Shown: piece by piece, positions 1 through 64,000 of the stretch
Position numbering within the stretch: position 1 is the first letter of the stretch
Layout of the letters: each line of letters starts with the position of its first letter
Assembly: GCF_002113885.1 (NCBI RefSeq)
Contig: NW_018406762.1
Location: 1,390,834-1,454,833 of the forward strand
DNA: 64,000 bases
Source: Mizuhopecten yessoensis
Taxonomy: Eukaryota
Reading direction: 5' to 3'
Position numbers and translations under genes: made by a program
Notes under the pieces: generated by a model
Databases searched by the model: none
Told to the model about the DNA's origin: nothing
What the model saw: only the letters and a program-made list of their open reading frames with translations

Positions 1-786
1 TTGTCACGAAGGGATGCTAATAAACGTCCTTTTGTCAAACCACCTCTATACAAAAATGCAAAGGAATGAAGTGACGAAAATGTGTGGAACAAGTTCCTTC
101 AGCTTAACGCTATTATAAAAAAGACACCGTGTAAGCGTTAAACATTTCTATCGTAATATGGAAATATCGTGTCCTCAGAAGTTTGTGGATGTAAATGTAA
201 TCTGCAAATGTGATCCCTGTCACTCTGGTAAAAAACAATCTTCTTCCAACTGATTATTTTGGCTCGGGGAATATCTTTTAACTCAATCGGCGTCAGAAAA
301 ATACAACAGACGTCCCGGGTGAGATCCTTAAAATAGATATTGAAATATCAATTACCACGGTCACATACAACTGTACCTGTCGCATTGAGCCACGAAAAAG
401 ACTATAACTACTGTGGGTACCGGTTACATAATTTCTTACCTGTTCGCGTACCTGTAGTCACTCACATGTGTGTCTACACACTCTGACATACCCTATACGT
501 TACGTTCCATATAAAATTATTTTTGAAATAACCCCTGTATTTTCTTGTCTGGGTCTCTGTCTCCACGCTCCGTGCTAGGTCTACTCCAAAATGAGAAAGG
601 TCTAATGATCTTTGTCGGTTAAACAATCTAATGACTTATGTCTGTCCGATTACCGAGGTCATATAACATCCTTACGTTCATAGTCTCTACAATTTGATTA
701 AATTTGATATTTAAGGATGTTTTATATGTCACACATCGGTTAATCGTTGTGAACTTAGATATTGTTGTACCACGAGGTTCCTGATG

Positions 787-1072
787 TTACAGTTCCAAGA
801 CCGGGACGGTACCGTCGCGACAATCGATCCACACGTGTCCACACCCACTCTTTTAGGGGTAACGGATCCATGTCTCTGGTAAAGGACATACACCCGATTG
901 TTCCTCAGGTCTCGTACAAATACTCTGTCCTACTACGAACCTTTTGACAATGGTTGAGTACACCAGTCGATTTATATTTAGTTATACTTTAACTGTGTGC
1001 TATGATTGCTATATTATAACGTGCAGATTTTGCAACATCTTCCGACGACAAACATGCAGCAAAATACACATT
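787..1072 (-). pseudogene. Old degenerate relic of the TRIM-like beta-propeller 3' end
   Basis: Aligns by eye to the last ~330 nt of the intact genes (acggtaccgtc...gatccacacgtgtccacaccca...ggacatacac...gacgacaaacatg), with deletions and no intact ORF. The upstream plus-strand flank (gtaccacgagg) also matches the TRIM 3' UTR. Confidence 0.8.
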
Positions 1073-2629
1073 AATTTTAAAGGAAAAGTTCGAATAGGGA
1101 CCATTTATTTGTATTGTAAAAGTAAAATGTCTCATCAAACAAAATAAAAGTACTCCATTTTAGGTATACTCACACAACTTAAACAAATGTAACTTTTACA
1201 AATAAGTATGCCATCACGTTTGATCAACTAACCGGTTATTCGGTCAAATTTTGTAATCAAACAATAAACAACGACAATACGTTATATGTTTAACAAGTGT
1301 TATATTTAAAACGTATTTACACCACATGCATTCATTTATGTATTAATTAGCATGATAGTTTACTCGCGTATTTAAGCTAAACCCAGGAAATAATTACATG
1401 TAATCTCAGTTAGTATATTTCATGGACAACAAATGTCGGAATACAGTAAGACGGGATTTAATTACAGTTGTTAGTACTCGAAATCATATGTGGTAATATC
1501 GTCCCTTAGAACAAAATTTGATCGACAAACGTTTTACTACATGCTTGCTCGTTCAAGTGTGTACTCTTCGTATTATATTTATGTCTCGCATGTAAAAGCG
1601 CGTTCTACATGTACCCTTTAAAGTTTATATTTCACAACTGTATATTCTGGCTTCCTTAAAAAAAAATAGGTATTACTATGGTGCTGGCGGGATATCTTTG
1701 TCAATCTTTACAATGGAGTACAAAAACAACTCTAACATGTCACCTTGAACACTGTTCTTTATACAAAACTATCCTTTTTGGTCGCAGCTATCGATAATCT
1801 GTAGGTCTAAGCCAGGGAAGCATGGAACTCCTTAAAGGGGTAAATACATATCCGACTGTTTGGTTAACCGGCTAACAGTTGACAACCCAAACTAAAAACA
1901 AAGTCATTTTCGTCCATATGTCCATCACGTCTGTCCGCTTGTCTGTAATGTCTGTTTTTTGAAAGATCGCCTTGATATGTGATCTAATACGACTTTGCTT
2001 GATGGCATTTAAAATCTCTACATGCAGTCGGATATACTATTATTTTATGGGAGCCTTAATTACGCAAAATATCTGTAATTATCACATCAACATCTTATTC
2101 ATTTCTCATCAAGAATTTTAGAGCACCAACTTGATTGTAAATCTGATTTGACTTTTTAAAAACACATTTTATTGTTACAGAGTATACAGCAAAGATTGGA
2201 CACAACTTATTATTATTGTTTTGTCCATCATTTTGTGTACGTCTAACACGTGTCATAAATATTTTCGCACGGTTGAAATGTGTCATAAATTCTCTTATAC
2301 TCCTGAAATGTGTCATCAATACTTGAATTCCGCTCAAATCTGTCCTCAGCGTTTGTTTATTTTGTTAATGTTCTCAATTCAATTAATAGATTTAGTTTGA
2401 ATTACCAATCTTACATTATGTTTTAGTGTGAATCTCTCATGGATATGAAATGGAAGTCAGTTCAGACAGCATATGCCCTTAAATAGGTTGTGATGTGAAG
2501 TCACAAAGAGAAAACATATATTCCGTTTGGGTTAGGTTCTTAGTTCTCGGTGCGTTTGACGCTGGATTCACTTTAACTATAACATCTGAACGACTCACGA
2601 ACACTCATCTGGTGAATTGAATTCTATAT

Positions 2630-2985
2630 TATAAGATAAGAAAAACGATGTTAATTTATGATATGACAACATATCCAAACATCAGAGAGCGATATTTGTT
2701 GACTTTTTAAACATGTTCAACCATCAATAACTATTGCCTGTATATTATGAGATAAGAAAAACGATATAAATTTATGATATTACTACATATCCAAACTTCA
2801 GAAAGCGATCTTTGTTGACTTTTAAACATGTTCAGCCATCAATAACTATTGCCTGTATATTATAACATAAGAAAAACGATATTAATTTATGATATTACAA
2901 CATATCCAAACAAGCAAAACATCACAAAGTGATATTAGTTTTATATTCTTTTTACCTGTTCAACCATCCAATATTATTCCTATAA
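2630..2985. repeat. ~117-bp tandem repeat, 3 copies
   Basis: The unit ataagaaaaacgat..taatttatgatat.acaacatatccaaac...tgttcaaccatcaataactattgcctgta recurs at ~2635, 2752 and 2868. A paralogous region lies at ~31960-32370. Confidence 0.8.
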
Positions 2986-5007
2986 GTCATACCTGTACAT
3001 ATATCTGGTTATTGTTGTATTCGTTAATTTTTAGTCTATTTATGTTAAGTGATGATATTTTTTTTTTTTCAACCTTTAATAAAACCGTCAACATGGAATT
3101 AATGTCCTTGTATATTGTATAATGTATTAGAGTGAGAGTTAAACTATTTGTGAGTGATAGCAATTTATGATATTTTATCATGTTAAAATATTACTATTAA
3201 AATACAATGCCATTTTCGTCTGTCCGCTTGACTGTAATGTCTGTTTTGTGAAAGATCTCATTGATTTAGTACGGCTTTGCTTTATGGTATTAAAGATATC
3301 TACATAAACATGGCCTTTGCCTTGTAATTATATACATAGATTCGATATTTTTTTCAGATATTCTAGTAATTCATGGGAGTCTTAATTACGCAAAATGAAC
3401 ACATCAACAATAAGATTCATTTCTCGTAGAGAGCTTTAGAGCATCGACTTAATTTTAACAATTTTAACTGTTACAAATTACACAGCAAAGACTGGACACA
3501 AGTTATAGTAACCTACAAAATCATCTCCTATGCTAGGCACACTACAGGGTTTGATACCAGTCATTTAGAAATCATAAATAAATTAAAACGCAGTCGAGTT
3601 GACTTTTGTTTTAAAAGTTGATTTGCAAATCAATAAATAAAAAAAAGTTTTTGTAGGAATTATGGATTTATAAAAAAAACCCAAATCATTTATGTCAACG
3701 GTTTCCTTGCAAATATAGCTTCGACACTCAAGGTGTTACGCTCCCTTGAATATGTCATGACAACATCGAAGTCTCCGTACGTGCGACCTTCTGAATGATA
3801 GATACACCAAAATAGTCGTGTGGCACCGTAACGGTAAAATTGACGTCGGGTGCTGCCCCTCTAATCCTCTACGTTTTACTTTTGTTTACATGAGACCAAT
3901 CCAACAGCTACCTTCGTACTTAAGTTTTCACTACGACATATTCCACGGCTGCAGAGATCGTAAGTGAGCGTGACTCCTGGAGTATCTAGGGGGCCTCCCA
4001 AAAGACAACGTATTATGATGTTTCGACCGTTAAACTGGAAAACTTACGCTTTTAATTTCGTTGGCTAGTTATTATTGGTTTGCTTTCCGAGACGATTGAT
4101 AGTTTACATATTACGTCCACATACCAAAGGCGTAAACAATTCTATTACAAATATGGACAAAAAGGCGGGAAATCTAAATACTCATGACTTAATTTCTAGT
4201 TTTTCGTGTAGTTTCTTGTCTGTCAAATTCGTCAGTAAACTAACAAGAATGTTGATCATGAGTTCTTCCCTCATTTGTTTCAGTTCACGGATTTTTCGCT
4301 TATTGAATAACCGCTTTAAATGCATAATCAGTCGCACCGGGCCTGCCACCAGGATACGATCTAGCAGCGGCGAGTGAAAAATGTTTGAATCGCAGTCAAA
4401 TCGTAGAAAGATCGTGCGTTCTATGACACTAAAACGGAACAAAACACAATAACATTTGTTTTGATATTCACTTCAACTAAAAGAATTTGTGATGCACCCC
4501 CCCCCCGTTTCCATCAAATATTGAAGCTGCTTAGGATAGGAGATGGCGCATTGATACACATGTGAGATATTTAGTGGATTTTACAAATATCACGACGTCA
4601 TTCTCGAAAAGAAATATTTATTCAATTAGGAAGCATAATGTTTTGAATAATTTGGACAGGAAAGGAAAATAAGATAAAATACAACAAAAATAATATTAGG
4701 CAAAATTAGCACTGATATACGAACTGAACATTCAGAAAAAAATCTTTATATATAGTGAAGATGAAGCAAGCAGAATTATTTTATAGCTTCGAGTTACTTC
4801 CCTGTCTACGTAGGAATCTCTTATTTTCATAGACTTTTCGTCCCATAAATTGGACTCCAATTTCGGTACTAATTTCTTGGATGGAAGTATTAGCGTAGTG
4901 GAATATTTCATTTACAAGCAAATAGCAGTAACAGTGGTAATAATGGATTCAACTAATTGCTGCCCTCAAATAAATAACAAACAATACAAAGACACAGCAG
5001 TAATACA

Positions 5008-5825
5008 AACAAGAGGTCCAGAGGGTCATCAAATATTATATTGCACTACAAACATTTCCCTCGCAAACTTTGTCGGTTCTATCTGGTGAAACTACCAGCT
5101 AAATGATATTATAAGATTCTATGCATTTTGGTTTTTCTTCAGAAGTAGTTTGACATATTTTCCCCTGTGACCTTGTAAGTAGGTCAATGTCATTCTCCTT
5201 CTCAAACGTTATAAGCTCTATCCCAAAAAAGGCTACCAATCTAACCTTATGAATCCATTCCTTTTGGTTCTTTAGAACAAATTGTTTGAAATGTTGTTGA
5301 CCTCTGTGACCTTTAAAATAGGTTGAGGTCATTTGCATTTGCAATCTTTAGTGAGCTCTATCCCAGGAATCCAAATATGAAGATTCCATACCTTTTAGTT
5401 CTTCAGGAGAAGTGGTTTGAAGCAATTCACATATTGAACCGCTGTGACCTTGAAAGTAGGTCAATGTCATTTTAATAGGGTAACCTTTTAGCACTCCATT
5501 CCTAGGTACCTACTGGCAAAATAGCATGATCCTATGCCTTATAGAACTGTTTAAGAGGAAACATTATAGCACTCCATCCTAAGTATCGACTTGCAACATA
5601 TTATGACCCTGGACCTTATGGGGCTTGAGAGGAATATTGTTAAAGTTTTTAACATATTTGACCCCTGTGACCTTGAAAGTAGGTCAAATATCATAACCCT
5701 ACGTCATCAAGTTCTTCAGAAGAAGTCGCTCAGAGAAAAAGTTGACGGACAGACGGACAACGGACGCAGCAGTACGGCATAAGCTCACATTCGCATGGCC
5801 TTTCGGTCCCTGTGAGCTATTAAAA
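5008..5825 (+). mobile_element. Non-autonomous Helitron/Helentron-like (HINE-type) element with internal TGACCTTGA repeats
   Basis: It starts AACAAGAGG and carries repeated tgaccttgaaagtaggtcaa units and a gacggacagacggac microsatellite. It ends in a stem-loop agctcaca...ggcctttcggtcc..tgtgagct followed by an A-run. This layout is typical of bivalve HINE-like elements; the class is inferred. Confidence 0.6.
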
Positions 5826-6375
5826 TGACTATTTAGAGTTTCATTTTTAATTTTTTTAATTGTGTTTTCTGCATGAATAGAAAATCATAAATAATGTGCA
5901 AATATAATACCATTTAAAAGTATGTAATTGGATGTTTTTATTTTTTGGAAACGAACTTTTTGAGTTACAAAACTTAATGCAGATAATTTCATGCAACACA
6001 CTCTTAAATATTGATAGTGTTTTTCTGTCTGATTCTCTCTCTCTCCCCCTTCTCTTTAACTACCTCTTAATGTGTGCATATGATTAATTACGTGGCGCAA
6101 AAATGTCTTCAAGAAATATTTCATCATTGTACAAATTGTAATAATATATTTGAACTTGATGGTACTGGAAGTTTACCTTAAGATGACATGAAATATTTCA
6201 AAATAAATCCTTGAAAACTAAGTAAATAAATAAAACGAAACCGTCAGTGCAGTTCACTAGTTAATTCGTTGATCAGGCATTGTCGGTTCAAAAACCATAT
6301 GACTTTAAAATGTCATAAACACCATTTGATCAATTGTTCAAATGTCTCTATAAAATGAATCGATATTTGAGAGTG

Positions 6376-6381
6376 TTTATT
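6376..6381 (-). promoter_or_regulatory. Candidate polyadenylation signal (AATAAA) of TRIM-like copy 1
   Basis: tttatt on the plus strand ~90 nt past the stop codon. It is at the same position in intact copies 4 (34425-34430) and 5 (44505-44510). Confidence 0.55.
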
Positions 6382-6469
6382 AGACATTGATGAATTGTTT
6401 GTGATGATATTTACATAATGTAGTATTGTACGACGAGGTCAACTGTTTATCATGTACTCTTTCCTCATG

Positions 6470-8089
6470 TTACAGTCTCATTACGTGTACGGTACCGTCC
6501 TCACACCCGATCCACACGTTCCCGCACGTGTCCACACCCACCGATGTAGGTTTGGTCACTCCACGTTTCTGATCCAGGAGACACGTGGCCTGTGTACTAT
6601 CTCTCGGTAGGACATACACCTGGTTGTTAGTGTAGTCCGGTACAAACAGTCTGTCGTACTTGTCACGTGACATATTACGGATGTCCCTACTACCAACCTG
6701 CTGGCCGTTGTTGAGTTCACCAGACCATTTATATTTTGTTGTACCGGATCTGTCTGTTATGATTGATACATTATCATAGTCCGACACTGCAATGTCTCCT
6801 GACGACAAACATGTTATACACCACGCCTTCATTCCACACGTCACCTTCCTCACAATCGTACCTGTCTGATTCAGTACCACTATGACTGCAGTGTTTGTAT
6901 TAACAAACACCTCGTCCCTCTCGTTGATGCTGATGTCGTATGCTTTATGTGGTCTAATGTCAGCAAATGTTGTCACTTGTTTGTTGTGTAGTGATAGTTT
7001 ATATACAAATGTACTAAATGGATCAATGGTCATAAGTATGGCTTTTGTCCCGACAATGTTGGTTTTGTGCGGACAGAAGTCCAGTTTAACTGTCTCTTTG
7101 GCCACAGCCTCACTGTTGACCAGTACCAGAACCTGGTATTCGTGTATTGATAACCACGCGTGACTATCGTCGACTGGACTTATATCCAATATTTGATTTT
7201 GTTGCGAAACAGTAAACTTAGAGAGACGCTGAACGTGTTTACTGTCGATGTCTGTCTTCTCGTACTGGTCCCCGTGGTGTAATTCACCTAACATTTTCGT
7301 CAACAGGATGCGGTTGATATTTCCGAGAACAAAGCTTGGTTGTTTTGGTGAAACATGTTTCATCTTAACGTCATACAGGGGCAGAGTTTTCCTCAATGAC
7401 ATTTCCGTTTCAAATATGGATACACTAGATGTATCTGTCATTTCCGCCTGTTCAAGCAGACGCGTCAGCTCTTCGACATTTTTCTCCGATCGTTGAATAT
7501 CTTTCTTGTACAGCAGTGATTCCTCTTTTTCCAAAGATGCTAACTCGGCTAGCACTGCTTCCGCGATATAATCTACTTCTGCCTTTAACTTAGTCCTCTG
7601 TGAGTTTACCTCTCTCCTCGTTGTATCAATGTTGTCTTTGAACGTTTTGTTCACGCAATGTCGCTTGGACGTCTCGGTCTTGAAATTTGCTATTTTATCA
7701 GCTAACGTTGTCATATGTTCCTTAAAATGTTCCTTTTTGACAGACAGTTCGTCTTCAAAAGGTTTCCAGTTGTGCTGTTTATGATTTTTAGATAAACATA
7801 TCGAACAAATCAACTCGTTGCAGTCTGAGCAGAACATATCACACAGTTTACCGGGATGTAGTTTACATACCTCTGGCACAGGCTTGTCACCCTGACGGTT
7901 AGCCTTCCCTATCGACACGACGTCATCGTTTTTAGTTTTTCTTCCGCGTGTATGGGTTTCCTTACACCGGTCACATAAATTCTCCTGACAATCGTTACAG
8001 TACCATCTTACCCCGTCTTCACTGTCACACAAAGCACATGTGTAAGTAACGGGTTCTTGGGCACGCCGTACGGATCTGTTACTTGCCAT
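6470..8089 (-). CDS. TRIM-like protein copy 1, intact, 539 aa: B-box1, B-box2, coiled coil, NHL-like beta-propeller, no RING
   Basis: Uninterrupted 1620-nt ORF from an ATG in ACACCATGG context. B-box1 is CxxC..CxxC..LCxxC..H and B-box2 is CxxH..CxxFCxxC..ICxxC..HxxH. A helical E/K-rich segment follows, then NHL-type blades (DISINERDEVFV, LFVPDYTNNQVYV, PTSVGVDTCGNVWIG). The ORF track starts earlier at an alternative codon; the conserved ATG is at 8089. Confidence 0.9.
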   Translation of the reverse strand: MASNRSVRRAQEPVTYTCALCDSEDGVRWYCNDCQENLCDRCKETHTRGRKTKNDDVVSIGKANRQGDKPVPEVCKLHPGKLCDMFCSDCNELICSICLSKNHKQHNWKPFEDELSVKKEHFKEHMTTLADKIANFKTETSKRHCVNKTFKDNIDTTRREVNSQRTKLKAEVDYIAEAVLAELASLEKEESLLYKKDIQRSEKNVEELTRLLEQAEMTDTSSVSIFETEMSLRKTLPLYDVKMKHVSPKQPSFVLGNINRILLTKMLGELHHGDQYEKTDIDSKHVQRLSKFTVSQQNQILDISPVDDSHAWLSIHEYQVLVLVNSEAVAKETVKLDFCPHKTNIVGTKAILMTIDPFSTFVYKLSLHNKQVTTFADIRPHKAYDISINERDEVFVNTNTAVIVVLNQTGTIVRKVTCGMKAWCITCLSSGDIAVSDYDNVSIITDRSGTTKYKWSGELNNGQQVGSRDIRNMSRDKYDRLFVPDYTNNQVYVLPRDSTQATCLLDQKRGVTKPTSVGVDTCGNVWIGCEDGTVHVMRL

Positions 8090-8154
8090 GGTGTTGGTAC
8101 TTAACACACAAACAGTGAAATACTACCATTTGTTTCTGTGTCGGTACAACTATA

Positions 8155-8235
8155 ACTATACACTTCCTTGTTACGGTTATATCACGTGACTTGACCGACA
8201 GACAGTATAATGTCCCGGACTCCTGGCGCTAGGCC
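8155..8235 (-). promoter_or_regulatory. Conserved upstream block (candidate proximal promoter) with E-box TCACGTGAC and ETS-like AGGAAGTG
   Basis: The block gtcccggactcctgg...cacgtga...ccttgtt is retained 70-150 nt upstream of all ATG-bearing copies (~8155, 21395, 36230, 46300, 50360), while the more distal flanks diverge into two types. Confidence 0.4.
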
Positions 8236-9614
8236 AAAATAATCTAACTTAAAGGCAGATCTTGCTATCATACGTTACCATCATTACATGTGTGTATTAG
8301 ACATACATTTAAGTTGTGATTTGTTCTTGAACTGTGTCCCTTCGACCAAACATTTAGACTTTCAAAAGAAAACGACTAGTGTTGAATACATATGATGAAG
8401 AAGCTGTATGAGGCAATAATCTTTTTCGGCAAATTTTATGCATTACTTAATGTTAAAGGTGTATCACGTTTATTTGTGTTACGTTCATCTCATGTATATT
8501 ACATATAACGAGCTGGTCGCCGCCAAACTAGCCCGGTAACAATACAGAAGTGGCACGAAATTCCCGTTAACGTCATTTGACGTCACGAAACAGTTTATGC
8601 ACAGGGGTTCGTCACAAATGTCTAAAATTAACAAATGATTTACTGTTGAATCAAAGCACAGCAAGGCACAACTAATTAATTATCTTAGTTTGATGTGACT
8701 CATAGCAGTGTAGCCAATGTTTATTTCAGACATATGTCACAACCCCTGTACAATGATACAGATGCTTGTTAATTTTAACTTTCTGCCCCACTTTTCACTT
8801 AAGATCCACGATATCACACAGTTGTGATGACTTATGTTCATCTACTAAGTTTCGGAAAGCGTAAATACTACTGCATTATTATTTATACTATATATACCCT
8901 GTTTGTAAAAAAAAATCATCGTCAATGAAAAAACAAAGAACATTTCTAACCCCCTAAAATAAAGAATCGTTACTGTAAAGTTGACACTTGAGTGTTTTGA
9001 ATTGTTTTCAACCCCACTACAACATCTGTTTGTTATACATATGTATATTCGAGTTTTCGTGTAATGACTGTTACTTGTGACTCAATAATATTTGTATATT
9101 TTACTTTTTTAATATACATAATGTCAATGTGAAAATTGTTGATGGGTTTTGTATATTTCGACCCATGATAAATATCACTCGACTTTATAAAGAAAACGTA
9201 CCGCCTCGGGCGGAGAAGCACACTCACAAAACAGTGTGGTAGCTGTGGACGCTTACTCTGTCAGAGATGACAGGGGGCTACACATATGATCCCTTCCTCC
9301 ATGATGTCAGGAGCGGATAGTCAGGATACTTGATGTTTTTCATTATGCTATAAAACGTTATTCATATTACAATAAGTATGAAACAATTAATTGAAACTCA
9401 TATTTTATTATCTTTTTGGACCTGATGTAAGCGCGCAGGGGTCTCAATTTGGGAGGAAACTAGAGTGCTTTATTAAAGAAGAAGAATGTATAATCCACTG
9501 CACCCCCGACCACCCGATGTTTGCATGCTTTAAGGAGTTAGGGCGAACGTCATATACAAACATGATATGCGATCACCATGGTATGCACACCAAGACCTCT
9601 GTTTCAATTTTGAA

Positions 9615-9742
9615 AATAGGAAGGATGTCATAGTCAGTAGATACATAGCCCTAGCTATTAACATTATTGGTACAGGTAAATAGGAAGGATGTAATAGTCA
9701 GTAGTTACATAGCCCTACCTATTGATGTTATTGGTTCAGGTA
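9615..9742. repeat. Two units of the 64-bp minisatellite
   Basis: aaataggaaggatgt.atagtcagtag..acatagcccta.ctatt..gttattggt.caggt x2; same unit as the array at 38425-40107. Confidence 0.85.
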
Positions 9743-10033
9743 CCGTCGCGACAATCGATCCACACGTGTCCACACCCACTCTTTCAGGGGTAACCGATCC
9801 GTTTCTCTGGTAAAGAACATACACGTGATTGTTCCTCAGGTCTCGCACACAGACTCTGTCGTACTTGTCAGATGATATTTTATGGCTACTCCTACTACGA
9901 ACCTTTTGGCGATTGTTGAGTCCACCAATTGATTTATATTTAGTTATACTTGAACTGTGAACTATGATTGATATATTATAGCATGCCGACATTGCAACCT
10001 CTCCTGACGATAAACATGCAGCAAAATACACAT
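9741..10033 (-). pseudogene. Degenerate TRIM-like propeller relic (paralog of 787-1072)
   Basis: ORF 9705..10100 contains ACLSSGEVAMS, KYKSIGGLNNRQKVRSRSSHKISSDKYDRVCV and VTPERVGVDTCG, which clearly derive from the TRIM C-terminus. Confidence 0.85.
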
Positions 10034-12447
10034 TTGTTTTAAACGAAAAGTTCGAATAGGTACCATTTATTTGTATTGTAAAAGTAAAATGCCACATCAA
10101 ACAAAATAAAAGTACTCCATTTTAGGTTTCCTCACACAACTTAAACAAATGTAACTTTTACAAACAGGTATGCCATCACGTTTGATCGAGTATTCGGTTA
10201 TTTGGTGTATTTTGTAATCAAACAATAAACAACGACAATACGTTATATGTTTAACAAGTGTTTTATTTAAAACGTATTTACACCACATACATAATTTATA
10301 TCAATAAAATAGCATGATAGTTTAATCGCGTTTTTAAACTAAACCAAGGAAATAATTACATGTAACCTCAGGTAGTTTATTTAATGGGCAAGACATATCG
10401 GAATACAGTAAGCCGGGATTTAATTACAGTTATCTGTACACGAAATCATACGTGGCAATAATACTATTTAGAACAAAATTTTATCGACAAACGTTTCAAT
10501 ACATGCTTGCTCATTCAAGTGTGACCTCGTCATACACCTAGCATGTAAAAGTGCGTTCAAAATGTACCTTTAATAGTTTATATTTCACAACTGTGTATTC
10601 TGGCTTCCTTTAAAAAAAATCGGTATTACTATGGTGCTGTAGGGATATCTTTGTCAATCTGTACAATAGAGTACAAAAACAGCTCTAGCATGTCACCGTG
10701 AACACTGTTCTTATGACAAAACTATCCTTTTTGGTCGCAGCTATGGATAATTTGTAGGTCTAAAACAGGGAAGCATAGAGCTCCCCAAAGGGTTAAATAA
10801 ATATCCGACTATTTAGTTAACCGGATAACAGTTGACAACCTAAACTAAAAACAACGTCGTTTTCGTCCATATGTCGGCATCACGTCTGTCCGCTTGTCTG
10901 TAATGTCTGCTTTTGACAGATCGCCTTGATATGTGATTTAGTACGACCCTGCTTGATGGCATTTAAAATCTCTACATAAAGTCGGATATATAAGTATTTC
11001 ATGGGTGTCTTAATTACGCAAAACATATGTGATGAACAAAACAGCATCTTATTCATTTCTCATCAAGAATTTAGAGCACCAAATTGATTGTAAATCTGAT
11101 TTGACTTTTTAAAAACACATTTTATTGTTAATGAGTATACATCAAAGACTGGACATAAGTTATTGTAACCTACAAAACTTCCCTCTTATAACAGTAACAC
11201 AACAGTGTTTGATACCAGTCATTCCCCTCTTATTTCAGTTACAGAACCGGGTTTGTTACCAGTCATTTATTCTCCTCTTATTCCAGTTACACAACCGGGT
11301 TTGATACCAGTCATTTAAGAATTAATTACAACGCAGTCGAATAAAAGGTTGGAAAATTGAATGGCTGGAGTTATTTGTTGTCGTTACATTTTCGTCCCCT
11401 TTAAATCTAAATATAATTACACAACACGAAGTGGTAGTACACCATGCCAGGGTTGTTGGTATGCGTAAAAATGATTAAGCATAAAGGAAGTCAAAAAGAT
11501 ATATATTTACCTTTCTATCGAAATGTTATTTTCAGTTGATTTTCAAATAATTTTATAAAAAGTTCACTTTGTTGGATTTGGATTTTTGACAACAAGTCAT
11601 TTATGTGAACGGTTTCCTCCCTAACAATATGGCATTGATATTCCAGGGGGTTCGTTCACTGAAATATGTCATGACAAAATTAAAGTCTCTGCTATTTTCT
11701 AAATGATACAAGTACGCTAGTCAATCAAACAGCTACATTTGTGCCTTATATTTCACCATGATATTTCCATGGTTGATAAACGGTATAAACAGTTATGATC
11801 CCAAAGAACCTTCCACTAAGTTTGTTTGACTTGAAGTAATATCCGTTATATATAGAAGATGGACCAAGCAGATGGATTTTGTAGCCCAGAGTTACTTCCC
11901 CTGTCTACCTTTGAACCGTTTAGTGCTCTCTTCATTTTCATAGACTTTGTGGCCCTTAAATTGGATTCTAACTTCGGAGCTATTCTTTAGACGAAAGTAT
12001 TGGCGTAGGCTTGGCAGTATAATAGTCATGAGTTCGAATTCTGCAGTACTTCTGTTCCCCCTTTTCATTCCGATTTTCAAAACACTCAATTTTCACACAA
12101 CTATAGTTCTGTAAAATGCATCATCACATATATTTTTAATAAATACTTCTTTAAAAATAAATATTCACAACATTATCAGCGGAAATAATGGAATTTAACT
12201 CATTGGTACCCTTTCTTTTTAATGAATTGCAAAGAAAACAAAGACCTAATACCTATACAAATACTTTATTTAGAGCTTCACAGTTTAGTTAGTTTTATAC
12301 ATGAACAGAGAATAAGAAAAGTATATACAAATCTAAATCCATTGAACACCTTGTATTTAGATGTTTGTATTGTTTGGAAACGAACTTTTCGAGTAAAAAA
12401 ACCGTAATGAAGATGTTTTATATAGCACGTTCTTAAATATTGACAAA

Positions 12448-12448
12448 G

Positions 12449-12481
<33 letters not shown>

Positions 12482-12482
12482 G
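12448..12482. repeat. (TCTG)n microsatellite
   Basis: About 8 TCTG units; shorter at the paralogous site ~44120-44141. Confidence 0.85.
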
Positions 12483-12958
12483 ATTCTTTTCTCTCTAACT
12501 ATCTCTTCATATATGCCTATAATTAATTACGTGTCGCAAAAATGTTTTAAACAAACATTTCATCATTATGACAATCATAATAAGATATTTTAACATTATG
12601 GTACTCGATCTTTACCTTAAGATGACATGAAATATTTCAAAATAAATCTTTATTAACTGAGTAAATAAAAACAATACCTAATCCCACATATAGATAAAAC
12701 AAAACCCTCAGCGCAGCTCACTATCATTGATTGATCAGTTCCATGCTCAGGCATTGTCGGTTCAAAATCCTTATATAACTTTAAAATGTTTTTCAAATAT
12801 GTCATTTACACCAATTGATCAATTGTTCGAATTATTCTAAAATATGAATCGATATTTGAGGGTATTTTTCAGACATTGATGAATTGTTTGTGATGATATT
12901 TACATAATGCAGTATTGTACCACGAGGTCAAATGTTCACCATGTACTATATCCTCATG

Positions 12959-13972
12959 TTACAGTCGGATCACGTGTACGGTACCGTCCACACATCCGAT
13001 CCACACTTTCCCACATGTGTCCACACCCACCGATGTAGGTTTGGTCACTCCACGTTTCTGATCCAGGAGACACGAGGCCTGTGTACTATCTCTCGGTAGG
13101 ACATACATCTGACTGTTAGTGACATTTGGTACAAACAGTCTGTCGTACTTGTCACGTGGCATCGTACATATGTCCCTACTACCAACTTTTTGACCGTTGT
13201 TGAGTTCACCAGTCCATTTATATTTGGTTGTACCAGAACTGTCTGGTACGATTGATACATTATTTAAGTCCGACACTGCAATGTCTCCTGACGACAAACA
13301 TGTAATACACCGCCCATCCATTCCACACGGTACCTTCCTCACAATCGTACCTGCATGATTCAGTACCACTATGTCTGGTGTGTTTGTACTAACTAACACC
13401 TCATCCTTCTCGTTGATACTGATGTCGTATGCTCTATGTGGTCTGATGTCAGCAAATGTTGTCACTTGTTTGTTAGGTAGTGATAGTTTATATACAAATG
13501 TATTTACTGGGTTACTGGTCATAAGTATGTCTGTTGTCTCGACCATGGTGATTCTGTGCGGACAAAAGTCAAGTTTTACTGCCTCTTTGACCACACCCTC
13601 CCTGTTGATCAGTACCAGACCCTGGTATTCGTGTATTGATAACCACGCGTGACTGTCGTCGACTTGACTTATATCCAATATTTGATTTTGTTGCGAAACA
13701 GTAAACTTAGAGAGACGCTGAACGTGTTTACTGTCGATGTCTGTCTTCTCGTACTGGTCCCCGTGGTGTAATTCACCTAACATTTTCGTCAACAGGATGC
13801 GGTTGATATTTCCGAGAACAAAGCTTGGTTGTTTTGGTGAGACATGTTTCACCTTAACGTCATACAGAGGCAGAGTTGTCCTCAATAATATTTCCGTTTC
13901 AAATATGGATACACTAGATGTATCTGTCAGTTCCGCCTTTTTAAGCAGACGCGTCAGCTCTTCGACATTTTT
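12959..13972 (-). pseudogene. TRIM-like copy 2, 5'-truncated (end of coiled coil plus propeller only)
   Basis: Open frame homologous to copy 1 from KNVEELTRLL to the stop. Homology ends abruptly at 13972, with no B-boxes and no ATG at the junction. The AATAAA site is mutated (12861-12870 ggtatttttc). Confidence 0.85.
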
Positions 13973-14028
13973 GTTCAATCACCTTGAAAAAGGAGTTTAT
14001 GATATTTCCAAATGTGTAGCATACTTAC

Positions 14029-14510
14029 GGAAGCAGTTGATTGTGACCACCGTCCTGCTTGTCTTGATCATTCTTGTAAAAGGGAGTAGGTGTCATTCAC
14101 AGTCATAGCACTCTCTTTATTTTCAAATTGAAAATTTCATTCCCGAAGGTAAATGTGACACCTTACCTTTGTGTGGTAACCTCAATGTCCAAACTCATTT
14201 GAGCCCCGGACACCAGTTCCATTAATCTGTCATCATAGTCCAATTCTCTTCCATCTACTCGTAGAACAATGGCCCCATCACCAGGCGAACCAAAATTGTA
14301 TTGCCTAACGAACACCACCAACACCTAGTTTCATCAAAAGTAAACAACTCAGAAAGGAAGTTTAATCAAATAACTACGATGCAACGGATTTTACACTGGT
14401 CCTTTGATAAAAACTCACTCCCAAATTAGAACAGTAATGTTGAAGATGAGTTGATGGACTATAGCTCTTTCATCACCAGCAATGCCATTTTTGATCATTT
14501 ACACTTCATT
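14029..14510 (-). pseudogene. Decayed spliced gene fragment (3 putative exons, ubiquitin-like appearance)
   Basis: Minus-strand GT-AG bounded segments: ~14510-14419 (donor gtgagt), 14324-14167 (ctag| ... |gtaagg; 52 open codons VLVVFVRQYNFGSPGDGAIVLRVDGRELDYDDRLMELVSGAQMSLDIEV) and 14072-14029 (donor gtaagt). Both introns are 94 nt. Upstream stops and a 1-nt phase mismatch suggest decay. Confidence 0.4.
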
Positions 14511-16460
14511 TCTAGCTTAGATCCCTCTCATTGCAGATGAGACAGCCAAGGTCAACACTGTTACTGTACTGCTGGTACTCCGAGAACAAAATTCAAAAGC
14601 ATTCTTAGCTTGCGAATAAGTTTGTCTTACATTTATGAGTTTTAAATACGATTTTGAAATTCAACTTCTTATAAAAACATATAAAAGATTAGTTGGATTT
14701 GCGAGTGGTGATAAATAACAACCATTTATTACCGTTATGAAAATTCGTAAATTGCTTGATGCTTTCAGATCTATACAGTGAGTCCACGTTATGTTGAAGG
14801 TGGATGTTCGGTGTAAGTTATACTTAGTATAAGGGATACGGAACTATAAGATAACCTTGGCTATTTTCCGAATTGTTAAAATCATGAACCATCCCTATTT
14901 GTGAGGCGTCGACCTTATATATACGCGAATACATAACTATACTTTAATTACACCGACATAATGATTGCTTGTCTCTGTAACAAATATGTGGAAATTGGCA
15001 ACTCTGTAAGACACAACTTTTGTTTTGGTTACTCGAATTTTTAGGAGGAGGAGAGAATGGATTACTATTCGTTGTGATTGATCCGGTGAAACAACCGAAG
15101 ACTGTAATATAGAACATATCTGTCAGTGGCGAAATGATATCAGAGATGTATGGTTTGGGTGTTTGACCGGGGTAATTGTCTGATAAATTTCTGGTGGCTA
15201 ATAAAAGTTCTGCCCCGAAATTGTATCGAAGATACACGATTTCTATATTTATAATATGGAGGTGATATTTATATGATATAATATATTTACTTAATAACCT
15301 GATTTATCACACACCTGTTGAATATAACGAAAGGGATAAAGGCGATTGTCAGCCCATGAAATACAAGATCTTGTACTGAATACTCTTCAATACAGATGTT
15401 GCACTACCCTAGCAGTCGAGGTTTTTTTAGTTTTTTTTATAGGTAATACTAATTTTAATTTTCCATGACCTGGGTTTCAACAATCGTACAAGTATAGTGT
15501 CCTAGCACAATAGGATTCTCATTCAATGTACATTTACTCCATTCTATCGTGCATACATACACTCACACATGTATTCACATTTTTACACGCACACATACAT
15601 GCATAAATGTATATTCACATGAATACATGTATATCAATGTATTCCTACAATTTCTACATCGTTCTAACATTTTACATCGATACGTAGAGGTACATACAAA
15701 TGCTACTTACATTCCTTTCGTCCTTGATCTTTTTCTTCTTTTCAACTTTAAACAGTCACTCGTACATACATTCTTCTCTACTTATTTCCGTAAGCATAGA
15801 TACTTGAATATAAATGCATGAAGCTATTCATTTCCTCCTTTTAATCCTTTTCTTACTGACTATAGTTTTCTTACTCAACTTCTTCATAAATCATTTAGTC
15901 ATTATAATTAAATATAGTTTTTTTTTATAGATAACAAGGACAAGGTCAGTTTATTAGTTAGTTATCACACATTAATAGCCTGATCAATTGTATTCATCTT
16001 TTTACTGTATAAAACTAAGACGAACTGTAAACACATTATTATATACCACGGACATACGTCGAATTACTATAATGTAATACATAAAAAATTCACACGTACC
16101 AAACATTAATACAGTATGATATGGATAAAGTGTACGCTTCCGGTTGTTACAAACTCAATTATACATCCAATGTTTTTATCCCGGTTCAGTAGAACGCATG
16201 GTTTTTGTAAGTAAAAAATCATAATTCTTGTAAAAGTGTTCGATGTGTTGATATAAACAGCTTCTTTTTATCTTCCGGTGTTGTCTTAATGTTCCAAGTT
16301 TTGATTATCTGACAAGCAACAACACAGGTAAAGTGAGCGTCAGCCTCTCAATTCGGAGTCCCATATTACAAAAAGTTGTCAACCCCCCAACCCCCCTCCT
16401 TTCCTGCACTTATACCCTAAAATATGTTTATGGAAATGGTTCTATTTTATTGCTTTCATG

Positions 16461-17006
16461 TAAAAGGGGCTGGTCGGGGAAAAAGATACAAAATAAAATA
16501 AATGGGTCTAAATGCGTTCTCTGGCCTTCCAAATGTTATACCACGGCAATATGATGGTCGATATCTGCTTGCAATGTCCAGTTGTTGGCAGTGACGATAA
16601 CAACAATAACACGTCGTCTATCAGCCATGTCGGACTCAACTAGCGGACAAGACAGCAATACTATACGTAAATATTTGTTTTCAAAAGTCATGTATGATGC
16701 AAGTGTAGTATTCCTACCTATATGCCTGTCATGACTTTTGCATGTATCTTTTTCTATCGCCGCGATGTTTACATTTGGCCTTGTTGATGACGCGCATGCG
16801 GTAAAATTATATCACTGATCATGGTCAATTGAGAGTTTTAGACTGTCAGGTAACGATTTAGGATTTCTTTAATACAATTATAATTTTTACTCTTAGGGAG
16901 TGAATTTCAGCAAAATTTGAATCGGTATATTTCATAAGAAGGTATTTTAAACATGTGTATGCCATTTTAGCAAATATGACATTTTTCCCCCGACCAACCC
17001 CTTTAA
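16461..17006. mobile_element. Non-autonomous TIR DNA transposon (Kolobok-like MITE)
   Basis: Terminal inverted repeats taaaaggggctggtcggggaaaaa and tttttcccccgaccaacccctttaa. The (T)TAA-type ends with AGGG termini resemble Kolobok elements. Confidence 0.6.
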
Positions 17007-18064
17007 GTCAAACAAGTAAAGAGGTGTTTATTCGGTCAATTTTGTAATCAAACAATAAACAACGACAATACGTTATATGTTTAGCAAGCACCCCATTTAA
17101 AACGTATATCAATTAGCATGATAGCTTACTGGCGTATTTAAGCTTAACCCAGGAAATAGTTAAATGTAACCTCAGTAAGTATATTTAATGGGCAAGACAT
17201 GTCGGAATACAGTAAGGCGGGATTCAATTACAGTTATCAGTACTCGAAATCATATGTGATAGTATCGTTCTTTATAACAAAGTTTGATCGACTAACGTTT
17301 TATTACATGCTTGCTCAATCAATAGTGTACTCTTCATATCATCTTTATATCTCGCATGTAAACGCTTTGTATTCTGGCTTCCTTTTAAAATCGGTCCTGT
17401 TTTTCTATGGCGCTGGCGTTTTCTCTTTGTCAATCTTTACAATAGAGTACAAAAACAACACTAACATGTCAGTCTGAACACCTTTTTTTATTACAAAACT
17501 ATCCAATTTTGGTAGCAGCTAAAGATATTTTGTTGGCGTAAGCCGGAGAAACATGAGGCTCCCTAAAGGGGTAAATAAATGCCCGAACATTCTGCTATTG
17601 AAAATGTTACCAAGTTCGTGGTCTACCGACAAAGTAACCGTTTTATCAGCTAAGCATCGACAACACTAACTAAAATGCAATGTCATTTTCTTCCATTATG
17701 TCCATCAAGTCAGTCCGCTTGTCTGTAATGTCTGTTTTGTGAAAGATCTCATTTATTTGTTATTTAGTACGGCTTTGTTTGATGGTATTAAAGATATCTA
17801 CATGAACATGGCCTTCGCCTTGTAATTATATACACAGATTCGTTATTTTTTTCATGGGAGTCTTAATTACACAAGAACTATTTTTATGAATACATCAATA
17901 ATAAGATTCATTTCGCTTGGAAAGCATCGACTTGATTTTAACAAATTTAACTGTTACAAATTATACAACAAAGGCTGGACACAAGTTAAAGTAACCTCAA
18001 AATCTCTTCTCCTATTCTTCATTTATATGTAGAAAGGATAGAACACCATTTAAGTCAAAAAATG

Positions 18065-18097
<33 letters not shown>

Positions 18098-19014
18098 ATA
18101 TTAGTCTGAGCCTTTGATATACATCAAAATAGTCATGCGGCAACGTAACGGGAAAATTGAGACAAATCCAACAGCTACCTTCGTGCTTTAAATTCCACTA
18201 TGACATATTCCACGGCTGCAGAGATCGTAAGTGAGCGAAACTCCAAGAGTATCGAGGGGGCCTCCCAAAAGACAATGTTTATGATGTTTCGACATTTAAA
18301 CTGGAAAGCTCGTGCTCACGCTTTTAATTTCGTTGGCTAGTTATTATTGGTTTGCTTTCCGAGACGATAGATAGTTTACATATGACGTCCACATACCAAA
18401 GGCGTAAACAATTCTATTACAAATATTGACAAAAAAGCGGGAAATTAAATACTCATGACTTAATTTCTAGTTTTTCGTGTAGTTTCTTGTCTGTCTAATC
18501 CGTCAGTAAACTAACAGGAATGTTGGTCATGAGTTCTTTCCTCATTTGTTTCAGTTCATGAAAATTTCGCTTATTAAATAATCGCTTTAGATGGATAATC
18601 AGTCACACCGGGCCTGCGACCAGGATACGATCTAGCTGCGACTGAAAAATGTTGGAATCGCAGGCAAATCGTAGAACAATCGTGCGTTCTATGACACTAA
18701 AATGGAACAAAAGACAATATTATTTGTTTTGAAATTCACTTCAACTAAGAGAATTTTTGATGCCCCACATCATTGCCCCCCTCCCCCCTTCCATCAAATA
18801 TTGAAGCAGCTTAGAATAGTAGATGGCGCATCAATACACATTTGAGATATTTAGTGGATTTTACAAATATCACGACGACATTCTCGAAAAGAAATTTATA
18901 TTTATTTAGGACAGGAAAGGAAAATAAGATAAATAAAATAAAAATAAAATTAGGCAAAATGAACTCTGATATACGAACTTACTTTTGTATGTAGTGCAGA
19001 TGAAGCAAGCAGAT

Positions 19015-19250
19015 GGATTTTATAGCTTCGAATTACTTCCCTGTTTACGAAGGAATCTCCTATGTTATAGCTTCGAGTTACTTCCCTGTGTAGGAATCTC
19101 TTATTTTATAGCTTCGAGTTACTTCCCTACGTAGGAATCTCTTATTTTATCGCTTCGAGTTACTTCCCTGTCTACGTAAGAATCTCTTATTTTATAGCTT
19201 CGAGTTACATCCCTGTCTACGTAGGAATCTTTTATTTTATAGCTTATAGG
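19015..19250. repeat. ~45-bp minisatellite, ~5-6 units
   Basis: tatagcttcgagttacttccctgtctacgtaggaatctcttattt in tandem; single unit at paralogous sites ~4781-4830 and ~32478-32515. Confidence 0.85.
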
Positions 19251-19690
19251 AATATCGGTGCTCATTTCTTGGATGGAAGTATTAACGTAGTAAAAAAAAC
19301 AAATATTTACATCAGTAACAGTGGTAATAATGGAATTTAACTAATTGCTACCCTCAAATAAATAACAAACAATACTATTTTCTGACTGATTCTTTCTCTC
19401 TTCCCCTTCTCTTTAACTATCTCTTCATGTGTGCATATGATTAATTACGTTGTGCAAAAATGATCAGTTCAATAATCAGACATTGTCGGTTCAAAAACCT
19501 TATTACTTTGAAATGTGTTTTTTCCCACAAATGTCATTAACACCAATTGATCAATTGTTCGAATGTCTCTACAAAAATAATCGATATTTGAGGGTATTTA
19601 TCAGACATTGATGAATTGTTTGTGATGATATTTACATAATGTAGTATTGTACCACGAGGTCAAGTGTTCATCATGTACTCTTTCCTCCTG

Positions 19691-21312
19691 TTACAGTCTC
19701 ATCACGTGTACGGTACCGTTCAAACACCCGATCCACACGTTCCCACACTTGTCCACACCCACTGCTGTAGGACTGACCACTCCATGTTTCTCGTCCAGGA
19801 GACACGTGGCCTGTGTACTATCTCTCGGTAGGACATACACCTGATCGTTTTTGTAGTCTAGCACTAACAGTCTGTTGTACTTGTCACGTGATATATTATG
19901 GAGTGACCTACTACCGACATTATGACCATTGTTGAGTTCACCAGTCCATTTATATTTGGTTGTACCAGATCTGTCTGTTATGATTGATACATTTGTATAG
20001 TCCGACACTGCAATGTCTCCTGACGACAAACATGTAATAAACCGCCCATTCATTCCACACGTCACCTTCCTCACAATCGTACCTGACTGATTCAGTACCA
20101 CTATGTCTGGTGTGTTTGTACTAACAAACACCTCGTCCCTCTCGTTGATACTGATGTCATGTGGTTCATGTGGCTTGATGTCAGCAAATGTTGTCACTTG
20201 TGTGTTGTGTAGTGATAGTTTATATACAAATGTACTATCATCAGAACAGCTCATAAGTATGTCTGTTGTCCCGACCATGGCTATTCTGTACAGACAAAAG
20301 TCCAGTTTTACTGTCTCTATGACCACACCCTCCCTGTTGATCAGTACCAGACCATGGTATTGGTCTATTGATAACCACGCGTGACTGTCGTCGACTGGAC
20401 ATATACTCCGTATTTCATTTCGTTGAGTAACAGTAATCTTCGAGAGACGTTGAACGTGTTTACTGTCGATGTCTGTCTTTTCGTACTGGTTCCCGTGGTG
20501 TAATTCACCTAACATTTTCGTCAACAGGACGCGGTTAATACTTCCGGTAACAAAGCTTGGTTGTTTTGGTGAAACATGTTTCATACTATATATTCATACA
20601 GGGGCAGAGTTTTCCTCAATGACATTTCCGTTTCAAATATGGATACACTAGATGTATCTGTCAGTTCCGCCTTTTCAAGCAGACGCGTCAGCTCTTCGAC
20701 ATTTTTCTCCGATCGTTGAATATCTTTCTTGTACAGCAGTGATTCTTCTTTTTCTAAAGATGCTAACTCGGCCAGGACTGCTTCCGCGACATAATCTACT
20801 TCTGCCTTTAACTTAGTCCTCTGTGAGTTTACCTCTTTCCTCGTTGTATCAATGTTGTCTTTGAATGTTTTGTTCACGCGATGTCGCTCTGACGTGTCGT
20901 TCTTGAAATGTGCTATTTTATCAGTTATCGTTGTCATATGTTCCTTAAAATGTCCCTTTTTGACAGACAGTTCGTCTTCAAAAAGTTTCCAGTTGTGCTG
21001 ATCATGACGTTTAGAAAAACATGTCGAAGAAATCAACTCGTTGCAGTCCGAGCAGAAAAAATCACACAGTTTACCGGGATGGCGTTTACATACCTCTGGC
21101 ACAGGTAAGTGGTCCTGACGGTTAGCCTCCCCGATCGACACGACGTCATCGTTTTTAGTTTTCCTTCCGCGTGTATGGGTTTCCTTACACCGGTCACATA
21201 AATTCTCCTGACAATCGTTACAATACCATCTTACCCCGTCTTCACTGTCACACAAATCACACGTGTAGGTGACAGGTTCCTGTGCACGCCGTACGGATCT
21301 GTTACTTGCCAT
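19691..21312 (-). pseudogene. TRIM-like copy 3, full length with a +2 frameshift at the coiled-coil/propeller hinge
   Basis: The span is 1622 nt versus 1620. The 7-nt cttaacg is replaced by the 9-nt actatatat at ~20585-20593, giving ORFs 20581..21312 (243 aa) and 19691..20584 (297 aa). A B-box2 Cys is also lost (ELISSTC versus ELICSTC). Confidence 0.85.
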
Positions 21313-22603
21313 GGTGTTGGCCCCTTCACAGAACACGACAACACTTAACACCCAAACTGTGAAATGCCACCATTTTGTTGTTAGCTTTAACTGTACACTC
21401 CCTTGTTCCGGGTATATCAATGTGATGAAACCGACCGACACGTATGAGGTCCCGGACTCCTGGCGTTAGGCCAAAAACATAGATAAGTGTGTGCATTATA
21501 AACATACGTTACATTATACAGTAGATAATGTAATGAAGTTAACTTTTTACCTGTAGCTATCGTTTACCGTGTTTAATAACAGACAGTTAATGGCCTAGAA
21601 GAAAAAGAAGAAAAAAATACATTGCACAAAGCTACATTGACACAACTGTCAAAAATCTATAAGGGGAGGCAGACAAGTGACATTGACCTTATAATTAAAC
21701 GTTCAAGGTACTAATCACAGTCAGTGTTACTTGAAGTATTACATAACAATAGGTTAAGAGATCTCAGGGTTCGAAATTGACATCTGCGTGGTATTTCATA
21801 AAATGATAAAATAATAATAATAATTCGAGGTTCTTATGTACCGCTCTATCACGACCTAGGTCGTAGGCCGTTTAAAGACGGTTCACAAATTTTGATTTTT
21901 TGTTATGATATTCATCTCTTGATGGAATAAATAGTAACTTTCAAATCTTAACTTCTGTCAAGTATGTCAATTAATGAAGAAAATACGTGACATTCATCGC
22001 TCTTGTACAGTTTTAAAATGTCAACATCTGACACATTTGTGTCGAACATGGAAGAGTATGTCGTTGATAAATTTTAAAGCATATCATAATATTTTCCAAA
22101 AGAAGAACATCTTAATTTTTTGTTGAAAATTTTAGTCGTGTACATGAAGAAAACCAGAAATATCTCAAATTGACTGATTTATGACGGATTTTGCATTCCA
22201 GAGCCCCCGGCNCCCCCCACCCTCCTCTTGAGGCCTCAATATATTCCTGTGTCGGTTCCAATGCAACTGTATCAAACAAAAACACATGAAAAAGGAGAGT
22301 TATTATTCATGACACAGCGTTAAGTTCTCGTACTGAGTCAAAACCACAATGCAGATCTGTCACACGAGTTATTTCCCGTAAGACAGTCACCAAGTGATCA
22401 TAAACTACTGCAATGTCGTTGGCAAAACAGAAGAAATATAAAGGTGATATTATGTATCAAATAATAGGATTAAAGATAAAAATATACCGTCTGAAATGTC
22501 TCGGTGAAGAGAATGAAAAAAGGTCAATTGAAAAAACCAATTGAGATATCAAGCTTACTTATAATGCCTTTCAGAGCAAAGCAATAACAAGTATAAAATT
22601 ATT

Positions 22604-25600
22604 TCAATTTCAACATACTTGATTGACAAAGAAGAATGTTACACTGTCAAAAGGATTGGATAACAGGCTTATAGCCTTTATAAATCCTCTCCATTCGTGG
22701 TAGATATATGGACATAATGGATTGATATTATAATTATAAAGATTTTGCTTACTGTCAATAATTAATCATTGGAAATAGGTAACATAATTGACGTTAGAAC
22801 CTGTTTTTAGACAATATGTTGCCATAAAAAATTAATGTACAGTACTGTTCATTTCTAAACCTCATGCAGCGGATGTAAGATAATATGATATATACATAAC
22901 TATTTAGTAACGGATACAATATGAATATGGACGAATTGGCCCGATGATTTAATCTCTAGTACATATACTATTTAATTATGATACATTTTATTTTGCCGTA
23001 ATAAATTTGTGTATCCATTATATAGGGTCTGCACATTTTGGTATAGAGAAGAATTGCAGGTATATAAAGTCCATAGAAAGTTATATATAATGATATGATC
23101 ACAAAATAAATTGCTTAAAATTTCGATTATATTTCTTATAGATATTGTCTATAGTTCTACTGCCAGTTATGTACTTAAGTATTATTAGATATTTACATAA
23201 TTAACAGGTTATTATACAAAGTACGGAATGGAAGGGGGATAACTCCCAAAACATAGTGTATTAATTAGATTCAGTCTACAATGTAGGTAAGATATATATA
23301 TATATATTTGTCATAGACCGCATATAGTTTACAAACAATTGCAAGCTTTAATATCAGATTGAAGACCGCACAGTCCTTGTGTTACGTTTAGGTCCTCAAC
23401 TGAACACTGTACAGGATCCAGAGCAAATCTTATTGCAGTATAAATTCACAGTAATGCATTTGAGTATATATATGGTAAAATTGCAGATCTTAAGTACCTA
23501 CACTAGAAATTAAAGATATAAGGAGTTTAGGAGAATATAAGAGGAAAGCATAACAATATCATGATAACCAGCCATAGAGGCACTCTTGCACGAATGTATG
23601 TTGTTTTTATAAATAAGTGTTATTATCTACAAATATATATAGTATGTATGTATATATAATTACTCAACATGTATGAAATTGCATGGTATTATACTCGATA
23701 TTCAACAAATCTTTTAGTTTTAGCTATATATTTTAGGACAGAGTTAAGAATTTCCATATTAACACCTTCGTTACATATTTGACAATATACAATGTAGTAA
23801 GTTGGTAAGATGAAAGTGGTAATGGTTTCCAATAAGTTCAAGTTCATTTTTTAGTAATGCTCTTTGAACTGAAAACAGGGGACAGTGAAGAAAAAAAATG
23901 TGAGACAGTTTCATGGTTTAAATCACAAGCACACAGAATTTTCTTTTAAATGATCAATATATAGGTCAAAATTTAAGTTGCTACATTCATTTCTAAGCTG
24001 AAAAAGCTTTATTTTTGAATATATCTGAAACACTCACATCTTCCTCTTCACTGACATTTGACATGTATGTTTAAAAGTTTCTTAAAATTGTTAATAAAGG
24101 TTGCTTGTACTGTAGTAGGTGAGAGTTTATTAAACTCTCGGAGCATTGAAGAAAAAACTATGAGTATATAGTTACATTGTATTTGATCTACAGAGTGGAG
24201 GGCTAAATATTCTATTTCTATGCAATGAGTGTATATTTGCTTCATTATTGTTAATAAAAGTGTTAATTGTTTCTTGCAAGTATAAAGGTGCATGGCCATG
24301 TAGTATTTTGTACATTAGGATCAATTGATGATTTTTTCGACGAATTTCTAATGTTTCCAATCTTTATTCCATATAAAATAAATAACGTAATGTTCCTCTT
24401 CTCAGCCCTGTTATAATTCTTGCTGATTCGAATGTGGATAGATTCTAGTAAATGTTTTAGTTGGGTTGTACAATTATTCCAAATTACAGCAGCATATTCA
24501 AGTAAAGGTCTTATGAATGCAAAATATATTTTTATTCGAGTTTCTCTGCTACATGTAAGTTTATATTTCAAACAGCCTAGTATATTTATTCTAGCATATG
24601 CTTTTTTATATATGGGATTCCCAGGTACCATTTTCATGAAGAGTATTTCTGAGTGGATTCATTAGAAATTACATTATTTTGAAACAAAATTGGTGGTATA
24701 GCAATTTCTTTTTTTCCTGGAAAACAATACAGATTTTGTTTTTGTTGGATTGAAATGTATATCCCATAGTTTAGCCCATGCACTAATATTTTTTAAATCA
24801 TTTGTAAGAAATTGTGCTGACTGATCAGGATTGTTATCAACAATAACATATAGAGAGGTGTCATCAGCAAAATGTTTTACTTTACTTGAACAAAGGTCAG
24901 TAATATCATTTATATATAATAAAAACAATAACGACCCAGAACTGATCCCTGGGGGATTCCTGGACAACTTCAGTACTTGAAAGGTGGGAGGTTGGTTGCA
25001 GAAAATGAAGATTAACAGTAATGTCCTCTACTAATAAAATATCTAGAGAAAGGTCTGATGCTTTTTCAAGAATGCTATCAAGTTTCGTCCAAAATTCAAC
25101 ATTTGAATCAGGAGGCCTGTATAGACAGCCTAATAAAAATATATGTTTGTTGATAGTGACTTCAAACAATAGTAGCTCAATATCATATATTCTAAGATCA
25201 TGTCTCCTTTTGGTTAAAACAGAATCTTTATAATAGACCAGTACGCCACCTCCCTGTCTGTTAAGTCTGTCTTTTCTATGAGGATTTATCGAATGAGAAT
25301 CAATAATAATATCACTGTTTGGGATTTCAGGTTTAAGATGCGATTCAGTGATACAGATAATGTCATTGTTATTTAGTTCAGCTTCAATTAAGTAAGTTTT
25401 ATTACGTACTGATCGAGAATTTAAATGGACAATATCGAGATTTCCTAAGGAACCAGGGTTTTCCTCTTTATCAGACGATACTGTCAATAACTTGAGAATG
25501 ATACTGTGTATAACTGATAGCGACAATCGGGATAAGTATAAATTAAAATTCGATAGCCTGAATAGGAAATGTATCTTATTAAGTAGATACTAACGAGAAA

Positions 25601-25780
25601 TGGACAGATAAAGGAACACACCACATGTACAATGGTATTCCGAAGTACGGTTTTAAATGTGGTTATCAGTACTATACCGTAGTATACGGTGAAACTACTA
25701 TATAGGCATTGGGGTTGAGCTTGTCCAAAACAGACTATCTCTGAGTTAATCAATTAATTGAAAGGACTGCGAATCATATA
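22604..25780 (-). mobile_element. Decayed CR1/L2-group non-LTR retrotransposon (APE endonuclease, partial RT, 3' tail)
   Basis: Endonuclease motifs HLNSRSVRNK, IICITESHL, RKDRLNRQGGGVLVY and GCLYRPPDS; RT motifs GIPQGSVLG..LFLLYINDI, HFADDTSLY and FNPTKT; C-terminal IYFAFIRPLLEYAAVIW. It has many frameshifts and most of the RT N-half is deleted near 24985. A CR1-like 3' end (ggagaggattt...ccaatccttttg) lies at ~22610-22692, where homology to paralog 51420-51448 stops. Confidence 0.85.
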
Positions 25781-25984
25781 TAATTCAAATACTTTTTTGA
25801 ATTTCATAGTACTTGAGTATCTAATTTATCTGGAGGTTCTTCTCCAGGATAGTTTCAAATATCTCAAACATAATATATCTATTAGCATGAAATAATACAT
25901 AGACTTTCATATACGAAAAATGGGGATAACGTCTGAATGTGGATGTACTCTATGTATGTCCTAGCAAACCTGTTTTTTTTGTGA

Positions 25985-26195
25985 TGTGCTGCCAATGGTT
26001 TGCACTTTTTGTGCTAACTGTATGCTGATGTGCTCAGGCATGTGCTATATGTGCAAGTCTGCTTTACCATGTGCTTACATTGTGCAAATGTGCCTAATAT
26101 GTGCGAATGTATGTGCTGTATGCAAATGTGCTATTATGCTTATATTACCATGTGCTGATGTGCTTACCTTGTGCAATGTGCCTATTATGTGAAAA
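25985..26195. repeat. Degenerate TGTGC-rich short-period repeat
   Basis: (a)tgtgc recurs roughly every 10 nt; the Cys-rich ORF 25986..26192 is a by-product. Confidence 0.65.
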
Positions 26196-26199
26196 TGCT

Positions 26200-26395
26200 T
26201 TTAAAATGATAAACTCTTTTCTCTGTGCTTACAGTATAGTACATGTATGTTTTTTTTAATTTATCCATGTTGTAATGGTTTTTGTTTCTGTTATCATACT
26301 CATGTTTTAGTCGAAATACAAGCTCTTTGTAGCTTATGTTGTATGTTGTGCAAAAACGACGTAAAATAAATATTCTTGTATCTTGTATCTTGCAT
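26200..26395 (+). mobile_element. 5'-truncated LINE 3' end with (TCTTGTA)n tail
   Basis: agctctttgtagcttatgttgtatg...aataaatattcttgtatcttgtatcttg: a polyA signal followed by a short tandem tail, typical of non-LTR 3' ends. Confidence 0.45.
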
Positions 26396-26644
26396 GTATC
26401 TTTGTTATCACGATACCGAGACCTGGGCAATGCGGTGATACTTTGTTGATACCTAGTTATACAATAACAACAGAATACACAATGTATCATCGTAGCAGAT
26501 GGCTTTCCCATTAAAAAAAAATGGTATAATGCTTTGCTCAGATTGAACAGTAAGTAATCTTGCATTTTTTTTTTTTCAAATATACCTTATACCCGATAAG
26601 GATAATTACATATATACAATAAATGTATATAGATAATCCAATCC

Positions 26645-26720
26645 TGTCCCGTTTCTGTGCGTTTCTGTAAATCGTCGCCCGTTTCTGTGCGTTCCTGTAA
26701 ATCGTCGCCCGTTCGTGCCC
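26645..26720. repeat. 30-bp tandem repeat (2.5 units), with a related unit at ~27012-27045
   Basis: cccgtttctgtgcgtt.ctgtaaatcgtcg repeated. Confidence 0.75.
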
Positions 26721-27553
26721 GATCCATATCAATACAATACTCTTAATTCGTTGCAATTCTTCTATCAAATATGTTTTATACCAGATAAAAAATATATAAT
26801 AATATAGATATAGGTCTCATAAGTAATGACGACAGAATTTTTATATATATATTTTAGTTCTGCGCCGATCATGCAATTGCATTTTGTTTTATCAAATATA
26901 TCTTATACCCGATAATTAATTAAATATATACGATAGATATATCTAATCAAGTCCGATCCTGCCCCGATCCATATCAATACAATACTCTTAATTTGTAATT
27001 ATTAATATATTTCTGCCCGTTTCTGCCCGGTCCTGTAAATCGTCTGACCGGTCATCTGGCATTGACAATACATTCATTTAGTAAACAGATAATATTGCAT
27101 TACACTTAGGAGGGGGGAGTACATTCTCCTGGGTTTTGGTTTATCATACAAGTGATAGAGATCTATGGACTGATATGAGCAAGGAGGTAGACTATGCATA
27201 CGTTCAGATACATTAATTTTAGCAAGATTGGTTTGATAAACTTGTTGGCTGTTCATCTCATAAATATTATATACACAATCATCATGCCATGGGCATGGAC
27301 ATGTGCCATGTATGTTTGGATATATGAGAAAAAAATGGATACAGATTAGAAATTATAAATCATGCATAAAAATCAGACAAATCAGGGTACACAAAATATA
27401 CTTGTATTACATATAAATATATACATGGTACACATGGAGGGAAGTTGAATGGCATATCAGACCGGCATATCAGTAGTACAATAAAAATTACCTACCCATT
27501 TTCCCGTAGTATCCTCTAACTCCAGTGAATATCAATTAATATATATATATATA

Positions 27554-28154
27554 TTTATCGCACCCCGGACAAAAATGTCCAAAATCCATTGGTTTAGAGC
27601 TGTCACGTGGTGACCCTCTAATTTTCTATATAGGGTCAGTAGGATTCCATTATAGGGCAATATGGCCGCCCATTGCTCACCGCTTCAAAACTAAAACAAC
27701 AGATACCGGGTACCTGAATATTCTGAAAATGATACAATGCTCACCGTAATTCCCATTCGCTACATTGTATCGTAAAATGATAGGAGTTGCTTCCCCTACG
27801 CCAGGCAAAATTAGTAAGACGCTGTCGCAAGCGACCGTCTTTTGTTTTAGCGTGGGTGCCGTCCCCTTATCTAAGCGTTTCGGTGACATTGAGAGACAAC
27901 AGCACAACAACAACATGGAGAGATTTGGGCAGACGACAACGGAAGAAATAGACAAGAAGCGACTAAACAGTCAGTCTGCCCAAACGCAAAAGGGTCCTCG
28001 ATGCGATAAATTCGTTATATAGTCAGTTACTGACCCTCTACAGAACCATAGAGGGTCAGTAAGATGTATAGGAGGCTCGGGCTCCGCCCTCGCCCCCTAT
28101 AAATCTTACTGACCCTCTATGGTTCTGTAGAGGGTCAGTAACTGACTATATAAC
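27554..28154 (+). mobile_element. Hairpin-terminated non-autonomous element, probably Crypton-derived
   Basis: Imperfect inverted repeat tttatcgcaccccggac (27554) / gtcctcgatgcgataaa (27994-28010), followed by a 141-bp near-perfect palindrome (28014-28154). It contains a truncated ORF start MERFGQTTTEEIDKKRLNSQSAQTQK resembling N-termini of Crypton/DUF3504-type proteins (recalled, not searched). Confidence 0.55.
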
Positions 28155-29194
28155 TAATAATATATATGTATTAGGAGATATTGAAATAACATAAGTTATA
28201 GACTACTTATGAAACACTATAAACGTGATGAAAACATATGGTAAACACTTTATTCCTTTGATAGGGGGTGAACTGTTTCCTGGATTTGCTGGAAGTACTG
28301 TTGTAAAAATGCACTTGTAAAGTGGCCGAGCCGACTTCTCTGCATGCTCGGTGAGCAGGTCAACTCGCCCGGAGGTGCTGAGCTGCCGTGCGTGACATGT
28401 CGAGGGTAGTCTACGCTTGGTCAAGCCGCTATACGGACGTATTTCGCGTACTGTTGGTCTGCTCGTAGATTACACTCGCCGTTGCAGGCTAACCTTATAG
28501 TTAGCATTCATATTACTTGAACACTTCTGATGATAGTGATTGCTACAATGTCTTACAACTTTCGCTACGATTATTCAGGGCGTGATCTCTTTTCTTTGCG
28601 CTGAGAATTGTGTATCAATTTGAAAATACCGGGAATGAAACACCCATGGGCATGACAAAGTAGTTTTGTGTCATTCCAGTCACCGATATTAGCTCAGAAA
28701 TCACGACCGTAAAATGACTTAAAATTTTACTGATTACGTTTGTTTCGATGTCAGTTCATTGAAGCTGTACGCGTTTTATCTCAAATCATCTGAGCACAAC
28801 GTCATACACTGACCGTGTACATTGTTCGTCACCAGAAACGTTTACCTCAAAAAGAGAATGAGTGAGTAACTTTAGCAGACGTGTTGCATAACAAACCTTC
28901 TTTGATTGGAAAGTTTTTTTTATTCTCCGGCTTGAGGCGAGACAGACAAGTAAAAGTGGATCAGAGTCGTCTTCTTCTTAATACAATGTTGTTTGCAGTG
29001 CATAAATTTAGTTTAGATGATGACACGACCCCCATGAAAGCACCGTCTGCGAATATGTGATCATTTAAATGGCGTTGATGAAAAACCTTTTCGTTTTGTA
29101 TTTCCTTATTTTTCATTTTTGTTTGTTTCATCTTCAACAACCTAACAGTCCATATGTACTCTCACCTGTAAACAGAAGCAAGATTTTCTCAGTC

Positions 29195-29218
29195 ATCATG
29201 ATCATCATGATCATCCTC

Positions 29219-29277
<59 letters not shown>

Positions 29278-29336
29278 GATGATCATCATCATCATCATCA
29301 TCATCATCATAATCATTTCATCATCATCATCATCAA
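29195..29336. repeat. Compound (GAT)n/(CAT)n microsatellite in inverted arrangement
   Basis: About 20 GAT units directly followed by CAT units; poly-Met/poly-Ile ORFs are artefacts. Confidence 0.9.
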
Positions 29337-29905
29337 AATGCACAATGACCAGCATAATCATCAGCATCATCTACAAACATTGAAGAGCACCATCCTCATC
29401 ATTTACACACCCTGATGGTCATACTTACTTATACACGTGTACACCCATGCACTCTCTAAAAACATATACTTCACAAAGTACATCATTTATATACTCAAAT
29501 ATACACTCAATCTTACACACCTATACGTATACACATATATATGCACCGAATCCGTGTTTTTCTTCTATAGGTGCATCGTATTTTATTTCTGTAAGGATTA
29601 CCTCTTTTTGTTGGTATTCAATGCACGAGTCCTTTGGCGTCTTTGAAATGAGTCATACGTTCTTGTTTACTTCTTAATTTGTGTAAAAGTTTTGTGTTCG
29701 TCGGAAATGTGTCATCAATCTTGATGTATCACTTCAATATGTTATCAATACTAGTGTAACTCTCATTTTTTTCATCAACGTTTGTCTACTTTTTTAATGT
29801 GTACTATTTTATCATAACATCGATTGCATGGTTTAGTTCTAATTACCATTTTTACATAATGTTACATAGTGTAACAGCATATACCCTTAAATACGACGTG
29901 ATATG

Positions 29906-30070
29906 GTTTGGGTTGGTTGTGTGTTATGCCCTATAAACATCTATTGTCATTTAAGGACGTTCCTTGTTTTGGTGGCGGAGGAAAGCTAGTACCTGCCGAT
30001 TGCCTAAAGTAGGTTTCGAAATTGCGACCCAGTGTTGTAGGACTAGTGGAAGCAGAATGTCAGTGAACGT
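29906..30070 (-). mobile_element. tRNA-derived SINE remnant with target-site duplication
   Basis: ggtttgggttgg...gtcatttaaggacg...ggaggaaagc...ggtttcgaa..gcgacccag (B-box-like on the minus strand), flanked by the direct repeat cgtgatatg (29897-29905 and 30071-30079). It is absent from the older paralog at ~2490. A second copy lies at ~48875-49041. Confidence 0.65.
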
Positions 30071-30238
30071 CGTGATATGAAGTCAACAAGAGAATGCACA
30101 TGGTGCCATTTGGGCTTAGTTCTGAGTTCTCGGTACTGTTGACGCTGGATTTGCTGCAAATTGAAACAGTTGAATGGACTACAAAAATGTATTCAGTGAA
30201 AATATTTTTTTGCTCTTAATATGTTTGTTCTCTCATAT

Positions 30239-30716
30239 TCACTTTGTGTTTACGCCACCGGATATCGGCACCACGGAGGCGGAGATTTTGTATGATGGGC
30301 CACGGTTGATGATGAATATTTTTTGATGACTTCCTAAACTGCATTGACAAGCATATGCTTAAGGCTTTATGTATCAATATCTCATATTTTTAGCGTTTAT
30401 CGAAGTCATAGAAATCAATCAAATAATCCCTCAGATAACGATATAATTTAAATTTCAGCTACACAAAAGATGCCCCGGCGTTCATTGGTACCAGGCAGTA
30501 TTTTGCAAGGTGATAAAACATATCTTCAATATATTATGTCGATGTCATTTCATTAATTTTCAATTGAGATAGTTTAGGAGTGTTCTACCAGGTCTTGCTA
30601 TTAAATGAGGCCTATAAACAAAAACCTAATGAACCAAAAACTCATCCTCACGCTGCTAACATTTACAATGGTTCCGCTTCCCTGGTCCGATGTCTGGTGC
30701 CGTTAACACACGGTGA
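30239..30716. mobile_element. Degenerate MITE with ~80-bp imperfect TIRs
   Basis: tcactttgtgtttacgccaccggatatcggcaccacggaggcggag is the reverse complement of ttccgcttccctggtccgatgtctggtgccgttaacacacggtga. The duplicate at ~49165-49643 has better preserved arms. Confidence 0.55.
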
Positions 30717-31059
30717 TCTTTCAGTGATAGTGTCTCCCGTTCTAGTCGTGAGATATTTATGTCATCACACAGAGAGTAGATTAGCCACGCATACTTGTGA
30801 AGACATAATGAAAAAGATTGAATACGTCTCTTTTTATAATTTCCACCATCATACATTGTAGCTGGCGTAATAACTTCTCTATTTGTAATCGACATTTCAG
30901 ATGAGAAAGAACTGATCATAGTATACATTTCGAATAAGACGGATACACAGGATTACGTGGGCTAAGATTCGTCTGGATTTTCATTTTTAAGAACCTCTGA
31001 GACAGAGGTTTGTCTGCCTTGCCATCAAATGGGGGAAAGTTCTCTTTACTTAACGACTA

Positions 31060-31385
31060 GAATCATTTTGGACAAGATATAGCACAGCAATTCGTCAGTA
31101 ATCAGTTTTGACGAGGTATACCACAATGATTCACGAATTTTTAGTCTTGACAAAGTAAAGCGCAGCAATTCCTGAGTAATAATTTTGGACAATGTATAAC
31201 AACAGTTCGAGAGTAACAATTTTGGACAATGTATAACAACATTTGGAGAGTAACAATTTTGGACAAGATAACTCAATGATTCGAGATTTATTATTTTGGA
31301 CGATAAATAACAATGATTCCCGAGTATTAATGTTTGGCGAGATATAACACAAATATATTTTCACGATTTTTTGTTGACAAAACAT
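31060..31385. repeat. ~38-bp degenerate minisatellite
   Basis: gagtaa.aattttggacaa.gtataac.caa.gattc repeated ~8 times. Confidence 0.75.
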
Positions 31386-32516
31386 TTCTTGGATACACAC
31401 TTTTGTGAAGTCTTTGATTCATGAGGTGTTTTTATTGTTCATGGTTCCTTGAAAACAGCGAAAATTGGCGCACCATACGGTTCTCATGTGATAAGGTAAC
31501 ATTGTGTGATAAATATCATAAGTTGATACAGGAGTGAGTGATACATGATACTGTTGGTTTTAAATCTCAATCAGTTTAATTTATTACTGATTTCCTTAAT
31601 AAATTTAATATAAATTTATATTTAATGTTTAAGAACATTTCTCTTTAGTGTACAAAAACATGTTTATATTAATAAAACATTAGAAATTGGTATTACTTAC
31701 CCGTGTGATGATATTTTAACATGTTCAGGCATTACTATTACTTCTGATATACAAAGCTTGTACTTGTATCTGGTAAATACTGTATTAATTAAAGATGCAA
31801 AAGTACTATAAATTGATGATAACTTACAAATGCAACACATTCAAACACAAATACAACTGTTAACATAAATGACTTGTACATATTGGTTGCTAATGCTGTG
31901 CTAGTTAAACGATGTGGGTTTGATATCAACTAATGCTATTTTCACATGTTCAATTATCAAAAATACTGCCTACAAGAATACTTGTTCACATATTTGATTA
32001 ATGTGTATATCAATTATAAGACAAAAAACGATGTTAATTTATGATATTAAAACATATTCAAACATCAGAATCTCATCTTTGTTAAGTTTCTTTAACATGT
32101 TGAACCATCAATAATCATTGCCTGTACACTCATCTGGTCAGTTGATTCGTGTATTATGAGATAAGAAAAAGATACTAATTTATGATATTAAAACATATCC
32201 AAACAAGCAAAACATGACAAAGTGATATTAGTTTAATAGTTTTTAACGTGTTCAACCATCAAAAGTTATGTCTATAGGTAATGCATGTACATATATTTGG
32301 TTATTGCTGTATTAGTTTATACAGCCTATTGATATTAAGTGATGATATTTTTATTTGTTAAACCTTTAAAGCGATAAAGTATGGAGTGATGGGATAGAAG
32401 AGGGGACAGGTAATAAAAAAACTGAAACATTAAGAAATACCTTTATATATAGTACCGATGAAGCAAGCAGATTGATTTTATAGCTTTGAGTTACTTCCCT
32501 GTCTACATAGGAATCT

Positions 32517-33858
32517 GTGTTTGACAAATTTGTCCCTGTGACTTTGTAAGTAGGTATTGTAATGTCATTTTCCTTCTCAAATTTTATTAGCTCTATCCCA
32601 AAAAACTATCATTCAAATCTTATGAATCCATTCCTTTTGGTTCTTTAGAACAAATTGTTTGAAATGTTGTTGACCTCTGTGACCTTTAAAGTAGGTTGAG
32701 GTCATTTTCATTTGCAATATTATGTGAGCTCTATCCCAGGAAGCCACCAGCCAAATATTATATGCCTTTCGATTATTCAGAAGAAGCTGTTTGATGTTTT
32801 GAACATTTTTGACACCTTGAAAGTAGGTCAAGGTTATTTTCATCCTCAAACTTTGTCGGGCTCTTTCCCATGAATCCACCTTCCACATATAAAGATTATA
32901 TACCTTTTAGTTCTTCAGAAGTAGTCGTTTGAAGCGTTTGATATATTTGACCGCTGTGACCTTGAAAGTAGTTCAAAGTCATTTTAATTCTCACACTTTG
33001 TCGGGCTTCATCCCAGAAAGCCATCAGCCAAATATAAAAATGCTTTACCTTTTAGTTCTTCAGAAGAAGGCGTTTGAAGCGTTTGACCACTGTGACCTTG
33101 AAAGTAAATCAAAGTCGTTTTAATTCTCAAACCTTGTTGGGCTCTATCCCAGGAAGCCAACAGCCAATATAAAAACTCTATACATTTTAGTTCTTCAGAA
33201 CACATTTGACCCATGTGACCTTTAAAGTAGGTCAAGGTCATTTCCTTCTCAGCCTTTGTCGGGCTTTATCCCAGGAAGCCAACTGCCAAATTTAATACGT
33301 TTCAGTTCTTCAGAAGAAGTCGTTTGAAGCGTTTTACACATTTGACATACGTGACTTAGAAAGTAGGTCAAGGTCATTTCCTTCTCAACCTTTGTCGGGC
33401 TTTATCACAGGAAGCCAACTGCCAAATTTAATAATTTTCAGTTCTTCAGAAGAAGTCGTTTGAAGCGTTTGACACATTTGACACCGTGACTTAGAAAGTA
33501 GGTCAAGGTCATTTTCGTTCTCAAACTTTGTACATGTCCGGTTCCATTCCAGGACGCCATCAGTCAAATATGAAGATTCCATACCTTTAAGCTCTTCATG
33601 AAAATTGGTTTGAAGCTATTGACAGATTTGACCGCTGTGACCTTGCAAGAAGATCAAGGTCATTTTAATGAAGAAATTTAATAGTACTCAATCACAGGTA
33701 CCTACTGACCAAACATCATAACCCTAGGCCCTCAAGTTCTTCAGAAGATTCGCTCAAAGAAAAAGTTGACGGACAGACTAACAAATGACGACGAACGCTG
33801 TAGTATGGCATACGCTCACATTCACATGGCCCTTCGGTCCCGGTGAGCTATTAAAAAA
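32517..33858 (+). mobile_element. Second HINE/Helitron-like element copy (5' end deleted, internal ~120-140-bp repeats expanded)
   Basis: Same TGACCTTGAAAGTAGGTCAAGGTCA units and terminal gctcac...ggcccttcggtcc.ggtgagct hairpin as 5008-5825, at the paralogous position 3' of TRIM copy 4. Confidence 0.6.
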
Positions 33859-34518
33859 ACTATTTAGAGTTTCAACTTTAATTGTGTTTTCTACATGAAT
33901 AGAAAATAAGAAATATTGTACAAATATAATACCTTTTAAAAGTATGTAATTGGATGTTTGTATTATTTGGAAACGAACTTTTCGAGTTAAAAAACTTAAT
34001 GGGGATAATTTCATGCAGCACACTCTTAAATATTGATAAAGTGTTTTTCTGTCTGATTCTGTCTCTCTCCCCCTTCTCTTTAACTACCTCTTCATGTGTG
34101 CATATGATTAATTACGTGGCGCAAAAATGTCTTCAAGAAATATTTCATCATTGTACAAATTGTAATAATATATTTAAACTTGATGGTACTGGAGATTTAC
34201 CTTAAGATGACATGAAATATTTCAAAATAGATTCTTAAAAAATAGGTAAATAAATAAAACGAAACCCTCAGTGCAGCTCACTAGTTAACTCGCTGACCAG
34301 TTCAATGATCGGGCATTGTCGGTTCAAAAACCTTATTACTTTAAAAAAAAATTCACAGATGTCATTAACACCAATTGATCAATTGTTCGAATGTCTCTAC
34401 AAAATGAATCGATATTTGAGAGTGTTTATTAGACATTGATGAATTGTTTGTGATGATATTTACATAATGAAGTAATGTACCACGAGGACAGGTGTTTATC
34501 ATGTACTCTTTCCTCATG

Positions 34519-36138
34519 TTACAGTCTCATCACGTGTACGGTACCGTCTATACAACCAACCCACACGTTCCCACACGTATCCACACCCACCGCTGTAGGT
34601 TCGATCACTCCATGTTTCTTGTCCAGCAGACACATGGCCTGTGTACTATCTCTATGTAGGACATACACCTGATCGTTGAAGGAGTCTGGTACAAACAGTC
34701 TGTCGTACTTGTCACGTGACATCTTAAAGAGGTTCCTACTACCAACCTGTTGACCGTTGTTGATTTCACCAGACCATTTATATTTTGTTGTACCAGATCT
34801 GTCTGTTACGACTGATACATTACTAAAGTCCGACACTGCAATGTCTCCTGATGAAAAACATGTAATAAACCACCCACGTATTCCACACGTCACCTTCCTC
34901 ACAATCGTACCTGACTGATTCAGTACCACTATGTCTGGTGTACCTGTACTAACAAACACCTCCTGCCTCTCGTTGATGATGATGTCACATGCTTCATGTG
35001 GTCTGATGTCAGCAAATGTTGTCACTTGTTGGTTGTGTAGTGATAGTTTATGTACATATGAATTGTCATTATGACTGGTCATAAGTATGTCTGTTGTCCC
35101 GACCATGGTGATTTTGTACGGACAGAAGTCCAGTTTAACTGTCTCTTTGACCACACCCTCGCTATTGATCAGTACCAGACCCTGGTATTGATATATTAAT
35201 AACCACGCGTGACTGTCGTCGACTGGACATATATCCAATATTTGATTTCGTTGAGTAACAGTAGACGTAGAGAGACGTTGAACGTGTTTACTGTCGATGT
35301 CTGTCTTTTCGTACTGGTTCTCGTGGTGTAATTCACCTAACATTTTCGTCAACAGGACGCGGTCGATACTTCCGGTAACAAAGCTTGGTTGTTTTGGTGA
35401 AACATGTTTCATCTTAACGTCATACAGGGGAAGAGTATTCCTTAATGACACTTCCGTTTCAAATATGGATACACTAGATGTATCCGTCAATTCTGCCTTT
35501 TCAAGCAGACGCGTCAGCTCTTCGACATTTTTCTCCGATCGTTGAATATCTTTCTTGTACAGCAGTGATTCCTCTTTTTCCAAAGATGCTAACTCGGCCA
35601 GCACTGTTTCCGCGATACAATCTACTTCTGCCTTTAACTTAGTCCTCTGTGAGTTTACCTCTTTCCTCGTTGTATCAATGTTGTCTTTGAACGTTTTGTT
35701 CACGCGATGTCGCTCTGATGTCTCGTTCTTGAAATTTGCTATTTTATCAGCTAACGTTGTCATATGTTCCTTTAAATGTTCCTTTTTGACAGACAGTTCG
35801 TCTTCAAAAAGTTTCCAGTTGTGTTGTTTATGATTTTTAGATAAACATATCGAACAAATCAACTCGTTGCAGTCCGAGCAGAACATATCACACAGTTTAC
35901 CGGGATGTAGTTTACATACCTCTCGTAGAGGCTTGTCGCCCTGACGGGTAGCCTTCCCTATCGACACGACGTCATCGTTTTTTGTTTTCCTTCCTCGTGT
36001 ATGGGTTTCCTTACACCGGTCACATAAACTCTCCTGACAATCGTTACAGTACCATCTTACCCCATCTTCACTGTCACACAGAGCACACGTGTAGGTAACG
36101 GGTTCCTGAGCACGCCGTACGGACCTGTTACTTGCCAT
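34519..36138 (-). CDS. TRIM-like protein copy 4, intact, 539 aa
   Basis: 1620-nt ORF collinear with copy 1 without indels; B-box ligands intact; AATAAA and E-box retained. Confidence 0.9.
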   Translation of the reverse strand: MASNRSVRRAQEPVTYTCALCDSEDGVRWYCNDCQESLCDRCKETHTRGRKTKNDDVVSIGKATRQGDKPLREVCKLHPGKLCDMFCSDCNELICSICLSKNHKQHNWKLFEDELSVKKEHLKEHMTTLADKIANFKNETSERHRVNKTFKDNIDTTRKEVNSQRTKLKAEVDCIAETVLAELASLEKEESLLYKKDIQRSEKNVEELTRLLEKAELTDTSSVSIFETEVSLRNTLPLYDVKMKHVSPKQPSFVTGSIDRVLLTKMLGELHHENQYEKTDIDSKHVQRLSTSTVTQRNQILDICPVDDSHAWLLIYQYQGLVLINSEGVVKETVKLDFCPYKITMVGTTDILMTSHNDNSYVHKLSLHNQQVTTFADIRPHEACDIIINERQEVFVSTGTPDIVVLNQSGTIVRKVTCGIRGWFITCFSSGDIAVSDFSNVSVVTDRSGTTKYKWSGEINNGQQVGSRNLFKMSRDKYDRLFVPDSFNDQVYVLHRDSTQAMCLLDKKHGVIEPTAVGVDTCGNVWVGCIDGTVHVMRL

Positions 36139-36724
36139 GATGTTGGTACTTGAGTGCGTTTGAAGGAATACTTTGCCTACAAACTGTGAACTGCCACCAT
36201 TTTGTTATGACGGTACAACTTTATCTATACACCTCCTTGTTACGGGTATATCACGTGACTTGACCGACAGACAGTATAAAGTCCCGGACTCCTGGCGCTA
36301 GTCCAAAAATAATCTAACTAAATGGCAGATCTTGCTATCATACGTAACCATGATAACATGTGTGTATAGGACATACTTTGTACATGTGTGTTATCTTGCA
36401 CATTTTAGTTGTGATTTGTACTTGAGTTGTGTCCCTTCGACCAAACATTAGAACTATCGAAACGGACTGTTAAGTGTAGACTATGTGATGAAGTATAATA
36501 TTTGCCTGTTTTTGTCCAATACTGTGTTTGATACCAGACAGGTTACATAAATAGATATAAGCATCAGGAGGACACATCTACAACTTAATTCAGTCTTAGG
36601 AGGACGAAGAAGCTGTATGATGTACTGTAATATTCTTTTGGCATACTTTATGTATAACTTAATTTTAAAGGTGCATCACATTTATTTATGTTATGTCATC
36701 CCTTTACCAAATACATGGACATTA

Positions 36725-36990
36725 GATATATGTGACGAACCCCGGTATGCTGTGACCCATAGCAGTGTAGCCTATGTTTATGATTGAAATACGTAAATAT
36801 CACCTGTTTGTTGTGACCCATAGCATTGTAGCCTATGTGATCTCCAGACATATGTGACGAACCCCGGTATGCTGTGACCCATAGCAGTGTAGCCTATGTG
36901 AATGATTGAAATACGTAAATATCCCCTGTATGCTGTGACCCATATCAGTGTAGCCTATGTGAACTACAGACACATGTAACGAACCTTTGT
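36725..36990. repeat. Alternating ~55/65-bp tandem repeat
   Basis: tgtgacccatagcagtgtagcctatgt occurs four times with two alternating spacers; one unit at paralogous ~8693-8755. Confidence 0.75.
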
Positions 36991-38184
36991 ACTCAATACA
37001 CTGGTACGGAGGCTTGTTAATTTTCACTATCTGCCCCACTTTTCACTAAAGACCCATGATATCACACAGTTGTGATGAATTATGTTCATCTACTTAGTTT
37101 CAGATAGATAAAATACTACTGCATTATTATATATCCTATATACCCCTGTTTGTAACAAAATCATATATATATATATATAGTCAATGAAAAAACAAAGAAC
37201 GTTTCTGGTTTGTTGAGTTTGTTAGATGTCAGTTAATGTATCATGTTGTTAAAGCTGTAGCATAACTAGTCATTTGTTTTGAAACAAAAGACAAAGAAAT
37301 GTGTTTCCTTATCTTGATATTTGTTCATGCATCTGATACTTTTTGGCATATTTGCTCTCAATTGTTTGATTGAGACAAATACATTATATAGATGCCTTTT
37401 GCAAATGTGAAATTATGTGTTTGTGGGTATTTCAGAGATAAAAAAAAAATAATCAAAATGACTATTCGTGATTTCCAACTTCAAATGTTCAGGAAATATT
37501 ATGCTATTGCAATATATTTATGTAACTTACCCGGAGGAGGGAATGGACCTAGCACACCCATGCCCCTCCCGACACCCCTAAAATAGAGAATCGTTACTTT
37601 AAAGTTAACACTACAGTGTTTTGAATTGGACTCTAACTGTTAACCCTTATTTAAACATGTGCTTATATAATGTTATGCAGTATATAATCATAAAAACATT
37701 CAAAGTCCTTGTGATGGTTAAATATAAAAAGCAAATACAAAGAGGTGAAAGATGAAATCTAAAGAGGTGTAAATGCTAAGAAACTCTTTGTATTTCTTTT
37801 ATATATATATTTTTGAGCAATCGCGTTATTACAGTTACTTGCGACTCAATCTTATTTGAGTATTTATACTTTTTTAGTGTACATAATTTCAGTGTGAAAA
37901 TTATTGACGTGTTTTGTCTATTTCGACACGTACTAGATATGACTCGACTTTATAAAGAAAACGTACTGCCTCGGTCGGAGAAACACACTCACAAAACATG
38001 GTGGTAGCTGTGGACGCTGAGTCTGTCAGAGATGACAGGGGACTACACATATGATCCTTCCTCCAGGATGTCAGGAGCGGATAGTCAGCATACTGGATTG
38101 TTTCATAATATAAAACTTCATTCATATAAAATAAGTATAAAACAAGTTATTAAAACTCATATTTAACTCTTTTTTTACCTAATG

Positions 38185-38335
38185 TTAGCGTGTGGGGGTC
38201 TCAATTTGAGAGAAAACTGGAGTACCTAGAAAAACCCAAGCAGGTGAGCAAGATCTTTCCACGTCCGATCGCAGAATCAAAACCGACCTCTTTGGTGAAA
38301 GAAGAAGAGTGTATTATCCACTGCACCGATGTTTG
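38185..38335 (-). mobile_element. Degenerate tRNA-derived SINE fragment
   Basis: gagaaaactggagtacctagaaaaaccca...gaatcaaaaccg...ggtgaaag...atccactgcacc is the reverse complement of a SINE tRNA head/core. A deleted paralog lies at ~9435-9510 and a related fragment at ~60925-60978. Confidence 0.5.
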
Positions 38336-38424
38336 CCTGATTTAAGGAGTTAGGGAGAACGTCATACACACTAATGATATGTGATGGTCATGGTATGTAC
38401 ACCAAGTCATCTGTATCAATTTTG

Positions 38425-40107
38425 TAAATAGGAAAGATGTCATAGTCAGTAGTTACACAGTCCTAGCTATTAACGTTATTGGTGCAGGTAAAAAGGACGG
38501 ATGTAATGGTCAGTAGCTACATAGCCCTAGTAAATAGGAGGGATGTAATAGTCAGTACTTACATAGCCCTAGCTATTAACGTTATTGTTACAGGTAAATA
38601 GGACGGATGTAATAGTCAGTAGTTACATAGCCCTAGTTATTAACGTTATTGGTACAGGTAAATTGGAAGGATGTCATAGTCAGTAGTTGCATAACCCTAG
38701 CTATTAACGTTATTGGTACAGGTAAATAGGAAGGATGTAATATTTAGTAGTTACATAGCCCTAGCTATTAACGTTATTGGTATAGGTAAATAGGAAGGTT
38801 GTAATAGTTAGTAGTTAAATAGCCCTAGCTATTAACGTTATTGGTACTGGTAAATAGGAAGGATGTAATAGTCAGTAGTTGCATAACCCTAGCTATTAAT
38901 GTTATTGGTACAGGTAAATAGGAAGGATGTACGAGTTAGTAGTTACATAGCCCTAGCTATTAACGTTATTGGTACAGGTAAATAGGAAGGATGTAATAGT
39001 CAGTAGTTGCATAACCCTAGCTATTAACGTTATTGGTATAGGTAAATAGGAAGGTTGTAATAGTAAGTAGTTACATAGCCCTAGCTTTTAACGTTATTGG
39101 TACAGGTAAATAGGAAGGATGTAATAGTTAGTAGTTACATATCACTAGCTATTAACGTTATTGGTACAGGTAAATAGGAAGGATGTCATAGTCAGTAGTT
39201 GCATAACCCTAGCTATTAACGTTATTGGTACAGGTAAATAGGAAGGATGTAATAGTCAGTAGTTACATAGCCCTATGAAATAGGAAGGATGTAATAGTCA
39301 GTAGTTAAATAGCCCTAGCTATTAACGTTATTGGGTCAGGTAAATAGGAAGGATGTAATAGTCAGTAGTTACATAGCCCTAGTAAATAGGAAGGATGTAA
39401 TAGTTAGTAGTTACATAGCCCTATGAAATAGGAAGGATGTAATAGTCAGTAGTTACATAGCCCTATGAAATAGCAAGGATGTAATAGTCAGTAGTTAAAT
39501 AGCCCTAGCTATTAACGTTATTGGTACAGGTAAATAGGAAGGATGTTATATTTAGTAGTTACATAGCCCTAGCTTTTAACGTTATTGGTACAGGGAAATA
39601 GGAAGGATGTAATAGTTAGTAGTTACATATCACTAGCTATTAACGTTATTGGGTCAGGTAAATAGGAAGGATGTCATAGTCAGTAGTTACATAGTCCTAG
39701 CTATCAACGTTATTGGTACAGGTAAATAGGAAGGATGTAATAGTTAGTAGTTACATAGCTCTAGCTATTGACGTTATTGGTACAGGTAAATAGGAAGGAT
39801 GTAATAGTCAGTAGTTACATAGTCCTAGCTATTAACGTTATTGGTACAGGTAAATAGGAAGGATGTTATATTTAGTAGTTACATAGCCCTAGCTAGTAAC
39901 GTTATTGGTACAGGTAAATAGGAATGATGTAATGGTCAGTAGTTACATAGTCCTACCTATTAACGTTATTGGTACAGGTAGATAGGAAGGATGTAATAGT
40001 CAGTAGTTAGATAGCCCTACCTATTAACGTTATTGGTACAGGTAAATAGGAAGGATGTAATAGTCAGTAGTTACATAGCCCTAGCTATTAATGTTATTGG
40101 TACAGGG
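38425..40107. repeat. 64-bp minisatellite array (~1.7 kb) with ~42-bp truncated variants
   Basis: Unit taaataggaaggatgtaatagtcagtagttacatagccctagctattaacgttattggtacagg. Confidence 0.95.
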
Positions 40108-42180
40108 GAAATCCTAAGAGAGATGAAACGAGAAAAACGAGTAGAAAAAGGAAACTGTTTATTTGAATATCCATACATGGTCGTGTTAAACCGCACATAG
40201 AAACTCGCATATACTAACTCCACATGGTACTGGTCAACCAATTTGTTTTTGCTACCAATTTATTTTTTGGTGTTTAGATTGCGTCATCATTTTTTTACTA
40301 TTGCGAATACGTTATCAGTTTGTGTTTACTATTGTTATGACGTCACCAAATATCACTTACTCCTGCTTAAGTCTCACCGTAATTGTTCAGATCATTTAAC
40401 GTTTCGGACGTGTGAACGTCCGTCATCGTTCATCGAAAAATACCATTGTGACATCACCTAAATGAGACGTCATATAATAGACAACATATTGGTCCATACA
40501 AAACTAAATCGTATCTTATAAAGGCAATCAAACTTGCAAAGTAGGCCCTGCTTTGTTTCCCAATATCCCAATTTCCAAATATCATATTGTTGATAGAAAT
40601 ATTGATTTTTCACATGTAGCATTTTCATTTTTTCAACACTTTCATATACATTATAATTTGGACAATTTTATGATAAAATTATACTTCAGAACATGACAAA
40701 ACACCCCAAACAAATAAAGAGAAACTGGTACGAATTCCGTCTTGTTCCTTAACTTCCCTACATCAATGTTGAACCCCCAGGCTAAATATCAGCGTCGTAT
40801 TACCGCAGTGCTTAGTTTGAAGGTTATTTAAGTACTGAACTAGCACGCCCATTGACATGACTACGAATGGCAACTGAAGGTCGTTCAATACTTACATTTA
40901 ACATTTCAAAAGATATTTCAATCTCCAACCATTTATTAGTCAAGATTCCACATTAAGTACAAATAGGCGTATTATCGGGTATTCTTGTGTACAGAGTAGA
41001 GCAGCTGTTTTCAAGGGAACATAAAGAAATGATTAGAAAAAGTTATAAAATGTTTCAAATTTCACAGTGGTCTTTTCTAAAAATTCCTAATGAAGCAATT
41101 AAAAGTTGTATCGTTATATGTGATTAAAGNTTAAAAAAAATTTTTTTTTTTTTTTTTTTTTTGTGTAATTTTCTTTTTTGCAATATATGGTATAGCTACA
41201 TTCAAATAATTCATATTATATATTCATAGCTCACACGACTCATATATACTCTAAATAAGAAGATTTATTACTAAAACGTATAGGAAAACGTTAAAATGCA
41301 TAAGAGAAAGGAAAATCAATAATGAAGAAAAATGGTTGGTGTATTTCTTAAAAGTTTGGGAAAATAAACTGCATGCACTACACAATCATGATAACTATGC
41401 GCTAACTACTTATAGATAGGGTTGTAGTACCCTAAACAATGATTTATTTCAAAATCGATTTTTTTTAATACTTTATAACATGTTTATTGTTCATTTATTA
41501 AACACAAATCAACATGTAATACTTTCACACACTAATTTATTATACGCTAAATAAAGCCTTGCTTTCGCACATTTTCTCATACATAAATACGTATTTGTAA
41601 CATTTATGGTTCAGAGAATCGAAACAATCATCTGGTTTTCATACATATAATATAACAATGTGGATGTATTTGGTAACAAGAAGGTAGATTTTATTCTGGT
41701 TGCGAGTTCCGAATGTGTGATAGTGTATAAATAACTATGTGATAACGTTTCCACTTAAATTTGAGGGTCTTTTAAAATAAAAACAGACCGCTTTATAGGA
41801 TTATTAGGGCATGTTATTGTGGATATTCAATGTGTATATCACGACGATATTTAATACAGCGTAGTGCATTCACGTATACACCCGTACATGGGAGTTAACG
41901 ATTCAAGTATTGATTTACAATACGTCGGTCGTATCCCCAACAACTCTGGAATGAAAAGGGCGAAACAAAATACACACAAAAAGCTCTCAGGCCAACTCAA
42001 TAATTAATTCGTTGATCATTTTAAAGATCATTGTTGGTTAAACAATCTAATGACTTGTGGCTGTCCGATTATCGATGTCATTAAACACCACAGTCTCTGC
42101 AATTTGATTCGATATTTGGGGATGTTTTATACTCCATACTTCGGTTAATCTTGGTGAAATTATATATACATAATAGACTA

Positions 42181-42331
42181 GGACGGTACAGTCGCGACAA
42201 TCGATCCACACGCGTCCGCTCCCACTCTTTTAAGGGTAACCAATCATTGTCTCTACTAAAGGACATACACCTGGTTGTTCCTCTAGTCTCGTACTTGTCT
42301 CATGATGTATCATGGCTACTCCTACTACGAA
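42181..42331 (-). pseudogene. Third degenerate TRIM propeller relic
   Basis: ggacggtacagtcgcgacaatcgatccacacgcgtcc...aaggacatacacctggttg matches 804-940 and 9741-9900; truncated by a deletion at 42331. Confidence 0.75.
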
Positions 42332-42736
42332 GCATGGAGCTCCCCAAAGGGTTAAATAAATATCCGACTATTTAGTTAACCGGATAACAGTTGACAACCT
42401 AAATTAAAAACAACGTCGTTTTCGTCCATATGTCGGCATCACGTCTGTCCGCTTGTCTGTAATGTCTGCTTTTTAAAGATCGCCTTGATATGTGATTTAG
42501 TACGACCCTGCTTGATGGCATTTAAAATCTCTACATAAAGTCGGATATATAAGTATTTCATGGGAGTCTTAATTACGCAAAATATATGTAATGAACAAAT
42601 CAGTATCTTATTCATTTCTCATCAAGAATTTAGAGCACCAAATTGATTGTAAATCTGATTTGACTTTTTAAAAACACATTTTATTGTTACAGAGTATACA
42701 GCAAAGACTGGACATAAGTTATTGTAACCTACAAAA

Positions 42737-43225
42737 CTTCCCTCTTATTCCAGTTACACAACTGTGTTTGATACCAGTCATTCCCCTCTTATTTCAGTTA
42801 CAGAACCGGGTTTGATACCAGTCATTCCCCTCTTATTTCAGTTACAGAACCGGGTTTGATACCAGTCATTCCCCTCTTATTTCAGTTACAGAACCGGGTT
42901 TGATACCAGTCATTCCCCTCTTATTTCAGTTACAGAACCGGGTTTGATACCAGTCATTCCCCTCTTATTTCAGTTACAGAACCGGGTTTGATACCAGTCA
43001 TTCCCCTCTTATTTCAGTTACAGAACCGGGTTTGATACCAGTCATTCCCCTCTTATTTCAGTTACAGAACCGGGTTTGATACCAGTCATTCCCCTCTTAT
43101 TTCAGTTACAGAACCGGGTTTGATACCAGTCATTCCCCTCTTATTTCAGTTACAGAACCGGGTTTGATACCAGTCATTTATTCTCCTCTTATTCCAGTTA
43201 CACAACCGGGTTTGATACCAGTCAT
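42737..43225. repeat. 44-bp minisatellite, 9 identical units plus 2 variant flanking units
   Basis: ttcccctcttatttcagttacagaaccgggtttgataccagtca repeated exactly over 42781-43176, with no spacers. Confidence 0.95.
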
Positions 43226-44598
43226 TTAAGATATAATTACAACGCAGTCGAATAAAAGGTTGGAAAATTGAATAATAATATGTCCCTTGGTTGGAGTTAT
43301 TTGTTGTCGTTAAATTTTCGTCCACTTTAAATCTAAATCTAATTACACAACACGAATTGGTTGTACACCATGCTAGGGTTGTTGGTATGTGTAGAAATGA
43401 TTAAGCATAAAGGAAGTCTAAAAGTGATATATTTACCTTTCTATCGAAATGTTATTTTCAGTTGATTTGCAAATAATTTTATAAAAAGTTCACTTTGATG
43501 GATTTGGATATTTTGACAACAAGTCATTTATGTGAACGGTTTCCTCCCTAACGACATGACATTGATATTCCAGGGGGTTCGTTCACTGAAATATGTCATG
43601 ACAAAATTAAAGTCTCTGACATTTTCTAAATGATACAAGTACACTAGTCAATCAAATAGCTACATTTGTGCCTTATATTTCACCATGATATGTCCATGGT
43701 TGAAACGGTATAAACAGTTATGATCCCAAAGAACCTTCCACTAAGTTTGTTTGACTTAAAGTAATATCCGTTATATATAGAAGATGGACCAAGCAGATGG
43801 ATTTTGTAGCCCAGAGTTACTTTCCCTGTCTACCTATGAATCGTTCAGTGCTCTCCTCATTTTCATAGACTTTGTGGCCCTTAAATTGGATTTTAACTTC
43901 GGAGCTATTCTTTAGCAGTAATACCTATACAAATGCTTTATTTAGAGCTTCACAGTTTAGATAGTTTTATACATGAACAGAGAATAAGAAAATTATATAC
44001 AAATCTAAATCCATTAAACATCATGTATTTAGATGTTTGTATTGTTTGGAAACGAACGTTTCGAGTAAAAAACCTTACTGAAGATGTTTTATATAGCACG
44101 TTCTTAAATATTGACAAAGTGTCTGTCTGCCTGTCTGTCTGATTCTTTTCTCTCTAACTATCTCTTCATATGTGCCTATAATTAATTACGTGTCGCAAAA
44201 ATGTTATAAACAAATATTTCATCATTATGACAATCATAATGGTACTCGATCTTTACCTTAGGATGACATGATATATTTCAAAATAAATCCTTGGAAAACT
44301 AAGTAAACAATAACAATACCTTATCCCACAAATAAATAAAACAAAACCCTCAGTGCAGCTCACTAATTTTGGTTGGTCAGGTCAGTGATCAGGCATTGTC
44401 GGTTCAATAACCTTATTACTTTAAAATGTTTTTCACATATGTCATAAACACCAATTGATCAATTGTTCGAATGTCTCTACAATATAAATCAATATTTGAG
44501 GGTATTTATTAGGCATTGATGAATTGTTTGTGATGATATTTATATCATGTAGTATTGTACCACGAGGTCAAGTGTTCATCATGTACTCTTTCTTCGTG

Positions 44599-46218
44599 TT
44601 ACAGTCTCATGACGTGTACGGTACCGTAGCTACACCCGATCCACACGTTCCCACACGTGTCCACACCCGCTACTGTAGGTTCGATCACTCCATGTTTCTG
44701 GTCCAGGAAACACGTGGCCTGTGAACTATCTCTCGGTAGGACATGCACCAGGTTGTTGTAGGAGTCTGGTACAAACAGTCTGTCGTATTTGTCACGTGAC
44801 ATCTTATGGAAGGCCCTATTACCATCATTTTGACCGTTGTTGATTTCAACAGTCCATTTATATTTGGTTGTACCAGATCTGTCTGTTATGATTGATACAT
44901 TTGTAAAGTCCGACACTGCAATGTCTCCTGACGACAAACATGTAATACGCCACCCTTTCATTCCACACGTCACCTTCCTAACAATCGTACCTGACTGATT
45001 CAGTACCACTATGTCTGGTGTGTTTGTACTAACACACACCTCGTCTCTCTCGTTGATGCTGATGTCGAATGCGGTATGTGGTCTGATGTTAGCAAATGTT
45101 GTCACTTGTTTGTTGTGTAGCGATATTTTATATACAAATGTACTATCATTATAACTGGTCATAAATATGTCTGTTGTCCCGACCATGGCGATCATGTATG
45201 GACAGAAGTCCAGTTTAACTGTCTCTTTGACCACTCCCTCCCTGTTGACCAGTACCAGTCCCTTGTATTCACGTATTGATAACCATGCGTGTCTGTCGTC
45301 GACTGGACAGATACCCCATATATGATTTTGTTGGGTAACAGTAAACTTCGAGAGACGTTGAACGTCTTTACTTTCGATGTTTGTCTTCTCGTACTGGTTC
45401 TCGTGGTGTAATTCTCCTAACATTTTCGTCAACAGGACGCGATCGATATTTCCGGTAACAAAGCTTGGTTGTTTTGGTGAAACATGCTTAATCTTAACGT
45501 CATACAGGGGCAGAGTTTTCCTCAATGACATTTCCGTTTCAATTATGAATACACTAGATGTATCCGTCATTTCCGCCTTTTCAAGCAGACGCGTCAGCTC
45601 TTCGACGTTTTTCTCCGATCGTTGAATATCTTTCTTGTACAGCAGTGATTCCTCTTTTTCTAAAGATGCTAACTCGGCCAGCACTGCTTCCGCGATAGAA
45701 TCTACTTCTGCCTTTAACTTAGTCCTCTGTGAGTTTACCTCTTTCCTCGTTGTATCAATGTTGTCTTTGAACGTTTTGTTCACGCGATGTCGCTCTGACG
45801 TCGCGTTATTGAAATTTGCTATTTTATCAGCTATCGTTGTCATATGTTCCTTAAAATGTTCCTTTTTGACAGATAGTTCGTCTTCAAAAAGTTTCCAGTT
45901 GTGCTGTTTATGATTTTTAGATAAACATGTCGAACAAATCAACTCGTTGCAGTCCGAGCAGAACATATCACACAGTTTACCGAGATGTAGTTTACATACC
46001 TCTGGTACAGGCTTGTAGCCCTGACGGTTAGCCTTCCCTATCGACACGACGTCATCGTTTTTTGTTTTCCTTCCTCGTGTATGGGTTTCCTTACACCGGT
46101 TACATAAATTCTCCTGACAATCGTTACAGTACCATCTTACCCCGTCTTCACTGTCACACAAAGCACACGTATAGATAACGGGTTCCTGGGCACGCCCTAC
46201 GGATCTGTTACTTGCCAT
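44599..46218 (-). CDS. TRIM-like protein copy 5, intact, 539 aa
   Basis: 1620-nt ORF from the conserved ATG (ACACCATGG), collinear with copies 1 and 4; AATAAA retained. Confidence 0.9.
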   Translation of the reverse strand: MASNRSVGRAQEPVIYTCALCDSEDGVRWYCNDCQENLCNRCKETHTRGRKTKNDDVVSIGKANRQGYKPVPEVCKLHLGKLCDMFCSDCNELICSTCLSKNHKQHNWKLFEDELSVKKEHFKEHMTTIADKIANFNNATSERHRVNKTFKDNIDTTRKEVNSQRTKLKAEVDSIAEAVLAELASLEKEESLLYKKDIQRSEKNVEELTRLLEKAEMTDTSSVFIIETEMSLRKTLPLYDVKIKHVSPKQPSFVTGNIDRVLLTKMLGELHHENQYEKTNIESKDVQRLSKFTVTQQNHIWGICPVDDRHAWLSIREYKGLVLVNREGVVKETVKLDFCPYMIAMVGTTDIFMTSYNDSTFVYKISLHNKQVTTFANIRPHTAFDISINERDEVCVSTNTPDIVVLNQSGTIVRKVTCGMKGWRITCLSSGDIAVSDFTNVSIITDRSGTTKYKWTVEINNGQNDGNRAFHKMSRDKYDRLFVPDSYNNLVHVLPRDSSQATCFLDQKHGVIEPTVAGVDTCGNVWIGCSYGTVHVMRL

Positions 46219-48230
46219 GGTGTTGGCCCCTTCACAGAACACGATAACACTTTACACACAAACTGTGAAATGCCACCATTTTGTTGTTAGCTTTAACTAT
46301 ACACTCCCTTGTTCCGGGTATACCACGTGATAAAACCGACCGACACGTATGATGTCCCGGACTCCTGACGTTAGGCCAAAAACATAGATAAACATATGTT
46401 ACATAATACAGTAGAAAAAGTAATGAAGTCAAATATTTACCTGTAGCTATCGTTTACCGTGTTTAATAACAGACAGTTAATGGCCTAGTAGAAAAAGAAA
46501 AAAAAGCATTGCACAAAGCTACAATGTCACAACTGTCCAAAATCTATAAGGGGAGGCAGACAGGTGACCTTGACCTTATAAATAAATTTTCAATGTACTT
46601 ATCACAGTCAGTTTTGCTTGCAGTATTACATGACATCAGATTAAGAGATCTCAGGGTTCGAAATTGACATCTTCGTGGTATTTCATAAAATGATAAAATA
46701 ATAATAATTCGTTCTATCACAACCTAGGTCGTAGGCCGTTTATAAACGGATCACAAACTCTTATGGTTATTTTTATGATATGCATCTCTTTCTTGAATCA
46801 ATAGAAGCTTTCAACTCTAAACTCCTGTAAAGAATGTCAATTAATGAGGAAAACACGTGACATTCATCGCTCTTTTACAGTTTTTGAATGTCAACATCTG
46901 ACACATTTGTGTCGAGCATGAAAGAGCATGTCGTTGAAATATTTTAGAGCATATCATACTATTTTCCTAAAGAGGAACATCTGAAAATTGCGTCTGAAAA
47001 TTATAGTCGTCTACAAAGAAAACCAAAAATATTTCAAATTGTTGACTGATTTATGACGGAGTTTGCATTCCAGAGCTTCCCCCCTCTTGAGGCCTCAAGA
47101 TATTCATGTGTCAGTTCGATTGCGACTTTATCAAACAAAAACACATAAAAAGTAGAGTTATTATTAATGGCACAGCGTTCAGTTTAGAAACACCTGTCTC
47201 GTACTGAGGCAAAACGACAATGCCACACGAGTTATTTCCCGTAAGACAGTCACCAGGTGATTATAAACTAATGCAATGTCGTTGACAAAAAAGAAGAAAT
47301 ATGAAGGTGATATTATCTATCAAATAATATGGTTAAAGATCAAAATATACCGTCTGAAATGTCTCGGTGAAGAGAAACGCACAGCCAAGGGAATGAAAAC
47401 AATTGTGTAATTAAAAATTAATTGAGAAATCAAGCTTACGTATAATGCCTTTTGGTATAACATTTACGTTGTCTTGAGCTACTGGTGTAGACACAAGGAA
47501 AAGGTCGAATAAATGCAAACGATGTAAATAGCTTCGAGATGAGAACACCTCTGATGATAGTGATTGGTACGATGACTTACAATTACAGATTATTCGGGCG
47601 TGATCTCTTTTTTTTGCTGAGAAATCGTGTACCAATTTAAAAATACCGGGAGTGAAACACCCCTGGGCATGACAAAGTATTTTTGTGTCATTTCAGTCAC
47701 CAAATCACGACCGTAAAATGACTAATGATTTTACTGATTATGTTTGTTTCGATGTCGGTTCATTGAAGCTGTACGCCTTTTCTCTTAAATCATCTTAGCA
47801 CAACGTTCATACACTGACCGTGTATATTTTTCGTCACCAGAAACGTTTACGTCAAAAGAGAATGAGTGAGTAACTTTAGCAGACGTATTGCATAACAAAC
47901 CTTTGATTGGTAAGTTTTTTCCCCTCCGGTTTGAGGCTAGACAGACAAGTAAAAGTGGATCAGCGTCATCTTCTTGTTAATACCATGTTGTTTGCAGTGC
48001 TTACATGTACGTTTAGTTTGAGACGATGACACGACCGCACCGTCTGTGATTATATGATCATTTAAAGGGCGTTACAGGTGTTTGTATTTCACAAGATTAA
48101 TTAAAAACCTTTTCGTTTTGTATTTCCTTATTTTTCATTTTTTTTGTTGTTTCATCTACAACAACCTAGCAGTCCAAATATACTCTCACTTGTAGACAGA
48201 AGCAAGATTTTCTCAGTCCTCCTCCCCCTA

Positions 48231-48231
48231 C

Positions 48232-48304
<73 letters not shown>

Positions 48305-48305
48305 T
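48231..48305. repeat. (CAT)n microsatellite
   Basis: About 24 pure TCA/CAT units; paralog of 29195-29336. Confidence 0.9.
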
Positions 48306-49824
48306 AAAATGCACAATGACCAGTATAATCATCAGCATCATGTACAAACATTGAAGAGCACCATCCTCATCATTTACACACCCTGATGACCATACTTACT
48401 TATACACGTGTACACCCATGCACTCTCTAAAAAACATACTTCACAACGTACATCATTTATATACTCAGATATACACTAAATCTTACACACATATACATAC
48501 ACACATACATATGCACTGAATCCGTGTTTTTCTTCTATAGGTGCATCGTATTTTATTTCTGCAAGGATTACCTCCTTTTATTGGTATTCAATGCACGAGT
48601 CCTTTGGCGTCTTTGAAATGAGTCATACGTTCTTGTATACTTCTTAATTTGTGTAAAAGTTTTGTGTTCGTCGGAAATGTGTCATCAATCTTGATGTACC
48701 ACTTCAATATGTTGTCAATACTAGTGTAACTATCAAACTTTTCATCAACGTTTGTCTACGTTTTTAATGTGTTTTATTTTATCATAACATCGATTGCATG
48801 GTTTAGTTCTAATTACCATTTTTACATAATGTTACATAGTGTGACAGCATATACCCTTAAATACGACGTGATATGGTTTGGTTTGTTTGTATTTTATGCC
48901 CTATAAACATCTATTGTCATTTAAGGACGTTCCTTGTTTTGGTGGCGGAGGAATGCTAGTACCTGCCGAATGCCTAAAGTAGGTCTCGAACCAGCGACCC
49001 AGTGTTGTAGGACTAGTGGAAGCAGAATGTCAGTAAACGGTGTGATATGAAGTCATCAAGAGAATGCATATGGTGCCATTTGGGCTTAGTTCTGAGTTCT
49101 CGGTACTGTTGACGCTGGATTTGCTGCAAATTGTTTTGCTCTTAATATGTTTGTTCTCTCATATTCACTTTGTGTTTACGCCACCGGATATCGGCACCAC
49201 GGAAGCGGAGATTTTGTATGATGGGCCACGGTTGATGATGAGTATTTTTTGATGACTTACTTACAGCATTGACAAACATATGCTTAAGGCTTTATGTATC
49301 AATATCTCATATTTTTAGCGTTTATCTAAGCCACAGAAATCAATCAAATAATCCCTCAGATAACGATATAATTTAAATATTAGCTACAACAAAGATACCT
49401 CGGCTTTCATTGTTAACAGACAGTTTTTTGCAAGGTGTTAAAACATATCTTCAGTATATTATGTCTATTTCATTTAATTAACTTTCAATTGAGATAGTTT
49501 AGGTTTGTCCTAACTGGTCTTGCTATTAAATGAGGCCTAGAAATATAAAAACCTAATGAACCAAAATCTCATCTTCACGCTGCTAACATTTACAATGGTT
49601 CTGCCTCCGTGGTCCGATGTCTGGTGGCGTTAACACACGGTGATCTTTCAGTGATAGTGTCTCCCGTTTTAGTCTTGAGACACTTATGTCATCACACAGA
49701 GAGTAGATTAGCCACGCGTACTTGTGACGACATAATGAAAAAGATCGAATACGTCACTTTTATATAATTTTCACCATCATACATTCTAGCTGGCGTAATA
49801 ACCTTTCTATTTGTAATCGACAAA

Positions 49825-50276
49825 GTTTTGTTCACGCGATGTCGCTCTGACGTCTCGTTCTTGAAATTTGCTATTTTATCAGCTAACGTTGCCATATGTT
49901 CCTTCAAATGTTCCTGTTCCTTTTTGACAGACAGTTCGTCTTCAAAAAGTTTCCAGTTGTGCTGATCATGACTTTTAGAAAAACATGTCGAACAAATCAA
50001 CTCGTTGCAGTCCGAGCAGAAAAAATCACACAGTTTACCGGGATGGCGTTTACATACCTCTAGCACAGGTAAGTGGTCCTGGCGGTTAGCCTCCCCGATC
50101 GACTCGACGTCATCTTTTTTAGTTTTCCTTCCGCGTGTATGGGTTTCCTTACATCGGTCACATAAATTCTCCTGACAATCGTTACAATACCATCGTATCC
50201 CGTCTTCACTGTCACACAAATCACACGTGTAGGTAACGGGTTCCTGGGGACGCCGTACCGATCTGTTACTTGCCAT
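49825..50276 (-). pseudogene. TRIM-like copy 6, 3'-truncated (two B-boxes plus start of coiled coil)
   Basis: Homologous from the ATG to HRVNKT, then reads into non-coding block sequence to a stop at 49692 (ORF 49692..50300). It has an in-frame 6-nt duplication (KKEQEHL). Confidence 0.85.
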
Positions 50277-52474
50277 GGTGTTGGCCCCTTCACAGAACAC
50301 GATAACACTTTACACACAAACTGTGAAATGCCACCATTTTGTTGTAAGCTTTAACTGTACACTGCCTTGTTCTCGGGTATATCACGTGATAAAATCAAAC
50401 GACAGATATGAGGTCCCAGACTCCTGGCTTTAGGCCAAAAACATAGATAAGTGTGTGCATGATAAACATACGTTACATTATATAGTAAAAATGTAATGAA
50501 GTCAAATATTTTCTGTAGCTATCGTTTACCGTTTTTAATAACAGACAGTTAATGGCCTAGTAGAAAAAGAAGAAAATAATGCATTGCACAAAGCTACAAT
50601 GTCACAACTGTCAAAAAACTATAAGGGTAGAGACCTTGACCTTATGAATGAAATTGTCAAGGTACTTATCACAGTCAGTGTTGTTTGCAGTATTACATAA
50701 CTTCAGGTTAAGAGATCTCTGGGTTGAAAATTGACATCTTCGTGGTATTTCATAAAATGATAAAATAAAAATGTCTAATAATTCGATCAATGTTCTTATA
50801 TACCGCTTTATCACACACTAGGTCGTAGGCCGTTTAAAAATAGGTTTACAAACTCTGATGTTTTGTTATGATATGCATCTCTTGCTTGAATCAATAGAAC
50901 CTCTAGAAAATCTAAACAGAAATATTTTCCCAAAGAAGAACATCTGAAATTTTTCAGTCGTCTACATGAAGCAAACCAAAAATATATCAAATTGACTGAT
51001 TGATGACGGAGTTTGCATTCCAGAACCCCCCCCCCCCCCTCCACTTGAGGCCTCAATATATTCCTTTGTTAGTTTCATTCCGATTTTATCAAACAAAACA
51101 CATACAAAAGGAGAGTTATTAACCATGACACAGCGTTCAGTTTATAAACACCTGTCTCGTACTGAGTCTAAACGACAATGCGGATCTGTCACACGAGTTA
51201 ATTCCCGTAAGACAGTCACCAGGTGATCATAAACTACTGCAATGTCGTTGGCAAAACAGAAGAAATATGAAGGTGATATTGTGTATCAAATAATAGGATT
51301 AAGGATAAAAATATACCGTCTGAAATGTCTCGGTGAAGAGGAACGCACAGCCAAGGGAATGACAAAAAGTGTAATTGAAAATCAATTGGGATACCAAGCC
51401 TACTTATAATACCTTTAGAGCAAAGCAATAACAAGTATAAAACTATTTGATTCGGAGATTTAATAATCAATTCTCTAGTAACTCTGTCAATAAAGCCAGT
51501 TTATCACTTTATAACTAAAAACTACACAGTAATGAATTACTTTCACGTAAATCTTAGAAATATAAAAAACACTATGTGTTAAAGAAATAAGTATCATGTG
51601 TACGTCTGTATTGAACTTTGTATGTTATATGGCACTGTGTATGATAACTTTTTTTTCTTTTAAGTTTTGTTTAAACTTTTCCAGGTACAAGGTGGTAGAC
51701 TGTGCTGGTGGATTTCCTAGTCCCTGATGTGTGCCTTATCCTTGGTAGTCGCAGTGATTTCTTTTGATAAGTGGCACGGTCATAAACTACAAATTTTACT
51801 CATTATAAAATTCAAAATAAACCAGTACTCTTCTATATTACATTTATCGTAAACACTATATGTAACGTCGTTAGATATATATATAATTCAATTATTGACT
51901 GTAAGTGATTGTTTTATGACGTGACACGAAATGCCGTTTGATAATGTGACGTACCCACAGAACTGCCGTCATCTGGGCCCTGAGTGTCAGATCATTTTAA
52001 AACCGTCTTCATTCATCCCGGATTTTTCCAGATTGTAAAGAATGATCATCCTCTTGTTGTTATATTTAAATATGAGGTACTTGCATTAAAAATGTCTTTT
52101 TTTTCGGAAATTTTCGAACTGCTATTGTGCATTTTGATTTATTTTGGTAGGAGGCTTCATATTTCAGTAGACAAATCCCTGTTTTTTTGTTTAGATTTCG
52201 GTTTATTTTCTGGTTTACATTGATATAAGGTCGTATTTGTTTTTGTTTGATTATGATTCACGATTCGACATTCTTTTGCTTTCTAATTCCTTGATATTTG
52301 TTGCTTTTGTAGTCAAACTATGTAAACATGTTATTAATTTCGATTTAGAAACACAAATGTTAAAATCGTTCACAACTCTGCAATAACATGATAACATTAT
52401 ATAGAAGCATTTATTCCGTTGATGCCAGTCATAGGTTTTAAATTCGGGTTTTTTCATCAAGAACTAATATTCAC

Positions 52475-52630
52475 ATTTAAAGGGAAATATACAGCTGTAT
52501 ATCAGCGAAATCCCGCGAAAATATTTTCATTTAAAGGGAAATAAACCGCGGTATATCAGCGAAATCCCGCGAAGATATTTTCATTTAAAGGGAAATAAAC
52601 CGCTGTATATTAGCGAAATCCTGCGAGGAT
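52475..52630. repeat. 54-bp tandem repeat, 3 copies
   Basis: atttaaagggaaata.acc/agc.gtatat.agcgaaatcc.gcga at 52475, 52529 and 52583. Confidence 0.9.
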
Positions 52631-53217
52631 TGTAGTATTATGCCGTTATCTCTACATTTACGTGATAGCAAAGTACGCCGACAAGGGTTGAGGCAGGTGC
52701 TGACATGTACAGCTAGGTCAGCGACGCTTAACACGTACAGCATGTTAATCGCCATTTGTTTATAGACTTGAGAGAAGATGTTGTTTATGTAGGCACAATG
52801 CAAAAAAGATAGTCAAATCATCCGTTACTTATACACTGGTAAATGAAAGAGTACTGGTTGTCTTACGGAGGTGTTAACTCTCGTGGAAACGCAAAGATCT
52901 CACACAACTGCCGGGGTAGTGCTAGGTTCCCCCAGAGCTAAAACGACACAGTGTAAAAGGGGAAACAACCACGGCACGTTTTAGGCGGTAACGGTCTAGG
53001 AAAGTTAAAATTAGAAAGGTGAGCAACAGAAGGTTGGAAATAAATGTCTTTTGTACTTTGGTGGAATGTGTTACATGTGACGCATATTTATGTTTTATAT
53101 AGGATTTAGGTAGTCCTCAGTTACTGATGTAGACTGATGTGGACACAGACAAATGTCAAATATGCGATTAAATTGGTCTCGAGATGGGAACATATCTAAT
53201 GGTAGCGATTCTTCGGC

Positions 53218-54730
53218 ATGTTGAATGGTGTGATATAATGTTTAATGGTGTGTTACGGTGTTTAATGGTAGGTTTTCATTTTTAATGGTCTGTTATAATT
53301 TTAAATGGTGTGAAATAATCTTTAATGGTGTATTATAATGTTTAATGGCATGGTATAATGTTTAATGGTATGTTATAATGTTACACGGTGTGTTATAATA
53401 TTAAATGGTGGGAAATAATGTTTAATGGTGTATTATAATGTTTAATGGTATGTTATGATGTTTAATGCTGTGGTATAATGTTTAATGGTGGGATATAATG
53501 TTTAATGGTGTATTATAATGTTTAATGGTATGTTATAATGTTAAGCGGTGTGTTATAATATTAAATGGTGTGAAATAATGTTTAATGGTGTGTTATAATG
53601 TTTAGTGGTGTGATATAATGTTTAATGGTGTGTTATAATGTTTAGTGGTGTGATATGATGGCAATTGGTATGTTATGATGTTTAATGCTGTGTTATAATG
53701 TTTAATGGTATGTTACGATGTTTAATGGTAGGTTTTCATTTTAAGGTTCTGTTATAATTTTAAATGGTGTGAAATAATGTTTAATGGTGTATTATAATGT
53801 TTAATGGTATGTTATAATGTTTAATGGTGTGATATAATGTTTAATTCTGTGTTATAATGTTTAATGGTATGTTATAATGTTAAACGGTGTGTTATAATAT
53901 CAAATGGTGTGAAATAATGTTTAATGGTGTGTTATAATGTTTAATGGTGTGTTATAATGTTTAGTGGTGTGATATAATGTTTAATGGTGTGTTATAATGT
54001 TTAGTGGTGTGATATGATGGTAATTGGTATGTTATGATGTTTAATGCTGTGTTATAATGTTTAATGGTATGTTATAATGTTAAACGGTGGGTTATAATAT
54101 CAAATGGTGTGAAATAATGTTTAATGGTGTGTTATAATGTTTAGTGGTATGTTATAATGTTTAATGGTATGATATAATGTTTAATGGTGCGTTATAATGT
54201 TTAGTGGTATGTTATAATGTTTAATGGGGTGATATAATGTTTAATTCTGTGTTATAATGTTTAATTGTATGTTCTAATGTTAAACGGTGTGTTATAATAA
54301 TAAATGGTGTGATATACTGTTTAATGGTGTGTTATAATGTTTAGTGGTGTGATATGATGCTAATTGGTATGTTATGATGTTTAATGCTGTGTTATAATGT
54401 TTAATGGTATGTTACGATGTTTAATGGTAGGTTTTCATTTTAATGGTCTGTTATAATTTTAAATGGTGTGAAATAATGTTGAATGGTGTATTATCATGTT
54501 TAATGGTATGTTATAATGTTTTATGGTGTGATATAATGTTTAATTCTGTGTTATAATGTTTAATTGTATGTTATAATGTTAAACGGTGTGTTATAATAAT
54601 AAATGGTGTGATATAATGTTTAATGGTGTGTTATAATGTTTAGTGGTATGTTATAATGTTTAATGGTATGATATAATGTTTAATGGTGTGTTATAATGTT
54701 TAGTGGTATGTTATAATGTTTAATGGTGTG
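53218..54730. repeat. 20-bp minisatellite array (~1.5 kb)
   Basis: Consensus tgtttaatggtgtgttataa with recurring variants. Confidence 0.95.
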
Positions 54731-56212
54731 TCATCAAATGTTATCCTACATGTACATACCAATTTGGGGCGCGTACCAATGAAAGTCGACGTTTAAGTAT
54801 TTCATCTAATTATAACTTTAGTTATTACTATCTTATAAATCTACTTGTTCATGGTTCCTTTCCTCAGTATTATTGTTTATATTTATTGGGTTAGTCAAGC
54901 TCCTTACCTTAATTTGGGTGATAATTATATCATTTGGCCAACCGGTTACTTCTTTCGATGTGAAATTCTGGTACATTTTACTGATAATGCATTTTCGTCG
55001 TTTCTGCTACAAAAGATTAATGTCATCAGTATAGAATAGTAATTTGTAGCGACTATGGTATTCCTCATCTCGGATGAGTTTGATAATATTTTAAAGAGTT
55101 CTATTCCTTAGGTAAAATCAACTTTACCAATTCAAAACTCAAACAAATAGGAAATTACATAATCGACTATGTTGATGGTCTCTTCAAAATCTTATAAAAC
55201 CACTCCACTTTAATATTCGTTTGCCGTTTGACATTTTTATAATATCAGCAAAAATGTATCAAGCAGGTATCGGTTGAGTATGATCCTTTATGCCTAGATT
55301 GGTTCACGCATAATACAAAATATTGTTTCATAGAAAATGGATAGTTTTTCTCTAAAGTCTTAGCACAACGTTCATATACTGACCGTATATGTTTACCTTC
55401 CTAAGATATGGTTTCCTTAAAAAATGGAGAGTGAGTAACTTTAGCCGACCTTAGTGCGGTCTTTACGAAGAGCTACATTACATAACAAACATTCGTTGAT
55501 CTGCACGGTTTTCTAATAAAAGTGGATCAGCGCCGTCATTTTGGTGACAGAGAGTCATTTTTACAGTACGCAGGTTAAATTTGGGTCCACGACACGACCC
55601 TCATGTAAACGCCGTCTGTGATTATGTAATCATTTTATAGGCGTTTTACGCATTTCTCAAGATTAACAGTATCCCTGTCGTACCTTGTTTCGTAGAAACT
55701 ATGTCATGTATTATTATATAGCTTTAAATACAGACAGGAGACAGTTTTAACTATATAAAAACACAAATAGTTAATGCAAATATAACTTGCACGAATATCG
55801 TGAACAGGGAAGTCAACATCATGTGTAGGGCACGATAAACTACATGTTCATGTAACAAAAAATTTGGATATATTAAGATATTTTGCCTAAGTTGGACAGA
55901 TTACAGAATAAGTACATACCTTTATCATACAAAGAACAGACGTTATAGACTGAAAAAAAGCTTCAAAGAAATTCGTTAGGGAAATTTTTCACCGGATTGA
56001 TTTAAACAGGACCTACTCCTTTCTGAATGATGTAAATACATGTATAAGGATCTTCTTATGAACACAAATATATTTTTCAAAATGTCTATTTATTTCCGTT
56101 GGTATCGAACTCGTGAAGGTGTGACAAAAATTGGACTGAAAACTGTTCTTGCAAATACATCGTGTCTTAATGTACCATCGCTGAAAGGTTGTCGCTCCAA
56201 TCTGAGATGTCC

Positions 56213-56401
56213 TATTCCGTCTTTGCGTATTGCAGAGTTATCTTCTGTTGTGAGCAGGTATTGATTGTTACGTCCTTGGTTTGTGTGAGAAAATTACGTC
56301 GTTTTCTCATAAATTGATGACGCTACTCTCACAAACAAATGACGTAACAATCAATATCTGCTTAAAGATAAGATAAGTCTGCAATACGCAAAGACGGAAT
56401 A
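56213..56401. mobile_element. 189-bp palindromic MITE
   Basis: tattccgtctttgcgtattgcaga..tatct...gcaggtattgattgttacgtc is mirrored by gacgtaacaatcaatatctgc...agataagtctgcaatacgcaaagacggaata; TA at both ends. Confidence 0.8.
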
Positions 56402-57099
56402 CGTCTGTTGAAGATATAAAGAAATATGAACAATTTGCTTTAGTCGAACAGAGGTATAAGGACTATAAGGGTATGGTATAGCCCCCAATTCAAGGTTTCT
56501 TAATAGCAAGTTGAGTAAACGTGCTCAGCGCTAGTAAATGTGTTTTCTAAGGTGACTAATACAAGTAAAATAGCCAACCAACAAATGTTATAAAGATTAA
56601 AGATGTATGATAAGTTTAAAGTTCCTATAGAAAAAAACCTCACTTTAAAACTGTGTCCCTGAGGAATTTAAATGCGGAGTTGGTGAAATCTAGAATGTTA
56701 TTAGTATTGGCTAAATCTATAAGTACTAAGCATATATTAAATTATATATGGCCAAGGATGTTGCAAACAGAACAAACAAATATATCGTATATTGACAAGC
56801 GCAATACGGAAGGCAGCTAAAGGCATATTGACCTATTGTGCCTTCTCCTACAAATTCTAATAAATATAACTCGCTCAAATGACAATTGTAACTGGTACGA
56901 CAACGCATTGCAACTCAACTACACAACACAACAGGTTTTAAAAAACCGCACAAACTAAGACAAAATAGCTAGGCAAAATAAGAGCAAAGTTACTTGGAAG
57001 CTTTGAAAAAGAACAAGGAGGATATGACGAGGTATTCTGGTAGGATTAGCGTCTTTCGTTTCATCGACGACACCCGCCATGTAAATTTAAGTCCATTTG

Positions 57100-58175
57100 T
57101 CATGACAAAACTGAAGGCTCGAAGCTAGATATTTTATTGGTTTCAGGTAAAAAGTGCCCATTGAAGGCAACAGAGGAGCGACAACTGACTTCAAAGCCAG
57201 TCAATTTTTACCGTTACGTTTCTTGGTGATTCGTTTGGTGTACATAAAAAGATCAAACCAGTCTACCTGTATCAGCTGTGGCACGTATATGGCCTTCCAT
57301 TTTATCATGTCAAATTTCAGGAGTGCAGAGAACGTAAGCGAATATAACCCCAGGATTTCAAAGTTAATATAGATCTCAAATCCAAGAAATATTAGGTCCT
57401 CTTATCGATTACCAGTGTAGTGATATCGAAACCACAAGGCACACTGATAGTAATGAAAATTTTGACATTCATAAATCACAAAGTGACAGCATATTTCCCA
57501 ATGAGATCATGATTGCGAACATTAATCAATATCCACTCTGCTTCTTGTTATAAACTGCTATTGCAATTCTTCTCATTCAGTTCGAAATATAGGTAACTGA
57601 TTTAATCATAAACATTTAACAGTATCTTGAATGTTTTCTTTTGTTTCATATGAATACATTTTTCATTTCTACTGATTAAGCCAGTGATGATAGTAAGGGT
57701 GAAGAGTTCGACTGCAAATAAAATTCATATTAACCAATATGATAACAAAAACATGTTATCATTAATGCATCTATCAATAATATTTCGTTTCTATTTATCT
57801 ATAGTTCAAGTCTATAGAATGTCAGTTTCATGTTAACTGACTGAGAAATCTCACGTCTGAACAGTTAAAGCTCTATAAATACCATCCTTGATATTCCACA
57901 CTTACGATCTTTGCACCCAATGGAATATGTAATGACAAAAATGAAGGTACAAGATAATCGGTTTGATTGGTTTCAGGTAAATTAATCCGACTCATCGCTG
58001 GGTTGATGCATGCCCTTTGAAAACTACAGAGGAGGACCACCCGACTTTAAAGCCGGTTAATTTTACTTTCGATGTACATCAAAAGATCAAACAAGTCTTT
58101 TGTATGAACTACATGTTAGGTGGCACGTACTGAACCTTCAATTTCGTCATGACATGTTCCAGGGGTGCAGAGAGA
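57100..58175. repeat. Diverged direct repeat pair (~57100-57335 and ~57932-58175)
   Basis: Shared ordered anchors: atgacaaaa.tgaagg, attggtttcaggtaaa, acagaggag, aaagcc.gt.aatttt, gtacat.aaaagatcaaac, gtggcacgta, gtgcagaga. Confidence 0.7.
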
Positions 58176-58519
58176 GCGTAATACTTGGGAGTATTATTAT
58201 TATCTATATTTCTCTAAGTGAAGATTACGATGCATTCCATATTAATAAAGACAAAACAATATAATGATGAAATCGGAGGATCGGATAAATATTACACAAT
58301 TGTAACATAAAAAATGTTTATCATGTATGGACTAGAGGTAAAGTATACGTACATTATATATTCACCTTAACAGATATATTAGCACGTGCATACATAAATA
58401 AAGTGTCATGAATATGCTTGTTCATTGTAGCTACCCATTAAACTCAGTTATATACAGGGTTACTCTCAAATCAGCTGCTTTTAGACATTTACCACAAAAC
58501 ATTGTTAAGACATTTACCA

Positions 58520-59750
58520 CAAAAGTAATTATAAATTCTTCAAATTCATTATTGATACCACACTGAAGTTAATTCGCCTCCAAGCAAATGATACATAATT
58601 TCATCTTCAGGTAATGAATGTATATAATGAATAAATGTCAGGTCGTCTTCATTGGCTATATCCATCTATTTTATCTTATCTCCAATAGAATCCGTTAAAC
58701 CGCGTCTTTATACAACATGTTTTGCATTATCTTGGTAGAGCTCACCAAATCTTTGACAAAGGTCTATAGCATTACTATTAAATCCTATAAGACTACAGCA
58801 CATAATGGTACGGGTTCTTCCGTCAAAAACCTTGTATAGAGTTTACTGCAAAAATGTGTGCCCATTCTAACACAAGAATTTCTATTCGTGACAAATACCA
58901 AAGTTTGCAACCATACAGTGCCGAAGCATGCACAACATGTTTGATAAATGTACATGAAGTAAGCGGGTTTAAAGCTCTTGGAATGTATCCCAGCCCCTAT
59001 GAGAAACATAATACCTCACTTTATCTTGCAACATGCTCTTGAGGTGGGATTTAAATAATTCAATTTCGAGTTTAACGCAACAACATGAGTTATGGCTTCA
59101 ATATATGGTAACGGATTCCTAAAAAGATACATTGTGTCATTAAATTATAGTTTACATTTGGTAGTATGGAATCTCTTTAACTTAGTCTTAGTTGCAGAAA
59201 ATACCAATCTCCATTTCTTGCTATAGCATTCTCATAGACTCAGCAAGCAATGTGATATCGTCAGCTTAAGTAGGAACATTTGCAGGTGCGACCATTACAG
59301 TGCAACATTTACCGCTCCTCTTTATTTGATTCAGTAGATCATTAATGAGACTAATGAATTTTTCACAGACAATGCACTTCCCTGTAAGATACAGCTTTGG
59401 ACATTAACCCACCTCGCTTCAAGGCTGTAAGCTACTATACAAATCTTTTTACGTCAGAAAAAAGACATTTTAAGGTAACCGATGTCTTTGATTTTAGTCC
59501 TATTTTATGCAACTTTTACAACAATCCAGCATGCCCTAACAGAATCAAAAGCCTTGTTACTGACTAGAAATGCTTCATCAGCAAGTTCCTTATTTCCAAA
59601 ATTATACTTTATGCAATCTTGTAATAAAAAGATGTGCAAAAGCTACAAAGTTGTTTTTATATGTTGTTTGTTTTTTGTTTGGAAAAGCTTTCGATCTCAC
59701 CATATCCATTTTTCATTCATCCTGAATATGGTCAGAGAAGGAGTTAGACC
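58520..59750 (-). mobile_element. Highly decayed LINE (L2/CR1-group) reverse transcriptase remnant
   Basis: Manual minus-strand translation across frameshifts gives FPNKKQ..., LQDCIKYN, AFLVSNKAFDSV.HAGLL*KLHKIG, ILQGSALS, INDLLNQI, *ADDITLLA, YSKKWRLVFSATK and LNPLTSCTFIKHVVHASALYGCKLW, in the expected RT and post-RT order. Confidence 0.75.
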
Positions 59751-60323
59751 ACGTTAGTTTGTAATACTATGATGTGTATGTTAATCGTTATCGTCACATC
59801 GTCATACAATGTCGAGGTTTTACGCAAAATCGTACATTCTATGATGTTATATATGTAACGCTACCGAAACCTTTATGGTAGATGTTTCAATGATTTTCCG
59901 TCCTCCGGCGATCGATACCGCCTGAGGCGTACTCTTGTTGCCGTATTTCAAATGTATTTCAACATCACTGTCTAGACAAAATGAAACGTTATGATGTATT
60001 ATTTCAAATGTTTGTGTTATTTTATGCATTCGTATAGAATGCGGCAATACAAATTGTATTCGTTAGTTTTCAGATAGCATTATCATATATCACATATTAT
60101 CCCATAATTGATTATTAATTCTGTTGTCACAAAGCTTCATTTAATATTTCATCAGCATACATGTATATTCTTTTGAGTAATAGCGATAGTTTGATCCAAT
60201 AAAGGCGCTAGGACAGATCAAGCCATTAATTGTTTGTTTGATTCGCATTTCAGAATTAAAAAAAAATAAACTTCATTTATTTTACAATTGTGATAAAAGT
60301 TCTGCCAACGTACATTATTTGTG

Positions 60324-60885
60324 TTTATTATATGACTGGTGCTTATTCTAAGCCCCGATTGGAGGAGCGAGGTCATGTGACGAGTCTGTAAATATGTTAC
60401 AGACCTCGTTCTATGAATAGAAAAGTGTTACAGACCTCGACCTATGAATAGAAAAGTGTTACAGGTAATGTACCAGCCCGATTGTAATTCTGTTACCAAT
60501 CACAATATTGAATTCAACTACAGATGAATTATCAAATAAATTCTGTACTGTGTGAATATTGATGATGTCGATTGTGCAAATAATATTTACTTGAAATTAA
60601 ATATCACATGAATTGAATGTGAAATTGTTGTGTATGCTATTTTGTATTTGATGTCCTTCACTCTGTGATTCCAAAATGGTCCATGCCATCCATTTGTTTA
60701 CGACATAAAAAAGATTAATCTCATTGTAAAATGTCATATAATAAAAAATTGTGGACTTCAGTGTCGGTCTATCCCTGATTTACGGACCTGGTCTGAACAA
60801 TATTTACCTCGGCCTTCGGCCTCTGTGAATATTGTTCAGACCAGGTCCGTAAGTCAGGAATAAACTTCACCAGAAGTCCATAATT
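60324..60885 (+). mobile_element. Second hairpin-terminated non-autonomous element (Crypton-like architecture)
   Basis: Perfect 13-bp inverted repeat tttattatatgac (60324-60336) / gtcatataataaa (60733-60745), followed directly by a ~139-bp palindrome (60747-60885) with loop ctcggccttcggcctc. Confidence 0.55.
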
Positions 60886-62452
60886 GTATAATATTGATCA
60901 CTTTTATTGACCCGGATGGTAGTGTGCAGGGGGTCTTAATGTGGGAGGAAACCGAAGTAACTGGAACAAACCAACACGGTAAGTATTATATTCTAAATAT
61001 TCACTAACTGAGCTAATATTTCCACATAGAGCTAGCAAATAAACGTATATTTATGTTCTGCTTGTAGCCAAAATGACATGTACCTCCGAATACCGTTCAA
61101 AGATGGATACTTGCATGTAAGTATTTCCACATTTCTTATGATTTTAACGACACGTTATTTTAAATTTGAATGAACAGCCTCATCCTCTCAGTTTATTATA
61201 CCTTCTTAATATAAAAACGTGTCTGATTTGGTTGATGTTGATCTCATAACAGGGAGTTAAACATATTTGCATCATGCACTAAAATTTCCTGATTATATTT
61301 CCCTTATTTGGAGTTTCTCAAAATAGGAATGCTCTTTTGCAGTAAAAGGAGATATGTATTGCTCTTTGTAATATAAGGACAGCTAATAACGACCGTTGTA
61401 TTTAGATAGAGCAGATACAATGTTGTAGTCAGGCATTGTGTGCTGTTGAAGTTGGGCGTATATTACATTTTATTTACACGTGCTTCCATAAGCTGTAATA
61501 ACTGCTACGTAGGTGTATTCGTGTCTCCATTTAACATGTATCCGACACACCTCGATACTAACAAAGCCAATGTGTCTGCTTCTGTATCGAAGAATTGTCT
61601 GCACGTTTGTTTGTATCACCTTTTTATCAATAGTAATAACTGTATTCACATATCCCCCTGTGTCCATAATATTTTTATACTTAACATTTGAAACTGTTGC
61701 TCTAAGGGACCTCATATCGATGAAGTACGTGCTCATGCATGGTGGTACAAGATTTCTGACAAACGCGAATGCAATTTGCCATCTTCAAACCCAAAGGATT
61801 TGGTAATCTGCAAATCAACGGTCAAAAGAGGTACAAATATACGCTTATTGATAAAGGACAGTGTAAATGATTTTGTTTTGATTTACTCCATTCTGTCTCA
61901 ATGTTTATCAATGACAATACACAAAATAGCATCACTGATAAACCCTAGTCTTGAAATCGCTTGACGTCGATGGTCAATAATCTTTGATCTCTACCACAAC
62001 TCGATTCAATCACAAGAACGCTTGAAATTATGGTCAATGGAAATGGATATCTACTGAAACGCTAAATTGAAAAATATCATTATTAGGGGATTCATGCGCT
62101 AACAAGACACATTGCATTCATCCAAAATCGATTAGATGTTATTTTATATGTCCACTCAGGAACAAACATCCAAGTCACAAGGGACCATCAGCTGTGTTTA
62201 CCTGTGTTTTAGAGGAAATTATCATTGACGATGAAATTGAAAAAAAACGTGGGGGATATTTTCTATATTGACATTTATACCATTGGGGAATATGATGAGT
62301 GGGAGAAACAAAGACATTGAGGTAGAGGATGACCGACCGGCGTCCCCAAAAGATTCACTGATACATGTAAAAACTTGACAACATCATGTGTTTATCAAGA
62401 AGCAAAACATATCAACAGTTCGTGTGTTAAATGGTGTGAAATAATGGGTAAC

Positions 62453-62638
62453 GGTGTGTCATCAAATGTTATCCTACATGTACATACCAATTTGGCGCGT
62501 GTACCAATGAAAGTCGACGTTAAAGTATTTCATCTAATTATAACTTTAGTTATAACTATCTTATAAATCTACTTGTTCATGGTTCCTTTCCTCAGTATTA
62601 TTGTTTATATTTATTGGGTTAGTCAAGCTCCTTACCTT
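62453..62638. repeat. Near-identical duplicate of 54725-54910 (flank of the 20-bp array)
   Basis: ggtgtgtcatcaaatgttatcctacatgtacataccaatttgg...gtcaagctccttacctt is present twice with few mismatches, preceded here by ~2 units of the 20-bp repeat. Confidence 0.85.
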
Positions 62639-62714
62639 TCAACCCACTTTTTCAATGAATAGCTAAAAATGACTGACGGATGTCCGGAGATTTGTTCATT
62701 AATATGTTTAGGTA

Positions 62715-63815
62715 AATAAACAAAGGGTAATTTCTATAAATAAACAAAGGGTAATTTCTATAAAAATAATAATTTCTATACAAAGAATAATCTCTTTACA
62801 AAGAGCAATTTCTATACAAAAATAAATTTGTTTACAAAGAGTAATTGTATACAAAGAGTAATTTCTATACAAAGATTAGTTTCTATGCACAGAGTAATTT
62901 CTGTACAAAGAGTAATTTCTATACAAAGAGTAATTTCTATAAAAAGAGTAATTTCTGTACAAAGAGTAATTTCTATACAAAGAGTAATTTCTATAAAAAG
63001 AGTAATTTCTATACAAAGAGTAATTTCTATACAAAGAGTAATTACTATAAAAAGAGTAATTTCTGTACAAAGAGTAATTTCTATACAAAGAGTAATTTCT
63101 ATAAAAAGAGTGATTTCTATACAAAGAGTAATTACTATAAAAAGAGTAATTTCTGTACAAAGAGTAATTTCTATACAAAGAGTAATTTCTATAAAAAGAG
63201 TGATTTCTATACAAAGAGTAATTACTATAAAAAGAGTAATTTCTGTACAAAGAGTAATTTCTATACAAAGAGTAATTTCTATAAAAAGAGTGATTTCTAT
63301 ACAAAGAGTAATTTCTATAAAAAGAGTAATTTCTGTACAAAGAGTAATTTCTATACAGAGTAATTTCTATGCAAAGAGTAATTTCTATAAAAAGAGTAAT
63401 TTCTATACAAAGATTAGTTTCTATACAAAGAGTAATTCCTGTACAAAGAGTAATTTCTATACAAAGAGTGATTTCTATAAAAAGAGTATTTTCTATACAA
63501 AGAGTAATTTCTATACAAAGAGTGATTTCTGTACAAAGAGTAATTTCTATACAAAGAGTGATTTCTATACAAAGAGTAATTTCTATAAAAAGAGTAATTT
63601 CTGTACAAAGAGTAATTTCTATACAAAGAGTAATTTCTATAAAAAGAGTAATTTCTATACAAAGATTAGTTTCTATACAAAGAGTAATTTCTATACAAAG
63701 AGTGATTTCTATACAAAGAGTAATTTCTATACAAAGATTAGTTTCTATACAAAGAGTAATTCCTGTACAAAGAGTAATTTCTATACAAAGAGTAATTTCT
63801 ATTCAGAGAGTAATA
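62715..63815. repeat. 18-bp minisatellite array (~1.1 kb)
   Basis: Unit agtaatttctatacaaag; a 5-unit (90-bp) higher-order repeat recurs around 63040-63310. It produces the QRVISI/KSNFYT/YRNYSL ORFs. Confidence 0.95.
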
Positions 63816-64000
63816 TCTTATATCAGAATTATTTGTTTGTGTACCTAAAGGACATTAAAAGATAACATTCCGGACTTACGTTTAAGACGATAGTGTAAAT
63901 ATAAAATAATCGAAATGAGGAGGCATTGTTTGCTTGAAAACATCGTATTTGTCTCACAAAAAGATACTGTGACTAATTGTTAATTTTCGATTTCTGTATG

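Follow-up and report, generated by a model that had tools for sequence, protein, structure and literature searches.

The 64,000-nucleotide stretch of Mizuhopecten yessoensis DNA analysed here (the window) carried six minus-strand, intronless copies of a gene encoding B-box1, B-box2, a coiled coil and a predicted NHL-like propeller, with no RING. Three copies (1, 4 and 5) were intact, one had a 2-bp frameshift, one lacked its 5′ part and one lacked its 3′ part. Copy 1 (6470–8089, locus L003) encoded 539 aa from the Met of MASN at 8089, with both B-boxes, the coiled coil and the propeller present. Copy 4 (34519–36138), which was used as the reference for residue numbering, was also 539 aa long; its B-box1, B-box2 and coiled coil lay at approximately 35965–36093, 35791–35919 and 35434–35814, respectively, and its propeller (residues 285–539) at 34522–35286. 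Copy 5 (44599–46218, locus L004) was the remaining intact 539-aa copy. Copy 2 (12959–13978) was 5′-truncated and retained 339 C-terminal aa, i.e., residues ~202–539 with the end of the coiled coil, the linker and the propeller; its likeness to copy 4 ended at a breakpoint at 13972. Copy 3 (19691–21312) was full-length, with its reading frame interrupted at codon 240 by a 2-bp insertion. At its position 95, Ser replaced a B-box2 zinc-ligand Cys that was invariant in 28 intact paralogs. Copy 6 (49692–50276) was an N-terminal fragment that covered both B-boxes and the beginning of the coiled coil before diverging and reaching a stop. The corresponding minus-strand open reading frames spanned 6470–8107, 12959–13978, 19691–21441 (two frames), 34519–36138 and 44599–46242, and the copy 6 fragment 49692–50300. 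An earlier note on this DNA had described five copies of nearly equal length. This held in full for copies 1, 4 and 5, but copy 2 was truncated, copy 3 was frameshifted and the sixth fragment had to be added.

At least 82 matches to the B-box/NHL-like propeller gene were found in the genome, and in approximately 48 of these the open frame was full-length. Many RefSeq paralog models sharing the same start Met were present in Mizuhopecten and three other scallop genera, and several of these were named TIF1-alpha-like, TIF1-beta-like or TRIM33-like. The evidence for expression of the intact copies was thin. RNA-library contigs spanned 33545–35978 in the copy 4 region, and contigs from independent runs matched copy 4 exactly across 359–401 bases, but two deep 2026 RNA-seq runs contained almost no reads there. 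The transcription seen in reads was low and sample-dependent, and neither splice joints nor defined transcript ends were found in the reads examined at copy 4.

The domain architecture was evaluated via Pfam, profile comparison and AF2 models. In the three intact copies, Pfam recognised two B-boxes and nothing else, with PF00643 on two stretches (E = 5e-12 to 6e-13) and PF22586 also matching. The B-box Cys/His ligands were invariant in 28 paralogs. AF2 placed helices at residues 109–143, 152–217 and 223–235, which form the coiled coil following the B-boxes, and the A2 profile matched B-box1/B-box2/coiled coil of TIF1-beta with E = 1.8e-16. No C3HC4-type pattern occurred in the six frames of the window, no upstream RING exon was found there, and the Pfam RING was also absent; therefore, the proteins are TRIM-like and not TRIMs, and the label given in the earlier note does not apply.

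The C-terminal domain is a six-bladed NHL-like propeller according to the structural models, in which 24 strands were predicted in six blades with a pLDDT of 85–95. The best Foldseek matches were the NHL domains of Mei-P26, Brat, TRIM2, TRIM3, Thin and TRIM71 (7nyq, 4zlr, 7b96, 6d69, 1q7f, 7qrw and 8j72), with TM values of 0.72–0.76 and E of ~1e-13, and the identity to the RNA-binding NHL domains among them was just 13–16%. Further matches of the A2 profile were the NHL-derived Pizza6 designer propellers (1e-8) and the PknD sensor domain (0.005). The Pfam NHL model PF01436 had no match in the three intact copies at E up to 1, and the closest Atlas clusters were molluscan PF01436 NHL clusters, with PF01436 carried by 36–88% of members. 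The last blade was modelled with strands A, B and C at 514–519, 525–529 and 533–538, and the spare strand at 287–293 would fit an N-terminal strand closing blade 6 on its outer edge, an arrangement in which both termini would be on the bottom face.

Brat, LIN-41 and TRIM71 use the top propeller face for ligand binding. In solved NHL domains, the first strand is the outermost strand of blade 6, and the RNA-binding face is opposite to the N-terminal domain (PMC5908797); the top groove serves as the binding site, and the C-terminus is at the bottom surface (PMC9634614). The earlier note had proposed that variation between the copies is concentrated on one propeller face, and this proposal was borne out. 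All eleven patch sets that it quoted were present at their places in the five-copy alignment, e.g., QILDIS/QILDIS/EIRSIC/QILDIC/HIWGIC at residues 298–303 and IDPFS/SNPVN/CSDDS/SHNDN/SYNDS at residues 355–359, and all of them fell in D-A or B-C loops according to AF2 strand parity and the published NHL topology. Hence, the placement of the variable residues on the top face, i.e., the ligand-binding face of solved NHL domains, is supported as an assignment made by topology only.

The hot sites were residues 299, 301, 341, 342, 356–358, 382, 384, 399, 423, 424, 438, 439, 469, 471, 486, 487, 513 and 530. Among the 20 propeller sites with a posterior above 0.95 for omega>1, 15 were in odd-numbered loops and five were within the first 1–2 residues of the following strand; each of the 20 was in a D-A or B-C loop or where strand A begins. 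Twenty of the 22 selected sites lay in or adjoining the odd loops (top face), and none of the 52 residues of the even (bottom) loops was selected. This clustering is far beyond chance. Tyr was enriched 6-fold, Phe 2.9-fold and Arg 2.3-fold at the hot sites, with 5–12 different residues per site. Summed over the 20 hot residues, the net charge ranged from −2 to +5 across paralogs, and the face is therefore not uniformly basic. Moreover, Pecten maximus and Ylistrum paralogs were hypervariable at the same positions (p = 2e-6 and 1e-9).

Selection was explored by fitting codon site models to 27 intact paralogs, and the in-house likelihood code reproduced the IQ-TREE lnL. Omega under M0 was 0.62. 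The comparison of M1a with M2a gave 2ΔlnL = 420, with an omega2 of 5.3 for 3.4% of sites, and a positively selected class was also favoured by M8 over M7 (2ΔlnL = 492). The PHI test indicated recombination (p < 0.002), and the likelihood ratios of the site models are therefore inflated. The signal persisted on segment-specific trees, which gave 2ΔlnL of 88, 124 and 93 for the propeller thirds and 6.8 for the N-terminal half. In a three-fold clade cross-validation, in which hot sites were defined in the other clades, beta was 4–6.5 and beta/alpha was 1.6–5.2 (p = 0.046, 0.029 and 0.0044). The hot-site dN was 4.8 times (3.4–7.0) the synonymous divergence of the remaining propeller. Per-site dual-rate grid tests, which had low power, gave 17 sites with p < 0.05; of the 12 in the propeller, 11 were in odd loops or no more than five residues into the following strand. 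In agreement with the conserved scaffold described in the earlier note, the B-box/coiled-coil region was under purifying selection, with an N-terminal omega of 0.2–0.4, 85 negatively selected sites, and a dN of 0.03–0.05 for the N-terminal half vs. 0.13 for the propeller.

Counting methods gave a less favourable picture. The Nei–Gojobori (NG86) dN/dS inside hot codons was 0.65–0.94, or about 0.9 (CI 0.4–1.9), and did not exceed 1 because synonymous change at these codons was also raised, by 1.25- to 3-fold. An NG86 artefact was ruled out as the only cause, since the observed hot-codon pS was 0.50 and simulation under point substitution with omega = 5.3 gave 0.24 (P = 0.0003). Older patches in a scaffold homogenised by conversion were also ruled out, since synonymous divergence 1–6 codons from hot sites was at the background level (0.13–0.19 vs. 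0.17 far away). The structure-defined classes formed an omega gradient, with 0.8–0.9 for top loops, 0.6–0.7 for strands and 0.3–0.5 for bottom loops. No such class had omega>1, the pairwise values for top loops being 0.5–1.3 and never significantly above 1, and the excess was confined to site-level tests. Thus, diversifying selection, as the earlier note had suggested, stood in the site models, the segment trees and the cross-validated dual-rate tests but not in the counting estimate. A nonsynonymous rate above the synonymous rate at the hot sites is supported, with recombination and the local dN/dS of about 0.9 as caveats.

Part of the pattern comes from short patches transferred between paralogs. 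At codons 485–489, L029 was identical to its non-sister L020, two synonymous flanking changes included, and its sister L026 matched L019 and L025. Close pairs often had 2–3 nucleotide differences per hot codon. The 27 sequences carried 11–25 distinct haplotypes per patch, and few were shared across clades. The shared ones could be ancestral, and cross-clade sharing of whole haplotypes was not decisive as proof of transfer.

It is quite unlikely that the hot sites reflect relaxed constraint, in which loop tips on the top face would be unconstrained and short conversions and multi-nucleotide mutations in more than 80 paralogs would mimic omega>1. The NG86 ratio, the raised synonymous rate at hot codons, the significant PHI test, the multiple changes per hot codon in close pairs, the one clear patch transfer and the omega near 1 of the top loops as a class all favour this explanation. 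However, even when the site class was given its own synonymous rate, beta/alpha was above 1 in each of the three independent clades, synonymous divergence was already at background at codons just 2–3 positions from hot sites, and hot-site dN far exceeded background dS. Furthermore, the same hot positions recurred in other scallop species, the Tyr/Arg/Phe-rich composition was like that of an interface and unlike an unconstrained loop, and the bottom loops, which are exposed too, had no selected residue. An artefact of the assembly, with haplotypes collapsed or expanded or repeats misassembled so that the copies would not be real paralogs, is highly improbable. The assembly was fragmented (82,659 contigs), and copies 1 and 2 had counterparts of ~98% identity ~70 kb upstream on the same contig, but the copies within the window differed by 11–16% of nucleotides and had their own flanks, satellites and breakpoints. 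The RefSeq models in four scallop genera and the independent-run contigs identical to copy 4 also argue for real paralogs.

The proteins might also be post-transcriptional regulators, whose top face would bind RNA by analogy with Brat, LIN-41 and Mei-P26 and whose paralogs would have diverged to different endogenous, transposon or viral RNAs and not to proteins. RNA-binding TRIM-NHL domains are the nearest folds among solved structures, the same face is used in RNA binding (PMC5908797, PMC9634614), and Arg was enriched at the hot sites, but the variable charge of the face and the low identity to these domains make this reading doubtful. The explanation that we consider probable is that the scallop RING-less TRIM-like family, with a conserved scaffold and a diversified top face, constitutes a germline repertoire of binding proteins. 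The proteins of this large scallop-lineage family would be cytosolic or nuclear, and a TIF1/KAP1-type B-box1–B-box2–coiled-coil scaffold kept by purifying selection bears the six-bladed NHL-like propeller. The coiled coil probably dimerises as in TRIMs. The top face, as assigned by topology, comprises the loops D-A and B-C together with the central channel mouth, with ~20 hypervariable positions over all six blades and therefore a different surface on each paralog. By analogy with solved NHL domains, this face may bind ligand, and a surface rich in Tyr, Phe, Arg and Asn that differs by paralog could provide germline-encoded binding specificities. Such diversity would be both generated and maintained by tandem birth-and-death duplication, by point substitution under diversifying selection, and by short-tract gene conversion (tens of bases) moving loop patches among paralogs. 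The diversification may be driven by conflict with selfish elements or pathogens. A role in immunity or virus defence is possible, and we place it somewhat below even chances. More tentatively, and rather unlikely in its full form, the family would be a germline intracellular receptor repertoire built on the NHL propeller and not on SPRY, LRR or Ig. In it, ~20 top-face residues in eleven loop patches would be diversified under selection, the patches would be shuffled as cassettes in the course of evolution by very short conversion tracts among more than 80 RING-less paralogs, the targets would be viral or transposon proteins or RNAs, and signalling would occur via partner RING-bearing TRIMs.

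Canonical TRIM-NHL members regulate development, evolve slowly and exist as single copies; the scallop family, in contrast, has more than 80 copies and a hypervariable face. The TRIM-NHL proteins (Brat, LIN-41/TRIM71, Mei-P26 and TRIM2/3/32) are the best fold matches, and the six blades and the predicted top binding face are like theirs, but the scallop proteins have low identity to them, no Pfam NHL score, no RING and no filamin domain. They share B-box1–B-box2–coiled coil with TIF1-beta/KAP1 (TRIM28) but lack its RING and PHD-bromodomain, and the propeller stands in the place of the chromatin module. In TRIM5alpha/TRIM22 and teleost finTRIM, positively selected residues are concentrated in surface loops of B30.2 (PRY-SPRY) (PMC2657112, PMC2151084). 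The B-box/coiled-coil scaffold, the tandem lineage-specific expansion and the selected surface loops of a C-terminal recognition domain are common to these systems and the scallop family, which differs in its NHL-like propeller for B30.2, its lack of a RING (no intrinsic E3 ligase module) and its bivalve host.

Bivalves, which lack adaptive immunity and are subject to mass mortalities caused by herpes-like viruses and vibrios, have huge expansions of innate-immune families. A B-box orthogroup is among the bivalve-expanded ones in PMC8382680. On TRIM/NHL genes of bivalves or scallops, the searchable literature contained only general statements about expansion or selection, and no description of an NHL propeller as a hypervariable recognition surface was found in it. 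Should these proteins act as receptors, the few diversified recognition domains (Ig, LRR, SPRY, FREP and C1q) would be joined by a new scaffold. With 20 positions defined, specificity can be tested directly through loop swaps among paralogs, and the visible short patch transfers offer a natural system in which micro-conversion and selection may jointly build a repertoire.

The hypervariable top face of an NHL-like propeller, with a putative recognition role, was well supported as a real feature of the proteins encoded by the array. Six copies of a single intronless gene were found in the Mizuhopecten yessoensis window, all on the minus strand. Copy 1 (6470-8089), copy 4 (34519-36138) and copy 5 (44599-46218) were intact, each encoding 539 aa. 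Copy 2 (12959-13978) was truncated and kept only residues ~202-539. Copy 3 (19691-21312) carried a 2-bp insertion at codon 240 and a Ser in place of a B-box2 cysteine that was invariant in 28 intact paralogs. Copy 6 (49692-50276) was a fragment limited to both B-boxes and the beginning of the coiled coil. The homology between units covered the coding region, ~240 bp upstream and ~800 bp downstream, and the spacers contained satellites and retroelement debris. In the whole genome, at least 82 matches to the gene were scored out of 758 first-look candidates, ~48 of them being full-length open frames. Many of these copies were held in tandem arrays on contigs C3435, C2372, C3415 and C5031, and paralogs elsewhere in the genome carried RefSeq names such as "uncharacterized protein LOC1104527xx", "TIF1-alpha-like" and "TRIM33-like". 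Sequence homologues were found in scallops only (Ylistrum, Pecten, Argopecten), and every one was less similar than the within-species paralogs, so that the expansion is largely lineage-specific. Bivalves are already on record as having expanded B-box genes (PMC8382680).

The domain identity of the proteins was evaluated via profile and structure searches. The Pfam search returned two B-boxes and no other domain, with neither a RING nor an NHL match, and a RING pattern was absent from all frames of the window. The profile of 28 paralogs matched the B-box1-B-box2-coiled-coil region of TIF1-beta/KAP1 (E=1.8e-16), and its C-terminal part matched the NHL-derived Pizza6 proteins (1e-8) and PknD (0.005). 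In the AlphaFold2 model, which was built with the paralog alignment, the propeller (residues 285-539, copy 4 numbering) was confident (pLDDT 85-95) and the N-terminus was poor; the propeller had 24 strands, i.e., six blades of four strands. The top Foldseek matches in the PDB were the NHL domains of Mei-P26, Brat, TRIM2, TRIM3, Thin and TRIM71 (TM 0.72-0.76, identity 13-16%), and the closest ESM-Atlas clusters were molluscan NHL clusters. Thus, the proteins, labelled TRIM in the earlier note, combine B-boxes, a coiled coil and an NHL-like fold, but they lack a RING and are TRIM-like rather than bona fide TRIMs.

The faces of the propeller were assigned by topology, without coordinates, since successive loops alternate faces in an up-and-down propeller. 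The last blade in the AlphaFold2 model comprised strand A (514-519), strand B (525-529) and strand C (533-538), leaving the N-terminal strand (287-293) as strand D. In TRIM-NHL structures, the first strand is the outermost strand completing blade 6, and RNA is bound on the face opposite the N-terminal domain (PMC5908797); the C-terminus lies at the bottom surface, and the binding site is the top groove (PMC9634614). The last-blade register agreed with these structures, which in the model places the odd loops on the top face as its D-A and B-C loops.

Site-level selection was explored with a codon alignment of 27 intact paralogs, from which L002 (a 98% duplicate of copy 1) and the paralog locus L030 were dropped. 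The tree was built in IQ-TREE under GY+F3X4, and a purpose-written codon-likelihood program reproduced the IQ-TREE likelihood. The M0 omega was 0.62. M2a was favoured over M1a (lnL -14571.7 vs -14781.6, 2dlnL=420; omega2=5.3, 3.4% of sites), and the M7/M8 comparison proposed in the earlier note favoured M8 (2dlnL=492; omega=4.8, 5.2% of sites); these single-tree likelihood ratios were inflated because the recombination screen, likewise proposed there and carried out as a PHI test, was significant (p<0.002 overall and inside two clades). The posterior for omega>1 exceeded 0.95 at 22 sites, 20 of them in the propeller (299, 301, 341, 342, 356, 357, 358, 382, 384, 399, 423, 424, 438, 439, 469, 471, 486, 487, 513 and 530). 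The remaining two, residue 45 (B-box1, T/F/A; window ~36004-36006) and residue 174 (coiled coil, S/Y/C/F/D; window ~35617-35619), had posteriors of 0.98-1.0 and lost significance when the N-terminal half was given its own tree.

The propeller hot sites came from all six blades: 15/20 lay in odd loops and 5/20 where strand A begins, and 0/52 even-loop residues were hot. The short variable patches quoted in the earlier note were all present in the alignment of the window copies, and its placement of the variation on one face agreed with the modelled topology, in which these patches and the hot sites all fall in odd loops or the first 1-2 residues of the next strand. Each hot site held 5-12 kinds of residue among the 27 paralogs, with enrichment of Tyr (6-fold), Phe (2.9-fold), Arg (2.3-fold) and Asn (1.9-fold), a composition that appears interface-like, and the net charge at the hot sites spanned -2 to +5 across paralogs. 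TRIM-NHL proteins are structurally the closest system to the scallop family, and the positively selected B30.2 loops of TRIM5/TRIM22 and the fish finTRIMs are the closest functional analogues of its propeller face. A literature search on TRIM/NHL expansion and selection in bivalves and scallops turned up no published account of a hypervariable face on an NHL propeller.

The signal persisted when each propeller third had its own tree (M1a/M2a 2dlnL 88, 124 and 93); for the N-terminal half (243 codons) with its own tree, 2dlnL was 6.8 and no site exceeded 0.95. Three-fold cross-validation took the hot sites from two clades and fitted a shared alpha (synonymous) and beta (nonsynonymous) in the third. 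Beta was 4-6.5 and alpha 1.25-3, giving beta/alpha of 2.2, 1.6 and 5.2 (p=0.046, 0.029 and 0.0044), compared with 0.8 for the remaining propeller. Moreover, at independently defined hot codons in the window's clade, dN was 4.8 times (95% CI 3.4-7.0) the synonymous divergence of the remaining propeller. Entropy at the same positions was also raised in Pecten maximus paralogs (p=2e-6) and in a mixed Ylistrum/Pecten set (p=1e-9).

The expectation of dN/dS above 1 at the variable sites was borne out by the site models and the cross-validation but not by Nei-Gojobori estimates inside the hot codons (0.65-0.94, CI 0.4-1.9), which were low because synonymous-type differences were high there too. The observed pS was 0.50 at hot codons vs 0.15 in the remaining propeller, and simulation under the fitted point-substitution model (omega=5.3) gave only 0.24 (P=0.0003), which argues against a simple arms race. 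Among structure-defined classes, omega was 0.8-0.9 for top loops, 0.3-0.5 for bottom loops and 0.6-0.7 for strands, and no class exceeded 1 in pairwise tests. Ancient patches retained on a homogenised scaffold were also considered; the background-level synonymous divergence in flanking codons argued against them.

Hot codons in close paralog pairs often differed by 2-3 nucleotides each; for paralog loci L011/L018, such differences occurred at 5/5 hot codons vs 7/81 other differing codons. At codons 485-489, L029 equalled the non-sister L020 exactly, including two synonymous flanking changes, and L026, the sister of L029, was identical to L019 and L025; the L029/L020 identity reflects a transfer of 13 to ~39 bases. 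Similarly, copy 5 and L012, of another clade and contig, matched exactly over the two-codon patch 530-531. Hence, short-tract conversion, possibly with multi-nucleotide mutation, moves loop variants between paralogs and accounts for the raised local synonymous rate. Diversifying selection was kept as the main reading, and is probably correct, because a nonsynonymous excess over that raised rate remains.

Two further observations concerned paralog pairs. L018 and L011, otherwise close, differed in a run of five codons (399-403), where L011 was similar to L015 and L019, and none of the retrieved copies qualified as a close donor for L018; the run may reflect a compensated frameshift or conversion by a paralog outside the retrieved set. 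The recent pair L006/L008 (G000:C3435:387159-388763 and 430942-432546) had 0 synonymous and 1 nonsynonymous difference in the N-terminal 243 codons, and a dS of 0.039 with 16 nonsynonymous codon differences, 12 in top loops, in the propeller. This suggests that conversion homogenised the scaffold half of the pair during divergence of the propeller.

Expression was evaluated for copy 4. Contigs of two sequencing runs from different studies, X13 (on record as RNA) and X1 (only guessed to be RNA), spanned 33545-35978, from the 3' flank almost as far as the start codon, with at least 97% match and exact pieces of 359-401 bases. The 2.2 kb upstream lacked any contig, which favours a transcript over DNA carry-over. 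Reads on copy 4 were nearly absent from two deep RNA-seq runs of 2026, and neither splice joints nor transcript ends could be resolved in its reads. Therefore, copy 4 is transcribed at a low level in some samples.

Further features of the window were recorded. A 64-bp satellite of ~25 units lay upstream of copy 4 (38424-40106), with a two-unit remnant at the matching location upstream of copy 1 (9614-9742). Other tandem arrays were found at 42740-43226 (period 44 bp), 53218-54731 (20 bp) and 62744-63818 (18 bp), the last giving rise to long spurious ORFs at 62828-63865. Single Ns occurred at 22212 and 41130. Between copies 3 and 4, a 206-aa minus-strand ORF (24906-25526) with a weak endonuclease/exonuclease/phosphatase family match (E=9e-4) is probably a LINE-type retroelement remnant. 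The segment just 3' of copy 6 (49130-49822) was 92% identical to 30204-30894, which lies ~3.6 kb downstream of copy 4; this similarity is a relic of rearrangement inside the array. Furthermore, the pair of copy 1 and truncated copy 2 (6470-13978) was repeated ~70 kb upstream in its own contig (G000:C3435:1327481-1334827) at ~98% identity, with a dS of 0.02-0.05 between L002 and copy 1 (L003); this repeat is either a segmental duplication of recent date or the result of tandem assembly of haplotypes.

What the first reader, a model, noticed from the sequence alone, without database searches (positions are those of the whole stretch)
6470..13972. Gene-conversion tracts between neighbouring copies contradict the duplication history
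Seen: the flanks show that the block [copy 1, spacer, copy 2] is duplicated as [copy 4, spacer, copy 5], since 8100-12958 matches 36150-44598. Copy 1 should therefore resemble copy 4, and copy 2 copy 5. Instead, copies 1 and 2 are identical over ~175 nt (~7177-7351 versus ~13666-13840) and nearly identical at ~6528-6618 versus ~13017-13107 (LLDQKRGVTKPTSVGVD). Copies 4 and 5 share their own private motifs (HGVIEPT, FVPDS, EINNGQ, HENQYEK, IDRVLL). Inference: post-duplication gene conversion between adjacent paralogs shuffles propeller segments, and truncated copy 2 may serve as a sequence donor or recipient.
Basis: partly seen in the sequence, partly recalled or inferred. Interest (0 to 1): 0.75.

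Follow-up and report, generated by a model that had tools for sequence, protein, structure and literature searches.

The report
Gene conversion between neighbouring scallop paralogs
Two neighbouring copies of a scallop B-box/NHL-propeller gene, one intact and one truncated, share two short stretches copied from one to the other; this is real but is an ordinary case of gene conversion in a tandem gene family.

Summary
The window is Mizuhopecten yessoensis DNA. It holds a minus-strand tandem array of intronless, RING-less B-box/coiled-coil/NHL-propeller genes.

The core observation holds. Copy 1 and truncated copy 2 are identical over exactly 7177-7351 versus 13666-13840 (175 nt, permutation P about 2e-5). 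They differ at one base over 6528-6618 versus 13017-13107 (P 2e-4 to 9e-4). The 513 nt between the tracts differ by about 14%.

- **Flanks.** The distal 3' flanks group (1,4) and (2,5) and reject (1,2) at p-AU 2e-93.
- **Tract 1.** It groups copies 1 and 2 with 99/98 support and rejects both flank pairings.
- **Shared states.** Fourteen states shared by copies 1 and 2 are derived. Six occur in none of the 26 other copies polarised against, which rules out mere conservation.
- **Third block.** A copy of the block 70 kb upstream shows that most of both tracts predates that duplication. At least one short patch is younger.

Not supported: conversion between copies 4 and 5 (P 0.25). Most of their "private motifs" are ancestral states. 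Outside the two tracts the coding tree is a star, not (1,2)(4,5). The direction of transfer is unresolved.

The assembly looks short-read based, so collapse is not fully excluded, though one contig from an independent run carries copy 1's own mosaic. This is a known process in a new example.

The parts
6470..8089 (-). Copy 1 (c1): intact 539-aa gene with two B-boxes, a coiled coil and a six-bladed NHL-type propeller, no RING
   Evidence: ORF. Pfam finds zf-B_box and ANCHR-like B-box only. AlphaFold model: helix 111-239 and an all-beta domain 288-539 with pLDDT above 90. Best fold hits are the TRIM2/TRIM3 NHL domains, target TM 0.76.
7177..7351 (-). Tract 1 in copy 1: 175 nt identical to copy 2. 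It extends to 7132 with two mismatches (7176, 7166). Encodes aa 247-305, or 247-320 extended.
   Evidence: P about 2e-5. The tract tree groups c1, c1', c2 and c2' at 99/98 and rejects (c1,c4) at p 0.0015 and (c2,c5) at p 0.006.
13666..13840 (-). Tract 1 in copy 2, the partner of 7177-7351
   Evidence: Constant offset of 6489 nt between the two copies.
6528..6618 (-). Tract 2 in copy 1: 91 nt with one mismatch (6586) to copy 2. Encodes aa 491-521, in blade 6.
   Evidence: P 9e-4; 2e-4 allowing one mismatch. The derived states at 6572, 6564, 6555 and 6544 are absent or rare in the 26 other copies.
13017..13107 (-). Tract 2 in copy 2
   Evidence: Offset of 6489 nt.
12959..13980 (-). Copy 2 (c2): 5'-truncated copy. 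It lacks the B-boxes and most of the coiled coil, but 339 codons remain open up to the normal stop.
   Evidence: Homology to the family ends at 13980. No 5' half of the gene lies between 13980 and 19690. The sequence upstream has an 85-90% relative on another contig with no gene copy of at least 300 nt beside it.
8108..12958 (.). Spacer between copies 1 and 2. It is collinear with 36139-44598, the spacer between copies 4 and 5.
   Evidence: Identity is 72-92% near copy 1's 5' side and 92-99% over 10800-12600.
5685..6469 (-). 3' flank of copy 1 (type alpha). It pairs with the 3' flank of copy 4 (33710-34518) and also with p3 and p4 outside the window.
   Evidence: region R8.
10770..12958 (-). 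3' flank of copy 2 (type beta). It pairs with the 3' flank of copy 5 (42329-44598). Identity falls from about 96% to 83-89% at about 12600.
   Evidence: The (c2,c2',c5) clade has 98/95 support.
34519..36138 (-). Copy 4: intact, 539 aa
44599..46218 (-). Copy 5: intact. Its 3' flank is of the copy-2 type and its 5' flank of the copy-3/copy-6 type.
19691..21441 (-). Copy 3: full length but split into two reading frames by a 2-nt insertion near 20585
7202..7229 (-). Patch where copy 1 equals copy 2 but the 98%-identical outside copy c1' keeps the family-majority states
6544..6564 (-). Patch with 6 differences in 21 nt between copy 1 and c1'. Copy 1 equals copy 2 here, while c1' is closest to copy p6.
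   Evidence: Clustering test P about 9e-4.
10706..15205 (.). 4.5 kb with zero mismatches to the duplicate block 70 kb upstream; the rest of that 17-kb duplicate differs at roughly 1.5% of sites. It contains copy 2.
   Evidence: Orphan contigs 100% identical to 13897-14495 and 14992-15216 exist.

Best explanation
Copy 1 (intact) and copy 2 (5'-truncated) lie 6.5 kb apart in direct orientation. They have exchanged two short stretches of coding DNA by non-allelic (interlocus) gene conversion, in which a break in one copy is repaired using the neighbour as template. The tracts are about 175-220 nt and 91 nt.

**Shown**
- The tracts exist and are non-random.
- They carry derived states otherwise unique to these copies.
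- Their genealogy conflicts with that of the flanks.
- Events fall at two or more times. Most of both tracts predates the 17-kb duplication that produced a second copy of the block 70 kb upstream. Short patches at 7202-7229 and 6544-6564 arose after it.

**Inferred**
- The repair mechanism itself.
- That the gene cassette (about 8239 to 6250: 5' leader, coding sequence and about 220 nt of 3' flank) is the only part similar enough across copies to recombine.
- That this limit is why coding sequence lacks the deep two-type split seen in the distal flanks.

The direction of transfer is unknown.
For: - **Identity.** Exact identity over 7177-7351 and one mismatch over 6528-6618, with permutation P about 2e-5 and 2e-4 to 9e-4. 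The c1-c2 tract is still significant after Bonferroni correction across 54 pairs of 11 array copies.
- **Not a conserved region.** Other copies differ from copy 1 by a median of 6-12 per 90 nt in the same windows.
- **Derived states.** 14 of the 25 sites with pattern 12|45 are derived in copies 1 and 2 and cluster in the two tracts. The states at 7327, 7326, 7270, 7180, 6555 and 6544 occur in 0 of the 26 other copies polarised against. Three of the 14 are synonymous.
- **Tree conflict.** The tract-1 tree groups c1, c1', c2 and c2' at 99/98. It rejects (c1,c4) at p 0.0015 and (c2,c5) at p 0.006. The distal flank rejects (c1,c2) at p 2.5e-93 and supports (c2,c5) at 98/95.
- **Quartet sites.** Pattern 14|25 occurs at 3 of 1008 coding sites versus 45 of 357 distal-flank sites, Fisher P 6e-24.
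- **Separately assembled copy.** c1' shares 9 of the 14 derived states but differs at 7436, 7229, 6564, 6555 and 6544.
- **Independent DNA.** A contig from run X18 (different study, 2025) matches copy 1 exactly over 7137-7253. That stretch combines copy-1-specific bases (7176, 7166) with the copy-2-like bases (7229, 7205, 7202).
- **No alternative version.** No orphan contig holds a different version of this stretch.
Against: - The genome has 82,659 contigs and, from my memory of the genome paper, which I could not retrieve, is a short-read assembly.
- A 4.5-kb stretch of zero mismatch between the two blocks, together with identical orphan contigs, suggests that some sequence was collapsed or reused. 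Copy c2' is therefore not an independent witness of copy 2.
- All read evidence came as short de Bruijn contigs that break at the tract edges. No single molecule spanning a whole tract with both flanks was seen.
- A test for spatial structure of site incompatibility across the array was only marginal (P 0.06-0.11). Tract-like exchange is shown for a few pairs, not array-wide.
Confidence: 0.8

Rival explanations
1. Assembly artefact. The identical tracts, or the mosaic of copy 1, were produced by a short-read assembler (bubble merging, gap filling with reads from the neighbouring paralog) and do not exist in the animal.
For: - The assembly is highly fragmented.
- There is a 4.5-kb zero-mismatch stretch between blocks that otherwise differ at roughly 1.5% of sites.
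- Orphan contigs are 100% identical to parts of it, one of them at its right edge.
- Exact identity, as opposed to near identity, could come from consensus merging.
Against: - The separately assembled copy c1' carries 9 of the 14 shared derived states without being identical to copy 2.
- An independent 2025 DNA run yields a contig with copy 1's unique combination of bases across the right edge of tract 1.
- Independent runs cover 26 of the 30 depth bins of the laid stretch around copy 1 at 99% or better likeness.
- No leftover contig carries an alternative tract.
Confidence: 0.08
2. Unequal crossing-over rather than conversion. Misaligned recombination within or next to the genes reassorted flanks and coding parts, so that flanks and genes have different histories without any short non-reciprocal patches.
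For: - The array clearly rearranges. There is a 17-kb duplicate 70 kb away.
- Copy 5 combines a copy-2-type 3' flank with a copy-3-type 5' flank.
- The switch from flank-type signal to star-like signal is sharp near 6250-6450.
Against: - Both tracts are internal and short. They are bounded on both sides by about 14% divergence between the same two copies.
- A single crossover cannot give this pattern, and a double crossover over 91-220 nt is conversion in all but name.
- Crossing-over may still explain the broader decoupling of flanks and coding sequence.
Confidence: 0.09
3. No exchange at all. The shared stretches reflect local constraint or convergent selection on the same residues in copies 1 and 2.
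For: - 11 of the 14 shared derived sites change the amino acid.
- The family shows high homoplasy, with about 49% of informative site pairs incompatible.
Against: - Identity is complete at every position of 175 nt, including all silent positions. Outside the tracts the same two copies differ at 0.14 of 4-fold sites.
- Three shared derived changes are synonymous.
- Other copies vary freely in the same windows.
- The shared states are contiguous rather than scattered.
Confidence: 0.03

Closest known systems
Interlocus (non-allelic) gene conversion in tandem multigene families, e.g. human gamma-globin genes and CYP21A2/CYP21A1P (from general knowledge, not tested here)
   Same: Short tracts of tens to hundreds of nt copied between directly repeated paralogs a few kb apart. 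Tract genealogy conflicts with flank genealogy. A defective copy takes part, as with CYP21A1P.
   Different: The direction of transfer is not established here. The family is a mollusc-specific expansion of unknown function. Homogenisation is weak: copies stay about 12% apart, so this is not classical concerted evolution.
TRIM-NHL proteins (TRIM2, TRIM3, TRIM32/Thin, TRIM71)
   Same: B-box, coiled coil and a six-bladed NHL propeller in the same order. The propeller superposes on the TRIM2/TRIM3 NHL domains at target TM 0.76.
   Different: No RING domain. Two B-boxes start almost at the N-terminus. Pfam's NHL models do not score. The genes are intronless and form large tandem arrays confined to scallops among the hits.
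Fish finTRIM and other lineage-specific TRIM expansions (PMC3137616; only its abstract in the search list was seen)
   Same: A lineage-specific multigene TRIM-like family whose C-terminal binding domain varies most.
   Different: The variable domain there is B30.2/SPRY, and a RING is present. Nothing about conversion in those families was checked here.
Pseudogene-templated diversification (chicken immunoglobulin V pseudogenes; from general knowledge)
   Same: A truncated, probably non-functional copy shares patches with an intact neighbour.
   Different: That system is somatic, programmed and one-directional. Here the events are germline and rare, and their direction is unknown.

Membership tests
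Interlocus gene conversion event | A stretch of significantly raised identity between two paralogs, bounded on both sides by ordinary divergence | tested here: met
   0 of 175 and 1 of 91 mismatches, against 71 of 513 between the tracts. P about 2e-5 and 2e-4 to 9e-4. Significant after Bonferroni correction.
Interlocus gene conversion event | The genealogy of the tract conflicts with the genealogy of flanking DNA | tested here: met
   AU tests and quartet sites (Fisher P 6e-24).
Interlocus gene conversion event | The shared states are derived and include silent sites, so they are neither retained ancestry nor convergence | tested here: met
   14 derived sites, six of them found in none of the 26 other copies, and 3 synonymous.
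Interlocus gene conversion event | Non-reciprocal transfer with an identifiable donor and recipient | tested here: inconclusive
   One search finds one site favouring each direction. The comparison with c1' fits either copy 2 into copy 1, or a p6-like donor into c1'. Copy c2' is not independent of copy 2.
Interlocus gene conversion event | Both copies with their tracts exist on single DNA molecules, so the tracts are not an assembly artefact | tested here: inconclusive
   only short contigs were available. One independent contig spans the right edge of tract 1 with copy 1's own bases. No long reads were available.
Classical concerted evolution of a tandem array | Array members are kept nearly identical to one another | tested here: not met
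   all pairs differ by 0.11-0.145 at 4-fold sites and by about 12% overall. The propeller core gives a star tree.
TRIM (tripartite motif) family | N-terminal RING finger | tested here: not met
   One search finds no RING family. The protein starts 17 residues before the first B-box cysteine.
TRIM (tripartite motif) family | B-box zinc finger(s) followed by a coiled coil | tested here: met
   PF00643, PF22586; continuous helix 111-239.
NHL-repeat beta-propeller | Six-bladed propeller of the NHL type | tested here: met
   about 24 strands over residues 288-539, pLDDT above 90. TRIM2, TRIM3, Thin and PknD/Pizza6 are top hits at target TM 0.72-0.81. The Pfam NHL model itself does not score.

The most novel reading that the evidence does not exclude
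Truncated, non-coding copies such as copy 2 are kept in the array because they serve as a germline store of propeller and linker segments. These segments are pasted into intact neighbours, giving a templated, patchwise way of diversifying a scallop intracellular recognition family. It would be an invertebrate germline counterpart of pseudogene-templated diversification.
Probability: 0.08. Interest if true: 0.65.

Novelty: new member of a known kind. Interest (0 to 1): 0.3.

Why it matters
Trees of this large scallop gene family cannot be read as duplication histories. Short patches move between copies, and coding sequence is decoupled from the flanks. Tests for positive selection on the propeller need to allow for recombination. 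The locus is a clean, datable example of conversion involving a truncated copy in a mollusc, and long reads or population data could quantify it. It does not reveal a new mechanism.

Tried and rejected
1. **Conversion between copies 4 and 5.** Permutation P 0.25-0.33. No (4,5) clade appears in any region and it is rejected in two. Most of the 'private' motifs are ancestral.
2. **Array-wide recombination signal.** In a PHI-like four-gamete test, incompatibility is about 49% everywhere and only marginally lower for nearby sites (P 0.06-0.11). I do not claim pervasive tract-structured exchange.
3. **'Coding sequence is older than the flanks'.** Nei-Gojobori dS for copies 1 and 4 (0.15-0.18) looked about three times the flank divergence. 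At strict 4-fold non-CpG sites it is 0.058 versus 0.055 for the flank. That excess came from CpG sites and the method and is dropped for copies 1 and 4. Copies 2 and 5 keep a roughly two-fold excess.
4. **Direction of transfer.** I looked for tract sites shared with the flank-sister copies. The result was one site each way.
5. **Biased conversion.** Counting by hand from the states, the shared derived changes split about evenly between AT-to-GC and GC-to-AT. This is uninformative.
6. **Haplotype explanation for the upstream duplicate block.** Its neighbours p3-p6 are not allelic to copies 3-6 (about 10% apart), so this was rejected.
7. **Assembly method.** The genome paper is not held. The short-read statement rests on my memory.
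8. **Literature.** Searches for conversion or TRIM-NHL expansions in bivalves found nothing specific.
9. **Retrocopy idea for the 2-kb gene cassette.** The flanks remain alignable beyond it at 74-82%, and I saw no poly(A) remnant in the alignment. Rejected.
Full report
**What the window is.** The best protein matches are annotated Mizuhopecten yessoensis (Yesso scallop) proteins. More distant relatives come only from other scallops. The window is G000:C3435:1390834-1454833, from a 988-Mb assembly in 82,659 contigs. It is AT-rich (about 35% GC), sparse in ORFs and rich in satellites.

All family members lie on the minus strand:
- copy 1, 6470-8089, intact, 539 aa;
- copy 2, 12959-13980, 5'-truncated, with 339 codons still open;
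- copy 3, 19691-21441, frameshifted;
- copy 4, 34519-36138, intact;
- copy 5, 44599-46218, intact;
- a 5' fragment, 49822-50300.

Pfam finds two B-boxes and nothing else. An AlphaFold model built from a 30-sequence alignment gives the B-boxes, one long helix (residues 111-239), a disordered linker (243-285) and a confident all-beta domain (288-539). That domain superposes on the NHL propellers of TRIM2, TRIM3 and Drosophila Thin at target TM 0.71-0.77.

**The observation.** Copies 1 and 2 are identical over exactly 7177-7351 versus 13666-13840, with the first mismatches at 7352 and 7176. Over 6528-6618 versus 13017-13107 they differ only at 6586. Across the 513 nt between the tracts they differ at 71 positions, about 14%.

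I permuted the order of polymorphic sites in the manner of GENECONV, using nine array copies.
- Tract 1 is a run of 56 concordant polymorphic sites (P about 2e-5).
- With tract 1 removed, tract 2 is a run of 32 sites (P 9e-4), or 44 sites allowing one mismatch (P 2e-4).
- With eleven copies and Bonferroni correction over 54 pairs, c1-c2 remains significant at 0.011.

The region is not simply conserved. Other copies differ from copy 1 by a median of 6-12 per 90 nt in these windows.

**Flanks versus coding sequence.** Among copies 1, 2, 4 and 5 the quartet-informative sites switch sharply at the end of the gene.

| Region | Aligned columns | Pattern 14|25 | Pattern 12|45 | Pattern 15|24 |
|---|---|---|---|---|
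| Shared coding part | 1008 | 3 | 25 | 5 |
| Distal 3' flank | 357 | 45 | 0 | 1 |

The Fisher test for the 14|25 pattern gives P 6e-24.

ML trees with AU tests agree.
- The distal flank supports (c2,c2',c5) at 98/95. It rejects (c1,c2) at p 2.5e-93 and (c4,c5) at p 3e-64.
- The tract-1 region groups c1, c1', c2 and c2' at 99/98. It rejects (c1,c4) at p 0.0015 and (c2,c5) at p 0.006.

The alpha-type flank is, however, also shared with two further copies outside the window.

The 12|45 signal is not a property of the whole coding region. Fifteen of the 25 sites lie inside the two tracts. The 513-nt propeller core has 8, 3 and 5 sites for the three patterns and gives an unresolved star tree. At 4-fold degenerate sites outside the tracts, all six pairs differ by 0.11-0.145.

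I polarised the 25 sites against 26 other family members.
- Fourteen are derived in copies 1 and 2.
- Only five are derived in copies 4 and 5.
- Six are ambiguous.

HGVIEPT, HENQYEK and IDRVLL are simply the family's common states. The genuinely derived 4/5 states at 6715, 6631 and 6629 are also carried by a third copy (pB). The 4-5 permutation test gives P 0.25-0.33. Conversion between copies 4 and 5 is therefore not supported.

**Evidence from outside the window.** The array continues upstream. A 17-kb duplicate of 2206-18979 lies about 70 kb to the left and contains c1' (98% identical to copy 1) and c2'.

c1' shares nine of the fourteen derived 1/2 states (7327, 7326, 7315, 7309, 7270, 7207, 7180, 7069, 6572). 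At 7436, 7229, 6564, 6555 and 6544 it has the family-majority state. The same holds at 7205. Most of both tracts therefore predates that duplication.

The differences between copy 1 and c1' cluster, with six inside 21 nt (P about 9e-4). This marks at least one younger patch event. Either copy 2 was copied into copy 1, or a p6-like donor was copied into c1'. I could not decide between these.

Further significant tracts link copy 1 with p3 (6673-6574) and copy 4 with pB (6679-6631). Exchange is therefore not limited to immediate neighbours, although p3 is the next gene after c2' in the duplicate block.

**Selection and rates.**
- dN/dS is 0.17-0.51 in the B-box/coiled-coil half and 0.44-0.99 in the linker and propeller part.
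- An apparent three-fold excess of synonymous over flank divergence for copies 1 and 4 disappears at strict 4-fold non-CpG sites (0.058 versus 0.055).
- Copies 2 and 5 keep a roughly two-fold excess. This fits copy 2 having received foreign tracts.
- Cross-type pairs are only about half as diverged at 4-fold sites (0.10-0.12) as in the distal flank (0.19-0.21).

Together with the near absence of 14|25 sites in coding sequence, this shows that the roughly 2-kb gene cassette has a history decoupled from its spacers. Whether past conversions or crossovers did this is an inference.

**Artefact check.** Several features argue for caution.
- Within the 17-kb duplicate, 10706-15205 has zero mismatches, while the rest differs at roughly 1.5% of sites.
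- Orphan contigs are 100% identical to 13897-14495 and 14992-15216.
- This could be a very recent long conversion or reuse of one contig by the assembler. Either way, c2' is not an independent witness of copy 2.
- I recall the assembly as short-read based but could not retrieve the paper.

Other evidence argues against an artefact at the copy 1 - copy 2 tracts.
- c1' was assembled separately and shares the derived states without being identical to copy 2.
- No leftover contig carries an alternative version.
- Contigs from three DNA runs and one probable RNA run were laid at 99% likeness. The two DNA runs from other studies cover 26 of the 30 depth bins of the laid stretch 6000-8400.
- One 2025 contig matches 7137-7253 exactly. 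It joins copy-1-specific bases (7176, 7166) to the copy-2-like bases (7229, 7205, 7202).

The contigs are short and break at the tract edges, so no molecule spanning a whole tract was seen.

**Verdict.** The copy 1 - copy 2 tracts are real, non-random and best explained by interlocus gene conversion involving a truncated copy. The copy 4 - copy 5 part of the claim fails. The 'coding tree' is a star outside the tracts. This is a well-known process in a new family and organism.

Earlier notes of this scan on adjoining and similar arrays in this genome (s1-519437, s1-508007, s1-507935) describe the same gene family. One of them says that copies 'swap sequence'. I confirmed the domain architecture myself but did not test their site-level selection claims.

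Noticed in passing
window 10706-15205 versus G000:C3435 about 70 kb upstream: A 4.5-kb stretch of perfect identity sits inside a 17-kb segmental duplicate that otherwise differs at roughly 1.5% of sites. Orphan contigs C65049 (599 nt) and C17657 (225 nt) are 100% identical to 13897-14495 and 14992-15216. This is either a very recent long conversion or assembler reuse of one contig.
   Followed up: partly
window 9855-10018 (also seen in three other spacers outside the window): A relic of about 165 nt of the gene (matches copy 1 coding positions 1295-1458 at about 78%) sits inside the spacer. It is an old decayed gene fragment carried along with the repeat unit.
   Followed up: no
window 44599-47452 compared with 19461-22571 and 12247-13980: Copy 5 has the 3' flank of copy 2 but the 5' flank of copies 3 and 6. 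The unit itself looks like a recombinant between two flank types.
   Followed up: partly
window 14149-16380 and G000:C76473 (L043): The sequence that replaces the 5' half of copy 2 has an 85-90% relative on another contig, with no gene copy of at least 300 nt in the 20 kb fetched there. The truncation therefore came from a rearrangement joining foreign low-copy DNA to the middle of the gene.
   Followed up: partly
window 38326-40215, 42652-43266, 53118-about 55000, 62688-about 63900: Satellite arrays with periods of 64, 44, 20 and 18 nt. The first two are expansions inside the copy 4-5 spacer that are absent from the copy 1-2 spacer. The 18-nt array produces spurious long ORFs at 62828-63865.
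   Followed up: no
window 24906-25526 (minus strand): A 206-aa ORF with a weak endonuclease/exonuclease/phosphatase match (E 9e-4). It is probably a LINE endonuclease remnant inserted upstream of copy 3.
   Followed up: no
window 19691-21441: Copy 3 is full length, but a 2-nt insertion near 20585 splits it into two reading frames. It is a pseudogene or a sequencing error.
   Followed up: partly
window 54910-62426 versus the 10 kb just beyond the window's right end: A second young tandem duplication (94-98% identity, offset about 9.1 kb), unrelated to the gene family.
   Followed up: no
window 6000-6470: Contigs from a run guessed to be RNA (X7) cover the 3' flank of copy 1 down to 6000 and parts of the coding region. 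This hints at expression with a 3' UTR of at least 470 nt. The run type is only a guess.
   Followed up: no
window 6647 and 6890: Contigs from other individuals carry the c1' base at single positions in an otherwise copy-1 context. Some copy 1 / c1' differences may therefore be polymorphic, or reflect further exchange.
   Followed up: no
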